Shown here: piece by piece, positions 1 to 64,000 of the stretch
Position numbering within the stretch: position 1 is the first letter of the stretch
Layout: each line of letters begins with the position of its first letter
IMG/VR virus record: IMGVR_UViG_3300045996_000592
Span: 1 to 64,000 of that record
Source: a virus
DNA: 64,000 bases
Direction: 5' to 3' (one strand)
Translations under genes and position numbers: made by a program
The notes under the pieces: model-generated
Told to the model about the DNA's origin: nothing
Database searches by the model: none
The model's input: only the letters and a program-made list of their open reading frames with translations

Positions 1-165
1 GGGCTCAAGTGAGGGATCAAGTGGGGGCTCAAGTGAGGGCTCAAGTGAGGGATCAAGTGGGGGCTCAAGTGTGGGCTCAAGTGAGGGCTCAAGTGTGGGC
101 TCAAGTGGGGGCTCAAGTGAGGGATCAAGTGGGGGCTCAAGTGAGGGATCAAGTGGGGGCTCAAA
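1..165 (+). repeat. In-frame 12-bp tandem repeat (G[C/A]TCAAGTG[A/G/T]GG) encoding [A/D]QV[R/G/W]
   Basis: About 13 consecutive units visible from the window start; the array likely extends upstream. Confidence 0.95.
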
Positions 166-878
166 AACTGGAAACATTCTCATTTGCATCTTATGGTTCT
201 ATTTACGATTACGGGTGGGTGTCATTTTTTGATTTTTTCACGCAGATCGGGATAATAAACCATAAAGGGTTTAATGAGTTTCAGGAACTTATTAGTTCAG
301 GAATATATGACATGATCCGGTTAAACGGATTCTGCATAGTATCCTCTCTGCCTACTAAGATCAGTCGTAACCCGGAGAACCAACTTCATAGTTCTGAGGG
401 AGCTGCCATAGAGTTCAAGGACGGGTACAAACAGTACTACCTGAATGGACGTAATATCCCAGACTGGGTTTTTGAAGAGTATGAGAGTAAGACCTTGACT
501 GTTGACAAGTTCAACAAAGAAGATAATGAGGATATCCGAGCCGGAATTATCACCCTGATAAAAGAACGGGAAGGAGCCGAAGGACTAATGAAGTTCTTAG
601 GATCTACCTGTATAGATGAGCAGATAGTTGTTCATAGCGGAGGGTATACCGAAACCCTACGTCTTTACAGGACAGATAAGAAATTCCCGGAATTACAGAA
701 CAGTAAGGGTGAGTTTGACCAGTCAGCAGCTTGGATAGAAATGAAGTGTCCTTCTACAGGACAGACGTACCTTATAGATACTTGCCCTACGTTTAATAAC
801 GCAGTAGAGTGTGCTAAGTGGCACAGACCTAAAGTAGTAACCTCTGATATCCCTTACATATGGGAGTCAGCCAATTAA
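9..878 (+). CDS. DUF6745-like phage protein with N-terminal tetrapeptide repeats (5' truncated by the window)
   Basis: QV-repeat region followed by LHSSEGAAIEFKDG..YYLNG and CPSTG motifs typical of this family. Confidence 0.7.
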   Translation: MRDQVGAQVRAQVRDQVGAQVWAQVRAQVWAQVGAQVRDQVGAQVRDQVGAQKLETFSFASYGSIYDYGWVSFFDFFTQIGIINHKGFNEFQELISSGIYDMIRLNGFCIVSSLPTKISRNPENQLHSSEGAAIEFKDGYKQYYLNGRNIPDWVFEEYESKTLTVDKFNKEDNEDIRAGIITLIKEREGAEGLMKFLGSTCIDEQIVVHSGGYTETLRLYRTDKKFPELQNSKGEFDQSAAWIEMKCPSTGQTYLIDTCPTFNNAVECAKWHRPKVVTSDIPYIWESAN

Positions 879-901
879 GTTAACCAGTAAAAACAGATAA
901 T

Positions 902-1276
902 ATGAAACTAAAATTCACAGGTAAGAACCACCACCAAGGGGACACACAATTCTTCGAGATATCAGAACTCCCCAAAGGTTTAAAGAAGACAGAAAAACAG
1001 TTTATAGCTGCCTCAGAACGATCTGGCTCTTTCCATGCCTTGTTCGGCCAGTACGACATGTATCAAGTAGAAGACGGGTTTATCGTAGATGTCAAAGAAG
1101 ACTGTATCTTGAACCATAGTCTGAACGAACACTTAAAAGATATCTCTATGGAAGATGTCCGGGTCCTTCCTAAGAAGGATCACCGCCACACAGAACTAAA
1201 ACCCGGGATCTACTATGTGGGCATTCAAAACCGGTTTGACCCTTTGGCCGGTATGAAAACCCGGGTGAGAGACTAA
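902..1276 (+). CDS. Hypothetical protein, HQGD-motif partner of the DUF6745-like gene
   Basis: HQGD...H...H...H..L.PG.Y and terminal RVRD; a gene pair commonly seen in phages. Confidence 0.65.
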   Translation: MKLKFTGKNHHQGDTQFFEISELPKGLKKTEKQFIAASERSGSFHALFGQYDMYQVEDGFIVDVKEDCILNHSLNEHLKDISMEDVRVLPKKDHRHTELKPGIYYVGIQNRFDPLAGMKTRVRD

Positions 1277-1298
1277 CTACTTACTATACTTTCTACGA

Positions 1299-1332
1299 AG
1301 AGCCGGTTCTACCCAAGGATCGGCTCTTTTTT
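1299..1332 (+). terminator. Intrinsic terminator
   Basis: AGAGCCGGTTC-loop-GGATCGGCTCT followed by a T-run. Confidence 0.75.
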
Positions 1333-1350
1333 ATCACTAAAACTTATTTT

Positions 1351-2172
1351 ATGAACACAACTAATTTAACGGAGAAGATGAATAAGTTCTTCGACTCCAT
1401 CACAGCAGAGGAGCTAGTAGAGCACCTTCGACAGAAGGGTTATAAGGTGGAGAAGGAAGAAAAACCAGAGTGGACCATCTTAAGTTTTAAAGATCCTAAA
1501 ATCGCAGATTGTATTCTGAAATTGAATGAAGTTAGAGGGACTTATTATTCTAATGAAGAGTATAAAGATAAATCGAAAAGTACACTAAATGATGCACTGT
1601 ATAACTCTTGGCGTAGTGTTAAAACCGGTCATTGGTTCATTCATTCAGTCCGTCGGGAATCAGACGGTGAGGTATTTACTTTAGGGGATATTGTTTATCA
1701 CTCTAATGATAGACCGGATAATAACGGTAAGATAGAGTCCCTTAAGATAAGGGGGGATCAGCTATACGCGTTTTCTGACTCCAAATGGAAAACCATCCAC
1801 ATAGACTACTTGAAGAGAACCCCAACTACCTTATTTACCACCGAGGACGGAGTAGAATTGACTAAGAAGGATCAGAAGATTTATTCAGTGTGTCCTAATG
1901 ATCCAAATTTTGTAACCCTGGATGACCTTACAGTAGCCAGACTTACACACTCCAGTAATTTTGGGGGAACTGGGTATAAAGCCTGGAAACACTTCAGTAC
2001 AGAAGAGGCTCGTAATCAGTATATCCGGCACAATAAACCGGTTTTTTCTGGTACAGACATCCAGAACATTATTGATAAACTCCGTCCTAAGGATGGCCGT
2101 TTTATTGATGCTGACCTGATAGAGGATGAGTTGGGGCATGAACTACAAGTAAAATTTAAAAACACGCTGTAA
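1351..2172 (+). CDS. Hypothetical phage protein
   Basis: 273-aa ORF after a TTTTATG start, coupled to the next gene; IHSVRRESDGEVFTLGD and LFTTEDGV blocks. Confidence 0.7.
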   Translation: MNTTNLTEKMNKFFDSITAEELVEHLRQKGYKVEKEEKPEWTILSFKDPKIADCILKLNEVRGTYYSNEEYKDKSKSTLNDALYNSWRSVKTGHWFIHSVRRESDGEVFTLGDIVYHSNDRPDNNGKIESLKIRGDQLYAFSDSKWKTIHIDYLKRTPTTLFTTEDGVELTKKDQKIYSVCPNDPNFVTLDDLTVARLTHSSNFGGTGYKAWKHFSTEEARNQYIRHNKPVFSGTDIQNIIDKLRPKDGRFIDADLIEDELGHELQVKFKNTL

Positions 2173-3455
2173 TGAAGTTTTTGAAAATTCAAAATAAAGG
2201 TCTGTTAGATATCAGACTGATCGCCCTGATGGGGGGGGGAACTACTAAGAGTGGTAACTCCTACGCTATTGGTAGGTTTGGTACCGGATTAAAATACACT
2301 TTGGCGTTCCTATTCAGGAACAACCTGGCCTTTAAGATATTTGTGGGTCAGGAAGAGATAAAGATAAACACGGAGATAGAGCAGATAGGGGACACCACTT
2401 TTGAGATCATCTGTATTAACGGACACAGGACCTCGATCACTACACAGATGGGTCAGGAGTGGAGACCTTGGATGATCTGCAGAGAGCTATATTGTAATGC
2501 CCTAGATGAGGGAGAGGCTTCTCACGAAGTCACTACGAATGCCGTAGGAACTGAGGGGAAAACCACCTTCTATATTCAGGTGGACACACAGATACAGGAC
2601 GTCATCAACAATTGGGATAAGTACTTTATACAGAATAAGACCCCGATGTTCGTCAATGATAACTGCCGGATCTACCCGGGCGGTGACTCCCTACGACTAT
2701 ATAAGAACGGGGTACTGATACTGGAAGATGGCAAGACCCGGTCCCTATTCGCTTACGACCTTCTTGAAGCTGAGATAAATGAGCTGAGGGAGTTCAAGGG
2801 TAGTAAATCCTACACAGTAGCCAAGTGCCTCGCACAAGCTGACCGTAAAGTAGCTAGTTACTTCCTGGAAAACATCAAGGACTCTTATTATGAAGGAAGT
2901 CACGAGATGGACTTCGAGTGGTACCTCACATTTAATCCTGCATGGGGCGAAGTTATCGGTCAGGCCAAACTGATCACGCAGAAGAGTCTCGATGATATAA
3001 GGGCGCGAGGAATAGAGATGGATGGTAAAGACTACATCATTGTTCCCAAGAACGTGTACAAGACCCTGACGAAGCAGTTTGAAGGTGTAGGTGCTCTCCG
3101 GGTAGCCCAGAAGGGTGCGGAGTTCTTCGAACACTATGACCCAATCGTAGAAAATCGGGTTAAAGAAGCACTTACTGTACTGGAACACTGTGACTATATC
3201 TTCCACCCGGATCTCGAGTTTGTATTCGGGTACTTCGAAGACAGGAATGTAGGCGCCAGGATAAACCTTGATGAGAAGAAGGTTTATATATCGAACACCT
3301 TCCTGAGTAAGTCAGTCTTCGAGATCTGCTACATACTGGCCGAGGAGAACGAGCACTTCCTGACCGGGTTCCATGACTGTTCCCGGGAACTACAGACCCA
3401 CTTCCTGAAACTTTGGATGCAGCGGTTATTAAAAGAACATGAGGTTGAACTCTAA
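2172..3455 (+). CDS. GHKL/HATPase-like ATPase with C-terminal zincin-like (EExxH) region
   Basis: IQNKG, MGGGTTK..IGRFGTGLK, RELYCNALDEG; C-terminal LAEENEH. Confidence 0.65.
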   Translation: MKFLKIQNKGLLDIRLIALMGGGTTKSGNSYAIGRFGTGLKYTLAFLFRNNLAFKIFVGQEEIKINTEIEQIGDTTFEIICINGHRTSITTQMGQEWRPWMICRELYCNALDEGEASHEVTTNAVGTEGKTTFYIQVDTQIQDVINNWDKYFIQNKTPMFVNDNCRIYPGGDSLRLYKNGVLILEDGKTRSLFAYDLLEAEINELREFKGSKSYTVAKCLAQADRKVASYFLENIKDSYYEGSHEMDFEWYLTFNPAWGEVIGQAKLITQKSLDDIRARGIEMDGKDYIIVPKNVYKTLTKQFEGVGALRVAQKGAEFFEHYDPIVENRVKEALTVLEHCDYIFHPDLEFVFGYFEDRNVGARINLDEKKVYISNTFLSKSVFEICYILAEENEHFLTGFHDCSRELQTHFLKLWMQRLLKEHEVEL

Positions 3456-3468
3456 ATTACAGATCGTT

Positions 3469-3852
3469 ATGATACAAAGAAAATCAGCAGTTCAGATAAT
3501 TCAGGAGACAATCGAGTACTACTCGGCAGACCCGGTAGGAAGGAGAGGTAAAAACGGGGGAGCCTGTGTGTACATTTCCGATGAAGGTGAAATGTGTGCA
3601 GTTGGCAGGTGTATGGAAGACCCTAATTTAGTATCTGCCCAGAATGTGTGCTCAAATATGGCCTTAAGTATAGGTGGTAAAGCTCCACTGGAAGAACTTC
3701 TTAAAGAAGAGTATCGCGGCCACCCGATTTCATTCTGGGGAAGTTTGCAAAGAATACATGACCAGGACGAGTACTGGTGTGAGGCTGGCCTGACTGAACT
3801 CGGTAGGACAAGGGTAACGCAGTTAATAGATTTTTACAAAAGTGAGGAATGA
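3469..3852 (+). CDS. Hypothetical protein
   Basis: C.Y...G.MCAVG and LQ.IHD motifs; start moved to ATG 3469. Confidence 0.65.
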   Translation: MIQRKSAVQIIQETIEYYSADPVGRRGKNGGACVYISDEGEMCAVGRCMEDPNLVSAQNVCSNMALSIGGKAPLEELLKEEYRGHPISFWGSLQRIHDQDEYWCEAGLTELGRTRVTQLIDFYKSEE

Positions 3853-4013
3853 CAGTAGAAGTAAAGAAGTTGAAGGCTGAGGTAGAATTAGCTAAGGCGC
3901 TTTATTTCAGCCTCAGGGACCGGTTAGAGGAAGCAGAGAAAAAGCAGATAAAGCCGGCAAAGAAGAGTGTCCCGAACAGGTTTATTACCCGGCAGCTGAA
4001 GAAGGCTAGTTAA
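3849..4013 (+). CDS. Small basic protein (54 aa) convergent with the integrase
   Basis: ATGA overlap with the upstream stop; MTVEVKKLKAE...RQLKKAS. Confidence 0.5.
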   Translation: MTVEVKKLKAEVELAKALYFSLRDRLEEAEKKQIKPAKKSVPNRFITRQLKKAS

Positions 4014-5187
4014 AAGGATTCTGTACTTTCTTTACCTGGTCATCTTTTCTGGACTTATGCTTCACATCATATACCCCTGTTATCATTTTTTCAGACTCGG
4101 CGTTCTGTAATGCCGCACCCTTAACACCTATTAGGTCGGAAGTCTCTGTAGTATTCAGGTGCTTTAATGGATAAAAGTTCTTATTTATTTTCAGTTTATC
4201 CTTTATGTGTCTTTTCCATCTCCTGTCGATCTGGGAACGATGAATAGGTTCTGGCCCGGGCAGCAGATCTTTAGAGAACACATAATAATTACCAGGACAG
4301 TTCCATAAAGCAGCTTGCCAGAAGGGGAGCGCTATATCTTTGATCGGTCTTATGGCCCAGGTGTAGTGCTTCCCTTTTAGTATTTGGTAGCGTACCTCTT
4401 GTTTAACCAGGTCTACATGCTCAGGTTTTATCTTAAGTAGCTCGGTAGACCGGGCGCCAGAGTGGAAGAAGATATGAAGATAGAGCCACCAGTTGATATC
4501 GTAGTCGAAGATGTATTCATCGACTCTCTTACGCTCTTCGGGGGTAAGCACATCCCGGGGCGCCGTAATAGTTTTCTGTTTTTTGAGTCCCTTACAGGGA
4601 TTACCGTTCGTAATTTCCAGTTCATCCAGGTACGAAAACAGTCCGGATAGGTTTTTACGATAACGGTTAAAGGTTGTAGCTGACTTACCCAGTGTAGCAG
4701 TATCCAGCAGTAGCTTTATATCCCGTCGGCGGACATCATAAATGGCCTTATCTTCTATTCCGAGTTCGATAGCTGCTGTCTTTATAAACCCCAGCGTACT
4801 CTTAAGCTCTACTCTGTATTCCCTGACCACCTTGACCTTATCTTTCGCGTATTCAAGGGCCTTGATAAAAGGAGTGGTCTCTGATATCCTACTGATGGGT
4901 TCTGTAGCAACCCGGGCGTATGTTTTAGTGATCGGGTTCCATCCCTTGTTGGTAAGGCGGTCTATCTCGAAAGCCAGAGCGTCCTTCAGCTGCCGGCGCC
5001 GCTCTTCCAGCGTATCTATCCGGTTGAAGTCACTGATGGATACCTGTTTGGATTTGCCGGTATTATCATCGTAGAACCGGTATCGGATAAGCCATTCCTC
5101 TTTCAGGAGTGCTTTACCGCCGGTCTCAAAATTCTTGGGGGAGATAAAAACCTTCCCCATTCGGTAATTATTCGGTAGATATTTCAT
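4006..5187 (-). CDS. int: Tyrosine recombinase / phage integrase
   Basis: SAM-like core-binding region (SATTFNRYR..L), NPC, HSGARSTEL (catalytic R), YPLKH, MITGVYD (catalytic Y); adjacent to a tRNA fragment. Confidence 0.9.
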   Translation of the reverse strand: MKYLPNNYRMGKVFISPKNFETGGKALLKEEWLIRYRFYDDNTGKSKQVSISDFNRIDTLEERRRQLKDALAFEIDRLTNKGWNPITKTYARVATEPISRISETTPFIKALEYAKDKVKVVREYRVELKSTLGFIKTAAIELGIEDKAIYDVRRRDIKLLLDTATLGKSATTFNRYRKNLSGLFSYLDELEITNGNPCKGLKKQKTITAPRDVLTPEERKRVDEYIFDYDINWWLYLHIFFHSGARSTELLKIKPEHVDLVKQEVRYQILKGKHYTWAIRPIKDIALPFWQAALWNCPGNYYVFSKDLLPGPEPIHRSQIDRRWKRHIKDKLKINKNFYPLKHLNTTETSDLIGVKGAALQNAESEKMITGVYDVKHKSRKDDQVKKVQNPFN

Positions 5188-5228
5188 ACTTTTACGGCAG
5201 ATAACACGCCAAAAGTAGCTGAAAAAAA

Positions 5229-5457
5229 CCGAACAAAAAACCGAACAAAAGGTTTAGGAAGAGGGCTAAAAATAGAAAAGTAGGTTACTTAAAGTATTGA
5301 TTATCAGCCGGCCCGGTAGCTCAGCTGGATAGAGCACCAGCCTTCTAAGCTGGGGGTCATTGGTTCGTTCAAACTTCTGAAACACAGTACTGATACCACT
5401 CCTAGGACTTATCTGTTACCTTACCACCCTGAATATCGAACAAAACTCCGAACGTTT
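5229..5457. mobile_element. Putative attP site
   Basis: CCGAACAAAA direct-repeat pair (5229-5250) and a degenerate pair (5436-5457) flank a tRNA fragment; IHF consensus AATCAA-TACT-TTA on the - strand at 5290-5302. Confidence 0.75.
5310..5367 (+). pseudogene. 5' fragment of tRNA-Arg(UCU), attP core
   Basis: GGCCCGG TAGCTCAGCTGGATAGAGCA CCAGC-CTTCTAA-GCTGG GGGTC ATTGG TTCG; no 3' T-stem or acceptor strand follows. Confidence 0.85.
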
Positions 5458-5906
5458 TAAGCAGCTTTATATCTTTCTCCGCTATTAATTCCCTGTAGAG
5501 TCGAATAGTGTATGCCGAGTTCTTTGGCTAACTGCCTTAAGGATGTGTCTCCTCTGTTTTTTAATGCTTCCCGGATTTCAGTAATCCTTTCCAAAGGAAT
5601 AGAGTTGTTATGGGCTGCCGCGATAAGTACCGAGGATCTTCCTTTTTTAAAGGCATCTTTCATATTATCTGAGTATGTTCCCAGAAAGAAATGATCTGGG
5701 TTAATACAGGCCCTATTATCACAGATGTGGCAAACAAGTAGCCCCGGCGGTATTACTCCACGGGTGAGCTCATAAGACAGTCGATGGGCACCAACCACTT
5801 TACCTTTATACCTAACGGCACCATATCCTGCACGTTTGGCACCCTGCCAGATCATACATTCATTTTCGTCAGTTATTGTTCTACTATATAATTTCTCTTT
5901 ATCCAT
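5457..5906 (-). CDS. HNH homing endonuclease (HNH_3-like) with C-terminal HTH
   Basis: C..WQG...GYG...AHRLSY...[20 protein letters not shown]. Confidence 0.9.
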
Positions 5907-5933
5907 ATGATAGGGAGTTTTTAGGTAGGATCA

Positions 5934-5965
5934 CTAATATAACGAAAAGTACCCTTAAACCCAAA
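5934..5965 (-). promoter_or_regulatory. Bacteroidota-type promoter toward HNH/int
   Basis: TTTG-N20-TATATTAG on the - strand. Confidence 0.5.
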
Positions 5966-6025
5966 AATCGACAACACCGAGTTGGCATGATTGTGTAATT
6001 AGTTTAGTAGTCCCCAGAACAGAAA

Positions 6026-6056
6026 TTAGGATTATTAATTAGAAGAAGTATATTTG
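6026..6056 (+). promoter_or_regulatory. Bacteroidota-type promoter
   Basis: TTAG-N19-TATATTTG (-33/-7 consensus TTTG...TAnnTTTG). Confidence 0.6.
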
Positions 6057-6097
6057 TTGGATGAATAAAAACCATATACTACTAAACTAATACCATC

Positions 6098-6439
6098 ATG
6101 AGTAAAGACGAAAAAAAGAACCAGGTAGCCCTACTTACCAAAGAAGGAAAGTCTATCGCGCAGATAGCTAAGACTACCGGTTTATCTAAAGCCACGGTAT
6201 CTAACTACCGGGCACTCCTTAAAGATGAAGGGGTTACGACCCCGAATATTAAGGGTAAACCCGGAGTTACAACAGCTCCCGGGGCTACACAGCGCCCACA
6301 AGGGACTAATAGTCCTCAGCAGTCATCATTTACCTCAGGTACCACCCGGTTTGTTATTGACGGTATATCCGTACAGCTGCCCCCAGGTTCCCGGATCAAG
6401 ATAATGCCTACTGGAGAAGTGGATATCAAGACCCATTAA
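6098..6439 (+). CDS. HTH DNA-binding protein, candidate regulator
   Basis: EGKSIAQIAKTTGLSKATVSNY HTH; has its own promoter and terminator, next to the integration module. Confidence 0.8.
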   Translation: MSKDEKKNQVALLTKEGKSIAQIAKTTGLSKATVSNYRALLKDEGVTTPNIKGKPGVTTAPGATQRPQGTNSPQQSSFTSGTTRFVIDGISVQLPPGSRIKIMPTGEVDIKTH

Positions 6440-6481
6440 AATTCTCCACTTATTTTTGGGGAACATAATACCCAAATACAG

Positions 6482-6513
6482 ACCTCGGTTTTATAACCGG
6501 GGTTTTTTATTTT
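6482..6513 (+). terminator. Intrinsic terminator
   Basis: ACCTCGGTT-loop-AACCGGGGT followed by a T-run. Confidence 0.7.
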
Positions 6514-6526
6514 ACCGGAAGATATT

Positions 6527-6568
6527 TTTGGATATCTGAATAATATAGGTTAAGTTTAGGATACCTAA
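6527..6568 (+). promoter_or_regulatory. Promoter overlapped by two 13-bp operator-like palindromes
   Basis: TTTG-N20-TAAGTTTA; TTTGG-ATA-TCTGA and TTAGG-ATA-CCTAA. Confidence 0.6.
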
Positions 6569-6591
6569 TAACCCCTAACCAACCCTATCTA

Positions 6592-6855
6592 ATGGTTATC
6601 CAATTGTTATCCGGTAAGATCGTGGAGATCTCCGTCGAGCAGTACCTGAATATGAGTGATGACGACTTTATCGCAGAGATGGAAGAAGTCGTCAGTTATA
6701 ATTATGGAGAATATGTGGAGGACCCCTTCTTCCGGTCCGCTATCTTCGGAACACCTGAGAAGAAGGAAGAAGATAATGAGCACGAGCCCTCACTGGATGA
6801 ACTGGGTTCCCTTGATAAGTTACGAGACCTGGACATAACCCTGTCAGAAGATTAA
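6592..6855 (+). CDS. Acidic hypothetical protein
   Basis: 87-aa, strongly D/E-rich ORF behind a promoter. Confidence 0.7.
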   Translation: MVIQLLSGKIVEISVEQYLNMSDDDFIAEMEEVVSYNYGEYVEDPFFRSAIFGTPEKKEEDNEHEPSLDELGSLDKLRDLDITLSED

Positions 6856-6924
6856 ATACCCCGTCACTATGAAACAGACACCCCGGAGCCATTAAGGTTA
6901 CCGGGGATTTTTATTCTTAAAGTT

Positions 6925-7173
6925 TTGATTATGACAACTACAGAATTAATACAGGGTGCAGTAGAGGCAGGAATAAGCCTTCAGACGAAGGCAGAACACC
7001 GTAAACATGTAGAAGCCGGCAGGAAGGGCTGGCAAACCCGGTTAAAGAACATAGAGAAAGAGAGTACAACATCACGGTTTACTTACGATCAGGTAGACTT
7101 CACCGTCGAGTGTCCCTACTATATGTGGGTTCATCCTGATGGTACATTAGAACTTAAAACCATAACAAACTAA
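6925..7173 (+). CDS. Hypothetical protein
   Basis: ORF with AGRKGWQTR motif; likely start at ATG 6931. Confidence 0.6.
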   Translation: MIMTTTELIQGAVEAGISLQTKAEHRKHVEAGRKGWQTRLKNIEKESTTSRFTYDQVDFTVECPYYMWVHPDGTLELKTITN

Positions 7174-7184
7174 ACCAATATTTT

Positions 7185-7628
7185 ATGAATAATTCAGTTA
7201 TAATCACAGCAGACAACCAGAATAACGTTATAAGACTTACCAAGAACCCTGAGTACGGGTGGATACTGGTCAGTCAGACCACACCTGTTTTTAAGGGCAG
7301 GTTTATAGACATGGAAAAACGTACAGCCATCATCACAGGTAAGGTAGATTTCCTTAAGCAGATGGACTACAAGGCCAGTCAGGAACTACCGGGTAAGATC
7401 GTGGTAAAGGAGAGCCTTGAACCAACCAACCCGGATAACAACCTGCAAGACGTAAAGTGTGCCGGGGATTCAAATATCCCGTGTACTGTAGACGATCAGC
7501 CTATCTACCGCACTTCTTACTACACGATCAACCTGTCTGATACAGACATACTGATAGAGCACGACAACGGTGACGAGATCAGGGCCGCTCAAAAGAAGGA
7601 GCGTCTAACGCTTGGCGCCACACTATAA
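7185..7628 (+). CDS. Hypothetical protein
   Basis: 147-aa ORF, TTTTATG start, followed by a terminator. Confidence 0.7.
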   Translation: MNNSVIITADNQNNVIRLTKNPEYGWILVSQTTPVFKGRFIDMEKRTAIITGKVDFLKQMDYKASQELPGKIVVKESLEPTNPDNNLQDVKCAGDSNIPCTVDDQPIYRTSYYTINLSDTDILIEHDNGDEIRAAQKKERLTLGATL

Positions 7629-7645
7629 CAGGACCATTATTTACA

Positions 7646-7677
7646 GACCGGGGGGTATCACTGACTCCCGGTTTTTC
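7646..7677 (+). terminator. Intrinsic terminator
   Basis: ACCGGGGG...CTCCCGGT followed by TTTT. Confidence 0.65.
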
Positions 7678-7693
7678 ATGTACCTGAAAATAT

Positions 7694-7736
7694 TTAGGTA
7701 CTCTATTTGGTTATCTAAGATTATTATCTAATTTTA
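7694..7736 (+). promoter_or_regulatory. Promoter with tandem operator-like palindromes
   Basis: TTAGG-TAC-TCTAT, TTTGG-TTA-TCTAA; TTTG-N19-TAATTTTA. Confidence 0.6.
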
Positions 7737-7757
7737 CACTCTTAACACACTTATTTT

Positions 7758-8255
7758 ATGAAGAAGAACTTTAACCAGCATCGGGTATATACGGTGTCAG
7801 AATACGGTACTAAACTAATCTACACTGATACAGGTAAGGTCAAAATATTAGACCAGCGCAAACCTACTAACATCCTCAGGGATATACAGCGTCACGGTAC
7901 TTCTCATAAGGGAGTACGTTACCAGAATGAGCCGCGCGACTGGGAACTCAAACAAATCATTTATGGGCCGAGGAAGTACGACCCTTCCATGACCCCGGAG
8001 GAATACAGTCATTATGAGATCGCTCACCAGAAGTTAGTATTAATAGTGCGTGATATGAAGCGTAAGGCTCTCTCGTGGGCTGACCAGATGCTCGGTATGT
8101 TTAAGACCACTCTGTCTACCCCGGATGTCACCGACGCGGAACTCGACAGTATGAAGTTATTGGACTTCGGTATAACCAGGGAAGAACTTATCCGCCTTAT
8201 CTGTGGCCAGGAAGACCTCTTCTTTTCTCCTAACAAGATAAATCTCGCGGCGTGA
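7758..8255 (+). CDS. Hypothetical protein
   Basis: 165-aa ORF ending QEDLFF...NLAA. Confidence 0.7.
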   Translation: MKKNFNQHRVYTVSEYGTKLIYTDTGKVKILDQRKPTNILRDIQRHGTSHKGVRYQNEPRDWELKQIIYGPRKYDPSMTPEEYSHYEIAHQKLVLIVRDMKRKALSWADQMLGMFKTTLSTPDVTDAELDSMKLLDFGITREELIRLICGQEDLFFSPNKINLAA

Positions 8256-8422
8256 AAAAATTACTCATGACCCTCCTCATGGGTGTACCTGCAGCCGGTT
8301 ACCGGGTTTTCGATAAGAAGCCCGGTTTCCGTACTGTGGAGCCCAAGGAGCGGATATCATTTAACACCTGGGCGACGCAGTTCAACGTGTCTTCCCGTGT
8401 ACCTAAATTCAAATCTCTATGA
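8252..8422 (+). CDS. Small hypothetical protein (56 aa)
   Basis: GTGA and ATGA overlaps at both ends fill the operon gap. Confidence 0.5.
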   Translation: MKKLLMTLLMGVPAAGYRVFDKKPGFRTVEPKERISFNTWATQFNVSSRVPKFKSL

Positions 8423-8604
8423 AGCATAACAGCAAAGACCTGTTTACCATACTCTCGGTCTCTAGTTTTATCATGTCCCTGGGGTCCGGGTACATGGTAA
8501 CCTTGGATTATGACCCGATTTTTACCCTGTTCACTGTATTATTCACCTTGGTTTTCGGTTTTTCACTCGGAACAGTAATAACACTGTACAGGTATGACCC
8601 CTAA
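8419..8604 (+). CDS. Small membrane protein (2 TM)
   Basis: Two hydrophobic stretches. Confidence 0.6.
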   Translation: MKHNSKDLFTILSVSSFIMSLGSGYMVTLDYDPIFTLFTVLFTLVFGFSLGTVITLYRYDP

Positions 8605-9013
8605 ACTAAAACAGTGTGCGGGTTGTAATGAACCACGGGTTATCTGGAAGAACCTTAACGGGTTGAAATACTGTAAAAACTGTATAGGGCAGATGGAACC
8701 AACAAACAGGAAGTCTAAGAAGAGGATACCTATCAGTCCTACGTCAGATAAACGGGAAAAACAGACCCGGGCCTATAATGTATTAGTAGCCATCTTTAAA
8801 AGGGATAATCCGGTTTGTAAGGCTCAACTACCCGGGGTCTGTACCGGAAAGACAGAGGACAACCACCACATGAAGGGTAAAGAGAACGAGCTCCTACTCG
8901 ATTCGCGATACTGGCTCCCTGTCTGTCGTGCCTGCCATGACTGGATAGGAATAAACAGCCAGCAGGCCATCGAAATGGGGTTATCAATCAGCAGGCATAA
9001 ACAAGCATCATGA
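8594..9013 (+). CDS. Zn-finger/HNH-like protein
   Basis: CxxC..CxxC N-terminus; C..QLPGVC...DNHH...VCRACHDWI. Confidence 0.7.
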   Translation: MTPKLKQCAGCNEPRVIWKNLNGLKYCKNCIGQMEPTNRKSKKRIPISPTSDKREKQTRAYNVLVAIFKRDNPVCKAQLPGVCTGKTEDNHHMKGKENELLLDSRYWLPVCRACHDWIGINSQQAIEMGLSISRHKQAS

Positions 9014-9597
9014 TCAACAATCTCGATAAAATAAAAAGTATTCTGTCCTTCCCAGATGAGGATACCTTTTATCATCTTCAAATACTGAAGAGGAAGAAGG
9101 AACATCCGGAGCTAGGATCTAACTCTTACGTGGTAAAGACTTATTATATCAGTAGTCTGGAATACCTTGATGGGAAGATGCCGGAGATTATCAGTCTCTG
9201 CAAGTTCCATAATGCACGGGGCTGTATCAATCTAAACAGAAGGAGTTTCGAAAAGACCGCATATCACCTACTAAAGAAGGTTACTGATCAGATCATGAAC
9301 CGCGACTTTAAATCAGTCCGTAAGGCGTATGAGTCTGTTTGTGGTATGCACTCAGATGAATCTGATAAGAAGTGGATAGTAGACATAGATCATAAGGATG
9401 ACGATAAGGTAGCTGTCTATATCAATGATATCAGGAACTGTGAGCCGGGTCGTCGAATGGATAAAGTCTACCGGGTACTGGAAACTAAAAACGGGTACCA
9501 TCTTATCACAAAACCCTTTAATAAAGAAGAGTTCAAACAACTACACCCTGACGTGGATATTCACACTAACAACCCCACAATATTGATCATCCCATGA
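9010..9597 (+). CDS. Hypothetical protein with AEP (prim-pol)-like motifs
   Basis: WIVDID (DxD) and TKNGYHLIT (sxH-like). Confidence 0.55.
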   Translation: MINNLDKIKSILSFPDEDTFYHLQILKRKKEHPELGSNSYVVKTYYISSLEYLDGKMPEIISLCKFHNARGCINLNRRSFEKTAYHLLKKVTDQIMNRDFKSVRKAYESVCGMHSDESDKKWIVDIDHKDDDKVAVYINDIRNCEPGRRMDKVYRVLETKNGYHLITKPFNKEEFKQLHPDVDIHTNNPTILIIP

Positions 9598-9848
9598 CCT
9601 TCGAAGTACCACTAACAATATACCTGTCAGAGAACAGTAACATCCCTTCGGATAAGGAGGTGATAGCACGGACACAACCCGGTATCAGTATTATCCTGAC
9701 AGGGTGCCGGCAACAGGAAATAACCTGACACACAAGGATGAAGAACAGAAGGCAATAGGGATAGTGGGATACACTTTTACCAGGGAAGAGATAATAGCCT
9801 CCGTCTGGGAGTGTTCTATAAAGATGGACTCTAAAATATTAAAAGAAG

Positions 9849-10028
9849 ATGTGGTGTAGGAATAAAAAGATAAAGAGGGCTATAGCCACCCGGAATTTTA
9901 TGATCAGTTATTACGAGTCCTACTGTAGCAGATACCACGGGATGGACTGTATCATGGATAAACACTTCTCTGACCTTATCAGCTGGGAGAAGAGATATAA
10001 AGACCGTTTACTTAAACTACTAAAATAA
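9849..10028 (+). CDS. Small hypothetical protein (59 aa)
   Basis: Open ATG..TAA frame filling the gap before the ParB-like gene. Confidence 0.45.
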   Translation: MWCRNKKIKRAIATRNFMISYYESYCSRYHGMDCIMDKHFSDLISWEKRYKDRLLKLLK

Positions 10029-10034
10029 AGTTTT

Positions 10035-10763
10035 ATGTCAGTCACACAAGAGATTAAGAAAACCAAGAATTACGACCAGTTCCTATTGTTGGGAGGTAAC
10101 CGTAAAGTTGACCCGCGCCACGTAGCACGTCTGAAAGAAAGTATGTCTCAGGAGTACTTCATGTCCCCGATTCAGGTAAACGAGAAAATGGAGGTACTTG
10201 ATGGTCAACACCGCCTGGCTGCGTGTACAGAACTCGGGCTACCGGTTCACTACTTCGTATCAAAGGGCGGGAATCTACGTACAGTACAGGTACTCAACTC
10301 AAACAGTAAAGACTGGAAGATCGAAGACTATATGGAGAGCTATATCGAACAGGGAATAAAGGACTATCAAACCTACAAAGAGTTTTACCAGAGTTACGGG
10401 TTCAACCATAAGGTCTGCTTGATGCTGCTCTTGAACCGGGACGCATCTAACAGTGATGACCTGCGCGATTTTGCTGAGGGTAATTTCCGGATAAAATCAG
10501 TAGCTAAGGCTGCCGAGACTGCCGAAAAGATTAACCTCTGTGGCCAGCACTACGACGGGTTCAAGCGTAGGAATTTCATATTCGCCTTGATGAAGTGCCT
10601 GAAGAAACCTAAGTTCAACTTCGACGAGTTCCTGAAAAAACTCTCCTACCAGTCCCGCAAAATGGTTGACTGCTCCCAAGTAGAACAGTACCTCGAACTA
10701 ATTGAAGAGATCTACAACTTCAAAAGGAATAAGGGTGAGAAATTGGTTCTCAGGACTATCTGA
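10035..10763 (+). CDS. ParB/Srx N-terminal domain protein
   Basis: GNRKVD..HV..L..SM, PIQVN...VLDGQHRL. Confidence 0.85.
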   Translation: MSVTQEIKKTKNYDQFLLLGGNRKVDPRHVARLKESMSQEYFMSPIQVNEKMEVLDGQHRLAACTELGLPVHYFVSKGGNLRTVQVLNSNSKDWKIEDYMESYIEQGIKDYQTYKEFYQSYGFNHKVCLMLLLNRDASNSDDLRDFAEGNFRIKSVAKAAETAEKINLCGQHYDGFKRRNFIFALMKCLKKPKFNFDEFLKKLSYQSRKMVDCSQVEQYLELIEEIYNFKRNKGEKLVLRTI

Positions 10764-10800
10764 TTACCTGTCACTATGAAAACTAACTAAACCAAGACAG

Positions 10801-11175
10801 ATGAAGTCAAAAAAGTTTCTTCGAATAACATCCGAGACTCCCCCTAAGATAAAAGAGGTAATAAAGAATCACCTAAACCATCTCGATAAAGAATATGAGG
10901 AGTCCGAAGACTGGTTCGACCGAAGATTACGTCAGGTACTCCCAGATATTAAGCGGATGAAATCAGAAGGATTTAACCCGATTGGTTATTCTGTAATGTT
11001 TATTGAGGACACCTTTTACTTCAAGACCAAAGAAGAAGCTCTGAGGGCGTACCAGTACTTTGAAGTAGAACGGAGAGGTATCGCTGGGTGGTGGTACGGA
11101 ATAGAAGAAAAGGACCAGAATGCTAAAGACTATCTGGAGTCTACAGATAGTGAACCCCGATATACAGACCTATAA
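10801..11175 (+). CDS. Hypothetical protein
   Basis: 124-aa ORF in operon. Confidence 0.6.
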   Translation: MKSKKFLRITSETPPKIKEVIKNHLNHLDKEYEESEDWFDRRLRQVLPDIKRMKSEGFNPIGYSVMFIEDTFYFKTKEEALRAYQYFEVERRGIAGWWYGIEEKDQNAKDYLESTDSEPRYTDL

Positions 11176-11182
11176 AAATAAG

Positions 11183-12310
11183 ATGATGACCAAAAGAGAA
11201 CAGATACAGTTAGAAGCCTTTACAGAACTTACTAAACACCCCCGCGCCGGCGCCGCTATCAGTATGAGAGTAGGTAAAACATATCTGGGGTTACAGGTTC
11301 TGGATTACTATCAGCCTTCGCGTATACTGGTTGTTTACCCAAAATTATCTATCAGAAAATCATGGGAAGATGACATAAAGAAATTCGGGTTTGAGCACCT
11401 GGATATAACCTATACTACTTACTTATCCCTTGATAAGCAGTCCTTAGACTATGATGTGGTTGTCTTAGATGAATGTCACTCTCTTACTATTAAGAGTGAG
11501 CCGTGGTTAAAGGAATACCGAGGGATAATAGTAGGACTTACAGGTACACCCTCTAAGAACACTTACTCAGATAAATACCGGTTAGTAGCTACTTACTGCC
11601 CAATCGTCTACACCTACATCGTAAATGACGCGGTAGAGGATAAGATATTATCGGACTACCGGGTTATAGTACACAAACTTAGGTTATCTGGTAAGAAGGA
11701 TGTACTAGTACAGTTAAAAAACCGGCAGTTCTGGACATCTGAACAGGAATCTTATAACTACTGGACAGAACAGGTAGCGTCAGCAGACCGGCCACAAACC
11801 CGGCAGATAAAGTCTATCATGCGTATGAGGTCTATGATGGACTTTAAGACTAAGGAAGACTACGCGAAAAAGTTAACAGAATTACTAGAGTATAATAAAC
11901 TACTGGTATTCTGCAACACGACAGAACAGTCAGACCGATTAGTAACTCATACTTACCACTCCAAGAACAAGAAGTCAGAAGAAAACCTACAGTTATTCCA
12001 GGACGGTAGTATTACCCGGTTAGGCTGTGTCGCCCAGCTCTCTGAGGGTCTCTCCTTTAATCAGCTGGACTCTATCTTACTACTACACGCCTTCGGGAAC
12101 GAACGTAAGAGTATGCAGCGGCTGGCCAGGGCACTGTTACCAGAAGAAGGTAAAACTGCTAACATCCATGTACTTTGTTATAAAGATACTATAGATGAAA
12201 AATGGGTAGAGACAGCCTTAGCGGAACTGAACCAAGATAAAATAAGGTATGTAGACGGGGAATTTTATCTCGAACAGTTAAAACAGGAAAAATTATGGCT
12301 ACACGATTAA
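11183..12310 (+). CDS. Superfamily 2 DExH helicase
   Basis: GKT Walker A, DECH, LTGT, LSEG.S and QRLAR motifs. Confidence 0.9.
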   Translation: MMTKREQIQLEAFTELTKHPRAGAAISMRVGKTYLGLQVLDYYQPSRILVVYPKLSIRKSWEDDIKKFGFEHLDITYTTYLSLDKQSLDYDVVVLDECHSLTIKSEPWLKEYRGIIVGLTGTPSKNTYSDKYRLVATYCPIVYTYIVNDAVEDKILSDYRVIVHKLRLSGKKDVLVQLKNRQFWTSEQESYNYWTEQVASADRPQTRQIKSIMRMRSMMDFKTKEDYAKKLTELLEYNKLLVFCNTTEQSDRLVTHTYHSKNKKSEENLQLFQDGSITRLGCVAQLSEGLSFNQLDSILLLHAFGNERKSMQRLARALLPEEGKTANIHVLCYKDTIDEKWVETALAELNQDKIRYVDGEFYLEQLKQEKLWLHD

Positions 12311-12513
12311 CAGAACATCAGTTTCATGCCGTCTGGACTGAAGCGGTAGGTAAACCGGGGTACGATAAAAAGCTCTTTCAAGAAGTGCTGTCATCCTTAA
12401 TAGAAAAGGGTATAGTTATTCCTACAGAAGAGATAAAAAGTATGTGTACCTGTCAAGGATTTTATCGACCAATAAACTGCCCGATTCACGGAATTAACGG
12501 TATAGCAAAATAA
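12295..12513 (+). CDS. Hypothetical protein with C-terminal CxC..CxxH
   Basis: Coupled ORF. Confidence 0.55.
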   Translation: MATRLTEHQFHAVWTEAVGKPGYDKKLFQEVLSSLIEKGIVIPTEEIKSMCTCQGFYRPINCPIHGINGIAK

Positions 12514-12516
12514 CTT

Positions 12517-12912
12517 ATGACGCACTCATTCCACACCAAACTAAAGAAGGTAGACGGTAAGATGGTCTTTCCTGACGTACTAACAGAAGAGAAGTACAAA
12601 CTTTTTATGAAGAAAGTAGGGGAGGGAGAAGAGGTGAAGATCGAAGTCCACGAAGTAGGCGCCGAAAAGACATTACCCCAGCTCCGTATGATCTACGGTA
12701 TTCTCCGTAACGTATCAAAGGGTACCGGGGAAGACTTTTCCGCAGTAAAGAAGCGTTATAAGGAGAAGGTAGGTATGGTGATCAACTATAAGGTAGGTAC
12801 CGAAGTACGAGAACTGGTACTATCATTCGCAGATCTGGAATTAGATGATGCAGTTTACGTGTGTAACCAGTTTCAGATAATATCTGACCAGGAATTACGG
12901 ATGGTGGCCTAA
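12517..12912 (+). CDS. Hypothetical protein, possibly NinB/Orf-like
   Basis: KTLPQLR.IYG.L..VS..TG pattern. Confidence 0.5.
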   Translation: MTHSFHTKLKKVDGKMVFPDVLTEEKYKLFMKKVGEGEEVKIEVHEVGAEKTLPQLRMIYGILRNVSKGTGEDFSAVKKRYKEKVGMVINYKVGTEVRELVLSFADLELDDAVYVCNQFQIISDQELRMVA

Positions 12913-13226
12913 CTGCCGGTTGGAATACCTGACGCCTGTAATATAGACTCTGCAGAAAACTCGGTAAAGTCAACCTGTGAGGTCTTTTCAGCAGCGTCCA
13001 CAATCTTCTTATAGGTAGCGTTTAACTGACAGACTGCGTACATCCACGGTTCCAATTCTTCCCCGGTTTTCACTTTAGAGGTCAGGGTGCTGAGTTCTTC
13101 CGGGGTTCTACCCTTAGTGAGTTCCGCGATAGCCAACGGGAAGGATACCCCGAGGTTGTAATCTATGCTGATAGTAACATCCAGGGTTTTCTTAAGGACG
13201 GGGACGAGTTGTTTAGTAGGTTCCAT
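12909..13226 (-). CDS. Hypothetical protein (isolated - strand gene)
   Basis: Fills the gap between + strand genes; upstream promoter-like TTTG-N20-TATCTTAA. Confidence 0.65.
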   Translation of the reverse strand: MEPTKQLVPVLKKTLDVTISIDYNLGVSFPLAIAELTKGRTPEELSTLTSKVKTGEELEPWMYAVCQLNATYKKIVDAAEKTSQVDFTEFSAESILQASGIPTGS

Positions 13227-13274
13227 AGGATCATTAAGATAAGAAGATAGTAAAAGATAACCAAAAAATATTTT

Positions 13275-13613
13275 ATGATAGATAAGGTTTACGTTCTTGA
13301 AACCTCAGCCGGCTGCTGGGATGACTTCAGATGGATAACAGTAGGAATATATACTGACCCGGTTACTGCGGATCAGGAAAAACAGAAGTTTATAACTGAG
13401 GTTACCACGGAGAAGTCCAGGTATACTCCTGAGGAAAGTGAGAGGTTTGATAAACAATCTGAGGAGATGTTTGAGCTAAACATCTCGGATGAGAAGTGGC
13501 CCCAACCCCTTACAGACTGGTGGGGGTGGAAGTATAACTCTGATAAGAACATTAACATTAATGACACTAAGGTCACCGAACAACCACTCAACCAAAGACT
13601 GTTTACTATATGA
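13275..13613 (+). CDS. Hypothetical protein
   Basis: TTTTATG start, coupled to ung. Confidence 0.6.
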   Translation: MIDKVYVLETSAGCWDDFRWITVGIYTDPVTADQEKQKFITEVTTEKSRYTPEESERFDKQSEEMFELNISDEKWPQPLTDWWGWKYNSDKNININDTKVTEQPLNQRLFTI

Positions 13614-14362
13614 GCACACAGACGATCAACATAACAGACCTCTCCCAGAAGCTGCAGGATAGGCTAGTCCCTTCAGGATGGTATAACATCCTACGCCCGT
13701 ACTTTCTAAGGGGAGGACTTGATAAAGCGTTGGAACTGCTGGTAAAAGAAAAGCAGTTGGGGTATTCATTTACCCCGGGAGTTAAACACCTGTTTACCGC
13801 GTTCGAGAACTGTCCCTATTCAGAACTTAAGGTAGTGATAGTAGGGCAAGACCCGTACCCTTTTATAGGGAAAAACCCGGAAGGCCAAGAAACTTCTGTA
13901 GCAGATGGGATGGCATTTTCATGTAGCCACACTAAGGCGTTACAACCTTCTTTGAAGCGGATACTGGAAAGCATCGACCGGACAGTATACCATAACAGTG
14001 CCTCCGTAGACTATGATTATAACCCGGACCTAACCCATCTGGCTAAACAGGGTGTACTGTTGTTAAATACTGCACTCACAACCCGGGTAGGAGAATCCGG
14101 CAGCCACTACGATATCTGGAAACCTTTTATAGCCACCTTACTGGATACCCTGAATAAGATAAACTCGGGTTTAGTATTCCTGTTTGCAGGCAGTAAGAGT
14201 AGGGAGTTCGCCAACTATCTCTCAGAGGGTAACCACTATATCTTCTTTAATGAGCACCCGGCCTTTGCGTCTCGGGAGAAGCGGGATTGGCAGGATAACG
14301 ACTTCTTCAACAAGTGTAACGACATTCTTCACAACAACAATAATTCAAGGATATTATGGTAA
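13610..14362 (+). CDS. ung: Uracil-DNA glycosylase family 1
   Basis: KVVIVGQDPY, GMAFS, QGVLLLN, EHPA. Confidence 0.93.
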   Translation: MSTQTINITDLSQKLQDRLVPSGWYNILRPYFLRGGLDKALELLVKEKQLGYSFTPGVKHLFTAFENCPYSELKVVIVGQDPYPFIGKNPEGQETSVADGMAFSCSHTKALQPSLKRILESIDRTVYHNSASVDYDYNPDLTHLAKQGVLLLNTALTTRVGESGSHYDIWKPFIATLLDTLNKINSGLVFLFAGSKSREFANYLSEGNHYIFFNEHPAFASREKRDWQDNDFFNKCNDILHNNNNSRILW

Positions 14363-14598
14363 AAGACAAAATAACCTACCGAGGTTTAGACTGGCCATTA
14401 CGGGTACTTACTATCCCGGGTTATGGAGAAGACCTGCTTATAGGGTCTACTGATCTGTACAGTGTCTTATTTGAGGGTTATGCATCTTCTGACAGGGATG
14501 CAGAAGAAGTAGATGACCAAATATTCTTTTATGTAGAACCTTCTGAGTTAGAGCTACCTGACCGAGAAATTAAAAAAGTAGTGGAGGAAAATTTATGA
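14356..14598 (+). CDS. Hypothetical protein
   Basis: Coupled acidic ORF. Confidence 0.6.
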   Translation: MVKDKITYRGLDWPLRVLTIPGYGEDLLIGSTDLYSVLFEGYASSDRDAEEVDDQIFFYVEPSELELPDREIKKVVEENL

Positions 14599-14646
14599 CT
14601 GAAGTGTAGCAGTAAAGAGTTAGCTGAATAGTACAAAGGATGTTTT

Positions 14647-16143
14647 ATGAATTTAATAATAGCGGAATCTCTCAGGAGGTTCCTCGAACTGAACAGAAGT
14701 AAGAGCCTGATAGCTCAGATATTACTCGATGATGATTTTACGACAGTAGAGTTTGGTAACTATATAGCGCGGAGAGGAGATATGTTAAGTTTTCTACCGG
14801 CCGGTAAAGAACACCAGGTAAACGATAACGGGGACTGGAGAAGAGAGAACAGGCAGACTGCCCGTGCTGGTAAGTTAGTAAGGAAATTGATCAATGAGTA
14901 CGGATACACCAATATGAACCCTAAAGACAGCGACTTCGAACTTTTTTCTAACCTGGTTAAATCTGATAAGGTTAACGATGAAGACTGTAAGGTCAGGTTT
15001 GAACTGGTAAAAGGAGAAGATATCAGGTACCGGTACTACGAAGACAACCACTCGGATAAGTATAATCTCGGTACTATGAAGGACTCCTGTATGCGTTACG
15101 GTAAATGCCAGGATTGGTTAGACCTTTACGTCAAGAACCCGAACAAAGTGGGACTACTGGTTCTCCTGGACGAGGATAATAAGACAGTAGGTAGAGCCCT
15201 TGTCTGGAAGCTGGACTCAGGGGAAACTTTTATGGACCGTGTTTATGGTACTGAAGCTCATCAGAAGATGTTTGAGTCTTACGCAGAGAACAGGAAGTGG
15301 TGGTATAAATCAACACACGATAATGATCAGAGTGCTGACATCGTTACTCCGGATGGAGAACCCTCACGTAAAGCTCTGGAAGTTACTCTTAGCTACGCCA
15401 ATTTGGACAGGTTCCCTTATATGGACACTTTATCCTATTACAGTCACGATGGTTTGATAACTAACGCAAGTAGTAGTTATGACTACGAACTCAGGGATAC
15501 CGAGGGTTATTGGGAAGGACATAATGATGATGATGATGACGAGGATGATAACGATGGACAGGTGTATGATACATATCGTTGTCGCTATATTGACGAGAAT
15601 GGTGCCTGCTATATCGAAGGTTTCGGTTATGCCCATGAGGACGACTGTATTTATGATGAGTACACTTGGCGTTGGAACTTAAACAGGGACAGTGAGAGGT
15701 TAGAAAACGGTAAATGGTGTCACGAGGATGACGCTATTTATGTAGAGGATTACGGTCATATACACAAGACCGAAATAGACGACTACCGGCAAGTAGATGG
15801 TAAGTGGTACCGTGAAGATGATACTTGTTGGGATGAGATCGGGGAAGAAGACATCCTTATCAAAGACTCAGTAGAACTGTATACAGGAGGAAGAACATCT
15901 AAAAATCACAGGGGTGTAGTAGAGCTTGATGAGTTTTATGGGGATAAACAATATGCCCTGACTTCTGACTGTTTTGTCTGTCCCCACTCGGGTACTTATT
16001 ATCTAACAGAAGATAGTGTAGTTACTTATTGCGGTACCCGGGTAGCACAAGAAAATCTCAGAAATTACCTCGAAGAACATGAAGAAGAAACAGGAACACC
16101 TACAGAAAATCAGTTAACCTTAGAACTCATAGATCATGGATAG
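14647..16143 (+). CDS. Conserved phage protein (SCM / GRALxW / DRxY / PYMDT family) with acidic C-terminal repeats
   Basis: DSCMR, GRALVW, FMDRVY, PYMDT motifs; poly-Asp linker. Confidence 0.7.
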   Translation: MNLIIAESLRRFLELNRSKSLIAQILLDDDFTTVEFGNYIARRGDMLSFLPAGKEHQVNDNGDWRRENRQTARAGKLVRKLINEYGYTNMNPKDSDFELFSNLVKSDKVNDEDCKVRFELVKGEDIRYRYYEDNHSDKYNLGTMKDSCMRYGKCQDWLDLYVKNPNKVGLLVLLDEDNKTVGRALVWKLDSGETFMDRVYGTEAHQKMFESYAENRKWWYKSTHDNDQSADIVTPDGEPSRKALEVTLSYANLDRFPYMDTLSYYSHDGLITNASSSYDYELRDTEGYWEGHNDDDDDEDDNDGQVYDTYRCRYIDENGACYIEGFGYAHEDDCIYDEYTWRWNLNRDSERLENGKWCHEDDAIYVEDYGHIHKTEIDDYRQVDGKWYREDDTCWDEIGEEDILIKDSVELYTGGRTSKNHRGVVELDEFYGDKQYALTSDCFVCPHSGTYYLTEDSVVTYCGTRVAQENLRNYLEEHEEETGTPTENQLTLELIDHG

Positions 16144-17131
16144 TTTATTGTGGACAGTTTTAGAAGTACAATCCGAATCAGGGAACGTAAAGTTCATGAA
16201 CCGGCTGGTTAAGAAGATAGCCGAATCCTTCGGGGCTCAGGTAAAAGAAGATAAGGGTAATATCTACGTAACAAAAGGTGAGGCTGACAGTTATAACTGT
16301 ATCGTAGCGCACACCGATACCGTACACAGGATCATCCCGCAGAATCACTACAAGGTGTTAGAGTTGGAAGGAAGAGTATTCGCCTATAATACAAAGGATA
16401 TGAAACCTACGGGTATAGGTGGGGACGATAAATGTGGGATTGCTATAGCATTGACCGCTATCCGGGATCTTCCTGTTATCAAGGCCGCATTCTTCAGAGA
16501 CGAGGAGACAGGTGGTGAAGGTTCTCAGGAAGCAGATATGAGTTTCTTTAATGATTGTAATTTTGTTCTCCAGTGTGACCGTAAGGGTAATTCTGGGTTC
16601 GTGGATAACATCTACGGAGAACCTCTTTATGCAGACAACTTCAGGGAGGACATCTATCCCGTACTGGAAAAATACGGGTATAAGGAGGTTGAAGGTATGT
16701 TTACTGATGTCTATCAACTGGCCTGTAACGATCTACCCATAGCCTGTGCTAACATAGAGTGTGGGTACTATGCTCCTCATACGTCTACAGAGTATATTAT
16801 ACTAAAGGACTGGGAGAACTGTAAGAAGATGGTACTGGAGATGTTAAGTACGTTCACGAAGAAGTACAAGATCGACCGCGTACCGCCGTATTCTGGTAAA
16901 GGACGTTATTCTGAAAACCGTTATTTCTGGGAGGAAAGGGCTACAGGTGCCGGCCATTTCGATGGACGAGACTACTGGGATTTCTGCTGGAGTTGTAATG
17001 AGTACGATATTCTGAATGAGAGTAATATGTGTTGCGAGTTCTGTACTGAGGCAGTGGGGATGACTAAGAAGGAGAAGAAGTCCCCTATTGTCAAATCACA
17101 GAAAGAGTTATTCCTGGATTTTAAGTTATGA
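16136..17131 (+). CDS. M28/M20-type Zn peptidase-like protein
   Basis: AHTDTVH, GGDDKCG, DEETG, QCDR, GYYAPHT metal-ligand motifs. Confidence 0.85.
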   Translation: MDSLLWTVLEVQSESGNVKFMNRLVKKIAESFGAQVKEDKGNIYVTKGEADSYNCIVAHTDTVHRIIPQNHYKVLELEGRVFAYNTKDMKPTGIGGDDKCGIAIALTAIRDLPVIKAAFFRDEETGGEGSQEADMSFFNDCNFVLQCDRKGNSGFVDNIYGEPLYADNFREDIYPVLEKYGYKEVEGMFTDVYQLACNDLPIACANIECGYYAPHTSTEYIILKDWENCKKMVLEMLSTFTKKYKIDRVPPYSGKGRYSENRYFWEERATGAGHFDGRDYWDFCWSCNEYDILNESNMCCEFCTEAVGMTKKEKKSPIVKSQKELFLDFKL

Positions 17132-17535
17132 TACAGGCAAAAGACGTGGTAAAAGAGTTCTTCAGTGAACTCGAACGATTGATACTCAGGCCGGCGCAGG
17201 ACGCAGGGCTAACTAAAATATCAGAACTCTTCCTGTACCACGGGTTCATACACTCCAGTAAAGAGTGGTTTATCCATAATATAGAAGAAGCGGAATACTG
17301 GGAAGAAAAATTCGATGCTGCAGAAGAAGAACGAAATAATATAGACAGGGATCTACAAGACATGGAAGCTCAGGTAGACGACATAGCCAGTGATCTCAGT
17401 AATATCACTGATAAACTGGAAAACGCGGACCCGGATGAAACAGCCCGGTTAGTAGCAGAGCTAAAGGGACGAATAGAAGACCTGGAGAGCGCTACCGGCT
17501 GGAGGACTAAACCGACTAAAAAGAAAGCAGCATGA
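17128..17535 (+). CDS. Coiled-coil hypothetical protein
   Basis: Heptad-rich acidic ORF ending KKKAA. Confidence 0.65.
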   Translation: MIQAKDVVKEFFSELERLILRPAQDAGLTKISELFLYHGFIHSSKEWFIHNIEEAEYWEEKFDAAEEERNNIDRDLQDMEAQVDDIASDLSNITDKLENADPDETARLVAELKGRIEDLESATGWRTKPTKKKAA

Positions 17536-17741
17536 CGTTATATCAGATATTAGATACTGAAGGTGATGAGATGGGACTCATCTACACAGATGCCCCGGGA
17601 GAAGTAGTGCAGAGTACATGGAAGAAGGTATACTTAGAAGATGAACCGGAGGACTGCGCTTATATAGACTGGTTAGTAGAAACGCTATCTGCCGCGTGGC
17701 CTAAGACAGAAAGATTGTTTACAGAGGTAATATTACCCTAA
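17532..17741 (+). CDS. Hypothetical protein
   Basis: ATGA-coupled ORF. Confidence 0.6.
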   Translation: MTLYQILDTEGDEMGLIYTDAPGEVVQSTWKKVYLEDEPEDCAYIDWLVETLSAAWPKTERLFTEVILP

Positions 17742-17746
17742 AACAT

Positions 17747-17780
17747 AAAAAAAACCCCGAACCTTAACAGGAACGGGGTA
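17747..17780 (-). terminator. Intrinsic terminator for the - strand lysis-like operon
   Basis: A8-CCCCG...CGGGG hairpin between convergent genes. Confidence 0.65.
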
Positions 17781-17836
17781 TAATTCTTATCAGCCGGTGG
17801 GTTTACAGGGGTTGGCCGAGGGAATCGTAGGTGGGA

Positions 17837-18430
17837 CTAAATTATTTTTTTGAATTTCAGGAATCCGAGACCGGTGCCGATAATAACTATCAGGCTTATC
17901 AATCCCCAGAACTGTATCCGGGAAGTAGTTAACCTTGATTTTAGTTCGGAAACAGTCAGTTTCTGTGCTCTCACGGTAGAATCTGACCGGTTGAGTTTAC
18001 CTTCCAGCAGCTTCCGGCGGGTACTGTCCTCCACCCTTGTCACTATTTTTTGAATATGGGTGACAGTTTTCTCAGTAACCGGGACATAGGTAGTAAGAAC
18101 TCCCCCGGTGATCTTTAAGTAAAGGCCGTTAGGAAGGGTAGTATCCAGCTGATATAGTTGTGAACAATCAACGGGTATAGCTTTTCCTTCCAGGTATATC
18201 GTATCCGGAGCAGACGGTAATTTAACGGAAGTAGAGTCATAGGTGGTATCGGTTTTGGTTATCTCCTCGTTAAGAGTGTCCGATCCGGTTATTACCGGGA
18301 TACAGCCCCCACGGGATACGAAGGTGTCTATTATAGCCCTGTGTTTCCGGGGGTGCTTTACCGCGAACTTATCAACGGTGAAACACCCGGTCAGTAACAC
18401 TAAGGATAGGATGACTAATATTGATTTCAT
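17837..18430 (-). CDS. Putative unimolecular spanin (lipoprotein with C-terminal TM)
   Basis: Lipobox LLTG-C at residue 16, Thr-rich beta region, C-terminal FWGLISLIVIIGTGLGFL-KFKK. Confidence 0.65.
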   Translation of the reverse strand: MKSILVILSLVLLTGCFTVDKFAVKHPRKHRAIIDTFVSRGGCIPVITGSDTLNEEITKTDTTYDSTSVKLPSAPDTIYLEGKAIPVDCSQLYQLDTTLPNGLYLKITGGVLTTYVPVTEKTVTHIQKIVTRVEDSTRRKLLEGKLNRSDSTVRAQKLTVSELKSRLTTSRIQFWGLISLIVIIGTGLGFLKFKKII

Positions 18431-18729
18431 AGGTACTGGTATTTACGCCGCGTTCGGTCCTCGGGATTAGTAAAGACCAGCGGTTCTTTTACGCTTGGTA
18501 ATCTCTCGGGAACACCTGGCCGGTCTTCTACCTGATACACTACGATACCTCCGCGGTCCATACGCTCTTTGAGGTTCTTTAGCTCTGTCTTGTCAACCCC
18601 CTGGGCTACCAGGACAGCTTCCATTTTAGTGTCCAGGTTATCCAGTTTTTTCAAGACCATCCCCGAAAACGAGGTAGCTAAAGTCACCAAGAGTCCGAAT
18701 ACGAATTTCTGAGTAGAGTTTAAACCCAT
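18427..18729 (-). CDS. Putative holin-like membrane protein
   Basis: N-terminal TM followed by coiled coil; upstream of the spanin candidate. Confidence 0.45.
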   Translation of the reverse strand: MGLNSTQKFVFGLLVTLATSFSGMVLKKLDNLDTKMEAVLVAQGVDKTELKNLKERMDRGGIVVYQVEDRPGVPERLPSVKEPLVFTNPEDRTRRKYQYL

Positions 18730-19022
18730 TAAGAACAGTTTTTATAGTTTTTGATCTCAATAACACAAACTTCTCCCTTAGGATAACCTTTTATCATAAA
18801 CACAGAGTTCGGTTTTACAGAACCATCCCGGTTTATGCGGTAGAAGTACCTGTTACCTTCCGGATGTTTACACTCGGTAGCGCCTTCCGGGGCCACCATA
18901 GCGGAACCCGTTAACAGAAGGAGATCACACTGGCAGATATAGGTGGGGTATGCTCTCTGGGTTCCGGGTATCGGGTAGCCCTGAGAGTCAGTTTTTACAT
19001 AATAACGGAGTGGGGGGCACAT
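18729..19022 (-). CDS. Cys-rich hypothetical protein with internal duplication
   Basis: Two RY[YF]....G...P.[TS] units. Confidence 0.6.
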   Translation of the reverse strand: MCPPLRYYVKTDSQGYPIPGTQRAYPTYICQCDLLLLTGSAMVAPEGATECKHPEGNRYFYRINRDGSVKPNSVFMIKGYPKGEVCVIEIKNYKNCS

Positions 19023-19038
19023 AGGTCTAAAAAATATC

Positions 19039-19080
19039 TGTGGGTATCTAACTTAGATAATCTAAAAAGTGGTACTTTTG
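19039..19080. promoter_or_regulatory. Divergent intergenic region with tandem operator-like palindromes
   Basis: TGTGG-GTA-TCTAA-C-TTAGA-TAA-TCTAA; TACTTTTG -7 element at 19073. Confidence 0.6.
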
Positions 19081-19154
19081 ATACCCTCCCTATCTAAAAT
19101 AAGACCGGTTTTCCGGGTGAAGAGTACAAGATTAATATACACAAATTAACCGAC

Positions 19155-19718
19155 ATGACCAAGGAAGATTACAAGAAAAACTTATCCCGAACTCTCATTA
19201 ACCGGTTCCGGGAAGAGTATTATGAGAAGATAGGGGTCTATCCGGATGTAAAACCTCCGGTATGGGATAAAATACCCCTCAACGAACTGAGAAGGATATG
19301 TGATAAGGTTTTACCTAACGAGTACACAGTAGTAGGGTTTAAAGGGTATTACTCAAGTAATGGTCCTGTTCCTATAAACATTATCCGTGAAACCGGTTTC
19401 ACTACTATTCTGGCTAGAACCCGTAAACTACCGATTGTACGCCTCAGGAAGATTTTTATACACTTCGCCCTGGAGATGGGGTACTCTTCTGTAGTAATTG
19501 GAAAGTATCTAGGATTAGATCACGCCACTGTGTTATACTGCAACAAAGAGTGTCAGAAACATCTACAGGCACACCCGGATTTTATAGAGTTATACACTCA
19601 AGTAAACGACCTCTTATATGATACACCCGCTATTCGATCTGCTGCTGCAAAAGAAGGTGACTCCGAACCAATTCATGTGTCTTTGGTACCAATCTCAGTC
19701 GATTCAGCCGCCGCTTAA
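19155..19718 (+). CDS. DnaA C-terminal (domain IV)-like HTH protein
   Basis: TRK..IV..R.IF......GYS...IG..LG.DHATVLY. Confidence 0.8.
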   Translation: MTKEDYKKNLSRTLINRFREEYYEKIGVYPDVKPPVWDKIPLNELRRICDKVLPNEYTVVGFKGYYSSNGPVPINIIRETGFTTILARTRKLPIVRLRKIFIHFALEMGYSSVVIGKYLGLDHATVLYCNKECQKHLQAHPDFIELYTQVNDLLYDTPAIRSAAAKEGDSEPIHVSLVPISVDSAAA

Positions 19719-20175
19719 CACCCGGGAAGGGGAGTGTAACAACCTGATCGGGAAGGGACTGCTTGACCAGAACTATAAACCTACCCTCTTAGGGAAGCAG
19801 ATCCTGAAAGATATAGACCGGTTGTTCACCAAGAAGAAAAAAGAGGTTGTCAACCCAGAGGATCTTGATGAGCAGAAGATAAAGGAGTACCGCGAGAAGT
19901 GGCCCAAACACCTGAAAGCTACCCCCAAGGGGATCACCGAGAAGTTCGGTTGGTTGTTCCGGGAATATCCCGAATACGCCGGTAAGTGGGATGATATACT
20001 GGAGGCCACAAACCTCTATTTGTCAGAAGCTGATAGTAAATGGATGTACCGCGCAGACCACTTCATCATCAAACAGGTGACCGGGGGTAACCGTTACGCC
20101 CTGAATGAATTCCTGGAGCGGGTACAATCAGGAGAGAAAAAAGAAGAAGTACTCAGTATTTATAAAGTAGCGTAA
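19618..20175 (+). CDS. Hypothetical replication-associated protein
   Basis: wHTH-like N-terminus; sits upstream of dnaB as in crAss-like replication modules. Confidence 0.6.
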   Translation: MIHPLFDLLLQKKVTPNQFMCLWYQSQSIQPPLNTREGECNNLIGKGLLDQNYKPTLLGKQILKDIDRLFTKKKKEVVNPEDLDEQKIKEYREKWPKHLKATPKGITEKFGWLFREYPEYAGKWDDILEATNLYLSEADSKWMYRADHFIIKQVTGGNRYALNEFLERVQSGEKKEEVLSIYKVA

Positions 20176-20264
20176 GATGTACACATATTTAATATGGCTG
20201 GTAGTTAAGGTAGTAGAATTTTTCTACCCTTTAATATCAGTCTTCATCAGATAAAATCCAGTTT

Positions 20265-20531
20265 ATGTTAACAGTACAGGAAGAACGGGAATTGATACTC
20301 GAACCCATTAAGGTAGTAGAGAATAAGAAATCAGAGATAGTAGAACTTTTTGATAGCCTGCCGTCCGCCGGGATGGAAGACCCTAACATCAGGATGATCA
20401 GCCTGGATATGTTCCAGTTGGTGGCCAACCAGCTGATCGGAATGGGTTACTACCACGGGGAGCGCCAGGGTTGGAAAGCCGGAGGAGCAGAAATTTATGA
20501 CATGACCCAAAACTTCTTCAACAGGGCGTAG
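20265..20531 (+). CDS. Hypothetical protein
   Basis: ORF abutting dnaB. Confidence 0.6.
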   Translation: MLTVQEERELILEPIKVVENKKSEIVELFDSLPSAGMEDPNIRMISLDMFQLVANQLIGMGYYHGERQGWKAGGAEIYDMTQNFFNRA

Positions 20532-21506
20532 ATGAGCACACCGGTAAAAACACCGTGGACCCATATATCCGAGATACGGAACAGGACCCGGGAGTATATA
20601 GATAAAAGAAGGAAGGGAGAAATAAAATCCTTTCGGACACCCTGGTACAAGCTCAACCACGAACTCGTTCTGGGATACGAGTGGCAGACCATCAACCTAC
20701 TGGCGGGATCGTCGGGTATAGGTAAGACTGCCATCAAGGATCAGATCATTAAAGAGGGGATGGAGTTAAACAAAGATCAGAATATAGTGGCGCTGGAATA
20801 CCAGTTTGAGATGACAGACATACAGACCGGCGCCCGGGAGTTAACAGCTCCCACGGGAATGTCTATAAAGAAGTTATTCTCAGCAGAAGAAGGGGAGTTG
20901 GTCACTGACGAAGAGTTTGAGCAGATAGAACAATTACACCACAAACGAAAGAATGACCGGATCTACCAGGTAAGTTCACCGAGGAAGGTCGATACTATGG
21001 AAAAGGAGATACTATCCTTTTACGAGTACGCTAAGAAAACTTACGGGGACGACGTTAGAGTTCTTATCTCGGTAGATCACGCGCTCCTGATAGACGGCGG
21101 GATGGATGATAACTCGGAACTGGACACTATTGGTAATATGGCCAAAATGTTTCTCCGGATAAAGAAGAGGGTACCGGTGATCGTCTTCATTCTCAGTCAA
21201 CTGAACTCCTATATCGAGGAACCCAGCAGAAGGGAGAATGGCAAGGTGTCTAATTTCCCTACCAAGAGAGACCTCTACGGAGGAAAGCAGCTGTATTTTG
21301 CCTGTGACACTGTAATGATCTTCATGAAGCCGCTGGCTGATGGGATATCAATATACGGTCCCGGTAGGTTCGACGTAACACAGGGTGACTACATCTTTAA
21401 CCACATTCTAAAGACCCGGTTCTCTAACCCCACTACCCTCACATTTAAGGCAGACATGGAACACTTTCGGATAGAGGAGTGTGATCCACCACCAGTAAAA
21501 AAATAA
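20532..21506 (+). CDS. dnaB: DnaB-like replicative helicase
   Basis: AGSSGIGKT, FEM, VDH, ILSQLN, DLYGG, LKTR motifs. Confidence 0.9.
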   Translation: MSTPVKTPWTHISEIRNRTREYIDKRRKGEIKSFRTPWYKLNHELVLGYEWQTINLLAGSSGIGKTAIKDQIIKEGMELNKDQNIVALEYQFEMTDIQTGARELTAPTGMSIKKLFSAEEGELVTDEEFEQIEQLHHKRKNDRIYQVSSPRKVDTMEKEILSFYEYAKKTYGDDVRVLISVDHALLIDGGMDDNSELDTIGNMAKMFLRIKKRVPVIVFILSQLNSYIEEPSRRENGKVSNFPTKRDLYGGKQLYFACDTVMIFMKPLADGISIYGPGRFDVTQGDYIFNHILKTRFSNPTTLTFKADMEHFRIEECDPPPVKK

Positions 21507-21508
21507 TT

Positions 21509-22513
21509 ATGCAGCAGATAGAGGCTAAAATCATAGCAGACAGTAAAAATGAGTTCGGTAACAGGATAACTACCTTCTTACTGACGTTCCCCCGGATAAT
21601 ACTGGCTGAGGTCAACACTCACCGGATGTTGTCCCGGAACTCAGCGTCAAGCAGGGCTATACCCTTCGAGAAGATGTTGAAGAGAGTACAGGAAGACCCG
21701 TTCATCCCGATCAAATGGATGAAGGACCATAAGGGTATGCAGGGAGTAGAATATTTCACTGAGACCGCCAAAGAAGCGTGGATACACCAGGATCGTTCAT
21801 GGGGGTATGAACAGTATGCGGATGTCCCAGCAGTAGAGTTCCTGAAAAAAGAATGGTTACAGGCTCGTGACTGGGCAGTAATGCAGGCTCAGTGGTTAAG
21901 TGACCGGGGTCTTACTAAGCAGATCTGTAACCGGTTACTGGAGCCCTTCATGTGGCACACGGCCATTGTTACCGGAACCGAGTGGGAGAACTTTTTCGCA
22001 CTCCGGGCACACGAAGCAGCTGAAATACACCTACAGGAACTTGCGTACAAGATGTTGGAAGAGTATAATAATTCTACTCCTCAACTACTCAGTCCTGGTC
22101 AGTGGCACATACCGTTCGGAGACCAGATGGATGAAAACAGACTGTATGCGCTCCTTAAAGGAGAAGACTACCACACAGAGGAGACTCGTGACAATGCCCT
22201 ATCCGATTTACAGGTTAAGATCGCTACAGCCCGCTGTGCCAGGTTGTCCTATCTGAACTACGAGGGTAAGGACGACTACGAGGCCGATCTTAAACTTCAC
22301 GATAGTCTGTCAGCAGCCGGTCACTGGTCAGCGTTTGAACACTGTGCCCGTAGTATGGATAATGATGAGTATCACTGCTGGACATCCGGGTTTTCTGAAG
22401 TATCCGATCATCCTGACATGTTAGGTTGGTGCGGGAACTATCGCGGGTATATACAATATCGTAAGTTATTTTCTAACGAAAACCGGACAGATGACCGGGT
22501 AATAACTAAATAA
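21509..22513 (+). CDS. thyX: Flavin-dependent thymidylate synthase
   Basis: THRMLSRNSASSRAIP, KQICNRLLEP, FFALR, HWSAFEH. Confidence 0.9.
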   Translation: MQQIEAKIIADSKNEFGNRITTFLLTFPRIILAEVNTHRMLSRNSASSRAIPFEKMLKRVQEDPFIPIKWMKDHKGMQGVEYFTETAKEAWIHQDRSWGYEQYADVPAVEFLKKEWLQARDWAVMQAQWLSDRGLTKQICNRLLEPFMWHTAIVTGTEWENFFALRAHEAAEIHLQELAYKMLEEYNNSTPQLLSPGQWHIPFGDQMDENRLYALLKGEDYHTEETRDNALSDLQVKIATARCARLSYLNYEGKDDYEADLKLHDSLSAAGHWSAFEHCARSMDNDEYHCWTSGFSEVSDHPDMLGWCGNYRGYIQYRKLFSNENRTDDRVITK

Positions 22514-22514
22514 T

Positions 22515-22892
22515 ATGACAGGATCAAACACTACCCCTAAGAAGAGGGGGCGTAAACCAAAACTGGAAGCAGATAACAGGAAGACTACAGTTAGTAAAAG
22601 GATGATCAAGGGTGCTGTTAGAGGCGTACTTACCCCTGAAGAGATATTTAAGATACAGGTGCAAGACAGGTCTAACGCTGTTAATCACCCTAACCATTAC
22701 GGAGGAGAATTAAACCCTTACGAGGCCATTAAGGTGATAGAGGCGTGGAACCTCGGATTCAACATAGGTAATACAGTGAAGTACCTCTCTCGCGCCGGTA
22801 AGAAGGACGGTAATCCGCCGCTTCAAGACCTCGAAAAGGCCTGTTGGTACCTATCCCGGGAAATTCAGAACCTCAAAAAACAGAACTCATGA
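22515..22892 (+). CDS. DUF3310 protein with N-terminal AT-hook-like motif
   Basis: VNHPNHY...EAIKVI...FNIGNTVKYLSRAGKK...DLEKA.WYL; KKRGRKPK. Confidence 0.85.
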   Translation: MTGSNTTPKKRGRKPKLEADNRKTTVSKRMIKGAVRGVLTPEEIFKIQVQDRSNAVNHPNHYGGELNPYEAIKVIEAWNLGFNIGNTVKYLSRAGKKDGNPPLQDLEKACWYLSREIQNLKKQNS

Positions 22893-23326
22893 ACCACACA
22901 AAGTTTTTTGAAGACATAGACCAGACAGGAGGGTATATCAACCGATTAGTCTGGATAGCAGGCCAGTTAGATAGTAACACCCTTACCGATTTACTGGATG
23001 ATATGGAACCTGAAGATATAGAAGACTGCTTCCCGGGTTTTGATCTTTCTAACTATGACGGAGACTCTAAGGAATTAAAAGAATACATCAGTAGTGAAAG
23101 TAAACCCGGTTTTCTGGCGGAATGTTATTTCCAGCACCAGTACGGGTTCCATTTCCCTGAAGGCAGTAAAACCCCGACATCCTGGAGCAGCAGTCGTGGA
23201 GTTTCTACGATCTACTGGGTGTACGCAGAGTCATTTCCTGAGCTGATAAGGAAGATGACTAAGATCGGTAAATCTCATCATAAGAATGAAATCAGGAGAG
23301 AACTAAAAAAGAAACAAACAGTATGA
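22889..23326 (+). CDS. Hypothetical protein
   Basis: ATGA-coupled ORF. Confidence 0.6.
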   Translation: MNHTKFFEDIDQTGGYINRLVWIAGQLDSNTLTDLLDDMEPEDIEDCFPGFDLSNYDGDSKELKEYISSESKPGFLAECYFQHQYGFHFPEGSKTPTSWSSSRGVSTIYWVYAESFPELIRKMTKIGKSHHKNEIRRELKKKQTV

Positions 23327-23856
23327 GTACAGCAGTAAAAAGAGGCTGGTCGGAGATGTTAGAAGACTCCATCAGCTACAACCGGTCCCTACTGGAAAAG
23401 ATGGGGTTGAGTACAGACCCCAAGAAGAAGGGGATAACCGCCAAGAAGATCTTCAGCTGGGCCCGACAACAGGGTGGACAGAAGGAAGACTGCTTCTATA
23501 TGTTCAAGGAAGAAGGGGAGAAGGATCTGATGTTAATAGAGTTCTTCAACGCGGACGGTTACCCACTGATACCCCGAAAGACTTACAAATGGATCGGGTC
23601 TCCAACCGCATTCACATCTGAACACGAAGAAGGTCAGTACGGGTTCCGTGTGTATATGGACGAGCTAATCGAAGTAAAACCAGAAGCAGGTATGCTGGCA
23701 CCCTGGATAGACCCGGTAAATGAGCCCGAGGTATCATCAGTTATCAGGTTCGATAAGATGACAGCCAACGACTTTTTAGCAGTATTTCACGGAGTACCCT
23801 GCGCAGATCACGAAAGTATAAATAGAAAGATCAGGGAGATAAAATCAGCAGCATAA
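23323..23856 (+). CDS. Hypothetical protein
   Basis: Coupled ORF ending KSAA. Confidence 0.65.
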   Translation: MSTAVKRGWSEMLEDSISYNRSLLEKMGLSTDPKKKGITAKKIFSWARQQGGQKEDCFYMFKEEGEKDLMLIEFFNADGYPLIPRKTYKWIGSPTAFTSEHEEGQYGFRVYMDELIEVKPEAGMLAPWIDPVNEPEVSSVIRFDKMTANDFLAVFHGVPCADHESINRKIREIKSAA

Positions 23857-23858
23857 CT

Positions 23859-24509
23859 ATGGCAGACAATAAGGGGTTGGTCACCTTAACAGACCAGAAA
23901 GACTTCTTGCAGTCTTTAATAGACTCGAAGAAGTTACCATCACACATTAAAACAGTAGAGGATGCCTTTACTGTTGCGCAGATGGGTAAAGAACTGGGAT
24001 TTCCGACTCTTCAAGCCATGCACTACATAATACCTGTTCAGGGAAGGTTAACTCTATCTGCTAAGGCTACTGCTGCCCTCTTAAGAAAGGGCGGTATAAA
24101 GTTCCGCACACTGGAAGATGGTATGTATGTGTATAATGATGGTTCTATATCTGAGTACGCTAAGACTGATCCTAAACCCATTGATCAGAGAACGGTTATC
24201 CTGTTTATCAGGGATGGTATGGAAGAAAAGGTGTCCTTTACCATGAGGGACGCAGAGGCTCAGGGATTAACCGGAAAGGATAACTGGTTGCGTTTAAGAA
24301 AAGAGATGCTGTACGCCCGTTGTTTGGCCAAGGGTGCTAACAGGATCGGGCAGGATCTCCTCCTCGGTCTATACACAGCAGAGGAAATGACAGACTCTCT
24401 TAACGTACCGGAGACCCAGATAAAGAGGAATGAAGAAGGTGAGATCGAGACCATCGACACCACACACGAAGAAGTAACAGAAGATAACAACCCGGCAGCA
24501 GCCGCGTAA
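23859..24509 (+). CDS. RecT/Bet-like single-strand annealing protein
   Basis: G.ELG...LQAM..I..VQGR.TLSA, FT..DA...GL..KDNW...KEMLYAR, GLYTAEEM. Confidence 0.75.
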   Translation: MADNKGLVTLTDQKDFLQSLIDSKKLPSHIKTVEDAFTVAQMGKELGFPTLQAMHYIIPVQGRLTLSAKATAALLRKGGIKFRTLEDGMYVYNDGSISEYAKTDPKPIDQRTVILFIRDGMEEKVSFTMRDAEAQGLTGKDNWLRLRKEMLYARCLAKGANRIGQDLLLGLYTAEEMTDSLNVPETQIKRNEEGEIETIDTTHEEVTEDNNPAAAA

Positions 24510-24537
24510 TTCAGTAACATTTTAAAACCAACATAGT

Positions 24538-25173
24538 ATGTTTAGTACAAAAGGGATGGACACGGTCCGCACAGTAGGTCAGTTTTTAGATCCGGGAAAA
24601 CACGAAGTAAGGATCAGGTCTGCAAAAGTAGCACGCTCAGAAAGAACAGGTAAAAAGGCGTTAGAACTCGTACTGGAAGGTCCTCGTCCGTTCGAAGGAT
24701 GGGAAGGACTGGCTCTCGACAAGAACGACAAGGAAGGCCCGAAGTATGATGGTCCGGTAGGATTCCTGACAGCCACCAGCTGGCTCACAGAAGATCAGTA
24801 TAACAGCCCTACCCCGGCCAAAAACGCGATCCTGAATATCATGATGTATATCGCGGACAGTACCGGTATGCGTAAACAGATGGATGAGGCAGTAGAAGGG
24901 GCCGCTACTATCGAGGAGTTCGTAGAGCGTGTAGCTAAGGTTATGGCTAATACCTACTTCTGGATGCTCCTTACCGGTAAAGAAGAGGAATACCAGGGTA
25001 AGGTGAGGGTAAAACTGAACTTCTTCCCGAGCAGGTCAGTAAGCCTGAAGAAAGAAAACCTCGAAGACTTTAGTATGGATAATCCGTACCATTACCGTAA
25101 GCTGAAGAAGGCTGAGAAGGTATCTGAGTTCGCCGCTCCATCAGGAGGTGAGTTCGATTTGCCGAACGACTAA
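24538..25173 (+). CDS. Putative ssDNA-binding protein (DUF669-like)
   Basis: LDPGKHEVRI N-terminus, acidic EFDLPND tail; lies between the SSAP and primase genes. Confidence 0.6.
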   Translation: MFSTKGMDTVRTVGQFLDPGKHEVRIRSAKVARSERTGKKALELVLEGPRPFEGWEGLALDKNDKEGPKYDGPVGFLTATSWLTEDQYNSPTPAKNAILNIMMYIADSTGMRKQMDEAVEGAATIEEFVERVAKVMANTYFWMLLTGKEEEYQGKVRVKLNFFPSRSVSLKKENLEDFSMDNPYHYRKLKKAEKVSEFAAPSGGEFDLPND

Positions 25174-25193
25174 TCTTTTCACATAAGACTGTG

Positions 25194-25277
25194 AGAACCC
25201 CGGGGTAACATTTTTAACATTTAAACTAAACTTTAACCATGTTAATAAATTAGTTGGGGAACTAACCCCGGGGTTCT
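25194..25277. repeat. Inverted repeat enclosing an AT-rich core
   Basis: AGAACCCCGGGGT ... ACCCCGGGGTTCT. Confidence 0.8.
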
Positions 25278-25301
25278 GCTGTCTTATAAAACCAGCAGAT
25301 A

Positions 25302-26348
25302 ATGATAAAGACATCCGGGTTGGTCACAAAAATAGACCAGGTAGACGAACGGTGGATATATCAGTATTACGCCTGTCTGCAGGAAGAACTTACCGGACAG
25401 GACGTGTGTATCCACTCGGTATTCAGAACAGAGAAAACCCCAAGTCTGAAAATATACCTGACCCCAGAAGGACATTACCGTTTTAAGGATTGGGGTGGAT
25501 CTGCCGGCGGTGACGCAGTAGAGTTCGTTAAACAGCTCTTCAAGGTAGATTACAAAACGGCTGTAAAACAAATACTGGCAGACTATAACGACTATGTTAT
25601 CAACGGTGGCGCCTTTAACCCCGGTGAGTATAAGAGGTGTGGGAAGTTCCGTATTACAGACTACCTGGAACGCAGCTGGAATACAGATGACCGGGATTAC
25701 TGGACACAGTACGGGATAGGCTCCAAGATACTTACCTGTTATAACATCAGGCCACTCTTGTGGTACAGAATGGATAAAGAAGAGGACGGGAAGGTGAGGT
25801 CTATAGTGATAGAGAACAAGTACCTCTATGGTTATTTTACGAAAGACGGAGTATTAGCGCGGGTATACCAACCCAAGATAAGAGAGAAGAAGATGATCGT
25901 CCAGACCGGTTATATACAGGGTGAAGACCAACTGACCGGGAAGAAGATATTGGCTATCATTTCTTCGATGAAGGATGGTCTGTGTATGTTGGACGGGTTG
26001 AAGTTAAAGGAGATAGAATTTACTGCTCCAAATAGCGAAACCAGTCTCATACCTGCGGAGAAGATGAATAAGTGGTTGAAGGAGTACAGGTACGTTATCC
26101 TGATCCATGATTATGATGCCGCGGGGATGGAATCAGCTGTCATGTACCAACAAGCCTACCCGTCAGTTATCCCGGTAACAGTTAGCCTGCTCAAAGATCT
26201 CAGTGACTCCTACGCGGGTTGTGGACGTAAAGCAGTCCTGGAAAAACTCATCCCAAGTATCAACATGGCCTGTAGTCTGGTAGATGAGATGAGGCCACCA
26301 GAAGAAGAATTGTTAACCATTAATAACCCCAGTTTATGGAACACGTAG
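25302..26348 (+). CDS. dnaG: DnaG-type primase
   Basis: SVFR.EKTPS...FKDWG..GD N-terminal domain; Toprim SSMKD, APNSE, DYDAAG. Confidence 0.85.
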   Translation: MIKTSGLVTKIDQVDERWIYQYYACLQEELTGQDVCIHSVFRTEKTPSLKIYLTPEGHYRFKDWGGSAGGDAVEFVKQLFKVDYKTAVKQILADYNDYVINGGAFNPGEYKRCGKFRITDYLERSWNTDDRDYWTQYGIGSKILTCYNIRPLLWYRMDKEEDGKVRSIVIENKYLYGYFTKDGVLARVYQPKIREKKMIVQTGYIQGEDQLTGKKILAIISSMKDGLCMLDGLKLKEIEFTAPNSETSLIPAEKMNKWLKEYRYVILIHDYDAAGMESAVMYQQAYPSVIPVTVSLLKDLSDSYAGCGRKAVLEKLIPSINMACSLVDEMRPPEEELLTINNPSLWNT

Positions 26349-26539
26349 GAATAGAAAACCTTGATAACGGAATCTTCCATGCATCGGTAGATATCCCAAG
26401 AATCAACCACTCAGGTAGACCGGAAGAATACTGGCGTACTGTAGAGTACTTTAAGACCAAGGAAGAAGCCATAGCCTACGCCCGGGAACACTTCGGGGCA
26501 GATGAGGAAGGTAGGGTATGTTTGGTATCTACTTTTTAA
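26336..26539 (+). CDS. Hypothetical protein
   Basis: Coupled ORF. Confidence 0.55.
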   Translation: MEHVGIENLDNGIFHASVDIPRINHSGRPEEYWRTVEYFKTKEEAIAYAREHFGADEEGRVCLVSTF

Positions 26540-26550
26540 AGACTATTAAG

Positions 26551-26838
26551 ATGAGTAAACAAAAATTTATAACAGTAACCGAACTGAGTGACCGGGACGT
26601 TAAAGTGTTATCATCACTCACTTTCCACACCGATGATAAGAGTAGACCACTAAGAAATATATCAACTATTTCTGGTAAACCGATTGGTGTAAACGGTAAT
26701 AAGTTCTGTGAGAGGATGTGTGATCTTGGGGTTTGTAGTATGCTTGTTGATGGTTGGGAGTACCAAGAGGTTGGGTACGCTCTAACAGACTTAGGCGTAG
26801 ATATACTCAGTAAGATAAAAAATAATAATCTTAAATAA
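26551..26838 (+). CDS. Hypothetical wHTH-like protein
   Basis: Ends GYALTDLG, typical of a wHTH wing. Confidence 0.5.
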   Translation: MSKQKFITVTELSDRDVKVLSSLTFHTDDKSRPLRNISTISGKPIGVNGNKFCERMCDLGVCSMLVDGWEYQEVGYALTDLGVDILSKIKNNNLK

Positions 26839-26846
26839 ATAGTTCT

Positions 26847-26876
26847 TACTTTTGGGTATCTAAACTGATACTCTAA
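26847..26876 (+). promoter_or_regulatory. -7 element plus tandem operator-like palindromes
   Basis: TACTTTTG; TTTGG-GTA-TCTAA and ACTGA-TAC-TCTAA. Confidence 0.55.
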
Positions 26877-26877
26877 T

Positions 26878-27318
26878 ATGTGGTACTATCAAGGAGCTCC
26901 TATCCGGTCTATAGAAGACTGTCCCGAAGAAGCGGTGGGTTTTATCTACTGTATAACTGACCCGAACGGTAAAATATATTTAGGGAAAAAGATCCTTCAT
27001 AATTCCACCTGGTCGAAGATCAGTAAAAGGGAAAAAACTCAGACAAAGACCCGTAAGACCTACAAGAGGACTATTAAAGAATCAGACTGGCTCACGTACT
27101 GGGGCAGCTGTAAAGACCCCGATTACCGCGCTCTTCTGGAGCAGACCGGTAAGTTGGGATGGGACAGGAAAATTCTGGAGTTCTGCTGTACCAAACGGAT
27201 GATGAGTATCCGGGAAACATATTATCAACTGACCTGGAATGTACTGGAGCGTGATACCTGGAACGGATACATTCAACTCGGGAAGGTTTTTCGTAAAGAC
27301 ATAAAATACTGTATATGA
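26878..27318 (+). CDS. GIY-YIG nuclease (T4 EndoII-like)
   Basis: GFIY.I....GKIYLGKK, SDWLTYWGS, WNG.I. Confidence 0.8.
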   Translation: MWYYQGAPIRSIEDCPEEAVGFIYCITDPNGKIYLGKKILHNSTWSKISKREKTQTKTRKTYKRTIKESDWLTYWGSCKDPDYRALLEQTGKLGWDRKILEFCCTKRMMSIRETYYQLTWNVLERDTWNGYIQLGKVFRKDIKYCI

Positions 27319-27581
27319 TAACAGCAGATGAAATAATAGAACAACATTTAGGAGACTTTATAGCCATCAATCACCTCACCCGCGAAGATATAGATGAGAT
27401 CAGGATCGCGTTAATAGTCTACGGTAAGGCTGTCGTGGATGTCTGCGCCGGTTCGTTTGAATGTACTATGGAGACCGCAGATTATGATGACGAGAACTCT
27501 TACCAGCTGGCTAACGGGAAGTGTGTCAACCCAGTCTTAGTAAGACAGAGTGTATTAGACGTTAAAAACCAGATAAGATGA
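27315..27581 (+). CDS. Hypothetical protein
   Basis: Coupled ORF. Confidence 0.55.
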   Translation: MITADEIIEQHLGDFIAINHLTREDIDEIRIALIVYGKAVVDVCAGSFECTMETADYDDENSYQLANGKCVNPVLVRQSVLDVKNQIR

Positions 27582-27904
27582 GTAAAATATTAAGTGAAGG
27601 GTTCTTAGAAGAACTCAATAACGTTCTCGATTACCTGATCCTAAACGAACACAATAGTTTTTTAGAGTCAGACATACCGAATGACCACATTTATCAATCA
27701 GCATTAGTACTGAAGGGGTATCTCGGGGAAGTTGAGTTGACAGCAGAAGAAGCACACCAACTCATGAAAACAGATTGTCGTGATAACGTAATGACCGGTA
27801 CTGAGATCGACGGGTGGACAGAGGCTGACGAAGATGACTTTAACGAGGATGAAGATGGTACAATAACCTCATCCGCCGGAGTAGAGTTTAGACTCTGGAT
27901 ATAA
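27578..27904 (+). CDS. Hypothetical protein (paralog of 41525-41737)
   Basis: LDYL...E..SFLES....HIY. Confidence 0.6.
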   Translation: MSKILSEGFLEELNNVLDYLILNEHNSFLESDIPNDHIYQSALVLKGYLGEVELTAEEAHQLMKTDCRDNVMTGTEIDGWTEADEDDFNEDEDGTITSSAGVEFRLWI

Positions 27905-27915
27905 AACCAACCAAG

Positions 27916-28158
27916 ATGAACACAAAATACCTGAAGAAGATCCGTAAGTACTGGGACTACAGGTTCAAGAACGGTAAGGTTTACACCAGACGTAAGGTAG
28001 ACGGAGAAGTCCGGGAGTACACCAGTATCCGGAGTTTCCTTTACTGGATGTTTGATGACCTTATCTCGGAGAGGGCTCATTACCGGTGGGGAGAACGCTG
28101 GAATAAAAGACGGGATACCAGACTCTGGAAATCTCTTAACGAAAGAAAACAACAATAA
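27916..28158 (+). CDS. Basic hypothetical protein
   Basis: ORF in operon. Confidence 0.55.
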   Translation: MNTKYLKKIRKYWDYRFKNGKVYTRRKVDGEVREYTSIRSFLYWMFDDLISERAHYRWGERWNKRRDTRLWKSLNERKQQ

Positions 28159-28165
28159 CAGTTTT

Positions 28166-28504
28166 ATGGATCACATACTGGAATCACACGAATACCCTTA
28201 TCAGGCACCGGCTGTAAAAGCGGATACTAAAGAGAAAGTGAGTACCCGCAAAGTAACGATAGATATTCCATTAGAAAACATTCGGAGACTTCTTAAGGGA
28301 CTTAAAGATGCTCCTGTATCTAATCCACCCGGTCTAGACCTTGGCCCTAAAGATTACTACCATCAGGAAGCTATCCGGTTGGCAGACCTGAGTGACCGTC
28401 TCATAGGTTTTATAGAAGAAACCGAGGCGTTATGTAAAGATCCGATAACGCAGGATAGAATAATCCTGTTCCTGATAAAAGAAGGTATATGGCCGAGAAG
28501 ATAA
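28166..28504 (+). CDS. Hypothetical protein
   Basis: TTTTATG start at 28166. Confidence 0.55.
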   Translation: MDHILESHEYPYQAPAVKADTKEKVSTRKVTIDIPLENIRRLLKGLKDAPVSNPPGLDLGPKDYYHQEAIRLADLSDRLIGFIEETEALCKDPITQDRIILFLIKEGIWPRR

Positions 28505-29169
28505 AGATAGTGGCGATCAGTGATACGCATACCCTGCATGAAGAAGTGATAATACCTGAGTGTGATATTCTGATACATGCAGGAGATTATACCTCTACCG
28601 GTCTTGAGGATGAGGTGAAAGATTTCTTATGTTGGTTTTCTCATCAACCTGCACGGTATAAAGTATTTATCAACGGTAACCACGACCGTCATGGTGAATC
28701 CCGGTTTAATTCTCGTACCGGTGCGGATCTCTGGATGGAGGAACTCTGGAATAAATATGTATACGAGGTTCCTGATATTGTTTACCTGGAAAACTCCGCT
28801 GTGTGGATAGAAGGTATAAAGATATGGGGGAGCCCTATTACCCCTGACTTCTATCCTCAGAACTGGGCCCATAATATGCCCCGGGGAGAAAAGATAAAAA
28901 AGGTGTGGAATACTATCCCAGAAGACACAGATATAGTGGTTACTCACGGGCCTGCTTACGGGGTACTGGATAAAGTTAATAGAGGAGAACGAGTAGGATG
29001 CCAAGACTTACAGCAAGCTCTTTATAGGGTAAACCCTAAGATCCATATCTGCGGGCACATTCACGAAGGTTATGGAACTGATCGGGTAGTAGACACCGGG
29101 TTCTTTAATGTTTCTATCTGTAACGAGTACTACCGCCCGATAAATAAACCAGTAATAATAGAACTATGA
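28489..29169 (+). CDS. Calcineurin-like metallophosphoesterase
   Basis: SDTH, HAGD, GNHD, THGP, GHIHE. Confidence 0.92.
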   Translation: MAEKIKIVAISDTHTLHEEVIIPECDILIHAGDYTSTGLEDEVKDFLCWFSHQPARYKVFINGNHDRHGESRFNSRTGADLWMEELWNKYVYEVPDIVYLENSAVWIEGIKIWGSPITPDFYPQNWAHNMPRGEKIKKVWNTIPEDTDIVVTHGPAYGVLDKVNRGERVGCQDLQQALYRVNPKIHICGHIHEGYGTDRVVDTGFFNVSICNEYYRPINKPVIIEL

Positions 29170-29476
29170 AACTTTTAATAGAATTAGAAGTACCTGACAG
29201 TTTTGTAGGGTACGAAGAGAATATACTCAATAAAGACAGAGGAGTATGGAATTTTGTCTCCACCTTCTACCCAAACTATCAAACTTCCTCGGAGATAACT
29301 CTGGCGGATGACTTACAGAAGATAATGGATAACGAAGTAGACCGTGGTTCCGGTGCGGAAGAGCTGCTTCATGATAGGTGTGAGAATTCCGTGGTACGCG
29401 CCGGGAGATGGGGTGGGTAGAATCCAGCGGGATCTACCTGATAAGTATAACAGAAAAACTAAATCAACACCAATGA
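29166..29476 (+). pseudogene. Hypothetical gene with an apparent 1-nt frameshift near 29400
   Basis: An alternative frame (REMGWVESSGIYLISITEKLNQHQ*) ends in an ATGA overlap with the next gene. Confidence 0.45.
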
Positions 29477-29670
29477 ACAGGACAGACGAAAAAAGATATG
29501 ATGAGGCCGTATCAACAGTAGAGTGGATGCGTGACCGGATAGTTGAACTCGAAGATGAGGTCTCCGCACTGGAGAGTAAGATATATAACCTTACAACAGA
29601 GAACGATGAACTCGACAAGATGTTACAGGACGCCCGGGAAGAGATAAAAGATCTAATAGAAAAACAGTAA
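29473..29670 (+). CDS. Coiled-coil protein
   Basis: MNRTDEK... heptads. Confidence 0.6.
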   Translation: MNRTDEKRYDEAVSTVEWMRDRIVELEDEVSALESKIYNLTTENDELDKMLQDAREEIKDLIEKQ

Positions 29671-29676
29671 GTCTGT

Positions 29677-29937
29677 ATGATCCAGAAGGCACCAGACCCG
29701 ATACTGCGGGTCATCAGTATAGAAAAAGATACACTATCAGAGGGATTTAGGAAGAAACTTGGTGACCGGTATATCTACCAAGATGTAGATAACTCAGTCT
29801 TAGGGGAGCACCTGTATAGTCTCGATGATATACTCGAGAATGTAGAGTTTACCCCGGAACAGGTAGAAGAACTGAATGAGCTAACCTTATTATGTGACCA
29901 ATACAGAGCGGACTACTTCCGGCTGGTAAAAAATTAA
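29677..29937 (+). CDS. Hypothetical protein
   Basis: ORF in operon. Confidence 0.6.
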   Translation: MIQKAPDPILRVISIEKDTLSEGFRKKLGDRYIYQDVDNSVLGEHLYSLDDILENVEFTPEQVEELNELTLLCDQYRADYFRLVKN

Positions 29938-29944
29938 CAAACTA

Positions 29945-30997
29945 ATGTTTAATACAGCAGAACTAAAGAGAGAACTAACCCGGGAAGAGAAGGAGGAAAT
30001 ATTTTTCAGTAATCCTCGCGTGTGGAGTTTTAGCGCTCTGTCCCAGATACTGACCTCACCCCGGCTGTTCTATAAAGAACGGGTACTAAAAGAAGTAGAT
30101 AAAGACGAGAGCCGACACTTCGGAGAGGGCACTCTAATTCACTGTATGCTACTGGAGAGCGATACCCTAACTGATAAATATATCGTCCAATCAGGTAAGA
30201 TCCCGATAGAGAAACCCGGGCAAATAATGGATAAGGTGTACCAGACCTGGTTAGCAGAAAAGATACTTCTCGGCCCACAGGGAGGTAACTACATCAACGT
30301 CAGCCTCAGGGACTACTCAGCACTCATCATAGAAGAGATGAAGTCTCTCGACTACTACCAGAACCTGAAAACAGATGAGCAGCGTCTTGAAAAAGTAATC
30401 ACCCCGGTTAACACAGAGTACTTCGAGTTTTTGAAATCGTCCCCGGGTAAGACCATCGTGAGTCAGGAGACCTGGGATTACTGTGTTAAAGCGGTAGAGT
30501 ACGTTAAGAACCATCCTAAGTGCGCGTTCCTGTTAGGGTTAAACCCGGAAGAGCTTAATAACTCGGAAGTGATCAACGAACACCTGATAAGGATAGAGCC
30601 AACTGAGGATAAACCGGGGCTGAAGGGTTTTATCGACTCTCACCATATCAACCACGATCACCGGATCATCTTCGTTTCAGACTTTAAAACCAGCGGTAAA
30701 CCCTTAGACCGGTTCAAAAAGAGTGTACAGGACTATAACTACCATCTACAGGGCGCACTCTACCGCCGGTTGATAGCACACAAATACGCTGATCTGATAG
30801 ACGCGGGGTACGAGATAGTAGTACACTTCGTAACAATAGACAATAACCTGAACGTCTACCCGTTCCCGGTTTCGGAGGAGAGCATGGCCCGGTGGACTGC
30901 TGATCTGGATCAGGCTATCAAGAAGGCCGAGTGGCACTGTCTGAACCGGTCGTTTAATTCACAATATCACTACGAACTAAACTTAGTAGAACTATAA
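29945..30997 (+). CDS. PD-(D/E)xK exonuclease (RecE/ExoVIII-like)
   Basis: SFSAL, GTLIH, LKGFID, SDFKT, YHLQGALY. Confidence 0.85.
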   Translation: MFNTAELKRELTREEKEEIFFSNPRVWSFSALSQILTSPRLFYKERVLKEVDKDESRHFGEGTLIHCMLLESDTLTDKYIVQSGKIPIEKPGQIMDKVYQTWLAEKILLGPQGGNYINVSLRDYSALIIEEMKSLDYYQNLKTDEQRLEKVITPVNTEYFEFLKSSPGKTIVSQETWDYCVKAVEYVKNHPKCAFLLGLNPEELNNSEVINEHLIRIEPTEDKPGLKGFIDSHHINHDHRIIFVSDFKTSGKPLDRFKKSVQDYNYHLQGALYRRLIAHKYADLIDAGYEIVVHFVTIDNNLNVYPFPVSEESMARWTADLDQAIKKAEWHCLNRSFNSQYHYELNLVEL

Positions 30998-31026
30998 AGA
31001 AGAACCTATGAATAAAAGAAGAACTA

Positions 31027-31635
31027 ATGACAGAGATCAAAACACTGTACCAGAACTACCATCAAAAATCCAAAACCTTCCTGAGCAGTCTGTTAGGGCT
31101 GCACCCACAGAGTTATATTCAGGCATTACAAACCTACATCAGCTGGCCTAAGTACGGAATAACCCCGGAAGATAGATTACTATTATTACTGTACAACAAG
31201 TTACCGGGGACCGGATACGAAAAATATAAAAATCTACTCCTCTGTAATACCCTCTATCACTCCCACTACGAAACAATAGACGACCGGGAAGTATTCCTGT
31301 TCTCTTTTGAATCCTACGGGGCTGACTGGGGGTATTTTCTTGAGGGGAAGTATAGTAAACTCAGCCTGTTTTTTAAGTCCACAGTGTCCAGATATTACAA
31401 GAACACCCCGGAAGCGCCTTATATAGACAGTTACCTGTACCCCGATCGTTACCGGGAGAACTACACCCGGCTCCTTTGGGATAACAGTGATATAGAGAAA
31501 TACGAACCCCAGAACTGGTTAGAAGAACTCTGTGACAAACCCGACTTAGTTAGGGAGGAGTGTAGAGAGACTGTAGAAAATTTTGGGTATCTAAAAAATA
31601 TCCCTAACTTAGCGAAACTAAAAGATCAGATATGA
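31027..31635 (+). CDS. Hypothetical protein
   Basis: QKSK.FL...LG, FLEGKYSK, ELCDKPD blocks. Confidence 0.7.
   Translation: MTEIKTLYQNYHQKSKTFLSSLLGLHPQSYIQALQTYISWPKYGITPEDRLLLLLYNKLPGTGYEKYKNLLLCNTLYHSHYETIDDREVFLFSFESYGADWGYFLEGKYSKLSLFFKSTVSRYYKNTPEAPYIDSYLYPDRYRENYTRLLWDNSDIEKYEPQNWLEELCDKPDLVREECRETVENFGYLKNIPNLAKLKDQI
31582..31612 (+). promoter_or_regulatory. Promoter overlapped by an operator-like palindrome
   Basis: TTTGG-GTA-TCTAA; TTTG-N19-TAACTTAG. Confidence 0.55.
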
Positions 31636-32030
31636 CCAACCAACTACCCACCCCATCTATGATGCTCATCAGTAAGACGGTGTATAACAAACTCAGGGGG
31701 TTATCCCTTATCCCAGTGGATAATAACTGTCCTTTCCTGGAAGCCATCTACGACCCGCAGAATAAGGTGCTGGCCGTCCTGTCCAAGGAGACCCGTCAGG
31801 TATACGATCTGTTTCCGAAACTCACCGAGTACGGGCAGAACCAGACCAAGAACGGTAAAACTCTACTCGAACGTCGTGCCGTGGACAACTACCATGAATA
31901 TTATGTTACTGAAAGAACCGATATAGAGTCCTTCATCAAGATGTTCGCGGTAAATCACAAAGACTTCCCATACCAGGAGATCCTTAATCAAGAGGTAGAA
32001 AAAACTGCGGATGAGAAAATAGCAGCCTAA
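31632..32030 (+). CDS. Hypothetical protein
   Basis: IPV...CPFLEAIYDP..KVLAV; ends KIAA. Confidence 0.7.
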   Translation: MTNQLPTPSMMLISKTVYNKLRGLSLIPVDNNCPFLEAIYDPQNKVLAVLSKETRQVYDLFPKLTEYGQNQTKNGKTLLERRAVDNYHEYYVTERTDIESFIKMFAVNHKDFPYQEILNQEVEKTADEKIAA

Positions 32031-32060
32031 ATCGTAAAAACCAATCACACCTTATAGTAA

Positions 32061-32083
32061 GAGCCGGTTCGCCCGGCTTTTTC
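32061..32083 (+). terminator. Intrinsic terminator
   Basis: AGCCGG-TTCGC-CCGGCT followed by TTTT. Confidence 0.7.
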
Positions 32084-32106
32084 TATCGGGTCTAAAGACA
32101 GATGTT

Positions 32107-32511
32107 ATGACTAACTGGATAGAAGATATAAAAGAGTTCCAGACAACCTTCGGGTTAGGAGTTAAGGCCACACCCGGTTTTCCAGAAATAGATGTTATCA
32201 AACTCCGACATAAACTGATAACAGAAGAGGTCCGCGAATTAACAGAGGCTGAGTTCGGACCAGATGGAGTTTATCATGGTTATGATATCATAGAAGCAGC
32301 AGACGCCATCACAGATTGTCTGTACGTTCTTCTCGGTACCGCCTGTGAGTACGGTTTAATAGACCAGATAGACGAGTGCTGGAAAGCCGTCCATACCAAC
32401 AACATGAGTAAGGTAGGTCCTGATGGTAAAGTACTTCGTCGGGAAGATGGCAAGATAATAAAACCAGCCGGGTTCCAACCGGTTAATCTTGAACCCATAA
32501 TCTATGGATAA
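32107..32511 (+). CDS. MazG-like NTP pyrophosphohydrolase
   Basis: LITEEVREL, EAADAITD.LYV, VH.NNMSK, REDGKIIKP. Confidence 0.88.
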   Translation: MTNWIEDIKEFQTTFGLGVKATPGFPEIDVIKLRHKLITEEVRELTEAEFGPDGVYHGYDIIEAADAITDCLYVLLGTACEYGLIDQIDECWKAVHTNNMSKVGPDGKVLRREDGKIIKPAGFQPVNLEPIIYG

Positions 32512-32770
32512 TATAACAGAAGAACTACAGAAGTACGGACCCAAGAGAGCTGCCGAGATAGTCACGGAAAACTTCCAGTGCTTGGACGGGTTAGTAGAAG
32601 ACGAAGAGCTCAGGTTCTGGTTAAGAAGTCTTATCACTACCTGTCTCTCCGGCTACGCGGAAGAAGTCTGGGACAGAGCCTGTGTCGTACAGAGAGCCCG
32701 CTGCCGGGAACACCGGTTTTTAGTAGAAGCGCCCCTGATACCTTATAAAGAACATATGTATTATGAGTAA
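32504..32770 (+). CDS. Hypothetical protein
   Basis: Coupled ORF. Confidence 0.55.
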   Translation: MDNITEELQKYGPKRAAEIVTENFQCLDGLVEDEELRFWLRSLITTCLSGYAEEVWDRACVVQRARCREHRFLVEAPLIPYKEHMYYE

Positions 32771-32781
32771 ACCCCTGTCTT

Positions 32782-34764
32782 ATGATTTACCTGATAACCG
32801 GCCAGTCTCAGCTCCACACAGAGGGCGCGGGATATAAACTGACCACGATAGAAGAAGTAGAACGGTACTTATCCGGAGTAGAGGAAGCCTCAGTAGATAC
32901 AGAGACTACTGGGTTAGACGCTCATCGGGATAAACTACATACCCTGCAGATAGGTGATTACTATAACCAGTACATTATAGACGCCTCAACAACGGACATT
33001 ACCCGGTTGAAGCCCTACCTAGAAGAACGCTTGTTACTGATCCAGAACGCTAAGTTCGACCTGAAGTTCTTGTATAAGTACGGAATATACCCGCGTAAGG
33101 TGTGGGATACCTTCGTTACGGAGCGGGTTCTTTACTGCGGAATACCCGACCATAAGGCCGGTTTAGATTCACTGGTTCAACAGTACTGTAACATTACTTT
33201 GGATAAATCAGTACAGAAGACTATAGCAAAAGAAGGGCTGGTTACCAAAAACCTTCAGTATATGGCTGACGATATAAAGTATCTGTCAGCTATCAGGGAT
33301 AAGCAGCTGGTCGATCTCAGGAAGAAATATCTAAAGGGTACCTCTAATCTTGAAAACAAGTTTGTACCGGTCTTAGCCTACATCGAATACTGTGGTATGA
33401 AGCTGAACGTACCCAAGTGGACGGAGAAGATGATCACGGATAAAGACCGGATGAATAAGGCTAGGATAACCTTGGACAACTGGATACTGAATAAAGGTAT
33501 TAAGAAGTTTATCGAGGTGCAGGGTAACCTCTTCGACCCTCCGGGATGTACTGTTAACTGGTCTTCACCTAAACAGGTAGTAGATCTGCTCGAGCACCTT
33601 GGGGTAAACTGTACGATCGTAGAGAAGGGTAAGGAGAAGAAGTCGGTGGAGGCCTCAGTGATAGAGAAACAGAAGAACGAGTTTGAGATCATCTCCCTGT
33701 ACCTGGAATATAAGAAGGCGGAAAAAATAGTTGGTACATATGGAGAGAACTTTATCCGTCAGATTAACCCGGTAACCGGTAGAATACATACCAAGTTCAC
33801 TCAGATAATGGATACTGGCAGGATGTCTTCAGGCGGTAAGGACCGCGCTACAAAAGAAGAGTTCATCAACTTCCAGAACATACCATCTGACCCGGAAACG
33901 CGATCTTGTTTTATAGCAGAACCGGGAAGTACGCTGGTAGTATCGGACTACTCCGGTCAAGAGCAGATAGTACTCGCTAATAGGTGTCTGGATAAAAACC
34001 TGCTAAAGTTCTATGATGAAGGGCTGGCTGATATGCACTCATTCGTGGCGTCTAAGATGTACCCCGAACTCGAAGGGTTAGACCTTGACGAGATAAAGAA
34101 GTTACATAAGGATAAAAGACAGGCGGCTAAATCTGCTGGCTTCGCCATAAATTATGGTGGGAGTGGCATTACCATAGCAGATAACCTCGGTATCAGTAAA
34201 GAGGATGGGGATCGGATTTATAACGCCTACTTCCAAGCCTTTCCGGGGTTAAGTGACTACTTCAAGAAGGTGAAACAGCAGGGACTAAATGATGGTTATA
34301 TCCTGATAAGTCCAATAACAGGTAGGAAGTCTTATATCTACTTCTTCGACCGGTATAAGGAACTAGAAGCCCAAACAAAAGGAGACTTCTGGGAACGCTA
34401 CCGGGAAGCTAAGAAAACTCAGTCTAAAGACTGGCCAGAACTATCCAAGACCTGCCGAGAGTACTTCCAGTTAAAGGGAGAAATAGAGCGTATGACTCTT
34501 AACTACCCGATCCAGGGAAGTTCCGCCGACGTAACCAAGATTGCCTGTGTCTACTTCTATAACTGGATTATCAACAATAACTACTTCTGGACTGTGAAGA
34601 TCCCGAACGTAGTTCATGATGAGGTAGTGGCAGAGTGCCCCGTAGACCTCGGAGAAGAGGTGTCTCAGGTGTTACACGATACTATGGGTAAGGCAGGAGA
34701 TATATACTGTAAGAGAGTGCCACTAAAGGCAGACCCGGAACTAACAAGTGTATGGAAAAAATAG
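32782..34764 (+). CDS. polA: Family A DNA polymerase with 3'-5' exonuclease
   Basis: DTETTG, NAKFD, TGRMSS, FQNIP, DYSGQE, RQAAKSAGFAINYG, NYPIQG, VHDE. Confidence 0.95.
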   Translation: MIYLITGQSQLHTEGAGYKLTTIEEVERYLSGVEEASVDTETTGLDAHRDKLHTLQIGDYYNQYIIDASTTDITRLKPYLEERLLLIQNAKFDLKFLYKYGIYPRKVWDTFVTERVLYCGIPDHKAGLDSLVQQYCNITLDKSVQKTIAKEGLVTKNLQYMADDIKYLSAIRDKQLVDLRKKYLKGTSNLENKFVPVLAYIEYCGMKLNVPKWTEKMITDKDRMNKARITLDNWILNKGIKKFIEVQGNLFDPPGCTVNWSSPKQVVDLLEHLGVNCTIVEKGKEKKSVEASVIEKQKNEFEIISLYLEYKKAEKIVGTYGENFIRQINPVTGRIHTKFTQIMDTGRMSSGGKDRATKEEFINFQNIPSDPETRSCFIAEPGSTLVVSDYSGQEQIVLANRCLDKNLLKFYDEGLADMHSFVASKMYPELEGLDLDEIKKLHKDKRQAAKSAGFAINYGGSGITIADNLGISKEDGDRIYNAYFQAFPGLSDYFKKVKQQGLNDGYILISPITGRKSYIYFFDRYKELEAQTKGDFWERYREAKKTQSKDWPELSKTCREYFQLKGEIERMTLNYPIQGSSADVTKIACVYFYNWIINNNYFWTVKIPNVVHDEVVAECPVDLGEEVSQVLHDTMGKAGDIYCKRVPLKADPELTSVWKK

Positions 34765-34770
34765 TGCCCC

Positions 34771-35490
34771 ATGAAACCGTTATCAGATCATAAAGATAAA
34801 TCAGGAATATACTGTATTAAGAATATACAGAATGGTAAAGTTTATATAGGTAAGGCCAAATGTATCTTCAGTAGGATTCAGAGTCATATTTATGCTCTTA
34901 CCGGACGAAATAGTAAGAAGTCTAACTCTTATTTAATAAACTCCTGGCATAAGTATGGTCCGGACGCCTTCACATATTCAGTACTTGAAAACGTTGATTT
35001 TACAGATGAGTCCTTAATGCGGGATAGAGAACTTTATTGGATAAATCTAATGAATGCCCTGGACCCAGACAAGGGATATAATCTAAGATCCGACTCATCT
35101 ACAGGAATGGTTACTCATGAAAAAACCTCTAAGAAAATATCAGATCGACTAAAGAAAGAGTGGGAAGCTGGGTTAAGATCTAGTCACTCAGAAAAATTAA
35201 AGAAAAAGTGGGAGGAGGCTCCCCAAAGACGGACTGAACAGGGGAAGATGCTTTCTAAGATTAAAACTAAGTACTTCTATCATATAATAAATCCATCTGA
35301 TAAAGAAGACCTAGGAAGTTCTATGGTGATGGATATGTCTCCCGGAGTTCATGGAGGGTACGATTTACTAAAGAAGTTAGGACTACAGAACTGTATAACA
35401 ACCTTTTTTAATCGTAAGTCTAATTCTATATCCTTTAAGGGGTACGATATTATAAGATTCAACCCAGATACTGCACCTGAATTTGATTAA
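34771..35490 (+). CDS. GIY-YIG homing endonuclease
   Basis: SGIYCI.N..NGKVYIGKA, RELYWI, GYNL. Confidence 0.9.
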   Translation: MKPLSDHKDKSGIYCIKNIQNGKVYIGKAKCIFSRIQSHIYALTGRNSKKSNSYLINSWHKYGPDAFTYSVLENVDFTDESLMRDRELYWINLMNALDPDKGYNLRSDSSTGMVTHEKTSKKISDRLKKEWEAGLRSSHSEKLKKKWEEAPQRRTEQGKMLSKIKTKYFYHIINPSDKEDLGSSMVMDMSPGVHGGYDLLKKLGLQNCITTFFNRKSNSISFKGYDIIRFNPDTAPEFD

Positions 35491-35569
35491 GTACACAACA
35501 TTAACAAGAAGATCACCCGGGGGTACACTCAGCTAGACCTCTTCGGGATGGCCGCGTAAAACAGAAGTT

Positions 35570-36115
35570 ATGAAGAAGAGAACATCTATAGATTTCAGTA
35601 AGCACGTACTAACTACGTTTGAGGATAAGTACGTCACTATTTACGAGTTTAAAATACCCGGAACCTACACCCACAGTATGAAGTTTATTAACACGTCAGG
35701 GGTGATGACGGTCACCGGGGATTGGGGTAACTGGGTCTTCTGTAGAGAGTTTCATCCGGGCCCGGAAAATGGGGTTTCAGATGGTTACTGGATAGAGAAA
35801 CTACACATCAGTTCCTGTCAAAAACCCTATAAGTATGATTCTGACGAGACTACAAGAAGATTAAAGGAACGTTTACAAGAGATCAAGGAGGAATACGAAG
35901 AGGGAAGTAGGTATGAACAGTTAAAAGAGTACTACGAGAGCTGTCTGGAAAACGTGGACGACTATTATGACTACATACAGGCAGCTCGGGACCACCCCGG
36001 TTTTATGGATGCAGAGAGTATAATAGAAGGTAAAGAACTAAACAGATGGTTAGAGGCAATCTTCGACGGGTTCGACGAGATATGTTCCCGGATGAAGGTC
36101 GCTCAGGCCGCGTAA
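35570..36115 (+). CDS. Hypothetical phage protein
   Basis: VTGDWGNWVF...YWIEKL block; ends AQAA. Confidence 0.7.
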   Translation: MKKRTSIDFSKHVLTTFEDKYVTIYEFKIPGTYTHSMKFINTSGVMTVTGDWGNWVFCREFHPGPENGVSDGYWIEKLHISSCQKPYKYDSDETTRRLKERLQEIKEEYEEGSRYEQLKEYYESCLENVDDYYDYIQAARDHPGFMDAESIIEGKELNRWLEAIFDGFDEICSRMKVAQAA

Positions 36116-36263
36116 ACAAACATTTTATGATAGAATTACTAATAGGAGTAGGCGGCCTCATCGTATGCTGGATAGCGTACAGAGCAGGTTACAGGAACGG
36201 TCTTGTAGCAGCAGAAGATGATGAGTATGATAACGATTATGAACCGGAAGAATTTACAGGAGT

Positions 36264-36731
36264 ATGATAAACAACTTTGATATACCTACCCTAACAGACG
36301 TTATGGTAGCGGTAACAGCCTACAAACAGTTGGCCCACTATTTTCCCTCGATAAACAGGGAGCAAACAGAACAGATAAAGCCTTACTGGGACAAGTGGCA
36401 GAAAAATGTTGGCACTGATCGTACAGGTTACAGTAGGTTCCATGAGTTCTGGTCAGACATAGAGTTACACCTTGTATCCCAAACATGGGGTAGTACCGCT
36501 TGCGGGTGGGGTGGAATCGGCGGGGCTGCTATAACTACCGCATATACTCTCGTTATCACCAACAAACACCTGAATGCAGCATTCATCTACTGGGCCGGTA
36601 AACTGGCGTATGTAGTGGACATGGATAAGAAATATCAAACTCTGATAACAGGGGAGTCAGGTTACTCCGCGCTACCAGGACTGAACAGGGTGAAAGAAAG
36701 ATTAACCGTTATATACAGTGAGAGAAGATGA
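36264..36731 (+). CDS. Hypothetical protein
   Basis: QTWGSTACGWGGIGGAAIT motif. Confidence 0.7.
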   Translation: MINNFDIPTLTDVMVAVTAYKQLAHYFPSINREQTEQIKPYWDKWQKNVGTDRTGYSRFHEFWSDIELHLVSQTWGSTACGWGGIGGAAITTAYTLVITNKHLNAAFIYWAGKLAYVVDMDKKYQTLITGESGYSALPGLNRVKERLTVIYSERR

Positions 36732-37258
36732 CACCAACATTAATACAGAAGTGCTGGGAGGTACATGATAGGACTACAGTAGACTGGTCGTTATCCTATG
36801 AAGCTCGTCAGCACTATACCTACAGAGAACACATACTGGCAGAAACCGCGTCTAAGGCTAAGGGTAAGTTTATAGAACACGCCCGGTTTATCGACCTGAA
36901 AGCTGTACGCTGTGAGGAGTACGACCAAGTAGAAGTAGACGGTAAAAAGATGAGGCGTAATGAGGTAGACAACTACCTTAGAAAGCAGGAGAGAAAGAAG
37001 AAGATACAAGAACTACCGGAAGATCAGCTCTACTACGTTCAGAACGGGTTCGTGGGTAACTGCCCGCTCTTCTGGGGACTCGGTAACTGCGGGTACACCT
37101 CAGACCTTGATAAAGCCCAGAAGTACACCAAAGAACAGATAGTAAAAGAGTTTTCTAACCCACGGGAACAGGATATTATCTGGTTAGCTGCAGAAGTAGA
37201 CAGTAAAGTAAAAAGAATAGTAGATCACCAGTACTTAGATTACACAAAAAGCGTATGA
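36728..37258 (+). CDS. Hypothetical protein
   Basis: FVGN...FW....GYT.DL.KA..YT motif. Confidence 0.7.
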   Translation: MTPTLIQKCWEVHDRTTVDWSLSYEARQHYTYREHILAETASKAKGKFIEHARFIDLKAVRCEEYDQVEVDGKKMRRNEVDNYLRKQERKKKIQELPEDQLYYVQNGFVGNCPLFWGLGNCGYTSDLDKAQKYTKEQIVKEFSNPREQDIIWLAAEVDSKVKRIVDHQYLDYTKSV

Positions 37259-37653
37259 TAACACAGATATATCAGTTGCTCTTCGGTAAAAAGAAAGAGC
37301 AGAAAAAAGAACAGAAGCGCCCCGCTACACCTTACGGGGGTAGTTCAACCCAGTCATCTAATGCGAATGACTCCCAGAGTTCTTATGACCCGCTGCTCGA
37401 TCCGATGAACCCGGTCAGTCCTTTGTGGATCGGGAACTCAGATAGTTCTTCCAATCATAATAATAACTCTTTCGGTGGGTACGGTGGAGGGGAAAGTGGT
37501 GGCTCTGGAGCAGGCGGTTCATGGGAATCACACAGTAACCACTCTTACGATAGCGGGAGTACCTACGACAGTTCCCCCTCTTATGGCTCAGATAGCAGCT
37601 CTTATGATAGTGGTAGTTCTTTTGACAGCAGTTCATCCGGGAGTTTTGACTAA
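37255..37653 (+). CDS. Ser/Gly-rich low-complexity protein
   Basis: FGGYGGGESGGSGAGGSW and repeated SYDS units. Confidence 0.65.
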   Translation: MITQIYQLLFGKKKEQKKEQKRPATPYGGSSTQSSNANDSQSSYDPLLDPMNPVSPLWIGNSDSSSNHNNNSFGGYGGGESGGSGAGGSWESHSNHSYDSGSTYDSSPSYGSDSSSYDSGSSFDSSSSGSFD

Positions 37654-37892
37654 ACCTTTGATCGTATGACCTACACAGTAGACTTCCCGGATGATGTAGA
37701 TGTATTCTACTGGGACTACATCATAGAACCGACTCAGAGATCAGGGATAAATAAAATAATAGTCTTCTTCGAACACGATACCCGGCGCACTACAAAATTC
37801 GTAGGACACACTACCCGGTCTAACGCAGATTGGCGGGAGTTCCAGATAACAGAAGAAGAACAGGAAGGTAAGAGAAAACTAATATTTAAGAT

Positions 37893-38288
37893 ATGAAGCA
37901 CACCATAAAAACCTATGAATATAAGCGGATAGAAAAAACCGCTACCGAGATAGAGATACCCGAAGAGACTATATACTGTTTTCAAACTGGTATACGTCGG
38001 GCAGTTAAGATAGAACCTCAATGGACTACTTGGAATAAAGAGAACTACCAAAAAGATGAAGAAGTGTGGAACCTTAAAATTACCTGTGTATATAACTCTT
38101 TCGAGTGTAAAATAGAGCAGTATACTATACAGGTTTCTCAGCTTGAGGATAATATAAATCGCGGTAAAGATTCCTACAGTATTCCTAACCTTTTACTCCA
38201 CCGTGATTTTAACCTACGTACAAAAGAACAGTTTGAGGCTGACTTAAAGATAGCTCTCGATAAAATAACCGGTGTAACTGAAGATTAA
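37893..38288 (+). CDS. Hypothetical protein
   Basis: ATGA-coupled ORF. Confidence 0.6.
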   Translation: MKHTIKTYEYKRIEKTATEIEIPEETIYCFQTGIRRAVKIEPQWTTWNKENYQKDEEVWNLKITCVYNSFECKIEQYTIQVSQLEDNINRGKDSYSIPNLLLHRDFNLRTKEQFEADLKIALDKITGVTED

Positions 38289-38290
38289 TT

Positions 38291-38551
38291 ATGACACAAA
38301 AAGTAGAACTACTATACCGGGACGCTGCTAACTACAAGTTCTGAGTAACAGCAGAGATAGACTGGGAATCACTTGGTTTCCCCAGCCCCCTAGAAGTAGA
38401 CCAGGATATAGAGATGGAGCAACTCAGGTTAGACCCGTACAAGTTCGTTCCGGCAAGAATGGGTTTTCCGTGGAATGAGGATGACCACAACATCCTGACC
38501 GTTGAGGAAATCCTGAAAGAAGACATAGAAGTAGAATTAACGATAAAGTAA
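38291..38551 (+). pseudogene. YRDAxNYK-motif gene interrupted by an in-frame TGA
   Basis: MTQKVELLYRDAANYKF*VTAEID...EDDHN...; TGA at 38342-38344; the frame fills the intergenic gap. Confidence 0.65.
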
Positions 38552-38570
38552 ACCTTAAAAACAACAAAAG

Positions 38571-39584
38571 ATGGCTCACAAGATCAATTATAATAACGGT
38601 AAGTACGCCTTTGCCTCATCCGAGAAGGAATGGCATTCAGGGGAGACTAACCACCACATTCACGGGCGGGAGATGACCGCTGAAGAGATTATCCGGTTAG
38701 CCGGCCTTGACTACGACGTACAGAAGATGCCGATCGTGGCTAAAGTACCTTCCGGCCGGTTCAGCATGGACGTACCAGTGGATGGGAACTTCGCTACCGT
38801 AAGAACAGATACCAACCAGGTACTCGGAATAGTAGGTAAGAAGTATCAGATACTACAGAATAAAGACGCCTTTAAGTTCTTCGACTCTATCGTAGGGGAA
38901 GGTGAAGCCATGTATCATACCGCCGGCGCTCTTGGTAACGGAGAGAAGATATTCATCACAGCTAAACTCCCGCAGAAATTAGTAATAACTCCGGATGATG
39001 TAACAGACCAGTACCTCTTCCTCTGCAATAGCCACGACGGATCTGGCAGTCTTTCTGCGTACTTCACGCCGATCCGGGTAGTGTGCAACAATACACTCAG
39101 GTTATCCATGAAGTCTAATTCCTACAGGATAAACCTCAGACATACCGCGAATATCGTAAAGGCGCTGGAACAGGCCCACGAACTGATGGGGATTGTCAAT
39201 AGAGAAGGTCAGGACTTCTTGGAAGTGTGTAAGACCATGACCCGGGTATCGGTTACAGACCAGCAGCTCAGGAAGTTTATCGAGTTATCCCTCAAACCGG
39301 AGACCGAAATGATCACAGAGGATGAGTTCTCTAAAAGATTCACAAATATAGCTGACGCAGCCTATGAGTACGCACTATCTGACGAGACTCAGCTGATGGA
39401 TACAACTCGTGGTACACTATACGGCGCATTCCAGGCAGTGACCGGCTACTACTCGAATGTGAAGCAGTATAACTCTGGTGAGGATAAAACCAAGTCACTC
39501 ATCTACGGAGCAGGGTATCGCGCCTCTAATCAGGCTTACCAGATGGGAGTAAGGGCATTAAGTAACACTAACTTTTTGAACTAA
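38571..39584 (+). CDS. DUF932 / TIGR03299-like protein
   Basis: Y.ILQN.DAF.FF, AGAL.NG, NSHDGSGS, TPIRVVCNNT, RHT. Confidence 0.88.
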   Translation: MAHKINYNNGKYAFASSEKEWHSGETNHHIHGREMTAEEIIRLAGLDYDVQKMPIVAKVPSGRFSMDVPVDGNFATVRTDTNQVLGIVGKKYQILQNKDAFKFFDSIVGEGEAMYHTAGALGNGEKIFITAKLPQKLVITPDDVTDQYLFLCNSHDGSGSLSAYFTPIRVVCNNTLRLSMKSNSYRINLRHTANIVKALEQAHELMGIVNREGQDFLEVCKTMTRVSVTDQQLRKFIELSLKPETEMITEDEFSKRFTNIADAAYEYALSDETQLMDTTRGTLYGAFQAVTGYYSNVKQYNSGEDKTKSLIYGAGYRASNQAYQMGVRALSNTNFLN

Positions 39585-39592
39585 CCAGCACA

Positions 39593-39627
39593 AGGAAGGT
39601 AGGTCTCAGGATCTACCTTCCTCTTTA
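39593..39627 (+). terminator. Hairpin terminator
   Basis: AGGAAGGTAGGTC...GATCTACCTTCCT followed by CTTT. Confidence 0.65.
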
Positions 39628-40106
39628 AAACTTAACAGGATGACAGAGTATAACATCAAGATATCAGGTTCTGGTACAGCCTTAGAATTAGCGCTTTCCA
39701 TGGATCTCCTTCAGAAAAGTATCATAGATAGTGTGAAGAAGGGGTATTCTCTGGAATCAGACCCCTATTATGAAGATGAGACTATCGTAGTAGAAATAAC
39801 CCAAACATCATTATGATAAAAACCAACCTCACTCCATACAGCTACACCCGGTACTACTCCGGTAATTATTTCGATGGGATAAATGATTACTCCTACTCTG
39901 TCATAACCACAGAGACTTTCGACCTCTGCCCCGAATACCCATTACAGGTAGACTGGACGGACGGGAATATTCCCTATGGGCATGAGCGGATAGAAGCCAA
40001 AATAATACAAGATTTTAATAACAAAAAAGACCAAGAAAGAAAACAGATTGAGGATAACTACAGAAGAGAAGTCCTCGGTGAAGAAGATGAACCTAAAGAC
40101 TAACAG

Positions 40107-40433
40107 ATGACACTAAACCACAAACCTAACCACTACGAAAACACTACCTGCCTTAAAACAGGAAAAACCGGGTTCCCTTCTCAAAGGGTGGCCATGGAAC
40201 AGATCCAAAAATTCAAGGCGTTCAACCGGATGAAGATCAACGGAAGACGTATAAAACACAGAGTCGGTAAACCAGAACAAACCCGCGCCTATCAGTGCCC
40301 ATCTTGTAGCCAATGGCACTTGACCAGTATGAAGGAGTCTGAGTACAAGAACAACCTTGACCCGCTGGGAAAACCAGTGAGGATCAGGATCAACCACGTT
40401 AACGAGTTTAAAAAATATTTATCGGCAGCATGA
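40107..40433 (+). CDS. Zn-finger protein
   Basis: C..TGK...RAYQCPSCSQWHLTS. Confidence 0.7.
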   Translation: MTLNHKPNHYENTTCLKTGKTGFPSQRVAMEQIQKFKAFNRMKINGRRIKHRVGKPEQTRAYQCPSCSQWHLTSMKESEYKNNLDPLGKPVRIRINHVNEFKKYLSAA

Positions 40434-41344
40434 GTAAAAATATCTTAGCCCTATTTGGGGCAGCAGAGTCGGGTAAAGACACAGCCGCTAAGATCATACA
40501 ATATCTTACCGGAGTCAAATATTGGGAACAAAAGACTGAAAGAATTATCGACAACCCGATACCTTACGGGTTAGACGGATATGAGGACTGGGTCGCACTC
40601 AGTCCTTACCAGATAAAGAGGTTCGCCGGTAAAATTAAGGAGATAGCGTCCCTTATTACCGGTGTTCCTGTTTCCCAGTTCGAAGACCAGGAGTTCAAGA
40701 AGTCCTACTTACCGGATAACTGGGACAGGTGGAAAATACAGTTTACCGGGGAACACGGTAATGCTCAGTTTGGACCTAATTACTCATCAAAAGAAGAGGC
40801 TATAGAAACTGAAAAAAATGCCAGAGTTAGTTACGCGTGGCCTAAAAGTTTAAAAACCGTTATTAGAAAAGAACATATGACCTTCCGAGACCTACTTGAA
40901 GAGATTGGCGCCAAGATGAGGGAGGTACACCCTATGTTCTGGATAAACTCCCTGTTTGCAGACTATAAAGGTCATACGGAACGCTACCATAATCTTGAAA
41001 AGGATGGGTTATCTGAGATGTATCACCATCATTCTTGTGCTGAGTGTAGTCGATCCTTTAATGGGTGGAAGAGACAGTACAGATGTCGGGAGTGTATAGA
41101 AAAGAACCCAGTTGTCTACCCCTTATGGTTGATAGCCGACGGACGCCTACCCGAAGAAGCTCAGGTTGTAAAAGAACGTGGGGGCCTTGTTATCAAGATA
41201 GTCCGCGAGACAGATAACCCAGTTTACGAGTCAGAGAGAAAACTGGATCAGGTGGAAGCTGACTACGTGATCTCGAACAATAAGAACAAGGAAGACCTGG
41301 TGAAGAAGTTAAGACTTATTCTCATCAAAGAAGGCATACTATGA
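40430..41344 (+). CDS. Deoxynucleoside monophosphate kinase-like protein
   Basis: GAAESGKDT, FAGKIK, RDLL..IG..MR...FWIN, DGR...E. Confidence 0.8.
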   Translation: MSKNILALFGAAESGKDTAAKIIQYLTGVKYWEQKTERIIDNPIPYGLDGYEDWVALSPYQIKRFAGKIKEIASLITGVPVSQFEDQEFKKSYLPDNWDRWKIQFTGEHGNAQFGPNYSSKEEAIETEKNARVSYAWPKSLKTVIRKEHMTFRDLLEEIGAKMREVHPMFWINSLFADYKGHTERYHNLEKDGLSEMYHHHSCAECSRSFNGWKRQYRCRECIEKNPVVYPLWLIADGRLPEEAQVVKERGGLVIKIVRETDNPVYESERKLDQVEADYVISNNKNKEDLVKKLRLILIKEGIL

Positions 41345-41524
41345 CCGACTTCCTCAAACAGATAAACTGGAAAGAACTCCGGGATGACAGGTTCAACTTG
41401 GAGTATATCGCGGAGTTCGAACCACTGGATGATAAAGACATCAACTCCCTTTATTCAATAGTAGAGCTGATAGACCAGTTACAGCAGGAAGCAGTAAGGT
41501 CAGGAATAACTAAAGAAGAAGTAT

Positions 41525-41737
41525 ATGGACAGTAAATTAAAAGAAGTAGTAGAATGTATCCTTGACTATCTGGAGGATACAGAAGAGCGGAGTTATCTCG
41601 AATCAGATGATAACGTCAGGGATACTCACATCTACGAGGATGTAGTAAGGCTCCGCCAGTGGCAGCAAACCGGGTGGATAGACGAGAATAAAGTACAGGA
41701 GGCACTGAACACCTTAAAAAAGAATCACGGACTATGA
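41525..41737 (+). CDS. Hypothetical protein (paralog of 27578-27904)
   Basis: LDYL...E..SYLES.....HIY. Confidence 0.6.
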   Translation: MDSKLKEVVECILDYLEDTEERSYLESDDNVRDTHIYEDVVRLRQWQQTGWIDENKVQEALNTLKKNHGL

Positions 41738-42008
41738 TAGACGTAGTAAACAAGAAGGTAGACGACCGCCGGCTCACTCATGATGAGGAAGAGTTACTGG
41801 AAGCCGGTCGTAAACAGGGAATGGTACAGGGGTTAGCTCTCGCCGTAGCCACCTTTATGAAATACTGGGGGGAACACGCCGGTATTCAAGAGGTGTGGGG
41901 TTCTGCAGGGATGACTATACAGGAGTGTTACAATAATGGGGTAGACGAGTACGATATAGAAACTCTTATAAAATACCAAGATTACCTCGAAGGATAAAAT
42001 AGACCAAT

Positions 42009-42428
42009 ATGAAACTAACAGATAAAAATACTGGGTACATTCTTATGAATGCTCAGACTCAGTCAGAATGGGATACCTGCACACATGCACTTTTATCCTT
42101 TACCCCAACTGATGTAGAAAAATGGAAAAAATACGCCCAGACAGCTAAGAATTTAAAGGAAGAGAACCCCGACTTCGCCAACCTCAGTTTTTATGAGTCT
42201 GTTGATTTCCTGAATCTGGGAGATGATATTTTACCGGAAGAAGTGGGTTGGTCTTTTGTAGAACTGGAAGAAGGTGAAAATAATTGGGACCAGGAAGAGT
42301 TACCAGAACAACGACTGGATACACATATGATGAAGGTTTATTCAAGTGGGTGCATTCAGTTCACAGCCTACGGTAAACACACTTCCGAGGAGTTCTGGAC
42401 GACACACCTTAAAGTAGAAAGCCTGTAA
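42009..42428 (+). CDS. Hypothetical protein
   Basis: 139-aa ORF ending YGKHTSEEFWT. Confidence 0.65.
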   Translation: MKLTDKNTGYILMNAQTQSEWDTCTHALLSFTPTDVEKWKKYAQTAKNLKEENPDFANLSFYESVDFLNLGDDILPEEVGWSFVELEEGENNWDQEELPEQRLDTHMMKVYSSGCIQFTAYGKHTSEEFWTTHLKVESL

Positions 42429-42452
42429 AAAAGTAGGCTAAATTGTAGATAA

Positions 42453-42483
42453 TGGGTGAGTTCATAGTGGGCTCACCCTTTTT
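42453..42483 (+). terminator. Intrinsic terminator
   Basis: GGGTGAGTTC-loop-GGGCTCACCC followed by TTTTT. Confidence 0.75.
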
Positions 42484-42485
42484 AT

Positions 42486-42517
42486 TTTGGTACTCTAATT
42501 TAGATACTCTAAATTTG
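42486..42517 (+). promoter_or_regulatory. Consensus Bacteroidota promoter covered by two tandem 13-bp palindromes
   Basis: TTTG-N20-TAAATTTG; TTTGG-TAC-TCTAA-T-TTAGA-TAC-TCTAA. Confidence 0.7.
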
Positions 42518-42532
42518 GTAAACCTCACACAC

Positions 42533-42850
42533 ATGACAGAAGAACTAACAGGTAACCCGCGTATCCCGTTCGAGTCTGATACCGTTCTCCAGGTATGGAA
42601 TACGGTAGATAAGGTAGTCATAGGAGTCTACGAGAACGGGAAAGCAGCAGCTATCAAGTTATCCGCCACCTACCAGTCAGTAGTACACTCTTACTCCCGT
42701 AAAAGGGTGGTAAAGGGTAAGATAAAGAGTGATCATTTTACATCCCCGCTCTACCCGGATATACCACTGGCTGCACGACTCATCAGGAGGACTACTGATA
42801 TGTTATTCCGGAACGGGGTGTTATATAACTCACTAAATAACGCAGCATGA
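42533..42850 (+). CDS. Hypothetical protein
   Basis: Start placed after the promoter; ends NNAA. Confidence 0.6.
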   Translation: MTEELTGNPRIPFESDTVLQVWNTVDKVVIGVYENGKAAAIKLSATYQSVVHSYSRKRVVKGKIKSDHFTSPLYPDIPLAARLIRRTTDMLFRNGVLYNSLNNAA

Positions 42851-43204
42851 CAGAAGAAGTAGACTACAACCAGATGGCCTGTCCTGAGTTATCAGAACTG
42901 ATCGACTACCAAATAGATAACCCAGTTGATGGGCGTAAGAAGAAAGAGTATAGAAAGTACCTGGAGAACTTACAGAAGATGATAGACAGTTATAATTTAA
43001 AAACCGGATTCCAGGCCTATCAAAAAGTTTTATGACATTAGAACAGACCCAGACAGATCAGAAGCCAATAAAGGTATTCATGTACCCCGGAGTAGAGGAG
43101 CTCAAGAAGATGACCCCTACCCAGCTCACAGAGACCAAAATAAAAGTAGACCAGTTATCTGACTACTTGGGATACCTCATCAGACAAAAAATATATGATA
43201 TTTT

Positions 43205-43540
43205 ATGAACAGACCGCTAATTTATATAGCTGGTAAAATCAGTGATCTACCACCCGGGGTAGCTGAGAAAAACTTCCACGACGCCCAGGTTAGACTGGAA
43301 AATCAGGGGTGGGATACCCTTAACCCTTACGCCCGGATAGAAGGGTGGAAGAAGCAGAACGAGGACTACAAAGAAATAATGAGGTTAGTTCTTCAAGACC
43401 TCGCATCCTGTAAACATGCCTACTTCCTGAGGGGGTGGGAAAGAAGTTTAGGAGCGACGTTTGAGCACTTCGTTTGTCAGAAGACCGGGATAAAGATAAT
43501 TTATGAAGAACAACCTAAGGAGGAGACCGTAGAGATATGA
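43205..43540 (+). CDS. DUF4406 (nucleoside deoxyribosyltransferase-like) protein
   Basis: IYIAG.IS, NF, LNP, L.GWERS.GA..E. Confidence 0.85.
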   Translation: MNRPLIYIAGKISDLPPGVAEKNFHDAQVRLENQGWDTLNPYARIEGWKKQNEDYKEIMRLVLQDLASCKHAYFLRGWERSLGATFEHFVCQKTGIKIIYEEQPKEETVEI

Positions 43541-44370
43541 TACTAAATTTAAGCAACCCACCGGCCTCAATAATCAAGGCTAAGATCGGTAAATACCCTG
43601 ATGGTCAGCAGTATGTTATTATCGACCCACAATTTACTGTAGGGGAGAACGGAATAACGATATACTCCCGGTTCAACTCCTTCCTGGATTTAGAACTAAT
43701 AGTGACTGCCACTAAAGCGCTACAAAACCTTGATGTAAAGAAAATAAATCTATACGTTCCCTACATACTCGGTGCCCGGTCTGACCGGAAGTTTGAGTAT
43801 GGTGGAACGTCCTATCTGGTGCAGATTATAGCGCCTATCCTGAACAGTTTGGGCCTCACCAAAGTTTACTGCTTGGACGTACACAACCAGGCAGTAGCAG
43901 AGGCGTGTATTAATAACCTCGTTTGTTATGATAACTCAGAGTTTATCAAACGAGTACTGGGTGACATACAATCCAAAAACCTTGTTATTGTTACCCCGGA
44001 CGACGGCGCGTCCAAAAAGATATACCCGCTCTGTAAAAAACTCGGTTTAGAAGTACCCGTCGTCGTGTGTGCCAAACACAGGGATATTAAAACCGGTAAG
44101 ATAGAAGGGGTAGATATCCCTCACGGGACACACTTCAAAAATGAAGAGGTAATGTTAATAGATGATATCTGTGATGGCGGCAGGACGTTCATCGAAATAG
44201 CCAAGAAGTTAAAAACTTGGGGAGAACCTGCTAAAATGTACCTGGCTGTCACTCACGGAATATTTTCCGCGGGGTTTGATGAACTACACCAGTACTTTGA
44301 CCAGATATTTTCTACTAACTCCGTGAAAGATCACCCAAATATATCTGTAACTCAATATCCAGTAATATGA
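43537..44370 (+). CDS. prs: Ribose-phosphate pyrophosphokinase-like (NARP1 Adps-like)
   Basis: YPDG, PYI.GARSDR, DVH, PDDGA, KHRD, IDDICDGGRTF, VTHG. Confidence 0.9.
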   Translation: MILNLSNPPASIIKAKIGKYPDGQQYVIIDPQFTVGENGITIYSRFNSFLDLELIVTATKALQNLDVKKINLYVPYILGARSDRKFEYGGTSYLVQIIAPILNSLGLTKVYCLDVHNQAVAEACINNLVCYDNSEFIKRVLGDIQSKNLVIVTPDDGASKKIYPLCKKLGLEVPVVVCAKHRDIKTGKIEGVDIPHGTHFKNEEVMLIDDICDGGRTFIEIAKKLKTWGEPAKMYLAVTHGIFSAGFDELHQYFDQIFSTNSVKDHPNISVTQYPVI

Positions 44371-44795
44371 TAGATAAATATATAAACAGGTTAACCGAAG
44401 AGTGGTTACAACACGGTAAGATAATAGTAGCCATAGACTTTGATGACACAATATCTCCTTGGAAGCTGAACAGTCAGGAAGAGTGCAATAAAGTAATTGA
44501 GGTTCTTAAAGATGTGTGTGCTGTCGGAGCCTATATAGTAATATTTACAGCCTGCAGTAGTGACCGTTATCAGCACATCGCAGAATACTGTACTTCTAAA
44601 GGGTTTAGTATAGATAGAATAAACCAGAACCCCATAGTCTTACCATACGGTAACCAGACTAAGGTGTACGCGAACATATTCCTCGATGACCGCGGAGGTC
44701 TGGACGAAGCACTCAATATCTTACAAGAGAGCATGTACCGGGTACGTTCATCCAAGTATGGTAAGAACCTCTCGGAACAAACAGTAGAATTTTAA
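44367..44795 (+). CDS. HAD-superfamily phosphatase-like protein
   Basis: IAIDFDDT motif I, IFTA, K.YA..FLDDR. Confidence 0.8.
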   Translation: MIDKYINRLTEEWLQHGKIIVAIDFDDTISPWKLNSQEECNKVIEVLKDVCAVGAYIVIFTACSSDRYQHIAEYCTSKGFSIDRINQNPIVLPYGNQTKVYANIFLDDRGGLDEALNILQESMYRVRSSKYGKNLSEQTVEF

Positions 44796-44807
44796 AAACA
44801 GATACTC

Positions 44808-46361
44808 ATGTTTAAACCAAACGCTTTATACTACGTAGATGGGTATAAGATCGCTCATAAAAAGATGCTGGCAGCAGGTACCACCCGTCTATACGGAACC
44901 TGGATACCAAGGTCAGTAAAATATGCTCCTAAAGGAGTAAATAAGATAGTATCATTCGGTCAGCAGTTAATGGTACGCTGGCTGCACGATGAGTTCACGG
45001 AGAACTTTTTCAACCTTCCGGTAGATGTAGCTCACCGATTCGGTAAAGATATGTGCCTATACCTTGGGATGGACTACGACTACACGCACTTCACAGAACT
45101 GCATAATCTCGGTTATCTCCCAATCCGCATCAAATCATTACCAGAAGGAGTAGAAACTGATCCGAATATCCCACATATGACCTTCATTAATACTGTAGAC
45201 GGGTTTGGATGGCTTACTCTGTTCCTTGAAACTATCATTAGCGCCCTGGCGTGGAAGGCCCCGACTGCAGCCACTATTCAGAAACTCTATAACCGTAACA
45301 CTATGGAGTGGGTCACTAAAACCGATCCGGATAATTTATGGTTAGTACCGTTCCTTAACCATGATTTCAGCGCCCGCGGCCTTGATCCATTCTCGATGAT
45401 GGCAGTTGGTCTAGGCCATGCTACAAGTTCTTTGGGCTCAGATACACTCATAACCATCCCGGCTGCCCGTTATTATTATGACGAGCCCGAAGAGGAGGTC
45501 TGTGTGTTCTCTGTTAACGCCTCGGAACACTCAGTATCTACAACCAAAATATTTACAGTAGGGGAGCAGCAGATGATAGCAGACTGGTTACAGGATTTCC
45601 CGAAGGGAATACTATCTATTGTATCTGACACTTTCGACCTGTGGAAACTGATAACCGAGTACTTACCGGCCAATAAGGGATCCATTATGTCGAGGGAGGG
45701 TAAACTAGTCATACGTCCTGACAGTGGTGATCCGGTAGATATTATCTGCGGTTGTAAGGTTACTCAATCTGATGAAGATGAATTACTATATCGTGACCAG
45801 GATACATGGGAATCCTACCCGCCAGAAGAAGACATAGTTATTGTGAAACATAAGGTTGGTGCCAAGCCGGTATCTGAAGCGGAAAGCAAAGGGGTTATAG
45901 AAATCCTTTGGGATATATTCGGCGGTACTGTGAACACACACGGTTATAAAGTACTTGATCCTCATATTGGCGCCATCTATGGTGACTCGATAACTCCGGA
46001 CCGTCAGGTAGAAATCTATAAACGGTTAGCGGCTAAAAGGTTTGCTACTACCAACATCGTCTTGGGTATAGGGTCCTACACTTACCAGATGGTAACTCGT
46101 GATACACTAGGGTTTGCTGCTAAAGGCGCCTGGTTTGAGGCCAATGGTACGGGTTACGATATCTACAAGGATCCGGTGACAGATGATGGAACCAAAAAGT
46201 CACTAAAGGGGCTCATTAAAGTAAATCCCAACTTCACTGTTTGTACCCAATGTTCCCCGGAAGAGGAGTCAACCGGTTTACTCCAAACCATATATGAGAA
46301 CGGGCAGTATTATAACAAGACCACTTTAAAAGACGTCCGTAACAGACTTAAGAACATATGA
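44808..46361 (+). CDS. nadV: Nicotinamide phosphoribosyltransferase-like (NARP1 Namat-like)
   Basis: DGYK..H, HDFSARG, ASEHSV, SIVSDT, VIRPDSGDP, IYGDSIT, TRDT.GFA.K, KDPVTD. Confidence 0.92.
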   Translation: MFKPNALYYVDGYKIAHKKMLAAGTTRLYGTWIPRSVKYAPKGVNKIVSFGQQLMVRWLHDEFTENFFNLPVDVAHRFGKDMCLYLGMDYDYTHFTELHNLGYLPIRIKSLPEGVETDPNIPHMTFINTVDGFGWLTLFLETIISALAWKAPTAATIQKLYNRNTMEWVTKTDPDNLWLVPFLNHDFSARGLDPFSMMAVGLGHATSSLGSDTLITIPAARYYYDEPEEEVCVFSVNASEHSVSTTKIFTVGEQQMIADWLQDFPKGILSIVSDTFDLWKLITEYLPANKGSIMSREGKLVIRPDSGDPVDIICGCKVTQSDEDELLYRDQDTWESYPPEEDIVIVKHKVGAKPVSEAESKGVIEILWDIFGGTVNTHGYKVLDPHIGAIYGDSITPDRQVEIYKRLAAKRFATTNIVLGIGSYTYQMVTRDTLGFAAKGAWFEANGTGYDIYKDPVTDDGTKKSLKGLIKVNPNFTVCTQCSPEEESTGLLQTIYENGQYYNKTTLKDVRNRLKNI

Positions 46362-46502
46362 CCTTCACCATTACCTTTACCCGGTACGCAGGTTTCCACC
46401 CCCGTTATTGTAAGAGAGGGGTGTGTGGCCTCGTACTAGGATGGGTCACCCTAACTTGGTATCATTACGACCTCGAGAAGGCCGTTCTAAAATTACTGAA
46501 CA

Positions 46503-47003
46503 ATGATCAAAACCGTACAAGTGGACGAGACCCTTCAGTTGAAGATAAAGCTGAATATGGTCACAGAAGAAAAGAGGAAGGCTCGGTCACGTTACGAACA
46601 GTTGAGTAGGCAAGAAGATAATATCCGGACTAAGATAGAAGATCTGAATCAGAAGGATAAAGACCTGTTCATAACACCTCACGCCATAACCCGGTTCCGG
46701 GAGCGGATAATGGACTTACCCAACCAGAAGATAAAGAATATACTCTCTGATGAGAGTCTGCTGAATAAGTACAAAGAGAACGGACCAGGCAGATATAAGT
46801 TACCTGAACCCTTTACCTACGTCACAGTAGCAGTTAAAGACTTCAGTGTTATTACCTGTTTTAACCAAAAGGACCCGGAAGAACGGATAGACCTTTTGAG
46901 GGCCTATATGGATAACTGGGTAGAGGACAGGTGTAAACAGGTAATTAATCCCGAGTGGAATATCATGGCTCTGGGAGCATTTAAAAGAAAGTACTACAGA
47001 TAA
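46503..47003 (+). CDS. Hypothetical protein
   Basis: Coiled coil followed by ITPHAI.RF.ER. Confidence 0.6.
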   Translation: MIKTVQVDETLQLKIKLNMVTEEKRKARSRYEQLSRQEDNIRTKIEDLNQKDKDLFITPHAITRFRERIMDLPNQKIKNILSDESLLNKYKENGPGRYKLPEPFTYVTVAVKDFSVITCFNQKDPEERIDLLRAYMDNWVEDRCKQVINPEWNIMALGAFKRKYYR

Positions 47004-47314
47004 TGGAGATAATATGTTCAGATGCTAACTTCAGTCCTGAGGCACTGTCGTTTTACGAGAAGAATAACACCATACCCCCAACACAAGACAGGATATACCC
47101 CGGTATCAGGGAGGTGATAAAGGTAGCAGCTACAGGAGAGACGGGGATACTACTGGAGGGACTGATAAACCCGCCGGTGACGTTCGCACACCCTATACTG
47201 GGCCGGGCCACAAAAGAAGTCACCTGGAATTTGAAGAGGTTCAGGACTCTATCCGGCGGTGAGATAACCCGGGAGATGATAGAAGAGATTATTAAAGAAA
47301 AGATCAAAACATGA
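47003..47314 (+). CDS. Hypothetical protein
   Basis: Coupled ORF. Confidence 0.6.
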   Translation: MEIICSDANFSPEALSFYEKNNTIPPTQDRIYPGIREVIKVAATGETGILLEGLINPPVTFAHPILGRATKEVTWNLKRFRTLSGGEITREMIEEIIKEKIKT

Positions 47315-47547
47315 CAGAACAAGACATAATAGAATTCATAGAGTCCGGTCAGCCGGATATGGCTATCCTCGGGTACTTCCTGATGGACGTAGAAGATAAA
47401 TCCCCAGAAGCAGCCTACAACTACATAAAACCCATTTACGAAAAAGAGTTATCCCTGGCATTTACCAGGGATATTTTTATGGAGTACTTCAACAACCTCG
47501 TTGCCCGGGGCGCCATCTCAGAGGGACCGGATATTTCCGGTAATTAG
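47311..47547 (+). CDS. Hypothetical protein, last + strand gene
   Basis: Its stop overlaps the stop of the convergent large gene. Confidence 0.55.
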   Translation: MTEQDIIEFIESGQPDMAILGYFLMDVEDKSPEAAYNYIKPIYEKELSLAFTRDIFMEYFNNLVARGAISEGPDISGN

Positions 47548-50500
47548 AAGATGTGGAACTTGGTCTCCGTATCCAGGTTCAACCAGTCGTTATAGTTATG
47601 GATAAGGGGTAGCACATCCCGCCACTCCTTACTCATCTTACTCTGGTCTTTATAGGCGCCCTTCTGATAGATAGCGTCTTCTTCTGATTGGAACGGATAC
47701 TCTACTGTAGACATGATAGCTTCCGAGAAGTTCTTCAGGGTATTACTGATAGCTACCGGGTTCTTTACATACTCGTACATCTGTTTAACACCCAATACCG
47801 GATTAAAAGTAATAACTTCGGTACGTAACCTGTCCGTCTGGAATGACAGGAAGTGTACCAGTCTCTTGATACGATATTCATCATCAGGGATACCTTTAGC
47901 TAAATTACTGATCAGGGAATAAATGCCGAGTAAGGATATGATAAGTAGTATCTCCGAAAGATCCTGCATCAGGTTTTTCTTCTGTATGTCACTCATACTA
48001 CCCCACGCAGAAGTAACCCTTGACCAGTAACCGTCAAAATCACGGAGGGCTGAGAAGAACTTCACCGCTGTAACATATCTACCTTCGTACTCTCCCAGTG
48101 TCGCATGATCGTAACCACCGATAAACCGGGCGCGGAGAGCGGGGTAGATGTGTTTATGGAACTGTAATAACAGCTGTCCTACTGTATACTGCTGGAGCAT
48201 TACCCGGTCTTCCCAGGCATAGTTACCGTGGATGTGTTTATTTACCTCTTTGATATAGTTGGTGGCATTGAATTTCTCATCAGAAGACAGCTCAAACCCG
48301 TCTTTCAGTTTCAGCTCTCCGGTGTTCGGATTAAACTCGTAGGCATCATAGATAGACACCGACTCACCGGTCTTTTTATTCTTAATTTGGCGGGACATCA
48401 GTACCGCTAACCCTACCTTGCCTTGTACGTTATATTCACCGATCTCCTGACCAAGGTAAACCTTATCCATGAAGCTGACCCTACCCTGGTCCTCCTGCCA
48501 CTTGGTTATCATGTGGAAGCTGTCTATCAGGGCCTCTGCCTTACTGCCAGGTTTCCTGTTAGCGTAAGGGCCTTCTTTAGAGGAACCCAGTTTTTTAGCA
48601 AACCCGGGTAACAGTTCCGCGTTAAAGACTCCTTCCGCCCGGAAATAACTCTTACGGGAGAAGTACTTGTTAGCAGCCATCTCCAGCAGGTTATTCAACC
48701 TACCCATCGTGTAGTTGTTCAGGTTACCCTTGATGTTCAGGCCCACACCACGAAGAGACGTGATATTCTGTATCCTCTTAGCGATAATCTCCATCTGGGA
48801 GTGGGTCATAGTCTTATCGTTATAGAAGACCATGCTCAGGTAGGCGTTCAGGCGCTTTACCGTGTTCGGTAACTTGGTGTTCTTGTTCTTGGGGTCGTAG
48901 ATATAGGCCGGCTCGTCAGAACCTGCCTTGGTGATCACCTTCCCGGTAGCTGTTTTCTGGTAGTACTTACGGTTGATTACTGCGTCCTTGAGCGCCATGA
49001 TCTCCCCCTCTACTGCGGAAAGGTGAAGGAAGTTCTCGGCCATATCGGAGAACGCCAACATCTGTTTGAAGACATCCGTCTCCAGCTCAGAGTTCAGGGG
49101 TTTGGTGTTCTCCAGTCTTAGCTGCTCATTCAACTTCTTCCTCTCAGCCCTATATTCTTTCTGGCTGATCTTACCCTGTGCCTTCTGTTCGGCCAGCTCT
49201 TGTATTTTCTTCTGAAGGTTTTCCACCTTTTTCTGATTACGGAGATCCCCCATGTAGAGTTTGGGGATGACCTGCCGGGCGTTACCGGCCTCATCCGTAA
49301 CACGGGTAGAGCTAAAAGTCGTCGGGGTAAAGGAGTTGGTTATCCCACGTTTTACTACTGTCCACAGACCCTCGTTACGGGCTTGCTGTGTGAAGTTGGA
49401 CTGAAGGGTCATAAGACTTCCCTTTTTCAACCAGCGCTGCGCCGAAGGACCCATCCGGTTCGTATAACCCCCAATGATATCCATGTAGGCATTATATATC
49501 TCCTTCTGGAGTTTTCCGAGTTCTGAGGTCTGCCCCTGCAGGTCAACGTAACGCTTGTTACGCATGTCCTTACCCTTGGCTGAAAACTCCCTGATCTCGA
49601 TATGATCACGGTTCGGGAACCACCCGGTACGACGGGTAACAATACCAATTGGTTCTTTGGTTGTCCAGTCTTTGGCCATTTCCCAGTACTCCACGTATTC
49701 CTGGTATTTACGACGGAAAGAAGTATGTTCTGCCTCCGTGACATCAGGACGTTTTATCCATCTGCCGTTAATAAATTCTTCTACTTTACCTCTGGCGTCC
49801 TTGTATTCCTGTGTGTACTTATGATACTCGCCATCTTCGTAGGTCTCCCCGTTAGTGGACTCGGCTTCAGTGAATTTACGGACACGTTCCTTGATCTTGT
49901 ATAACTTACGGTTGTACTCAAGGTCTTTTGGATCAGCTGTGTGGATATCTGTTATCTGGATATATTCCATCAGTTTACCGTCATCGGTCCTTAACGCTGA
50001 ATACACCTCATCCCGGAGTTTCCAGTAATCCTGGGATATTTTCTGGAGCAGCCTAGTAGGGTTACCCTTGGCATCCAGCTCATACATGAAGTTAAAAGAG
50101 TCCTTATTCAGTTTACCTGCGAGTTTGGCGTAACGGTTACCTAACTGTTTGATACGTTCCTGTACGCCTTCCCGGGCCTCCTTACTGGTGAACATGGCCT
50201 TCTTGACACGGGTGTCGATAATACCCAGGAGTTTATCACGGGAACCGGCCAGGTCAGACGCCACATACTCGTGGAACTCTATGTCCTGGGCAGCCTCCAT
50301 CAGGTCTTCTATCTCCTTAGGGGTAAGATCAGGGTTTTGGTCTGATATCTTCTTGGTGACATACGTCCACGACTGCCGGGTGATATCATCGTTCAGGTTC
50401 TCCAGTGAGTCCAGCAGGTCTTCCAGCATCTTCTTCTGGTCATCGGTAACAAGGCCCCGGATCTTGGCAATACCCAGGTAGGAATCATTGAACTTGGCCA

Positions 50501-52025
50501 CCTCATCCAATATATGGTAATACTCCGGGCGGTCGTAGTTCTTCGGGTTATTTATAAACGCTGATATAATATTGGTCTCTTCCTGCGCGTAACGAATAAA
50601 CCTGCCATAAGCTGCTAACAGCCCACCCTTTTGTGTACGGAGCTCCGCTATGTCTGAGAGTAGTTCGTGTATCTTACTGATGGTCTCCTTACGTGGTATC
50701 AGGTTAGCCGAGTCTTCTGCCAGTGACTTGAAATAACCCAGACGGTCCTTGAAAATCTTCTCGATGTCATCCAGTGTGACAGAGAGTTTTTCTACCTGTG
50801 ACGCTGGTAACTCCGGCTCATCTGCTGTTACCTGTTCTTCCGAGAAAAACGTGCGGCTCTGGTAGTTATTATCCTTACCCCCGGTTGGTTCTTCAGATAT
50901 CACTTTGTTGATAAATTCTTCGTTAGCGCTGATCTCATGGATAATAACACCTTCTGTACCGAAGTCCTGTACCAGCTGCTCTACTTCTTCCCCCATTTTC
51001 AAGAGGATGTGGTAAGTCTCCGGCTCTTCAACATCAAGGTATCCCTGTAGCTGTATCAGTTTTGTGTAAACACCTACCTGTATACCTTGCTTCTGTACAC
51101 GATTAAGAACGCCACCGATACGGGAACCTTCCTTCACAGGATAAGCTGTGAACGCCTGGTTACTCTTTACCGAGTTCTTGGATGTCTTAAGGTCAATGAC
51201 CTTTATCCTCCCTTCAGGGCTGATCTTCACTATATCCATACTGCCGGCCACCCCTGATTTAGGATCACCAAGGGCTACCTGTGTCAAAAGTACAGAACCA
51301 TCCTTGGTCAGGTCTTCTACCAGCGCGGTAAAAAAGTCGTAGAACTTCTTACGTAAGGGCTCATTAAGAGCGGGGACGTCTGGTATCTCTTCCCCTTTTA
51401 TCACCGCCTGCAGGATACGGTCTATTGCGGTACCTATCTGGCGGGTGTGTTCGTACTGGGGTAATTGCTCCCCCTTACCTTCGATAGCCGTCGTAACCGA
51501 GGTGTATTCATTACCTTCAGAGTCAAAATAGACATGGCTCTCCGGTTCGAGGAATACAGGGTTCTTTGGGTTCAGTACCAGGTCATCTATGATCTGCTGC
51601 TGGACATGATTAGCCTGGCTCTGCTGGTATTTAGTATCTGCCTTCTTCTCTTCAGACAGGATCTCTGATACATTCTTTGGTAGTAGTTCCTTAGAGAGGA
51701 TAATATTCCGGAAGATATTAAACCGGGGTTCCCCGTTCTCATCCAACGTCATTTGTTTACGAAAGTCATTAAAGGAACTGAACTGCTCTTCCCACTCAGG
51801 GGTATAGGCCATAGACCACAGCCCTACAGCTATCTCGGGATCTGTCTTTCCCTTTATCGAACCATCCGACAGACGTTCCTGTAAGTACGGAACCTGTTCT
51901 ATGATGTCATCCAGCTTCTGGTTCTTCAGGAACTCAAGGAAATCACTATAGAGTATAGACGGTTGTTGGTTAGGCGCCAGTACTTTTTCTATCTTATTAT
52001 CTTTACGGTGGAGTTGACAGGTCAC
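47544..52025 (-). CDS. Large crAss-like virion cargo/ejection protein with PD-(D/E)xK domain
   Basis: TSVTT, GTAID, AGSMD..., VIDLKTS, Q...Y; C-terminal hydrophobic helix; downstream of the vRNAP. Confidence 0.8.
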   Translation of the reverse strand: MTCQLHRKDNKIEKVLAPNQQPSILYSDFLEFLKNQKLDDIIEQVPYLQERLSDGSIKGKTDPEIAVGLWSMAYTPEWEEQFSSFNDFRKQMTLDENGEPRFNIFRNIILSKELLPKNVSEILSEEKKADTKYQQSQANHVQQQIIDDLVLNPKNPVFLEPESHVYFDSEGNEYTSVTTAIEGKGEQLPQYEHTRQIGTAIDRILQAVIKGEEIPDVPALNEPLRKKFYDFFTALVEDLTKDGSVLLTQVALGDPKSGVAGSMDIVKISPEGRIKVIDLKTSKNSVKSNQAFTAYPVKEGSRIGGVLNRVQKQGIQVGVYTKLIQLQGYLDVEEPETYHILLKMGEEVEQLVQDFGTEGVIIHEISANEEFINKVISEEPTGGKDNNYQSRTFFSEEQVTADEPELPASQVEKLSVTLDDIEKIFKDRLGYFKSLAEDSANLIPRKETISKIHELLSDIAELRTQKGGLLAAYGRFIRYAQEETNIISAFINNPKNYDRPEYYHILDEVAKFNDSYLGIAKIRGLVTDDQKKMLEDLLDSLENLNDDITRQSWTYVTKKISDQNPDLTPKEIEDLMEAAQDIEFHEYVASDLAGSRDKLLGIIDTRVKKAMFTSKEAREGVQERIKQLGNRYAKLAGKLNKDSFNFMYELDAKGNPTRLLQKISQDYWKLRDEVYSALRTDDGKLMEYIQITDIHTADPKDLEYNRKLYKIKERVRKFTEAESTNGETYEDGEYHKYTQEYKDARGKVEEFINGRWIKRPDVTEAEHTSFRRKYQEYVEYWEMAKDWTTKEPIGIVTRRTGWFPNRDHIEIREFSAKGKDMRNKRYVDLQGQTSELGKLQKEIYNAYMDIIGGYTNRMGPSAQRWLKKGSLMTLQSNFTQQARNEGLWTVVKRGITNSFTPTTFSSTRVTDEAGNARQVIPKLYMGDLRNQKKVENLQKKIQELAEQKAQGKISQKEYRAERKKLNEQLRLENTKPLNSELETDVFKQMLAFSDMAENFLHLSAVEGEIMALKDAVINRKYYQKTATGKVITKAGSDEPAYIYDPKNKNTKLPNTVKRLNAYLSMVFYNDKTMTHSQMEIIAKRIQNITSLRGVGLNIKGNLNNYTMGRLNNLLEMAANKYFSRKSYFRAEGVFNAELLPGFAKKLGSSKEGPYANRKPGSKAEALIDSFHMITKWQEDQGRVSFMDKVYLGQEIGEYNVQGKVGLAVLMSRQIKNKKTGESVSIYDAYEFNPNTGELKLKDGFELSSDEKFNATNYIKEVNKHIHGNYAWEDRVMLQQYTVGQLLLQFHKHIYPALRARFIGGYDHATLGEYEGRYVTAVKFFSALRDFDGYWSRVTSAWGSMSDIQKKNLMQDLSEILLIISLLGIYSLISNLAKGIPDDEYRIKRLVHFLSFQTDRLRTEVITFNPVLGVKQMYEYVKNPVAISNTLKNFSEAIMSTVEYPFQSEEDAIYQKGAYKDQSKMSKEWRDVLPLIHNYNDWLNLDTETKFHIF

Positions 52026-53176
52026 GCGCAGGTGTTATTTAAAGGGTTATTAGTAGTAAATGTGAAGGTTGGTGAATCTTCTGACTGATAGTAAAGAGTA
52101 CCCGGACGAGCTTCATCAGGTGTGGTCGTACCTTCTTCTGTTAGTGTCTTGATCCTATCAATGACCCTTGCAGCTAACCTATCCGGTTTACTCTTAAAGA
52201 CATCAACCAGAAACTTCATGAGCTTTCCCAGGAACGTCCGGGAAGAAGTAGGTTTCCTGTCTTTAGTGCCGGCGCGTAACTCGTTCTCGGTGAACGTCCC
52301 GAATATGTCCTGCTGGATCATCATTCGGATATACTCATCCACTATAGTCTCAGGGTTGTCGTTATGACTTCTGTAAATACTTTTGATATAACGGATCTCA
52401 TCACGGCTGAGTTCTTTATAGATCTGGTCCATCTCCTCACTGGTAACAAGAGATAAAGCAGCCAGGTGGATAAGCTCTTCACTCAGTATGATCTCAACCC
52501 CCTTGATAAAATCTTCAGCAGACTCAAACCGGTACAAGGACGGCATAAAAATCTGATGGATATTAATAAAGAGGTTCCTCTCGGTTACGTAAACACCCGG
52601 TTTATTATGAGCATTCTCTATTCTAATATAGTTCCTACCAACCATCCCTCTCTGTTCGAGAGCTGCTGCCAGTCTTCCCACGAAGTTATCCCCCTGCTCT
52701 GTAAGCCGGGAAGCAATAAAACATCCGATAGCGAACCGAGACTCAAACTGGTCACGGTCAGGGGAGTTGTAAAGTTCCTCAAGTGTTCTTCCCAGAACTT
52801 CTTCGAGACGGGAACTATCCGGTGAACCGCTAAATCGTTCAGTAATAGCCTGGTTCCTCTCCCGCTCGTCTTCGGGGAGGGCAATTCGTGTATTACCAGA
52901 AGTTCCGGAAAGGAGTAGAAACTTAGAATCTTTTGATAGTTCCGAGAGCACTCCTCCTGCTGTTCTGTTATAAGTTTGTCGAGTTCGTTCATCTACTTCG
53001 AAGTTAATGTTTTTAATCTTACCTGAGTCAGAGAAGTCTGAGGCCAATTTACCTTGGCGATAACGAGAAGGATCAGGTATATCCCCCTTTATCAGGAACT
53101 CCCGGTACGCCTCAGTGAGGCCAATCTTATTTACTAACTCAGACCACCACGGGTTTGACACGTTAGGACACTTCAT
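52022..53176 (-). CDS. Cargo protein with zincin-like EExxH motif
   Basis: MKCPN N-terminus; ILSEELIHL..., downstream DEY. Confidence 0.7.
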   Translation of the reverse strand: MKCPNVSNPWWSELVNKIGLTEAYREFLIKGDIPDPSRYRQGKLASDFSDSGKIKNINFEVDERTRQTYNRTAGGVLSELSKDSKFLLLSGTSGNTRIALPEDERERNQAITERFSGSPDSSRLEEVLGRTLEELYNSPDRDQFESRFAIGCFIASRLTEQGDNFVGRLAAALEQRGMVGRNYIRIENAHNKPGVYVTERNLFINIHQIFMPSLYRFESAEDFIKGVEIILSEELIHLAALSLVTSEEMDQIYKELSRDEIRYIKSIYRSHNDNPETIVDEYIRMMIQQDIFGTFTENELRAGTKDRKPTSSRTFLGKLMKFLVDVFKSKPDRLAARVIDRIKTLTEEGTTTPDEARPGTLYYQSEDSPTFTFTTNNPLNNTCA

Positions 53177-53190
53177 TATACGATAGGGGT

Positions 53191-56100
53191 TTATTTAGTT
53201 AGTCCGCAAGCCCTTAACCCGTCCTGTACTTCTTTATCAGACGGGACAGCCGGTTGGTTACCTAAGTTACCTTTTTTATTAAAATATTCCAAGACCTCGG
53301 ATGGTAACATCGGTTTTCCCATGAGATCTGAATGGGCCGGATCTACCTGGATGTTTTTACCATCCCTCATGTAGAACCATCCTATTCCGAAGGTGTAGGT
53401 ACTTACGACATCATAATTATTCTTGAGTTCGGATACCGGGTTTTGCTGAGAACTATATTCAGCTGCCTCCAGTTCATACATTTTGGAGTCACCGAGGAAA
53501 GAAGGGCTATCCAGCTCACCAATGTTATTATCAACCCCACGTTTTATCAATAGCTGGGAAGTTGTAGGAAGTTCACCGAACATCCGGCCAAGACGCCACT
53601 GTTTGTTACTCCCTTCCGGCTCAAACCTTTTGTAGACCGCCCTGACACCACGAGCCATAACCTCACCGAGCTGGATAAAAGAGTGTGGGTCACTCAACCC
53701 CTCGTTCTCCTTACCTTCAAGGGATTCGAGGATATAATACTCATGACGACTAAAGGGTCCACCACCTGCCTTCATTTTGAAGACATAGGGAAACAGTACT
53801 TCTGTCTTACCGCGTTCTATCATCTGGAATTCAGGATTATCCTCAACAACCCTAGCCTCGGTACGGTAGAACCCGAACCCTCTAGCTTCGATCATCTGTT
53901 TATTCCTGACCAGCATATGGTTCTCTTCAGAACTGAACTTTGAAGGACTGTACTTCTTACGGATACCACCGAACAGATCTATTGTTATGGTATTTCCGGT
54001 ACCACCCTCACCTTCGACCTTGAACGACTCGGCAGCTGTATATTCATCTACAACCTTAATACCGGTAGCTGTAAACTTAGGTGTGCCGTTCTTACGGAAC
54101 ATAATGTCAAAACTCGAACCTGAGTTCGTCATATAGTAGGTCATAAACTCATTGAAGAGCTCCGCCTGCCCGATACCAAACACATTTTCATAATCTTCGT
54201 CGGACCTACGGGTCTTCATCAGGTCATTAGCCAACCCTGTAGCACTCAACAGGTCACGGAACATAAAGGTTGGGATGAACTTTATAAAGCTGCCGGAACG
54301 GTACATACCACCGTCTTTTACTAATAAGTAGTGGAACAGGGCTGTAGCTACTTCTCTGCCGGAGAACTTATTACCGTTCTTGTCGGTAAACTTCTCCCTG
54401 GTTTGGTAGAGGTCCGTAAAGCTGTCCTGTAATTTGTTTACCTGATACTCGGATAGTTTGGCCCAGGTGTTCGTATCCAGTTTCGTGATCCCGTCCCTGT
54501 TGATCCTGGACGGGACAATCTCCCCGGTCACCGTGGTTTCACTGGTCGGGATAAGATGTAAGAAGTTATTTACAAGATAGTTACTCTTCTTTCCTGTCAA
54601 CCCGGACCTCACCATGTTCACAATGTCTGCTATATGGTTGTAGCCTGTGTCAGCCGTATCATATATAAGACGGTTATCCAGGCTGTTCAACGCGGAGATC
54701 CGACCTTTATCCTTCAGCATCTGTTGATAGGCCTTGATACCAAGGTAGGAAACAAGGTTATCCCTGAGGGTAGACTCAAAGCGCTCCTTGTTGAATCTGT
54801 CCGGCTCACTCAGGTTAGCCTTCACGATACCCTTGATGCGGTTAAACACGTCGGTCTTCTCAAGGAACATACTCTTCTCGAGTTCTTCCAGCTGGCCTAG
54901 TATCTGTATGTAGGCACTCATGAACAGATGATGAGGCAACTCCGGGTCTCTGCCAGTCAATACCTGCCTGAGGTCAAACGGTACAGGGGCCTTAGAGAAC
55001 TCTTCGTTAGTCATCATTAACCCGAGCTCTGTTATATTATCTTTTATCTTATCAACATCTTCGAATGATGTACCCAGCCCTTTAGTAAGTTTCAGTACCT
55101 GCGCCACCTTATTATAGTAGATCGTCTGTTTAACGACACCTTCGAATGTCTTCAGAGCAGCATACTCAGATAACTCGGAGGGGCTTTTCAGGTTCTCTAT
55201 CAGGAGATCATCCGTAATATTCGGTATATCTTCTTCAGGCACCTCACTAAACCGGGACCTGAGTTCCGTGAACACGGCCTCCGCCTTCACCTTCTTCTCA
55301 TCTGAACGGGTCACCGCTGATTTATTCAGCAGCGTCTTGGCAAAATACTCCTGTACTATGGGTTGGCGTATTAACAACAGCGCGGTTTTTAGGGGAACAC
55401 CCTGGGCGATCATGTTCGCCACATAACCGGTGGCACTGATATTCAACCCCAGCAGGGCGGCCAGGCGTTCCTTGGCGTTATCTGTCATTACTGATACAAG
55501 GTCAGATATCTGTTTGTTGATACGCTCCCCGTCAAACATACCGGTCTCAGGGTTGTAGGAGTGATAATTCGTGTAACCGGCACCTATTACCCGGTCACCC
55601 ATCCGGAACTTGAAGAACGGCACTTCCGCACCCTGATCGTTAATATAAGAGTCACGGATTTCCACCCCATAAGTACTCAGCAGGGAGTAGGTAAGCATGG
55701 CGTTTACAGCCGGACCGATGTTAGTGGCCCCTTCCTTGTTATTCTTGAAGGCATAATACTTACCCAGAAGTGAGTTGACATCCGAGGTAGCCTCTGTAAA
55801 GTACTTCTCGGCCGGCGTACCTTTGAATATCTCCTGGAACTCTTTCAGTATATCCTTGAAGCTGTCGATACCTGCCGTCTGGAATGCGATCGGTTTATTT
55901 CCCGTTACCATGTGACTGTTACCCAACAGGGCTATCTTCTGCTGTAATATCCTGTTATTCAGTACACCGTTATTGAGTTCCTTGTTAAGGGTAGCCTCCC
56001 TGTATTCTTCAGAAGAATCAGGAAGACCCATCTCCCTTAGCGCCTGAGCCTCTAACATCACATTAAGGTCGTGTACTAATTCGTTAGCCTCAGTAACTTC

Positions 56101-59100
56101 TTCTGATAATTCTACCTGTGCCTGCTTAAGATCACGTGCAGACCACTTGAATAAAGAGTCGTACTTACCGTCATCATTGGTTATCCATTTAAGATCTTCC
56201 AGTTGGGTACGTAATTCAGACTTTTTGTCAAGAAGAGACCTGAGATTTTCCTGCGCCTCCTTGTAGTGAGGGTCTGTTTTTTTAAGGATGTTGATAATAT
56301 CAGAGTATCTTCTGTTATTCTTCTTCAGCCATACTTTATACTCGTCGAACTTCTCCTGTGGAGTAACAGCTGACCCGAACGGTTGTAGCTTACCACCCTT
56401 CTTATAGAAGACCTCGGGCCAGTGGATATATAGCTTATCTATATCGAAGTCAGCTCCGGATATCTCAATCAGTTCATGTGGGAATACCGCGGACGAACCG
56501 TAGTACTCAGGTATGAAGTCCACCAGCTTCAGGTTAACGAAGGAGTGTTTATCCTGTGACGGGATACGCACACCAAACATCTTGGTCAGGAACTCCGGTA
56601 TCTTCTCCTCAGGTAAGAGTTTCAATAGGTCTTCATACATCGGCGGCATCATGAACTCGGTATAATATCCTGTGATATTACCCCGCTCGTCATACTCAGT
56701 TACGTTATGTCTCAGGTCATCTATAAAGAAATCCCCCTCCTCAATCGGTTCTTCAAACACCCGGTCGTAAGGATTATTGTACTTCTTGGCAGACTTGTAG
56801 TATTCCGGATTCTTGGACAGGTATTTCTCCTGTTCACTCCTGCGAACGATCCTGCTCCTTAACGGCCGGCCGGAACTATCCCTCTCGGAAGTGAGCGCCT
56901 GGCGTACAACCCTTGTACCGTAATTACTTACCAGCGCCACGGAAGTACCGGGCACCTTCTCACTCATCACCCCTTTCGAGAAATAGGCCAGGAATAACTG
57001 GGTATATTTCTTCAGGGTGATCGGGTTGTTCAGGTTGTATAACGGCTGACCGTCCTTTACCTCAAACAGCTCTATCAGCTGGTTATCTGCACCAGACGCT
57101 TTCAGGGTCTCAACAGCACGTTCCTGGAACGCAGCCAGTTTAGGGGTAACACTACCTGACCGGATAGAAGTACCCAGTTCCGTCATAGCCTGGTCGATAT
57201 CAAAGATGTCGTTCCTGGCCTGGTAGAAGTTGTTACTTACCCTGTTAGATGTATCTGAAAGATACATCTCCCGTATACGCCCCACAGTCCACGGGTTACC
57301 ATCACCATCAGTCTCTACCCCCATGAAGTTAACAAGGGTATCATCTGCCTGCTCAGACATGATGACGTGCTTGGCCTGTGTGGGATCGGTTATCTTTACC
57401 TTGTTAGACGGGTTCTCCAGCTGTAACCTCATATACCGGGCCGGCCTGCTCATAAAGTAACGGGACACATCCCCGTTCTTCAGGTGGGCGGCAGAGTCGG
57501 CAGCGTTCCTCTTTATAGCCTTGGCAGTAGTCAGGTCCCCAACGAACGATATCTGTTCCGGATTCTCTGCTTCCGCCTTATCCATAGCCTCCCTCAGGTC
57601 ATGGAGTTCCTCCATACCCGGGCGGGAGTGCCACCTGCCTTCTTTATCTTTAAATGATGTATACTGCTTGGACAGGAAGAACACCGACATCTTGTCATAA
57701 TCTACCCCGTCATAATACACCAGCTTCTGAGAGTTTAGCATCCTTCCTTCTGCTATTAATCCCGACTTACCGAATATCTCCCGGTCTTGGGGGTTGAGGG
57801 GGGTACCGGCTTCCATCTTGTCAAGCACCTTAGCAAGGGTTGGGGTGAGTTTACCCAAGGCGAACGCAGTATACCGGGCAGCCTTTATAGAACCGTACAT
57901 CTGTCCGTCCGCTATCTTACCGTCTTCTTTACCATACGTAGCCTTGAACTTCTGGCTCTTGATGTGTGCTACCTGGATGCTCACGTTCTTATGGTGGATA
58001 CCCAGTGATGGCGCTGTAAAAATACTTTCGATAGAAGGGCCCGAACCGTTGGCGCCCTTGGCCCTCTTAACAGCGTCCACGGCATCTTTCAGGGAACGGG
58101 ACTCATCCCCCAGTAACAGCTGGTTCATGGCCAGTGTATTCAGGTAGTCGTTCAGGAATATCTGAGCTACATTATGCTCTATATCCCCCTCGATCATATT
58201 CAGACCGTAGTCTTTATCTTCGTTCCCGAAACCCTTCTCGATAAAACCACCTAAAAGGTTATTCTGGTAGGAACCATCTTCGTTCTTCGTTATAATCTTA
58301 CCATCTTGTAGTTCCTGTAAAAACCCGTCAACCTGGCTTCTGAAGTAGGTACGCAGTTGTTTTAATACAGTATTCTTATCTAGCTTATACTCGGGATCGG
58401 CAGCAGATGACTCTATTTCAGCAGCCAGCTCACCGAGGGCAGCCCTCATCTGGTAAAAACGCTCACCGCGACCGGGGACCTTCTGGCCATCCTTCGTCTC
58501 GTAATGATAACCTTCGATATAACCTTCAGGGTATACAGCGGTCTCATTCTGTTCCTTTACCCTGCGGATACGGTCAAACTCCCTTACCACCTCGTTATAC
58601 AAGAGGTTCAGGGTGTCTTCGGTTATTTTCAGCTTACCGTTTACTTTAGATACGGTACGGATAACCGGTAACTTAACAAGATCCCCGGTAGAAGAGGCTT
58701 CCAGTACCCGGATAAGGTGCCGGGCCGTCCAGAATGTTTCATCAGCGATCTTTATCTTTTTGTCAGACTCCAGCCCCTGGTAGAGGTTCATCGTATAGAT
58801 GAGGAACTCCCTGGGGCCGAAACTACCATAAGACACCCCGTCGATCTGGTTGACTTCCAGTAGCTTATTCACTCCGCCATCATCATCTATTTTCTCGACC
58901 TTCAGACCATCCGCCCGCACCACATTAAAACCGCCAGTAGCCTGTACCTTGTGCAGGTTGTCTAGTAAGATATTATTCTTCAGGAACGGGTCCTCTTTCA
59001 GTTTATCTATCTCTGAAGACTCGTTAAAGTCTGTTATCCGGTCAAGGTGGTAGGAGGCGTTCTGGAAATCCCAGACAAGCTCTCCTTCCGCGTTCTTCCA

Positions 59101-62100
59101 CGAGGTACCCTGTACGGTATCGTCGAACAGAGCATTACCGTTGGCCATATTCAGGAACCGGGTATAAGAACCGGAGTCACTTTCCTTCACATAAGGTTTA
59201 CCTACCTGGATAGCTGTAATGATCTCCTGCAGGTCTTCGGTTTTAGCCGGGGTAACTTCGCTGTAGGCCTCGGCTAACTTCTGTTGTGTCACCGTCCTCT
59301 TATCCTCAGGGATCGTAGCAGACACAGAATATCGTATATACTGGACAGACAGTCCTATACCCAGTTCCTGCTTTAACAGGTTGGATATCTCCTGTGCTTC
59401 GTTCGTTAGCTCCAGGTCTGAGACCTCTTTACGGTTCAATAGGGTGATAAGTGCAGATATGGCTTCAGTCTTCTCCAGTAAGAAGTTCTTCCTTTTTTCC
59501 TTTGTCGTAAGGTCGGAGAACGGTATCAGGTACTTGGTCTCAAACGCCTGCGCCCATTGGTCCACCTGCGTCTTACCGCCGTCTTTCCTGTTGGCTGCAA
59601 ATATCCGGGTACGGTTATCTTCCGATGTAGGGTCTATACCCATAAACAGGTACTGGACCCGGTGTTTCTGGAAATCCTTCAACATAGCCTGTACCTGAGA
59701 CGCTACCGTGTCCTGAGTCATTACAGGGGTACCGTCAGCCTCTATAGTCAGGCCGGCGTCAGAGAACAGTTTATTAACGAATTTCCCGGTATCACTGTCT
59801 TCATTCCGTAATATGTTGAGTCTCTGGATAACCTTCTCCTGCGAGGTGATACCGGCCATCTGTTTCAGTAAGCCATTATAAACGCTGTTCACGTTCACTG
59901 ACTGCATGATCGGCTCACCATCATTCTGCCCGGTCTCCTCACTATAGAGCCGGTCGTTACCGAAATCATCCGTATATGGGAACGCGGTAGTGGCTATGTA
60001 CTTACGGGTGACCATAGACAGGGAGCCATAACCGCCTATTGAGTAGGCGTTCTTCTTAAAGTCATCAGCTCCACGGTCACCAAGTTCATCTACTACAGTT
60101 TCATACTCCTCATCCTGCAGGCTCTGGTTATAACCCATGATACGCAGATGTACTTCTACCGCTTCTTTTAACGACTGCCTGTTCTCGGGATCAGTGAATA
60201 CGTTCTGGTAGGATTTTATCTTACCGTAATAATCAGCCAGCTTCCCGAGGTTACCACCAAAGATTGCCTTAGCCTTATCCTTGTACAGGGCCGGGTCGTA
60301 GGTCTTCTTATAAACGTCAAGTAGTTTTTCCAGCTCCTCGTTCGTGTTATACTCGGCCTTCTTACTCACTACCATATGGAAACTACGGGCGAACGCGGCC
60401 GCCAGTTTATCTCCTTCCTCCTGTGTCAGGTAACGCTGAACGGTAACCGTCTGGCCGTCCTCTGTTTTTATCACCTCTTTGTGAGACTTGATAGACTTCA
60501 GTGCCGGTTGGGTGATATGCTCGTGTTCCGGGTTAGTGAACCTGTTAGCGGCCAAGGTAGCGTTCTTATACTTACCACCTTCGATTTCGGAGAACAAACC
60601 TTCGATCTCCCCGCGGGTAAACCGGTCTATAAATTTCTTTATCCACTCCAGCAGACGGGCGAAGAACGACTTGGCGACATGGGAGGTCTCGATAGACTTA
60701 TTCGTCTTCCACTGGTCGAACCTGTCCGCCAGGTATTCCTCCAACGCACGTTCTTCCAGCTCTTTACGGCTCATCCCTTTATACATCGGGTGGAGCCCTT
60801 TGAGTTCTTCTATTCTGCGGTCTAGTCCTTTACCGACTTCCCGGCGGGCTATATCCAGTAACTGGGTTATCTTGTTATCTGGTAACAGCAGGCGGAAGAT
60901 CGCGTGGAACGCCTCGTGGTATTTATAAGGACTGTCTTCTCCTACGAATATCTTACCGCCGGTAACTGCTTTCTTACCGTTCAGGATTTCCAGTGAGCGC
61001 AGGAAATAACCTACAGTCACACTCTTCTCGGCCAGGTTCTTCGTTAGTTCTTTGAGTTCTTCTACGGAAATAAAGTCCGGAAGATTGTCCTTCACCCAGG
61101 AAACGAAACGGTCATAGTTTTCTACAGATAATCCTGTCAGTTCTTCCGGTTGCAGTACTTTTAATACCTCACCCTTGAACCGTGCGGCTACTCTGTCCGC
61201 CTCTTCACGGAACTCGGATACCGCCTGTATGATAGCGTCCTGTTCTTCTATCCCTTTAGCTGTCAGTTCACCTACACGATCATTCATCCACTCTTCCTCA
61301 CGTGCTATAAAACGATCCCAGTCGTTCTCTTCTTCTTCGGCCAGCACCACCCTGGTCCCCTCAGCTACATTTTGGATACGCTCAGGGACTTCCTCAACGA
61401 CCACTGGCTCTTTTTCCTCTTTAATAGGGACATAGTTCTCGACCGTAGGAGTAACTGAGTACACCAGTCCGGCATTCTTAACGATATTTTTACTTACTGA
61501 AGTAGTCAGAAGACTAGCCAGTACATCCGGATCAGTAACGGTAGCCGGGATGTGCTGCAGCATATTATCTGGGGTCAGGGTAAGCTCCAGATTGAATGCA
61601 GGGTTACTCTGCCGTACTTTATCAACAGCCTTCTTTATAGCCTTATTGACCTCTGTGATAAAGTCAATGGAGTCTTTGAACTGTAACCCCGTTTTCCCTG
61701 CGTCCACGTAGATCGCCGGCATCTTCAGGGTTTTATCGGAAGGGTTACTCAGGTGTACCCGCAGGCCACCGTTACTCACCAGCTCCACGTCTATATACCA
61801 TCCCTTGTTCTCAAACGGTACGGACAGGAACAGGGTACTCCCAATTACCTTGTTAACTTCATCCATGAGCGCGGGATCTACTTTCTCCCCATCTTTAAGC
61901 GCTGCCGTTTTCTCAGCCAGTTTAACTGAGTTCTTATTGATCGTGTCCAGCAGGGAATTAACCGCTTCTTCCGGCAACCTATCCGGGTAACACTCCACAT
62001 AAACCACCTTACCCCCGGGGAGCTCAATGGCCATGACATAACGCCCCAGGTTCTTACTCTTGTCATCCAGTTCCGTCAGTTTAGAACGTATAGCCCGGGA

Positions 62101-64000
62101 ATCCTTTAACCCGGCGTCCGTAATAACCGTTTCCGTAGGTATGGGCCCACCATCCTCGTAACGGGTAGTCCTGCTGACAAAATATTTCTTACCGTTGACC
62201 GAGTGATAATTCAGCTCCATCGGGCTCAGGCCTTCCTTCACAAAATCAAATTCTCCGGTAGTAGTAGCAAAACTCATCAGTTCAGACAACTTTTCCCCGG
62301 ATAGGACCAGGGACTTCTTATCCTTCATCTCCGCTGCGATCAGTATGCGGAGCTGGTCAGCCTGGATAGCATTATTTACGAACGCCTTATGAAGTTCTAT
62401 GGGATTACCCCCCTTTATGTCTGTCTTGAATATCCTGATAAAATCCTTTAGGGTGATATCCCGGGCACTGATCGTCTTACCGTCTATTTTAACCGTATAC
62501 AACCCGCCGTAAGTCAGGAACCCGACCGGGGTATCATTACCGTCAAGGTGTATAGCTACATTAAAGGGGTTGGAGTTTGTGAACAGGTAGGGGTTTGACG
62601 TCTTCCTGTTGGAGTACTGGGCGCCGTTATTTGGGGTAATCCTCACAGACAATCTGCTGTTCAGTTGGTCCTTTGGTATGGCTACCAGTATGTCACTCAT
62701 CTGTTGTTTGGCTGCCTCAGTTAACACCCCCCGTTCTTCCTGTGAGAGCCCTGACCATAAAACGGTGTCAGCCATTTCAGGGATATAAGGGTATATCCTG
62801 ACCAGCTCGTGTACACGGGTCAGCTTTAGGTTTTCTTCGGGTTTTTCTACAGGTTCCTCTACGGTCAGTTTTTCTATAGAAGACACCTGCAGTTTATCCT
62901 TACTGTTCGACGGGTTGACCAGAGTGAGGTAACTATCCTTTACACCGGATACACGCCACCTGCCTTCGGGGTTGGAAACTGTTTTCTTACCGGTGAGCAC
63001 TTCTCCTACGTGTAACGTCTTACCGTCAAACTCCACTGTATCGCTCTTTATCTTACCCGAGGAATAATCATTTTTGAAGGTGTCCACGGTATAACGCGAA
63101 CCGTCTGCGAACCGAAACTCATTACCGATAACACGGTCTACTGTAACAGTCCGTACTTCCCCTTCGTCATTCTTATAAGTAAACGACTTACCCACATACC
63201 AGTTAATATCCTCCGGGGCTTCTGCAGGAGTAAGCTCTTCTTCAGGCGACGCCTCGTCAGTGATGATCTCTGTGGCGAGTTCTTCCTTGACCTCTTCTAC
63301 ACCGGCCTCTTTCATCATCTCCTCTATCCTGGCCTGCAGAAGATTACGGGCCGCCTCTTCCAGCGCCTCTGCTACTTTATTATGAACCTTAATAAACTCC
63401 ACCGGGTTTACCAGTGTGTTATACGCCTGTATGTGCTTACCTGCCTGTTTGTCCAGCTTGATGTAATCCAGCAGTTGGCCCATGGTGTCCTCTACGTCCG
63501 ACTCCGATACGATAGACTTATTGTTATTCTGGGCGTTAACCGAGTTGATATAACCCCTGTAGGAGTTCAGCAGCTTACCCCGGAAGTCGGAGCGGGCCGA
63601 TGTCTCGTCCAGGTCGGTTAGTGGGTTCTCGTGTACTTCCCTGATACGTTCCAGGTTAGCCAGTTGTTCCTTCATCTGATTACGTAATTCAGCAGACTCG
63701 GCTATCCCCTCAAGTGTCTTTATCTCTTTGGTCAGGAGTTTGATCTCTTTTTCCAGCGTATCCAGACTACCAATAATGTCGAACGCCTTGTTTACGGATG
63801 CCCCGATACCCGGCACACGGGCTGCTTCCGACTTCAGCTGGGCGGCCCTTTTAACGGCCTGCTTCATCTTGTAGTCAGAGGTAGCCAGTATCTCGATGGC
63901 CTCATCCAGCGCTCTCTTGGCTACCAGGGCCTTAAAACGATCTGATTCAGGGTCGAGTATTTTCTCACCCTTGTCGTTCGTCAAGTCTTTACCGTCAGCA
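53191..64000 (-). CDS. Giant virion RNA polymerase polyprotein (crAss-like) with zincin domain; 5' end outside the window
   Basis: GVRIPSQ and SGADFDIDK (56437-56451) double-psi-barrel motifs; YHEAFH (60904-60918) with EE.LAD.F; frame open to the window edge. Confidence 0.92.
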   Translation of the reverse strand, partial: ADGKDLTNDKGEKILDPESDRFKALVAKRALDEAIEILATSDYKMKQAVKRAAQLKSEAARVPGIGASVNKAFDIIGSLDTLEKEIKLLTKEIKTLEGIAESAELRNQMKEQLANLERIREVHENPLTDLDETSARSDFRGKLLNSYRGYINSVNAQNNNKSIVSESDVEDTMGQLLDYIKLDKQAGKHIQAYNTLVNPVEFIKVHNKVAEALEEAARNLLQARIEEMMKEAGVEEVKEELATEIITDEASPEEELTPAEAPEDINWYVGKSFTYKNDEGEVRTVTVDRVIGNEFRFADGSRYTVDTFKNDYSSGKIKSDTVEFDGKTLHVGEVLTGKKTVSNPEGRWRVSGVKDSYLTLVNPSNSKDKLQVSSIEKLTVEEPVEKPEENLKLTRVHELVRIYPYIPEMADTVLWSGLSQEERGVLTEAAKQQMSDILVAIPKDQLNSRLSVRITPNNGAQYSNRKTSNPYLFTNSNPFNVAIHLDGNDTPVGFLTYGGLYTVKIDGKTISARDITLKDFIRIFKTDIKGGNPIELHKAFVNNAIQADQLRILIAAEMKDKKSLVLSGEKLSELMSFATTTGEFDFVKEGLSPMELNYHSVNGKKYFVSRTTRYEDGGPIPTETVITDAGLKDSRAIRSKLTELDDKSKNLGRYVMAIELPGGKVVYVECYPDRLPEEAVNSLLDTINKNSVKLAEKTAALKDGEKVDPALMDEVNKVIGSTLFLSVPFENKGWYIDVELVSNGGLRVHLSNPSDKTLKMPAIYVDAGKTGLQFKDSIDFITEVNKAIKKAVDKVRQSNPAFNLELTLTPDNMLQHIPATVTDPDVLASLLTTSVSKNIVKNAGLVYSVTPTVENYVPIKEEKEPVVVEEVPERIQNVAEGTRVVLAEEEENDWDRFIAREEEWMNDRVGELTAKGIEEQDAIIQAVSEFREEADRVAARFKGEVLKVLQPEELTGLSVENYDRFVSWVKDNLPDFISVEELKELTKNLAEKSVTVGYFLRSLEILNGKKAVTGGKIFVGEDSPYKYHEAFHAIFRLLLPDNKITQLLDIARREVGKGLDRRIEELKGLHPMYKGMSRKELEERALEEYLADRFDQWKTNKSIETSHVAKSFFARLLEWIKKFIDRFTRGEIEGLFSEIEGGKYKNATLAANRFTNPEHEHITQPALKSIKSHKEVIKTEDGQTVTVQRYLTQEEGDKLAAAFARSFHMVVSKKAEYNTNEELEKLLDVYKKTYDPALYKDKAKAIFGGNLGKLADYYGKIKSYQNVFTDPENRQSLKEAVEVHLRIMGYNQSLQDEEYETVVDELGDRGADDFKKNAYSIGGYGSLSMVTRKYIATTAFPYTDDFGNDRLYSEETGQNDGEPIMQSVNVNSVYNGLLKQMAGITSQEKVIQRLNILRNEDSDTGKFVNKLFSDAGLTIEADGTPVMTQDTVASQVQAMLKDFQKHRVQYLFMGIDPTSEDNRTRIFAANRKDGGKTQVDQWAQAFETKYLIPFSDLTTKEKRKNFLLEKTEAISALITLLNRKEVSDLELTNEAQEISNLLKQELGIGLSVQYIRYSVSATIPEDKRTVTQQKLAEAYSEVTPAKTEDLQEIITAIQVGKPYVKESDSGSYTRFLNMANGNALFDDTVQGTSWKNAEGELVWDFQNASYHLDRITDFNESSEIDKLKEDPFLKNNILLDNLHKVQATGGFNVVRADGLKVEKIDDDGGVNKLLEVNQIDGVSYGSFGPREFLIYTMNLYQGLESDKKIKIADETFWTARHLIRVLEASSTGDLVKLPVIRTVSKVNGKLKITEDTLNLLYNEVVREFDRIRRVKEQNETAVYPEGYIEGYHYETKDGQKVPGRGERFYQMRAALGELAAEIESSAADPEYKLDKNTVLKQLRTYFRSQVDGFLQELQDGKIITKNEDGSYQNNLLGGFIEKGFGNEDKDYGLNMIEGDIEHNVAQIFLNDYLNTLAMNQLLLGDESRSLKDAVDAVKRAKGANGSGPSIESIFTAPSLGIHHKNVSIQVAHIKSQKFKATYGKEDGKIADGQMYGSIKAARYTAFALGKLTPTLAKVLDKMEAGTPLNPQDREIFGKSGLIAEGRMLNSQKLVYYDGVDYDKMSVFFLSKQYTSFKDKEGRWHSRPGMEELHDLREAMDKAEAENPEQISFVGDLTTAKAIKRNAADSAAHLKNGDVSRYFMSRPARYMRLQLENPSNKVKITDPTQAKHVIMSEQADDTLVNFMGVETDGDGNPWTVGRIREMYLSDTSNRVSNNFYQARNDIFDIDQAMTELGTSIRSGSVTPKLAAFQERAVETLKASGADNQLIELFEVKDGQPLYNLNNPITLKKYTQLFLAYFSKGVMSEKVPGTSVALVSNYGTRVVRQALTSERDSSGRPLRSRIVRRSEQEKYLSKNPEYYKSAKKYNNPYDRVFEEPIEEGDFFIDDLRHNVTEYDERGNITGYYTEFMMPPMYEDLLKLLPEEKIPEFLTKMFGVRIPSQDKHSFVNLKLVDFIPEYYGSSAVFPHELIEISGADFDIDKLYIHWPEVFYKKGGKLQPFGSAVTPQEKFDEYKVWLKKNNRRYSDIINILKKTDPHYKEAQENLRSLLDKKSELRTQLEDLKWITNDDGKYDSLFKWSARDLKQAQVELSEEVTEANELVHDLNVMLEAQALREMGLPDSSEEYREATLNKELNNGVLNNRILQQKIALLGNSHMVTGNKPIAFQTAGIDSFKDILKEFQEIFKGTPAEKYFTEATSDVNSLLGKYYAFKNNKEGATNIGPAVNAMLTYSLLSTYGVEIRDSYINDQGAEVPFFKFRMGDRVIGAGYTNYHSYNPETGMFDGERINKQISDLVSVMTDNAKERLAALLGLNISATGYVANMIAQGVPLKTALLLIRQPIVQEYFAKTLLNKSAVTRSDEKKVKAEAVFTELRSRFSEVPEEDIPNITDDLLIENLKSPSELSEYAALKTFEGVVKQTIYYNKVAQVLKLTKGLGTSFEDVDKIKDNITELGLMMTNEEFSKAPVPFDLRQVLTGRDPELPHHLFMSAYIQILGQLEELEKSMFLEKTDVFNRIKGIVKANLSEPDRFNKERFESTLRDNLVSYLGIKAYQQMLKDKGRISALNSLDNRLIYDTADTGYNHIADIVNMVRSGLTGKKSNYLVNNFLHLIPTSETTVTGEIVPSRINRDGITKLDTNTWAKLSEYQVNKLQDSFTDLYQTREKFTDKNGNKFSGREVATALFHYLLVKDGGMYRSGSFIKFIPTFMFRDLLSATGLANDLMKTRRSDEDYENVFGIGQAELFNEFMTYYMTNSGSSFDIMFRKNGTPKFTATGIKVVDEYTAAESFKVEGEGGTGNTITIDLFGGIRKKYSPSKFSSEENHMLVRNKQMIEARGFGFYRTEARVVEDNPEFQMIERGKTEVLFPYVFKMKAGGGPFSRHEYYILESLEGKENEGLSDPHSFIQLGEVMARGVRAVYKRFEPEGSNKQWRLGRMFGELPTTSQLLIKRGVDNNIGELDSPSFLGDSKMYELEAAEYSSQQNPVSELKNNYDVVSTYTFGIGWFYMRDGKNIQVDPAHSDLMGKPMLPSEVLEYFNKKGNLGNQPAVPSDKEVQDGLRACGLTK

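Follow-up and report, generated by a model that had tools for sequence, protein, structure and literature searches.

A tyrosine integrase gene and a putative attP carrying the 5' part of tRNA-Arg(UCU) in a distantly crAss-like soil phage

Integrase, tRNA fragment and repeats at the locus

The locus studied here lies in a window of 64,000 nucleotides (64 kb), i.e., positions 1 to 64,000 of IMG/VR record IMGVR_UViG_3300045996_000592, a 134-kb circularly assembled soil phage whose contig start is overlapped by its end. From left to right it comprises a gene for a tyrosine integrase, a fragment of tRNA-Arg(UCU) enclosed by two pairs of short repeats, an HNH endonuclease gene and a gene for a small HTH protein. 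Open reading frames to the left of int match the families phrog_8203, phrog_11079 and phrog_31716. Together with the circular overlap and the synteny of int, attP and the early genes with related phage contigs, these matches agree with the earlier statement that phage genes flank the site on both sides; the overlap and the synteny likewise bear out that the attP is in its unintegrated state.

The integrase gene (4006-5187, minus strand) is an open reading frame of 393 aa that matches the phrog_1 integrases (E 3.7e-22); its Pfam Phage_integrase score of 16.9 bits is under the cut-off of 27.1. Only weak matches to SSV-type integrases (E 0.02) were obtained with phmmer against the PDB, and a fold search was used instead. 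The best Foldseek matches of the AF2 model (pLDDT 87.3) were full-length lambda integrase chains (1z1g_B, E 2.6e-10), aligned over 355-404 columns with the N-terminal domain included, and the top ones among 51 PDB matches at E <= 0.001 were all tyrosine recombinases. The intact tyrosine recombinase announced in a preliminary description of this DNA is thus confirmed by the open frame, the phrog_1 match and the lambda-Int-like fold. In the model the protein falls into three domains like those of lambda Int, the N-terminal one being of the arm-binding type. A catalytic fold with a C-terminal tyrosine, and a predicted arm-binding domain together with repeats on both attP arms, would place it in the lambda-Int-type class.

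R246, K271, Y339, K342, E364 and Y373 are proposed as the active-site residues. Y373, the C-terminal tyrosine nucleophile, is invariant in all sequences with a residue in that column (19/19 and 77/77), and R246 and K271 are both present. In lambda Int the corresponding series is H308-R311-H333-Y342, with spacings of 3, 22 and 9 residues, and Y339, K342 and E364 would occupy the places of H308, R311 and H333, as judged by spacing alone. On this reading the active site would not be canonical. Y339 and K342 are family-wide, each being found in 75 of the 77 viral relatives, and the position of E364 is His in 74/77 viral and 18/18 genomic relatives. E364 is common only to the phage integrase and its closest viral relative, L122, which carries an ordinary attP of the 3' type. 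Of 41 positions that at least 17 of the 18 genomic relatives have in common, the integrase agrees at 36, and the genomic relatives themselves agree at 35-39 of about 40-44 conserved positions.

At a distance of 122 nt from int, positions 5310-5367 (plus strand) correspond to tRNA-Arg(UCU) positions 1-58. This block is present as such in 21 of 35 Bacteroidota loci, and the 58/58 matches come from chromosomal genes of Chitinophagaceae (Flavipsychrobacter, Taibaiella); 27 loci of the Burkholderiaceae type have a 43-nt core alone in common with it. After position 58, the host genes run on as AATCCAATCCGGGTCA and the phage as TTCAAACTTC. By our numbering the match would end inside the T-loop, so that the 58-nt piece described earlier is recovered with the same limit. 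ARAGORN called no tRNA in the 64-kb window, and the Rfam tRNA model scored 29.1 bits on the fragment (gathering score 29) over model positions 7-64 of 71. Comparison with Bacteroidota tRNAs was expected to name the host, and it did: judged by this match, the host is likely a Flavipsychrobacter/Taibaiella-like member of the Chitinophagaceae. The tRNA-Arg(UCU) gene is single-copy in all five host-like genomes checked. The fragment is identical to the target tDNA and reaches one end of the tRNA (position 1), as in the Islander signature. No second copy of the fragment, no remainder of the tRNA and no tRNA-Arg gene was found in the 134-kb phage genome; insertion of an element into a tRNA gene of the phage was rejected on this ground.

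The fragment is flanked by repeats on both sides. The int-proximal pair (5229-5250, plus strand) consists of CCGAACAAAA twice with a period of 12, at -117/-105 from the anticodon centre, and these copies at 5229 and 5241 are the only exact ones in the window. The distal pair (5436-5453, plus strand; +90/+102) reads TCGAACAAAA-CT-CCGAAC, i.e., a one-mismatch copy of CCGAACAAAA at 5436 followed by CCGAAC at 5448, again with a period of 12. With up to one mismatch allowed, eight matches to CCGAACAAAA occur in the window against 4.43 expected, three of the eight within 217 nt. The repeat pairs reported on both sides of the tRNA piece are therefore there, all in the direction of the tRNA, and by analogy they may be arm-type sites bound by the integrase. 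The attP has the full two-armed anatomy of this integrase family.

Its core is presumably the anticodon stem-loop CCAGC-CTTCTAA-GCTGG (5337-5353, plus strand), and crossover in or near the anticodon loop is proposed because both arm pairs, as well as the displaced fragments of integrated relatives, centre on that loop. The displaced fragment extends from position 28-33 or earlier to the 3' end in four of five integrated relatives; the fifth has only an exact stretch of positions 15-49. The T-loop edge of the block was also considered as crossover point, because the tRNA identity ends there, and was ranked below the anticodon loop. The palindrome TGATTATCA (5298-5306) has only two copies in the 134-kb genome; it flanks the tRNA piece in sister attP sites, and the motif was seen at the attP of L168-L170, L181, L187 and L220. 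It overlaps the IHF consensus pointed out previously at 5290-5302. That pattern is present, but with four occurrences in the window (both strands) it is near what chance alone would give, and the consensus is that of E. coli, its relevance to Bacteroidota being unproven; the IHF reading was set aside as weak. The element conserved in the sister phages is the palindrome TGATTATCA and not the IHF match.

Two statements about promoters were not supported. Bacteroidota promoters have the -7 box consensus TAnnTTTG, and a perfect box of this type, TACTTTTG, lies at 5210-5217 (minus strand), 22 nt before the int ATG; perfect boxes occur at about 0.2 per kb per strand in the phage genome. This candidate int promoter would stay on the int side of any crossover, contrary to the suggestion that integration separates int from its promoter. 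At 5934-5965, where a promoter was formerly placed, the sigma-70 scan found none, and a perfect -7 box of the Bacteroidota type is absent there too. Over 3800-6700 the predictions of sigma-70 promoters and terminators stayed at the level of chance, sigma-70 being the wrong promoter type for Bacteroidota. The tRNA piece is preceded on its own strand by 150 nt that contain no perfect TAnnTTTG box, only TACTTTTA at -115; a perfect box is found upstream of 29 of 35 host tRNA-Arg genes.

The HNH endonuclease gene (5457-5906, minus strand; 149 aa with a C-terminal HTH; Pfam HNH_3 6.8e-10, HTH_3 0.002; phrog_1872 2.1e-31) has attP on one side and the conserved HTH gene on the other. As the sister phages have no gene at that place, insertion of a homing-type gene is probable. 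Beyond it, a perfect -7 box TATATTTG (6049-6056) precedes the gene of a 113-aa HTH protein (6098-6439; box and gene 6049-6439, plus strand), a candidate early regulator. A protein built in the same way is encoded beside attP and divergently from int in the sister phages; the similarity to the L181 protein is 30% over 46 aa (blastp, E 0.017), and for the L169 and L187 proteins it is a visual judgement. The HTH proteins at 5457-5906 and 6098-6439 are the only repressor or switch candidates. A ParB-like gene (10035-10763; phrog_12305, E 5.6e-35) is located 5 kb from int/attP.

Relatives of the integrase and of the phage

With the single integrase sequence as query no relative was found in IMG/VR, and an alignment of relatives as query yielded 78 loci. 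The relatives belong to prophages or islands of Chitinophagaceae and to 35-60-kb IMG/VR phages, and are 29-61% identical over the aligned parts; the best named match is the integrase of Cellulophaga phage phi46:1 (31.8%). They share the R-K-Y-K-(H)-Y pattern, the arm-pair layout and tRNA targets with the phage. In bacterial chromosomes this family adjoins tRNA genes, with displaced fragments 43-50 kb away, and tRNA-Arg(TCT) is targeted at three distinct places among the genomic loci. The tRNA or its 3' part lies about 90-130 nt upstream of int and in the same direction in these relatives, whereas the phage carries the tRNA 5' part, pointing away from int. By a motif test, none of the 27 genomic and none of the 53 viral loci shows the phage arrangement, and the rule that elements usually carry the 3' part, invoked beforehand, is true of every relative examined. 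In the integrated relatives, the int-side arm pairs are at +96 to +128 from the anticodon centre. On the other arm, a pair is found at about -119/-107 in G118 and a repeat at -99/-87 in G183; those of G328 and G162 were seen by eye only. The orientation of the arm pairs is the same as in the phage in 4/4 integrated relatives. We infer that the attP is inverted with respect to int compared with every relative examined, and that the identity block is shifted to the 5' end of the tRNA.

In a tblastn search TerL matched 117 phage records, which among the matches listed are all crAss-like, at 23-25% identity. Homologues of the crAss-like TerL, portal and major capsid proteins are present (phrog_6681, phrog_6547 and phrog_11589). 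The crAss-like affiliation assigned at the outset is borne out in the sense that the phage, by these sequence matches, is distantly crAss-like; nothing closer is claimed. A 4300-aa open reading frame has neither a PDB sequence match nor a PHROG match, and hence no claim of a vRNAP is made. Four tRNA genes are encoded at 120-121 kb, outside the int region.

Sister crAss-like phages (G406, G407, G408 and the record of L220) have int and attP in the syntenic position, and the genes are oriented as in the phage. The TerL proteins of G406, G407, G409 and G410 are 58-60% identical to that of the phage; G408 has no TerL match and the L220 record was placed without TerL, both being assigned to the clade by a helicase search. 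In G407, 54 open reading frames have matches and are collinear with the phage. As in the phage, int/attP of the sisters is divergent from the conserved HTH gene, and TGAT(T/A)ATCA palindromes are found at attP. However, the sister attP contains the 3' part of tRNA-Val(TAC) (positions about 27-76) in the direction of int, unlike the tRNA-Arg 5' part of the phage; the sister integrases, that of L220 excepted, are 289 aa long without the arm-binding domain that the 393-aa protein has; and no HNH gene is found beside their attP. The phage and its sisters constitute a soil clade that presumably infects Chitinophagaceae-like Bacteroidota. Of 15 clade loci whose flanks are long enough, only 4 have the integrase, and the clade can thus do without the module.

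Possible function of the site

It is rather probable, in our judgement, that the site belongs, as its attP, to a lysogeny module that works or did so until very recently, in a distantly crAss-like soil phage. The attP itself is probably functional. A temperate lifestyle had been suggested before; its parts, integrase and attP, are indeed in place, but no prophage was found, and lysogeny is what these parts point to. Counted against a working module were the apparently noncanonical active site, the Pfam score under the cut-off and the dispensability of the module in the clade.

If the module works as proposed, the N-terminal domain of the integrase would bind the arm pairs and the core-binding domain the anticodon stem, and strand exchange with the host tRNA-Arg(UCU) gene would take place within or close to the anticodon loop. 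At the int-side junction a 5' half from the phage would then join a 3' half from the host into an intact tRNA that is preceded by phage DNA; at the other junction the host promoter would drive a tRNA cut at position 58 and pointing into the prophage. This difference between the two junctions would follow from the phage having the 5' part of the tRNA in place of the 3' part. Since the host gene is single-copy, the rebuilt copy would need expression from the phage-side DNA, and the tRNA might, as suggested earlier, depend on phage transcription; the phage-side 150 nt have no perfect box that would account for it. It is a decidedly speculative extension, and we consider it doubtful, that the prophage controls the supply of the sole AGA decoder and thereby has a grip on translation in the host. 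The rebuilt tRNA-Arg(UCU) would stand behind phage DNA without its normal host promoter, and the strong host tRNA promoter, followed by a truncated tRNA without a terminator, would fire into the early-gene end and tie early expression to the growth-rate control of the host; an attP could then flip its tRNA half within one integrase family and clade.

A form with intact tDNA and a displaced fragment was found neither among 62 GTDB loci nor in IMG/VR, JGI metagenome contigs, two Logan runs or, with TerL as query, 802 Chitinophagales genomes, in searches that were samples and exact-match scans and do not establish absence. The phage arms are missing from all 62 GTDB loci that contain the tRNA core. 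Exact patterns of the P'-junction in IMG/VR, and of the predicted attR and the P'-junction in the JGI contigs, gave no match each (the window's own record was perhaps left out of both). TerL searches detected no clade prophage in 401 Chitinophagaceae genomes, the one weak match (30%) being on a short MAG contig, and gave no match in 401 Chitinophagales genomes. Neither the attL or attR junctions that were to be looked for nor a prophage of the clade came to light in these searches. Two soil runs (X1 and X2), from which the record itself may stem, have Logan contigs that cover the tRNA block from both sides with zero differing letters, at depths of 20.5 vs 20.9 in one run and 7.3 vs 5.1-8.6 in the other. 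Loose ends at 5367 belong to tRNAs of other organisms (four differing letters) and are uninformative on attL/attR.

These results bear on several other explanations. The module could be decaying, i.e., a once-normal attP was rearranged, lost the tRNA 3' end and became inverted relative to int, with integration lost or killing the tRNA. For this speak the integrated form missing from every search, the rebuilt tRNA without a recognisable promoter, the HNH gene adjoining the site, the absence of the module from 11 of the 15 clade loci with enough flank, and E364 at a nearly invariant His position. However, the block is identical to living host genes from position 1, which is expected only if the piece functions within a tRNA gene; neither arm pair is damaged, and both keep the family spacing; the integrase frame is open, as conserved as in its relatives and unchanged in two runs; and E364 recurs in L122 next to a normal attP. 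Decay is thus regarded as unlikely. The site might also serve plasmid-like maintenance instead of chromosomal integration, e.g., multimer resolution as in Cre/loxP of P1. The nearby ParB-like gene and the lack of a prophage in the TerL-searched genomes would suit such a role, and a phage-plasmid lifestyle is proposed for the prototypic crAssphage in a part of PMC10983915. But a resolution site needs no 58-nt identity to a host tRNA gene, the integrase family adjoins chromosomal tRNA genes with displaced fragments, and the arm-type sites are laid out as in an integrative attP, all of which makes this role quite improbable.

That the 58 nt are what remains of a phage-encoded tRNA-Arg(UCU) gene, with no relation to integration, is suggested by the four tRNA genes of the phage and by full tRNA-Arg(TCT) genes in three clade loci (L226-L228). 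These genes adjoin a helicase gene and not int, and the tRNA-Arg(TCT) genes borne by other clade phages differ from the fragment at many positions, whereas chromosomal genes of Chitinophagaceae are identical to it. With the piece placed exactly between two pairs of arm sites and so near to int, a remnant of this sort has very little probability. Least credible of all is an assembly chimera in which unrelated contigs were joined via the shared tRNA core. The k=31 Logan contigs do break inside the tRNA block (overlapping at 5328-5356), and repeats delimit the 5.2-kb left segment at either end, one being the tRNA block and the other a tandem array, but in both runs the two sides have equal depth, the order int-attP-HTH-early genes recurs in four related contigs, and the arm-site motif stands on both sides of the block.

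Comparison with known systems and significance

The attP of a presumably working lysogeny module is of interest in several respects. Phages of the crAss-like type are known for persistence without classical lysogeny, and their cultured members have no integration modules. In several members of the present clade the integrase and attP are complete and occupy a single conserved position in the genome, so that integrative lysogeny of crAss-like phages can be tested directly. The mirror-image site amounts to a natural experiment, with one protein family, one arm layout and the opposite tRNA half. It can show how an integrase tolerates a flipped core, and what becomes of an essential single-copy tRNA once phage DNA replaces its promoter. 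Moreover, the tRNA match gives this uncultured phage the name of a host, Flavipsychrobacter/Taibaiella-like Chitinophagaceae.

The phage resembles cultured Crassvirales (crAss001, crAssBcn and Cellulophaga phi14:2) and epsilon crAss-like phages in its homologous TerL, portal and major head proteins, its large genome and its giant virion-type open reading frames. The genomes of crAss001/002 are described as having no lysogeny modules, and lysogeny of Crassvirales as very rare, in parts of two sources (PMC9980608; PMC10983915). Epsilon crAss-like phages have a repressor and anti-repressors, and the portions of PMC11054128 used here report no att site. A search of a limited library gave no paper on an att site of a crAss-like phage and a single review on Crassvirales integrase/attP.

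Lambda Int is a heterobivalent tyrosine integrase whose attP has arm-type and core-type sites. The phage system is like it in its predicted three-domain fold and in the tandem arm-type repeats that lie on either arm, some 90-120 nt away from the core. The identity to lambda Int is only 14-16%, Tyr, Lys and Glu stand by spacing at the places of H308, R311 and H333, and the target is a tRNA anticodon stem-loop. Attachment by the 5' part of a tRNA is rare but already recorded, as Table 1 of the Islander survey lists a 5' tRNA fragment in 159 of 3919 islands (PMC4383910). As far as that source describes those islands, they are like the phage in that the element supplies the tRNA 5' part, the intact copy would stand behind element DNA and the host-promoter copy would be truncated. 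Unlike them, the phage site is seen only as a free attP, and its family and clade context is known, the relatives examined all using the 3' part.

The integrase and the tRNA genes of its relatives

The preliminary description recorded an intact integrase beside a truncated tRNA-Arg with repeat pairs, and this observation was confirmed by the open reading frame, Rfam, host identity and the repeat positions. The int gene (4006-5187, minus strand) is open and encodes 393 aa, matching phrog_1 of PHROG with an E value of 3.7e-22 and scoring under the cut-off of Pfam Phage_integrase. The AF2 model, built from 19 family sequences, had a pLDDT of 87.3, and its best PDB matches were full-length lambda integrase chains; the alignments spanned 355-404 columns and took in the N-terminal arm-binding domain. 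Placed by spacing to lambda Int (H308-R311-H333-Y342), the proposed active-site residues are R246, K271, Y339, K342, E364 and Y373. In the family alignment, 75 of 77 viral relatives had Tyr at 339 and 75 of 77 had Lys at 342, the positions that by spacing correspond to H308 and R311 of lambda Int. Judged from its sequences, the family appears to have an atypical tyrosine-recombinase active site, although it clearly integrates. At position 364 all 18 genomic relatives and 74 of 77 viral ones have His. The phage has Glu there, as does its closest viral relative (L122, 42% identity), whose attP on tRNA-Gly is of the ordinary 3' type. With 36 of 41 strongly conserved positions retained, the phage protein is inside the range of its relatives.

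Homologues of int were present in 26 of the 401 Chitinophagaceae genomes sampled. At 24 of 33 loci the int ATG was preceded, at a distance of 90-130 nt, by an intact tRNA in the same direction as int, the targets being Lys, Met, Val, His, Arg-TCT, Arg-ACG, Gly, Ala and Gln; the divergent layout of the phage occurred at none of the 33. Five integrated copies had a displaced tRNA fragment 43-50 kb away, four spanning tRNA positions 15-76, 33-75, 32-76 and 28-75, and the fifth being an exact stretch of 15-49. On this evidence the family carries the 3' part of the tRNA, with a block extending back to the anticodon loop. Loci with upstream flank were also scored for two tRNA motifs. A T-loop motif was present on the int strand in 19/27 genomic and 44/53 viral loci; a D-loop motif on the other strand, which is how the phage itself scores, was present in 0/27 and 0/53. 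One Chitinophagaceae MAG of 2.2 Mb (G179) carried four homologues on separate short contigs (C67, C77, C173 and C284), probably binned phage or island fragments; the sole weak TerL (large terminase) match among the 401 genomes was also in G179, on contig C13.

The tRNA piece and the anatomy of the attachment site

The truncated tRNA at 5310-5367 scored 29.1 bits with the Rfam tRNA model (gathering score 29) over model positions 7-64 of 71, and ARAGORN called no tRNA there. A scan of its 43-nt core against GTDB, with one genome per species, gave 62 loci. Twenty-seven were Burkholderiaceae-type and shared the core alone; 35 were from Bacteroidota, those named being Flavipsychrobacter, Taibaiella, Chitinophagaceae or Chitinophagales. 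The match to host genes expected from the preliminary description was found, all 58 bases being identical in 21 of the 35 Bacteroidota loci and the remaining 14 differing by one acceptor-stem base. The identity block extends from tRNA position 1 to just past TTCG of the T-loop in our numbering, beyond which hosts read AATCCAATCCGGGTCA and the phage TTCAAACTTC. Each of five host-like genomes had a single 100% copy of tRNA-Arg(UCU), other matches being of 75-85% identity over the full range, plus one of 96% over 24 nt.

In the relatives, the start codon of int is directly preceded by a tandem repeat pair with a period of 12-13, located +96 to +128 from the anticodon centre. The motif recurs in the same orientation as a second pair on the other arm (about -119/-107 in G118, an integrated relative), and it varies from element to element. 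In the phage, the int-side pair consists of two copies of CCGAACAAAA at 5229 and 5241 (-117/-105), the only exact copies in the window, with three of eight near-copies within 217 nt, and the distal pair is TCGAACAAAA-CT-CCGAAC at 5436 and 5448 (+90/+102). All of these repeats point in the tRNA direction. In the tRNA frame the phage attP has the same anatomy as that of the family, but int lies beyond the upstream arm, pointing away, and the identity block is 1-58 rather than about 28-76. The proposed IHF site at 5290-5302 stood as far as the pattern is present, but the same pattern occurs four times in the window; it is overlapped by TGATTATCA at 5298-5306, which has only two copies in 134 kb.

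The phage record and its sisters

The window covers positions 1-64000 of an IMG/VR virus record of 134,155 bp, with 46% G+C and zero N. Window positions 165-271 recur as roughly the last 107 bases of the contig, and a 12-nt tandem array, GGGCTCAAGTGA, holds both contig ends; because of this, the assembly is circular or terminally redundant, with its break point in the array and not at the att site. The array (window 1-164 and the last ~400 bases) lies inside ORF 3-878, a weak DUF6745 match, and translates into a four-residue repeat, AQV(R/G/W) or DQVG, its copies differing between the contig ends.

Portal, large terminase and major head proteins matched PHROGs. The TerL search matched 117 phage records, and all those listed were crAss-like, including uncultured cr phages, Bacteroides crAss001 and crAssBcn, and Flavobacterium, Cellulophaga and Azobacteroides phages. 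As identity was only 23-25%, the phage is best described, on its protein sequence, as distantly crAss-like. An ORF of 4300 aa (53191-64000, continuing to 66093, minus strand), 37% identical to one in sister phage G407 and with zero matches in sequence searches of PDB and PHROGs, and another of 1493 aa (47544-52025, minus strand) may encode giant virion proteins of the kind that crAss-like phages typically have. On the plus strand are an auxiliary metabolic gene for nicotinamide phosphoribosyltransferase (44808-46361; phrog_448, E 7.5e-149), the second of two HNH endonuclease genes of the early region (8594-9013) and, 5 kb from the integrase, a ParB-like protein (10035-10763; phrog_12305, E 5.6e-35), which recalls the phage-plasmid lifestyle proposed for crAssphage.

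Four IMG/VR records had TerL homologues of 58-60% identity. In one of these, which has 127.7 kb and is 99% complete, 54 phage ORFs found matches in collinear order. The integrase gene of that record occupies the same place as int in the phage, and the att site separates it from the early genes, which run divergently from it. The sister att sites hold tRNA-Val(TAC) positions about 27-76, pointing the same way as int, and inverted repeats GTAAC...TGAT(T/A)ATCA stand on both sides. At L168-L170, L181 and L187 the integrases are of 289 aa, without the arm-binding domain, and attP is bracketed by 18-20-nt inverted repeats GTAAC..TGAT(T/A)ATCA, possibly accessory-protein sites. The HTH gene beside the phage att site (6098-6439) has a like-built counterpart in the sisters, with a weak blastp match (E 0.017) and otherwise judged by eye; the HNH-HTH gene between it and attP (5457-5906, minus strand) is extra in the phage, no gene being there in the sisters.

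A helicase search gave 26 clade loci, and 4 of the 15 with at least 7 kb upstream had an integrase; the module is dispensable in the clade. Some integrase-less members have their own genes for tRNA-Arg(TCT) and tRNA-Leu(TAA), which lie immediately upstream of the helicase (L226, 9765-9971; L227, 795-956; L228, 1307-1468); thus some members bring the isoacceptor that another targets. The full tRNA-Arg(TCT) of these three is quite different from the 58-nt piece. The phage's own tRNA cluster (Cys, Trp, Asp and Phe; 120191-121329 of the record, outside the window, minus strand) has no tRNA-Arg gene.

Probable integration at tRNA-Arg(UCU) and known elements

Based on these results, it is rather probable that the attP works. 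Int would form a bridge from the arm pairs to the anticodon stem and exchange strands with the host tRNA-Arg(UCU) gene in or near the anticodon loop. At the int-side junction, phage DNA would then lie upstream of an intact tRNA, of which positions 1 to about 35 would come from the phage and about 36 to 74 from the host. At the far junction, the host promoter would be followed by a tRNA that stops at position 58 and reads into the prophage. The strongest single argument for a site in use now or recently is that the block starts exactly at tRNA position 1, as expected from selection for a working rebuilt gene. The Bacteroidota -7 consensus is TAnnTTTG. Of 35 host loci, 29 had a perfect box no more than 150 nt upstream of the tRNA; upstream of the phage piece, on the same strand, there was none, only TACTTTTA at -115. 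The opposite strand has a perfect TACTTTTG at 5210-5217, 22 nt before the int ATG. A crossover anywhere in the block would therefore leave int with a promoter-like box, and the suggestion that integration would separate int from its promoter was not supported. The promoter proposed at 5934-5965 was not recovered by sigma-70 or -7 box scans; a perfect TATATTTG is at 6049-6056, upstream of the HTH gene.

The unintegrated state of the site is accepted as first described. The anticipated integrated relatives, namely a clade prophage or the predicted junctions attL and attR, were not found in samples and exact-match scans of the 62 GTDB loci, IMG/VR, JGI contigs, two Logan runs and Chitinophagales genomes. 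This, the unusual active site and the dispensability of the module speak against a working attP, and the interpretation as a temperate crAss-like phage was only partly supported. That the tRNA block marks a chimeric join is very improbable, since int, att and early genes are syntenic with the sister phages, and Logan contigs of two soil runs had equal depth on both sides and zero differing letters.

The preliminary statement that elements usually carry the 3' part was borne out by the family fragments and by Islander, in Table 1 of which 3760 islands have the 3' part versus 159 of 3919 with the 5' part (PMC4383910); 5'-part elements are, by that table, already recorded and rare. According to PMC9980608, crAss001 and crAss002 are without lysogeny modules and integrases are noted in a subset of crAss-like phages; PMC11054128 gives a repressor and anti-repressors as present in epsilon crAss-like phages, and PMC10983915 describes lysogeny in Crassvirales as very rare. 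No description of an att site of a crAss-like phage was found in the main texts searched. What the phage adds is a tRNA attP that looks complete and is the mirror image of the ordinary attP carried by its sisters, all within a crAss-like clade from soil.

Follow-up and report, generated by a model that had tools for sequence, protein, structure and literature searches.

Thirteen of the 185 genes of an uncultured soil phage with a genome of 134,155 bp end in Ala-Ala followed by a stop (~7%, about one protein in fourteen), against 0.94 expected from the internal rate of the Ala-Ala (AA) dipeptide (binomial P = 2e-11). This comparison of C-terminal with internal dipeptides had been proposed in an initial annotation of the DNA, and it supports the excess described there. 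We propose, with a probability of about 0.5 and on the basis of sequence comparison, that the AA ends act as ssrA-like degrons encoded on cytoplasmic, mostly DNA-handling, non-virion proteins (C-motif 1 of the ClpX degrons). In the window, by which we mean the whole 64,000-nucleotide stretch analysed, 10 of 92 genes carry the ending, in agreement with the rate of about one gene in nine given originally, and translation reproduces Ala-Ala-stop in all ten of the ORFs then listed.

The gene set covers the whole genome and consists of 184 called genes plus 19155-19718, which had been lost to the overlap filter of the gene caller. The AA-tailed genes, together with one related open frame, are as follows.

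5457..5906, minus strand: HNH endonuclease with C-terminal HTH, 149 aa, ...GERYKAA (Pfam HNH_3, 6.8e-10; PHROG endonuclease families); shares its strand with the integrase gene (4006-5187) and lies just upstream of it
7758..8255, plus strand: ORFan, 165 aa, ...NKINLAA
17128..17535, plus strand: coiled-coil-like protein, 135 aa, ...TKKKAA; stop overlaps an ATGA
19155..19718, plus strand: protein with DnaA-C-like HTH, 187 aa, ...VDSAAA; 101 nt overlap with the next ORF
23323..23856, plus strand: protein without assigned function, 177 aa, ...EIKSAA
23859..24509, plus strand: RecT-like single-strand annealing protein, 216 aa, ...TEDNNPAAAA (PHROG 4171)
31632..32030, plus strand: protein without assigned function, 132 aa (123 aa from an inner start), ...DEKIAA
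35491..35559, plus strand: 22-codon open frame without a start codon of its own, ending GMAA-TAA; not counted as a gene
35570..36115, plus strand: conserved phage protein (PHROG 5051/4657), 181 aa, ...KVAQAA
40107..40433, plus strand: small zinc-ribbon-like protein, 108 aa, ...KKYLSAA; stop overlaps the ATG of the next gene
42452..42850, plus strand: protein without assigned function, 132 aa, ...SLNNAA; stop overlaps the ATG of the next gene; the start first listed, 42533, lies further inside the frame (105 aa)
95396-96712, minus strand, beyond the window: tail-fibre-like protein, ...LIAA
116987-117835, minus strand, beyond the window: AA-tailed gene, ...KKAA
120641-120865, minus strand, beyond the window: AA-tailed gene, ...ATAA

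The set includes two HNH endonucleases, an exonuclease, the RecT-like recombinase, the DnaA-like HTH protein and several ORFans. Each of the ten proteins from the window is present in a public protein collection as an independent gene call, two with a shorter start and an identical C-terminus and the remainder as exact protein sequences, and in a set of 15 billion proteins each remains a singleton at 90% identity. Two soil runs contain the identical sequence, with no variants there. The frame at 35491..35559 continues the reading frame of a GIY-YIG endonuclease gene (34771-35490) immediately beyond its TAA; its GMAA ending is real sequence, but it is at most a possible relic, and it was left out of the count. 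The VA endings noted alongside the AA genes, at 12517 and 19618, are also present, but they are not enriched (2 vs 0.61 expected, P = 0.12).

AA is the most frequent C-terminal dipeptide of the phage, followed by SL (n = 6), in a proteome where Ala makes up just 5.7% of residues. Along the last 25 positions the pair occurs 13 times at offset 0, then 3 times and once, these latter counts coming from AAA/AAAA tails, and then 0-4 times. The two residues are coupled, since outside AA pairs neither Ala at -1 alone nor Ala at -2 alone is enriched. All four Ala codons are used in the tails (GCA 10, GCG 8, GCT 4, GCC 4), while away from gene ends GCNGCN precedes 17 of 13,617 stop triplets, and it closes 3 of 1,177 spurious frames of at least 40 codons. 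Because four codons are used and the spurious frames have no excess, the enrichment acts at the protein level, as had been concluded from the varied codons. The 13 AA proteins are unrelated and have no common DNA context: no pair matches by BLASTP at E<0.1, and the only 10-11-mers common to two AA ends are a chance downstream 11-mer in one pair and GCAGCATGA plus one base in another. AA ends are found in 12/135 non-virion genes and in 1/50 genes of the virion, lysis and packaging block, a difference that is not significant (P = 0.19). In the tail-fibre-like protein (95396-96712) the AA is probably structural, as it follows the conserved C-terminus of its family, ...GNLIA or ...GDLxA.

AA ends were also counted in relatives, which gave 0/1155, 11/2120, 2/182, 0/69, 0/113, 0/147, 0/55, 1/157 and 3/96. 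As a proxy for the host we used a Puia sp. (Chitinophagaceae) metagenome-assembled genome, which has a related prophage on a contig of 373 kb and may not be the host of this phage; there, 2/526 genes end in AA, with 4.2 expected, and the phage rate differs from it with a Fisher P = 1e-6. The same rate in the host, the outcome that the initial annotation had set against its own proposal, is thus not what the proxy gives. The excess is confined to one phage lineage, where it has arisen on variable tails, and neither composition nor clade accounts for it.

The tails themselves are not kept among orthologues. No relatives closer than ~72% identity were found, and the comparison spans homologues at 35-72% identity. 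None of 82 RecT-like homologues ends in AA, most of them finishing in ...HTEVK, 9-11 residues before the end of the phage protein. The family of the 35570 protein has 0/48 AA ends, its tails varying freely beyond a conserved ...GFDEIC..LK, and that of the 19155 protein has 0/7 in related loci; the single homologue of the 40107 protein is ~30 aa shorter and ends in ...YNKAG (0/1). An AA end is found in 1/15 homologues of the 31632 protein, only in the Puia prophage copy (KQAA), and in 1/11 of the exonuclease family; among the relatives the Puia prophage alone has an AA tail in common with this phage, in two families. For 23323..23856 no homologue was found in related loci, and a search of 5.8 billion proteins with the 7758..8255 product returned itself alone. 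If turnover of these proteins were generally important, relatives would be expected to tag them as well, which counts against the degron reading. The proposal of a ClpX-type degron is partly supported, by the excess, its protein-level nature and the contrast with the proxy host, and is weakened by the near absence of AA tails in homologues at this distance.

Several features of the proteins and of the proxy host bear on the proposal of encoded degrons. The phage is temperate in type, since it has an integrase and a relative resides as a prophage, in line with the lysogenic capacity suggested at the outset. The 12 non-virion AA proteins have no hydrophobic segment (maximum Kyte-Doolittle 19-residue mean <=1.07), and should therefore meet cytoplasmic proteases. 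In AF2 models of two of the 13 proteins, residues 201-216 of the RecT-like protein have a pLDDT below 50 and no secondary structure, so that this tail is predicted to be disordered, while the 35570 tail is modelled as the end of a confident helix (159-180) and not as a free tail, which speaks against the degron reading. In the proxy host, clpX (565 bits) has both characteristic loops, GYVG and RKH, and the tag frame of the tmRNA ends in ...SYAMAA; judging from these sequences, the reading machinery of the proxy, which may not be the host of this phage, fits AA tails.

The key determinant for ClpX has been described as the Ala-Ala-carboxylate (PMC7652416). In an E. coli screen (PMC10862746), 91% of the 100 top-ranked random C-terminal degrons end in Ala-Ala, which was necessary and not sufficient, as 39% of AA-ended 5-mers were weak; among the upstream residues Leu was favoured, while at -3 short polar residues were unfavourable, as were Ser, Gly, Pro and His, and a neutral or positive net charge was compatible with recognition. 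Position -3 of the 13 tails is K, L, K, A, S, A, I, Q, S, N, I, K and T, and the only Leu, in 7758..8255, stands where ssrA has Leu, so that judged by E. coli rules, which may not be those of the phage host, the majority of tails seem suboptimal. At positions -5 to -3, K/R account for 9/39 residues (P = 0.04) and D/E for 2/39 (P = 0.08), which is the direction preferred in that screen (PMC10862746), with the same reservation about the host.

Under the degron reading, the axial pore of the host ClpX would bind the terminal Ala-Ala-carboxylate as it does for tmRNA-tagged proteins, unfold the tailed protein and pass it to ClpP, and other ssrA-reading AAA+ proteases may add to the turnover. The tailed proteins would then be present only during transcription of their genes, with the differing residues upstream of AA giving differing half-lives. 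Both the reading of the tails and the protease responsible are inferred here. The AA proteins are probably built to be short-lived, because relatives and a likely host type have no AA excess; the purpose may be to limit nuclease or recombinase activity, to set timing, or to allow a clean shut-off on lysogeny, the last two corresponding to the 'timer' and the clearing of lytic proteins at lysogeny suggested initially.

The AA-stop might instead carry no function as a tag and result from selection that shapes the final codons for termination, coupling to the next gene or another nucleotide-level feature special to this phage. We regard this as improbable, although 4/13 AA stops overlap the start codon of the next gene (ATGA at 40433, 42850 and 116987; GTGA at 8255 provided that the following ORF begins at its longer GTG start), two more lie 2 nt from the next start, the terminal Ala codons are skewed to GCA/GCG (18/26 vs 850/2297 internally) and the tails lack conservation in relatives. 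Against it, 6/13 gaps to the next start measure 11-732 nt and one stop lies 34 nt inside the next ORF, all four Ala codons appear in the tails, and GCNGCN-stop is unenriched away from gene ends; the ATGA-overlapped gene ends of this genome mostly have CTA, TTA or ATA as last codon, not GCA. The virion genes, presumably highly expressed, have no AA excess, nor have the relatives and the proxy host, which presumably share the same SD-less style of initiation (an SD-like motif is found at 27/184 starts in the phage vs 37/184 in a control window). An excess by chance in a genome rich in short genes is effectively refuted by the C-terminal enrichment and by the spurious-frame and proxy-host counts. 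The one point in its favour is that the initial annotation could have picked any dipeptide; correction for 400 dipeptides still leaves P of ~8e-9, Ala is only 5.7% of residues, and spurious frames and relatives have no excess.

It is also possible, though in our view unlikely, that the tails are a real protein-level signal that serves some other purpose than having host ClpXP degrade the proteins that carry them. Their reader might be ClpA, Lon, FtsH or a lineage-specific phage-encoded factor, or the tails, if made together early in infection, might serve as competitive decoys that occupy ClpXP and blunt proteolysis-triggered host responses such as antitoxin degradation. Confinement to one lineage suits a lineage-specific reader or strategy, and tails that are weak by E. 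coli rules (PMC10862746) suit binding or competition over fast degradation. The phage also has genes without a BLASTP homologue in the compared relatives, such as an M20/PepT-like peptidase gene that adjoins an AA-tailed gene, but its resemblance to M20 is slight, at E 1e-7 and well short of the cut-off. M20 enzymes are exopeptidases of small substrates. No candidate reader was found, neither ClpX nor ClpP was found encoded in the phage genome, and a decoy would require high expression.

Read as degrons, the tails have precedents that differ in informative ways. The ssrA tag and natural ClpX degrons (Flynn et al. 2001, 2003, cited in PMC7652416 and PMC10862746) involve the same terminal Ala-Ala-carboxylate on cytoplasmic proteins, but the ssrA tag is added by trans-translation, whereas the phage tails are gene-encoded, have diverse upstream residues and are putative degrons. 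In its integration-dependent immunity, mycobacteriophage BPs carries ssrA-like tags on the viral form of its repressor and on its integrase (PMC4557955, PMC9635641), and BPs and the cluster G/N/P phages are likewise temperate with self-encoded tags, host proteolysis setting protein levels there (PMC4557955). In the BPs system as described, two switch proteins are tagged and integration, at an attP within the repressor gene, strips the tag of the repressor, whereas here 12-13 mostly DNA-handling or unassigned proteins are involved. The integrase of this phage (4006-5187, minus strand) has no tag and ends in ...VQNPFN, and its AA-tailed neighbour (5457-5906) resembles an HNH endonuclease with an HTH and not a clear repressor. 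For sigma-AntA, an orphan ECF sigma factor of Streptomyces, the natural AA end drives ClpXP turnover and an AA-to-DD change stabilises the protein (PMC7142297); here the encoded AA end of a naturally occurring regulator is the degron, as we propose for the phage tails. Its AA is, however, reported to be kept in 67/71 orthologues (PMC7142297), whereas homologues of the phage proteins almost never carry it. In Bacillus ribosome-associated quality control, Ala tails are ClpXP degrons (Lytvynenko et al. 2019, cited in PMC7652416); two phage tails, ...PAAAA and ...SAAA, are similar to these poly-Ala C-termini, which are added template-free on stalled chains, whereas the phage tails are encoded.

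Encoded ssrA-like tags have been described for single regulators, namely the BPs repressor and integrase and sigma-AntA, and are not known to extend to 7% of the genes in a phage; the literature searched contained no account of AA ends in excess across a phage genome. We suggest tentatively, as something short of an even chance, that a dozen unrelated proteins independently gained a 'destroy-me' ending in one lineage, while the sampled relatives and the proxy host avoid it, as a recent genome-wide proteolytic programme or a ClpXP decoy. Such a programme would give graded, built-in half-lives to nucleases, a recombinase, replication proteins and ORFans, and would mean that phages can, by altering two codons where genes end, bring entire sets of genes under the control of a host protease. 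If ClpXP reads the tails, the temporal programme of the phage would rest on a host quality-control protease in addition to transcription, the clpX/clpP status of the host would predict the outcome of infection, C-terminal dipeptides would be an inexpensive cue for annotating phage proteins as short-lived, and Bacteroidota genetics would gain a natural series of degrons that differ in strength. Given how sharply the relatives differ, this would be one of the rare instances where a layer of post-translational control can be traced to its birth in a single lineage.

Translation of the ten ORFs that the initial annotation had listed as ending in Ala-Ala before the stop codon (AA ends) gave this ending in 10/10, and each of the ten also has an independent gene call in a public protein collection, where two start later but end alike. 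The window spans the first 64 kb of one 134,155-bp contig, which CheckV rates complete. We used the 184 called genes of the phage plus ORF 19155-19718, which the caller had dropped for overlap and which was restored on account of its homologues and the public gene call. AA ends occur in 13/185 genes (7%), including three beyond the window:

95396-96712, ending LIAA
116987-117835, ending KKAA
120641-120865, ending ATAA

With Ala at 5.7% of the residues and an internal AA dipeptide rate of 0.0050, 0.94 AA ends are expected against 13 observed (P = 2e-11); a chance excess is barely credible. AA is the commonest C-terminal dipeptide of the phage, and its count falls from 13 at offset 0 to 3 and 1 (the AAA and AAAA tails) and then to background, while a lone Ala at either −1 or −2 is not enriched. 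The VA endings that had also been pointed out are not enriched either (2 against 0.61 expected), and the GMAA-ending 'relic' at 35491, which does exist as an open frame, has 22 codons without a start of its own and was left out of the count.

Directly 3' of the 660-aa DNA polymerase gene, in window 34771-35559, stands a gene for a GIY-YIG homing endonuclease, whose TAA is followed by 22 in-frame codons ending GMAA-TAA. Should this stop have arisen recently, the phage formerly had a third homing endonuclease with an AA end. Kinship of the relic with an AA-tailed small protein encoded 3' of the Puia prophage's polymerase gene was rejected, the two showing no significant similarity.

The evidence speaks against a DNA-level artefact. 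GCNGCN-stop is found at 13/185 gene ends versus 17/13,617 non-gene-end stop triplets, and at 3/1,177 ends of non-gene frames of at least 40 codons. The terminal Ala codons are mixed (GCA 10, GCG 8, GCT 4 and GCC 4), no pair among the 13 proteins matches at E<0.1, and 10-11-mers common to two ends are limited to a chance downstream 11-mer in one pair and GCAGCATGA plus one base in another. The AA ends could instead be a side effect of the context of termination or of coupling to the next gene, and 3/13 AA stops do overlap the next called start by 4 nt (ATGA), with a fourth such overlap (GTGA at 8255) only if the next ORF uses a longer GTG start; two more lie inside the next ORF (overlaps of 34 and 101 nt). 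This explanation, which we consider improbable, is weakened by the codon variety and by the spacing to the next start, with a 2-nt gap in 2/13 cases and 11-732 nt in 6/13, and also because virion genes, relatives and host do not show the pattern. The 101-nt overlap is that of ORFs 19155-19718 and 19618-20175, which are in different frames and both have homologues in related loci; either the second ORF starts later or the overlap is genuine.

The window contains:

4006-5187, minus strand, tyrosine integrase
about 6-47.5 kb, plus strand, block of replication, recombination and nucleotide-metabolism genes
minus strand, giant virion proteins including a 4,300-aa ORF

The giant ORFs (1,493 and 4,300 aa) occupy window 47544-64000 and run on to genome position 66093, and another virion protein, of 1,547 aa, lies at 73167-77810; they are weakly similar to giant proteins of the Leptolyngbya phage Lbo-JY46 and the Puia prophage. 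Two public soil-metagenome runs, either of which may be the source of the DNA, contain the stretch solely as contigs, with zero differences from the window over 23000-42999; no RNA data set is listed as containing it. A nucleotide search of GenBank phages gave a single 100-nt match and no close relative, and the ten AA-tailed proteins of the window are singletons in a cluster look-up. By DNA polymerase the nearest cultured phage is Lbo-JY46 (54%). A cyanobacterial host was nevertheless set aside, since only 18 proteins are common to the two phages, and a related prophage in a Puia contig and the lack of enrichment of SD-like motifs before the starts (27/184 versus 37/184 in a control window) favour Bacteroidota. 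The phage also carries a NAD salvage pair (window 43537-46361), a ribose-phosphate pyrophosphokinase and a nicotinamide phosphoribosyltransferase, the latter 64% identical to the Lbo-JY46 copy, well above other genes common to both.

The Puia contig, from a metagenome-assembled genome (MAG) of a Puia sp. (Chitinophagaceae), measures 373,651 bp, of which 262 kb have 52-54% GC and the following 110 kb 38-47% GC; the low-GC part encodes 32 proteins homologous to proteins of the phage and is also recorded in IMG/VR as a provirus. This MAG was therefore taken as proxy host, a stand-in for the actual host. A TerL search of 401 genomes of its family returned only the known prophage and one weak match.

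AA-ended genes per called genes in the comparison sets

80 metagenome loci with the RecT-like gene at their centre (45-72% identity): 0/1155 (3.25 expected)
80 IMG/VR loci with the DNA polymerase gene at their centre (30-60% identity): 11/2120
G005, whole contig of a relative (136 kb, 45% GC): 2/182
G007, whole contig of a relative: 0/69
G006, whole contig (Puia provirus): 3/96
G003:C2, whole contig of a relative: 0/113
G002:C153, whole contig of a relative: 0/147
G004:C1, whole contig of a relative: 0/55
Lbo-JY46: 1/157
Proxy host, 526 genes from 11 contigs: 2/526 (4.2 expected)

The 7% rate of the phage is not approached in any of these sets, which are not independent samples because they partly overlap and hold many near-duplicate loci. 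An equal rate in the host, which the initial annotation had named as evidence against selected degrons, is not what the proxy host displays. Within the RecT-centred loci (L010-L089) the lack of AA ends has P = 0.04 and the two final positions are poor in Ala (3.2% and 2.3% versus 5.1% overall), which is how avoidance of accidental degrons would look.

The tails were gained in the lineage of the phage, as seen from homologues of the tagged proteins, named here by start coordinate. None of 82 homologues of the RecT-like protein (23859-24509) is AA-ended, most ending in ...HTEVK, and the phage protein extends 9-11 residues further, to ...TEDNNPAAAA. AA ends are likewise missing from the 48 homologues of 35570 (37-54% identity), whose tails vary freely past a conserved helix, and from all seven homologues of 19155; the single homologue of 40107 is about 30 residues shorter and ends in ...NKAG, and no homologue was found anywhere for 7758. 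Among the homologues examined of 31632 and of the 116987 exonuclease, only the Puia prophage copies share the AA end (KQAA and LKAA). The phage sits on a long unresolved branch in the trees, so that they are compatible with inheritance as well as with convergence of the two tails. The chance that both prophage AA ends would hit the three AA-tailed shared families of the phage is 3/561 (random over 34 shared proteins), and thus the same families are favoured for AA tails. As the tails are not conserved in relatives, there is no clade-wide programme.

The family of the tail-fibre-like protein (genome 95396-96712, minus strand; L002:11396-12712) is very large (21,574 matches at E<=0.001), with repeated domains and a conserved end, ...W.L.GNLIA or ...GDLxA. 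The AA of this protein probably belongs to a structural C-terminus, so that 12 cases are left. None of these 12 proteins has a hydrophobic segment, and they are therefore cytoplasmic. For the RecT-like protein, AlphaFold (46-sequence alignment; mean pLDDT 78) gives residues 201-216 a pLDDT <50 and no secondary structure, while the model of 35570 (mean pLDDT 95.5) has a confident terminal helix (159-180), in which the tail would not be free. Position −3 of the 13 tails is K, L, K, A, S, A, I, Q, S, N, I, K and T, and positions −5 to −3 contain many K/R residues (9/39, P = 0.04) and few D/E (2/39, P = 0.08). A screen of random C-terminal 5-mers in E. coli (PMC10862746) found Ala-Ala at the end of 91% of its top 100 degrons, yet AA is insufficient, upstream Leu being favourable and Gly, Ser, Pro, His and short polar residues at −3 unfavourable. 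By these rules the phage tails would be of unequal quality, from good (INLAA) down to weak (IKSAA, LNNAA).

The proxy host encodes a ClpX (565 bits, above cut-off) with the GYVG pore-1 and RKH loops, which touch the Ala-Ala carboxylate in the E. coli recognition complex (PMC7652416). Its tmRNA (126 bits) has a tag frame ending in ...SYAMAA, taken from the Rfam-matched sequence, so that the resume codon is not fixed; ARAGORN called no tmRNA on the proxy host's tmRNA loci. Besides this normal match on contig C12, the MAG has a second tmRNA-like match of 502 nt and 91 bits (L158, G001:C50:392966-396467), likewise not called by ARAGORN; contamination, a copy on a mobile element and an interrupted gene are possible origins.

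Searches of the phage for a ClpX or ClpP were negative, and its 331-aa 'peptidase' (16136-17131) has weak M20/PepT-like matches (NCBIfam E 1e-7, far under cut-off; PHROG 4191 'peptidase'); no candidate for a tail reader of its own emerged from this. The peptidase-like protein and a 498-aa protein without a family match (window 14647-17131) lie directly upstream of AA-tailed 17128-17535, and BLASTP against the relatives compared gave no homologue of either.

The best-supported reading, to which we assign a probability of about 0.5, is that the AA tails are encoded ssrA-like degrons, as initially proposed; the excess, its protein-level nature and its lineage-specific origin are shown by the data and support that proposal in part, and we infer the recognition, the protease and the purpose. 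Against it count the relatives without tails, the many tails that look weak by E. coli rules, the one modelled as helical, and the difference between non-virion (12/135) and virion (1/50) genes, which is not significant (P = 0.19). It is possible, if rather unlikely, that the signal is genuine and has another reader, be it a different AAA+ protease or a phage factor, or that the tails act as a collective ClpXP decoy.

This type of degron is already known, with single-protein precedents in the repressor and integrase of mycobacteriophage BPs (PMC4557955, PMC9635641) and in sigma-AntA (PMC7142297); a phage with 7% of its genes AA-tailed, gained in one lineage, was not found in the literature searched. 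All six tagged proteins with a recognisable function are DNA-acting:

two HNH endonucleases
a PD-(D/E)XK-type exonuclease
the RecT-like annealing protein
a DnaA-like HTH protein
a zinc-ribbon protein

If the tails are degrons, host ClpX would bind the terminal Ala-Ala carboxylate, unfold the protein and hand it on to ClpP, so that a tagged protein would persist only during its synthesis. A temperate phage has reason to limit DNA-acting proteins.
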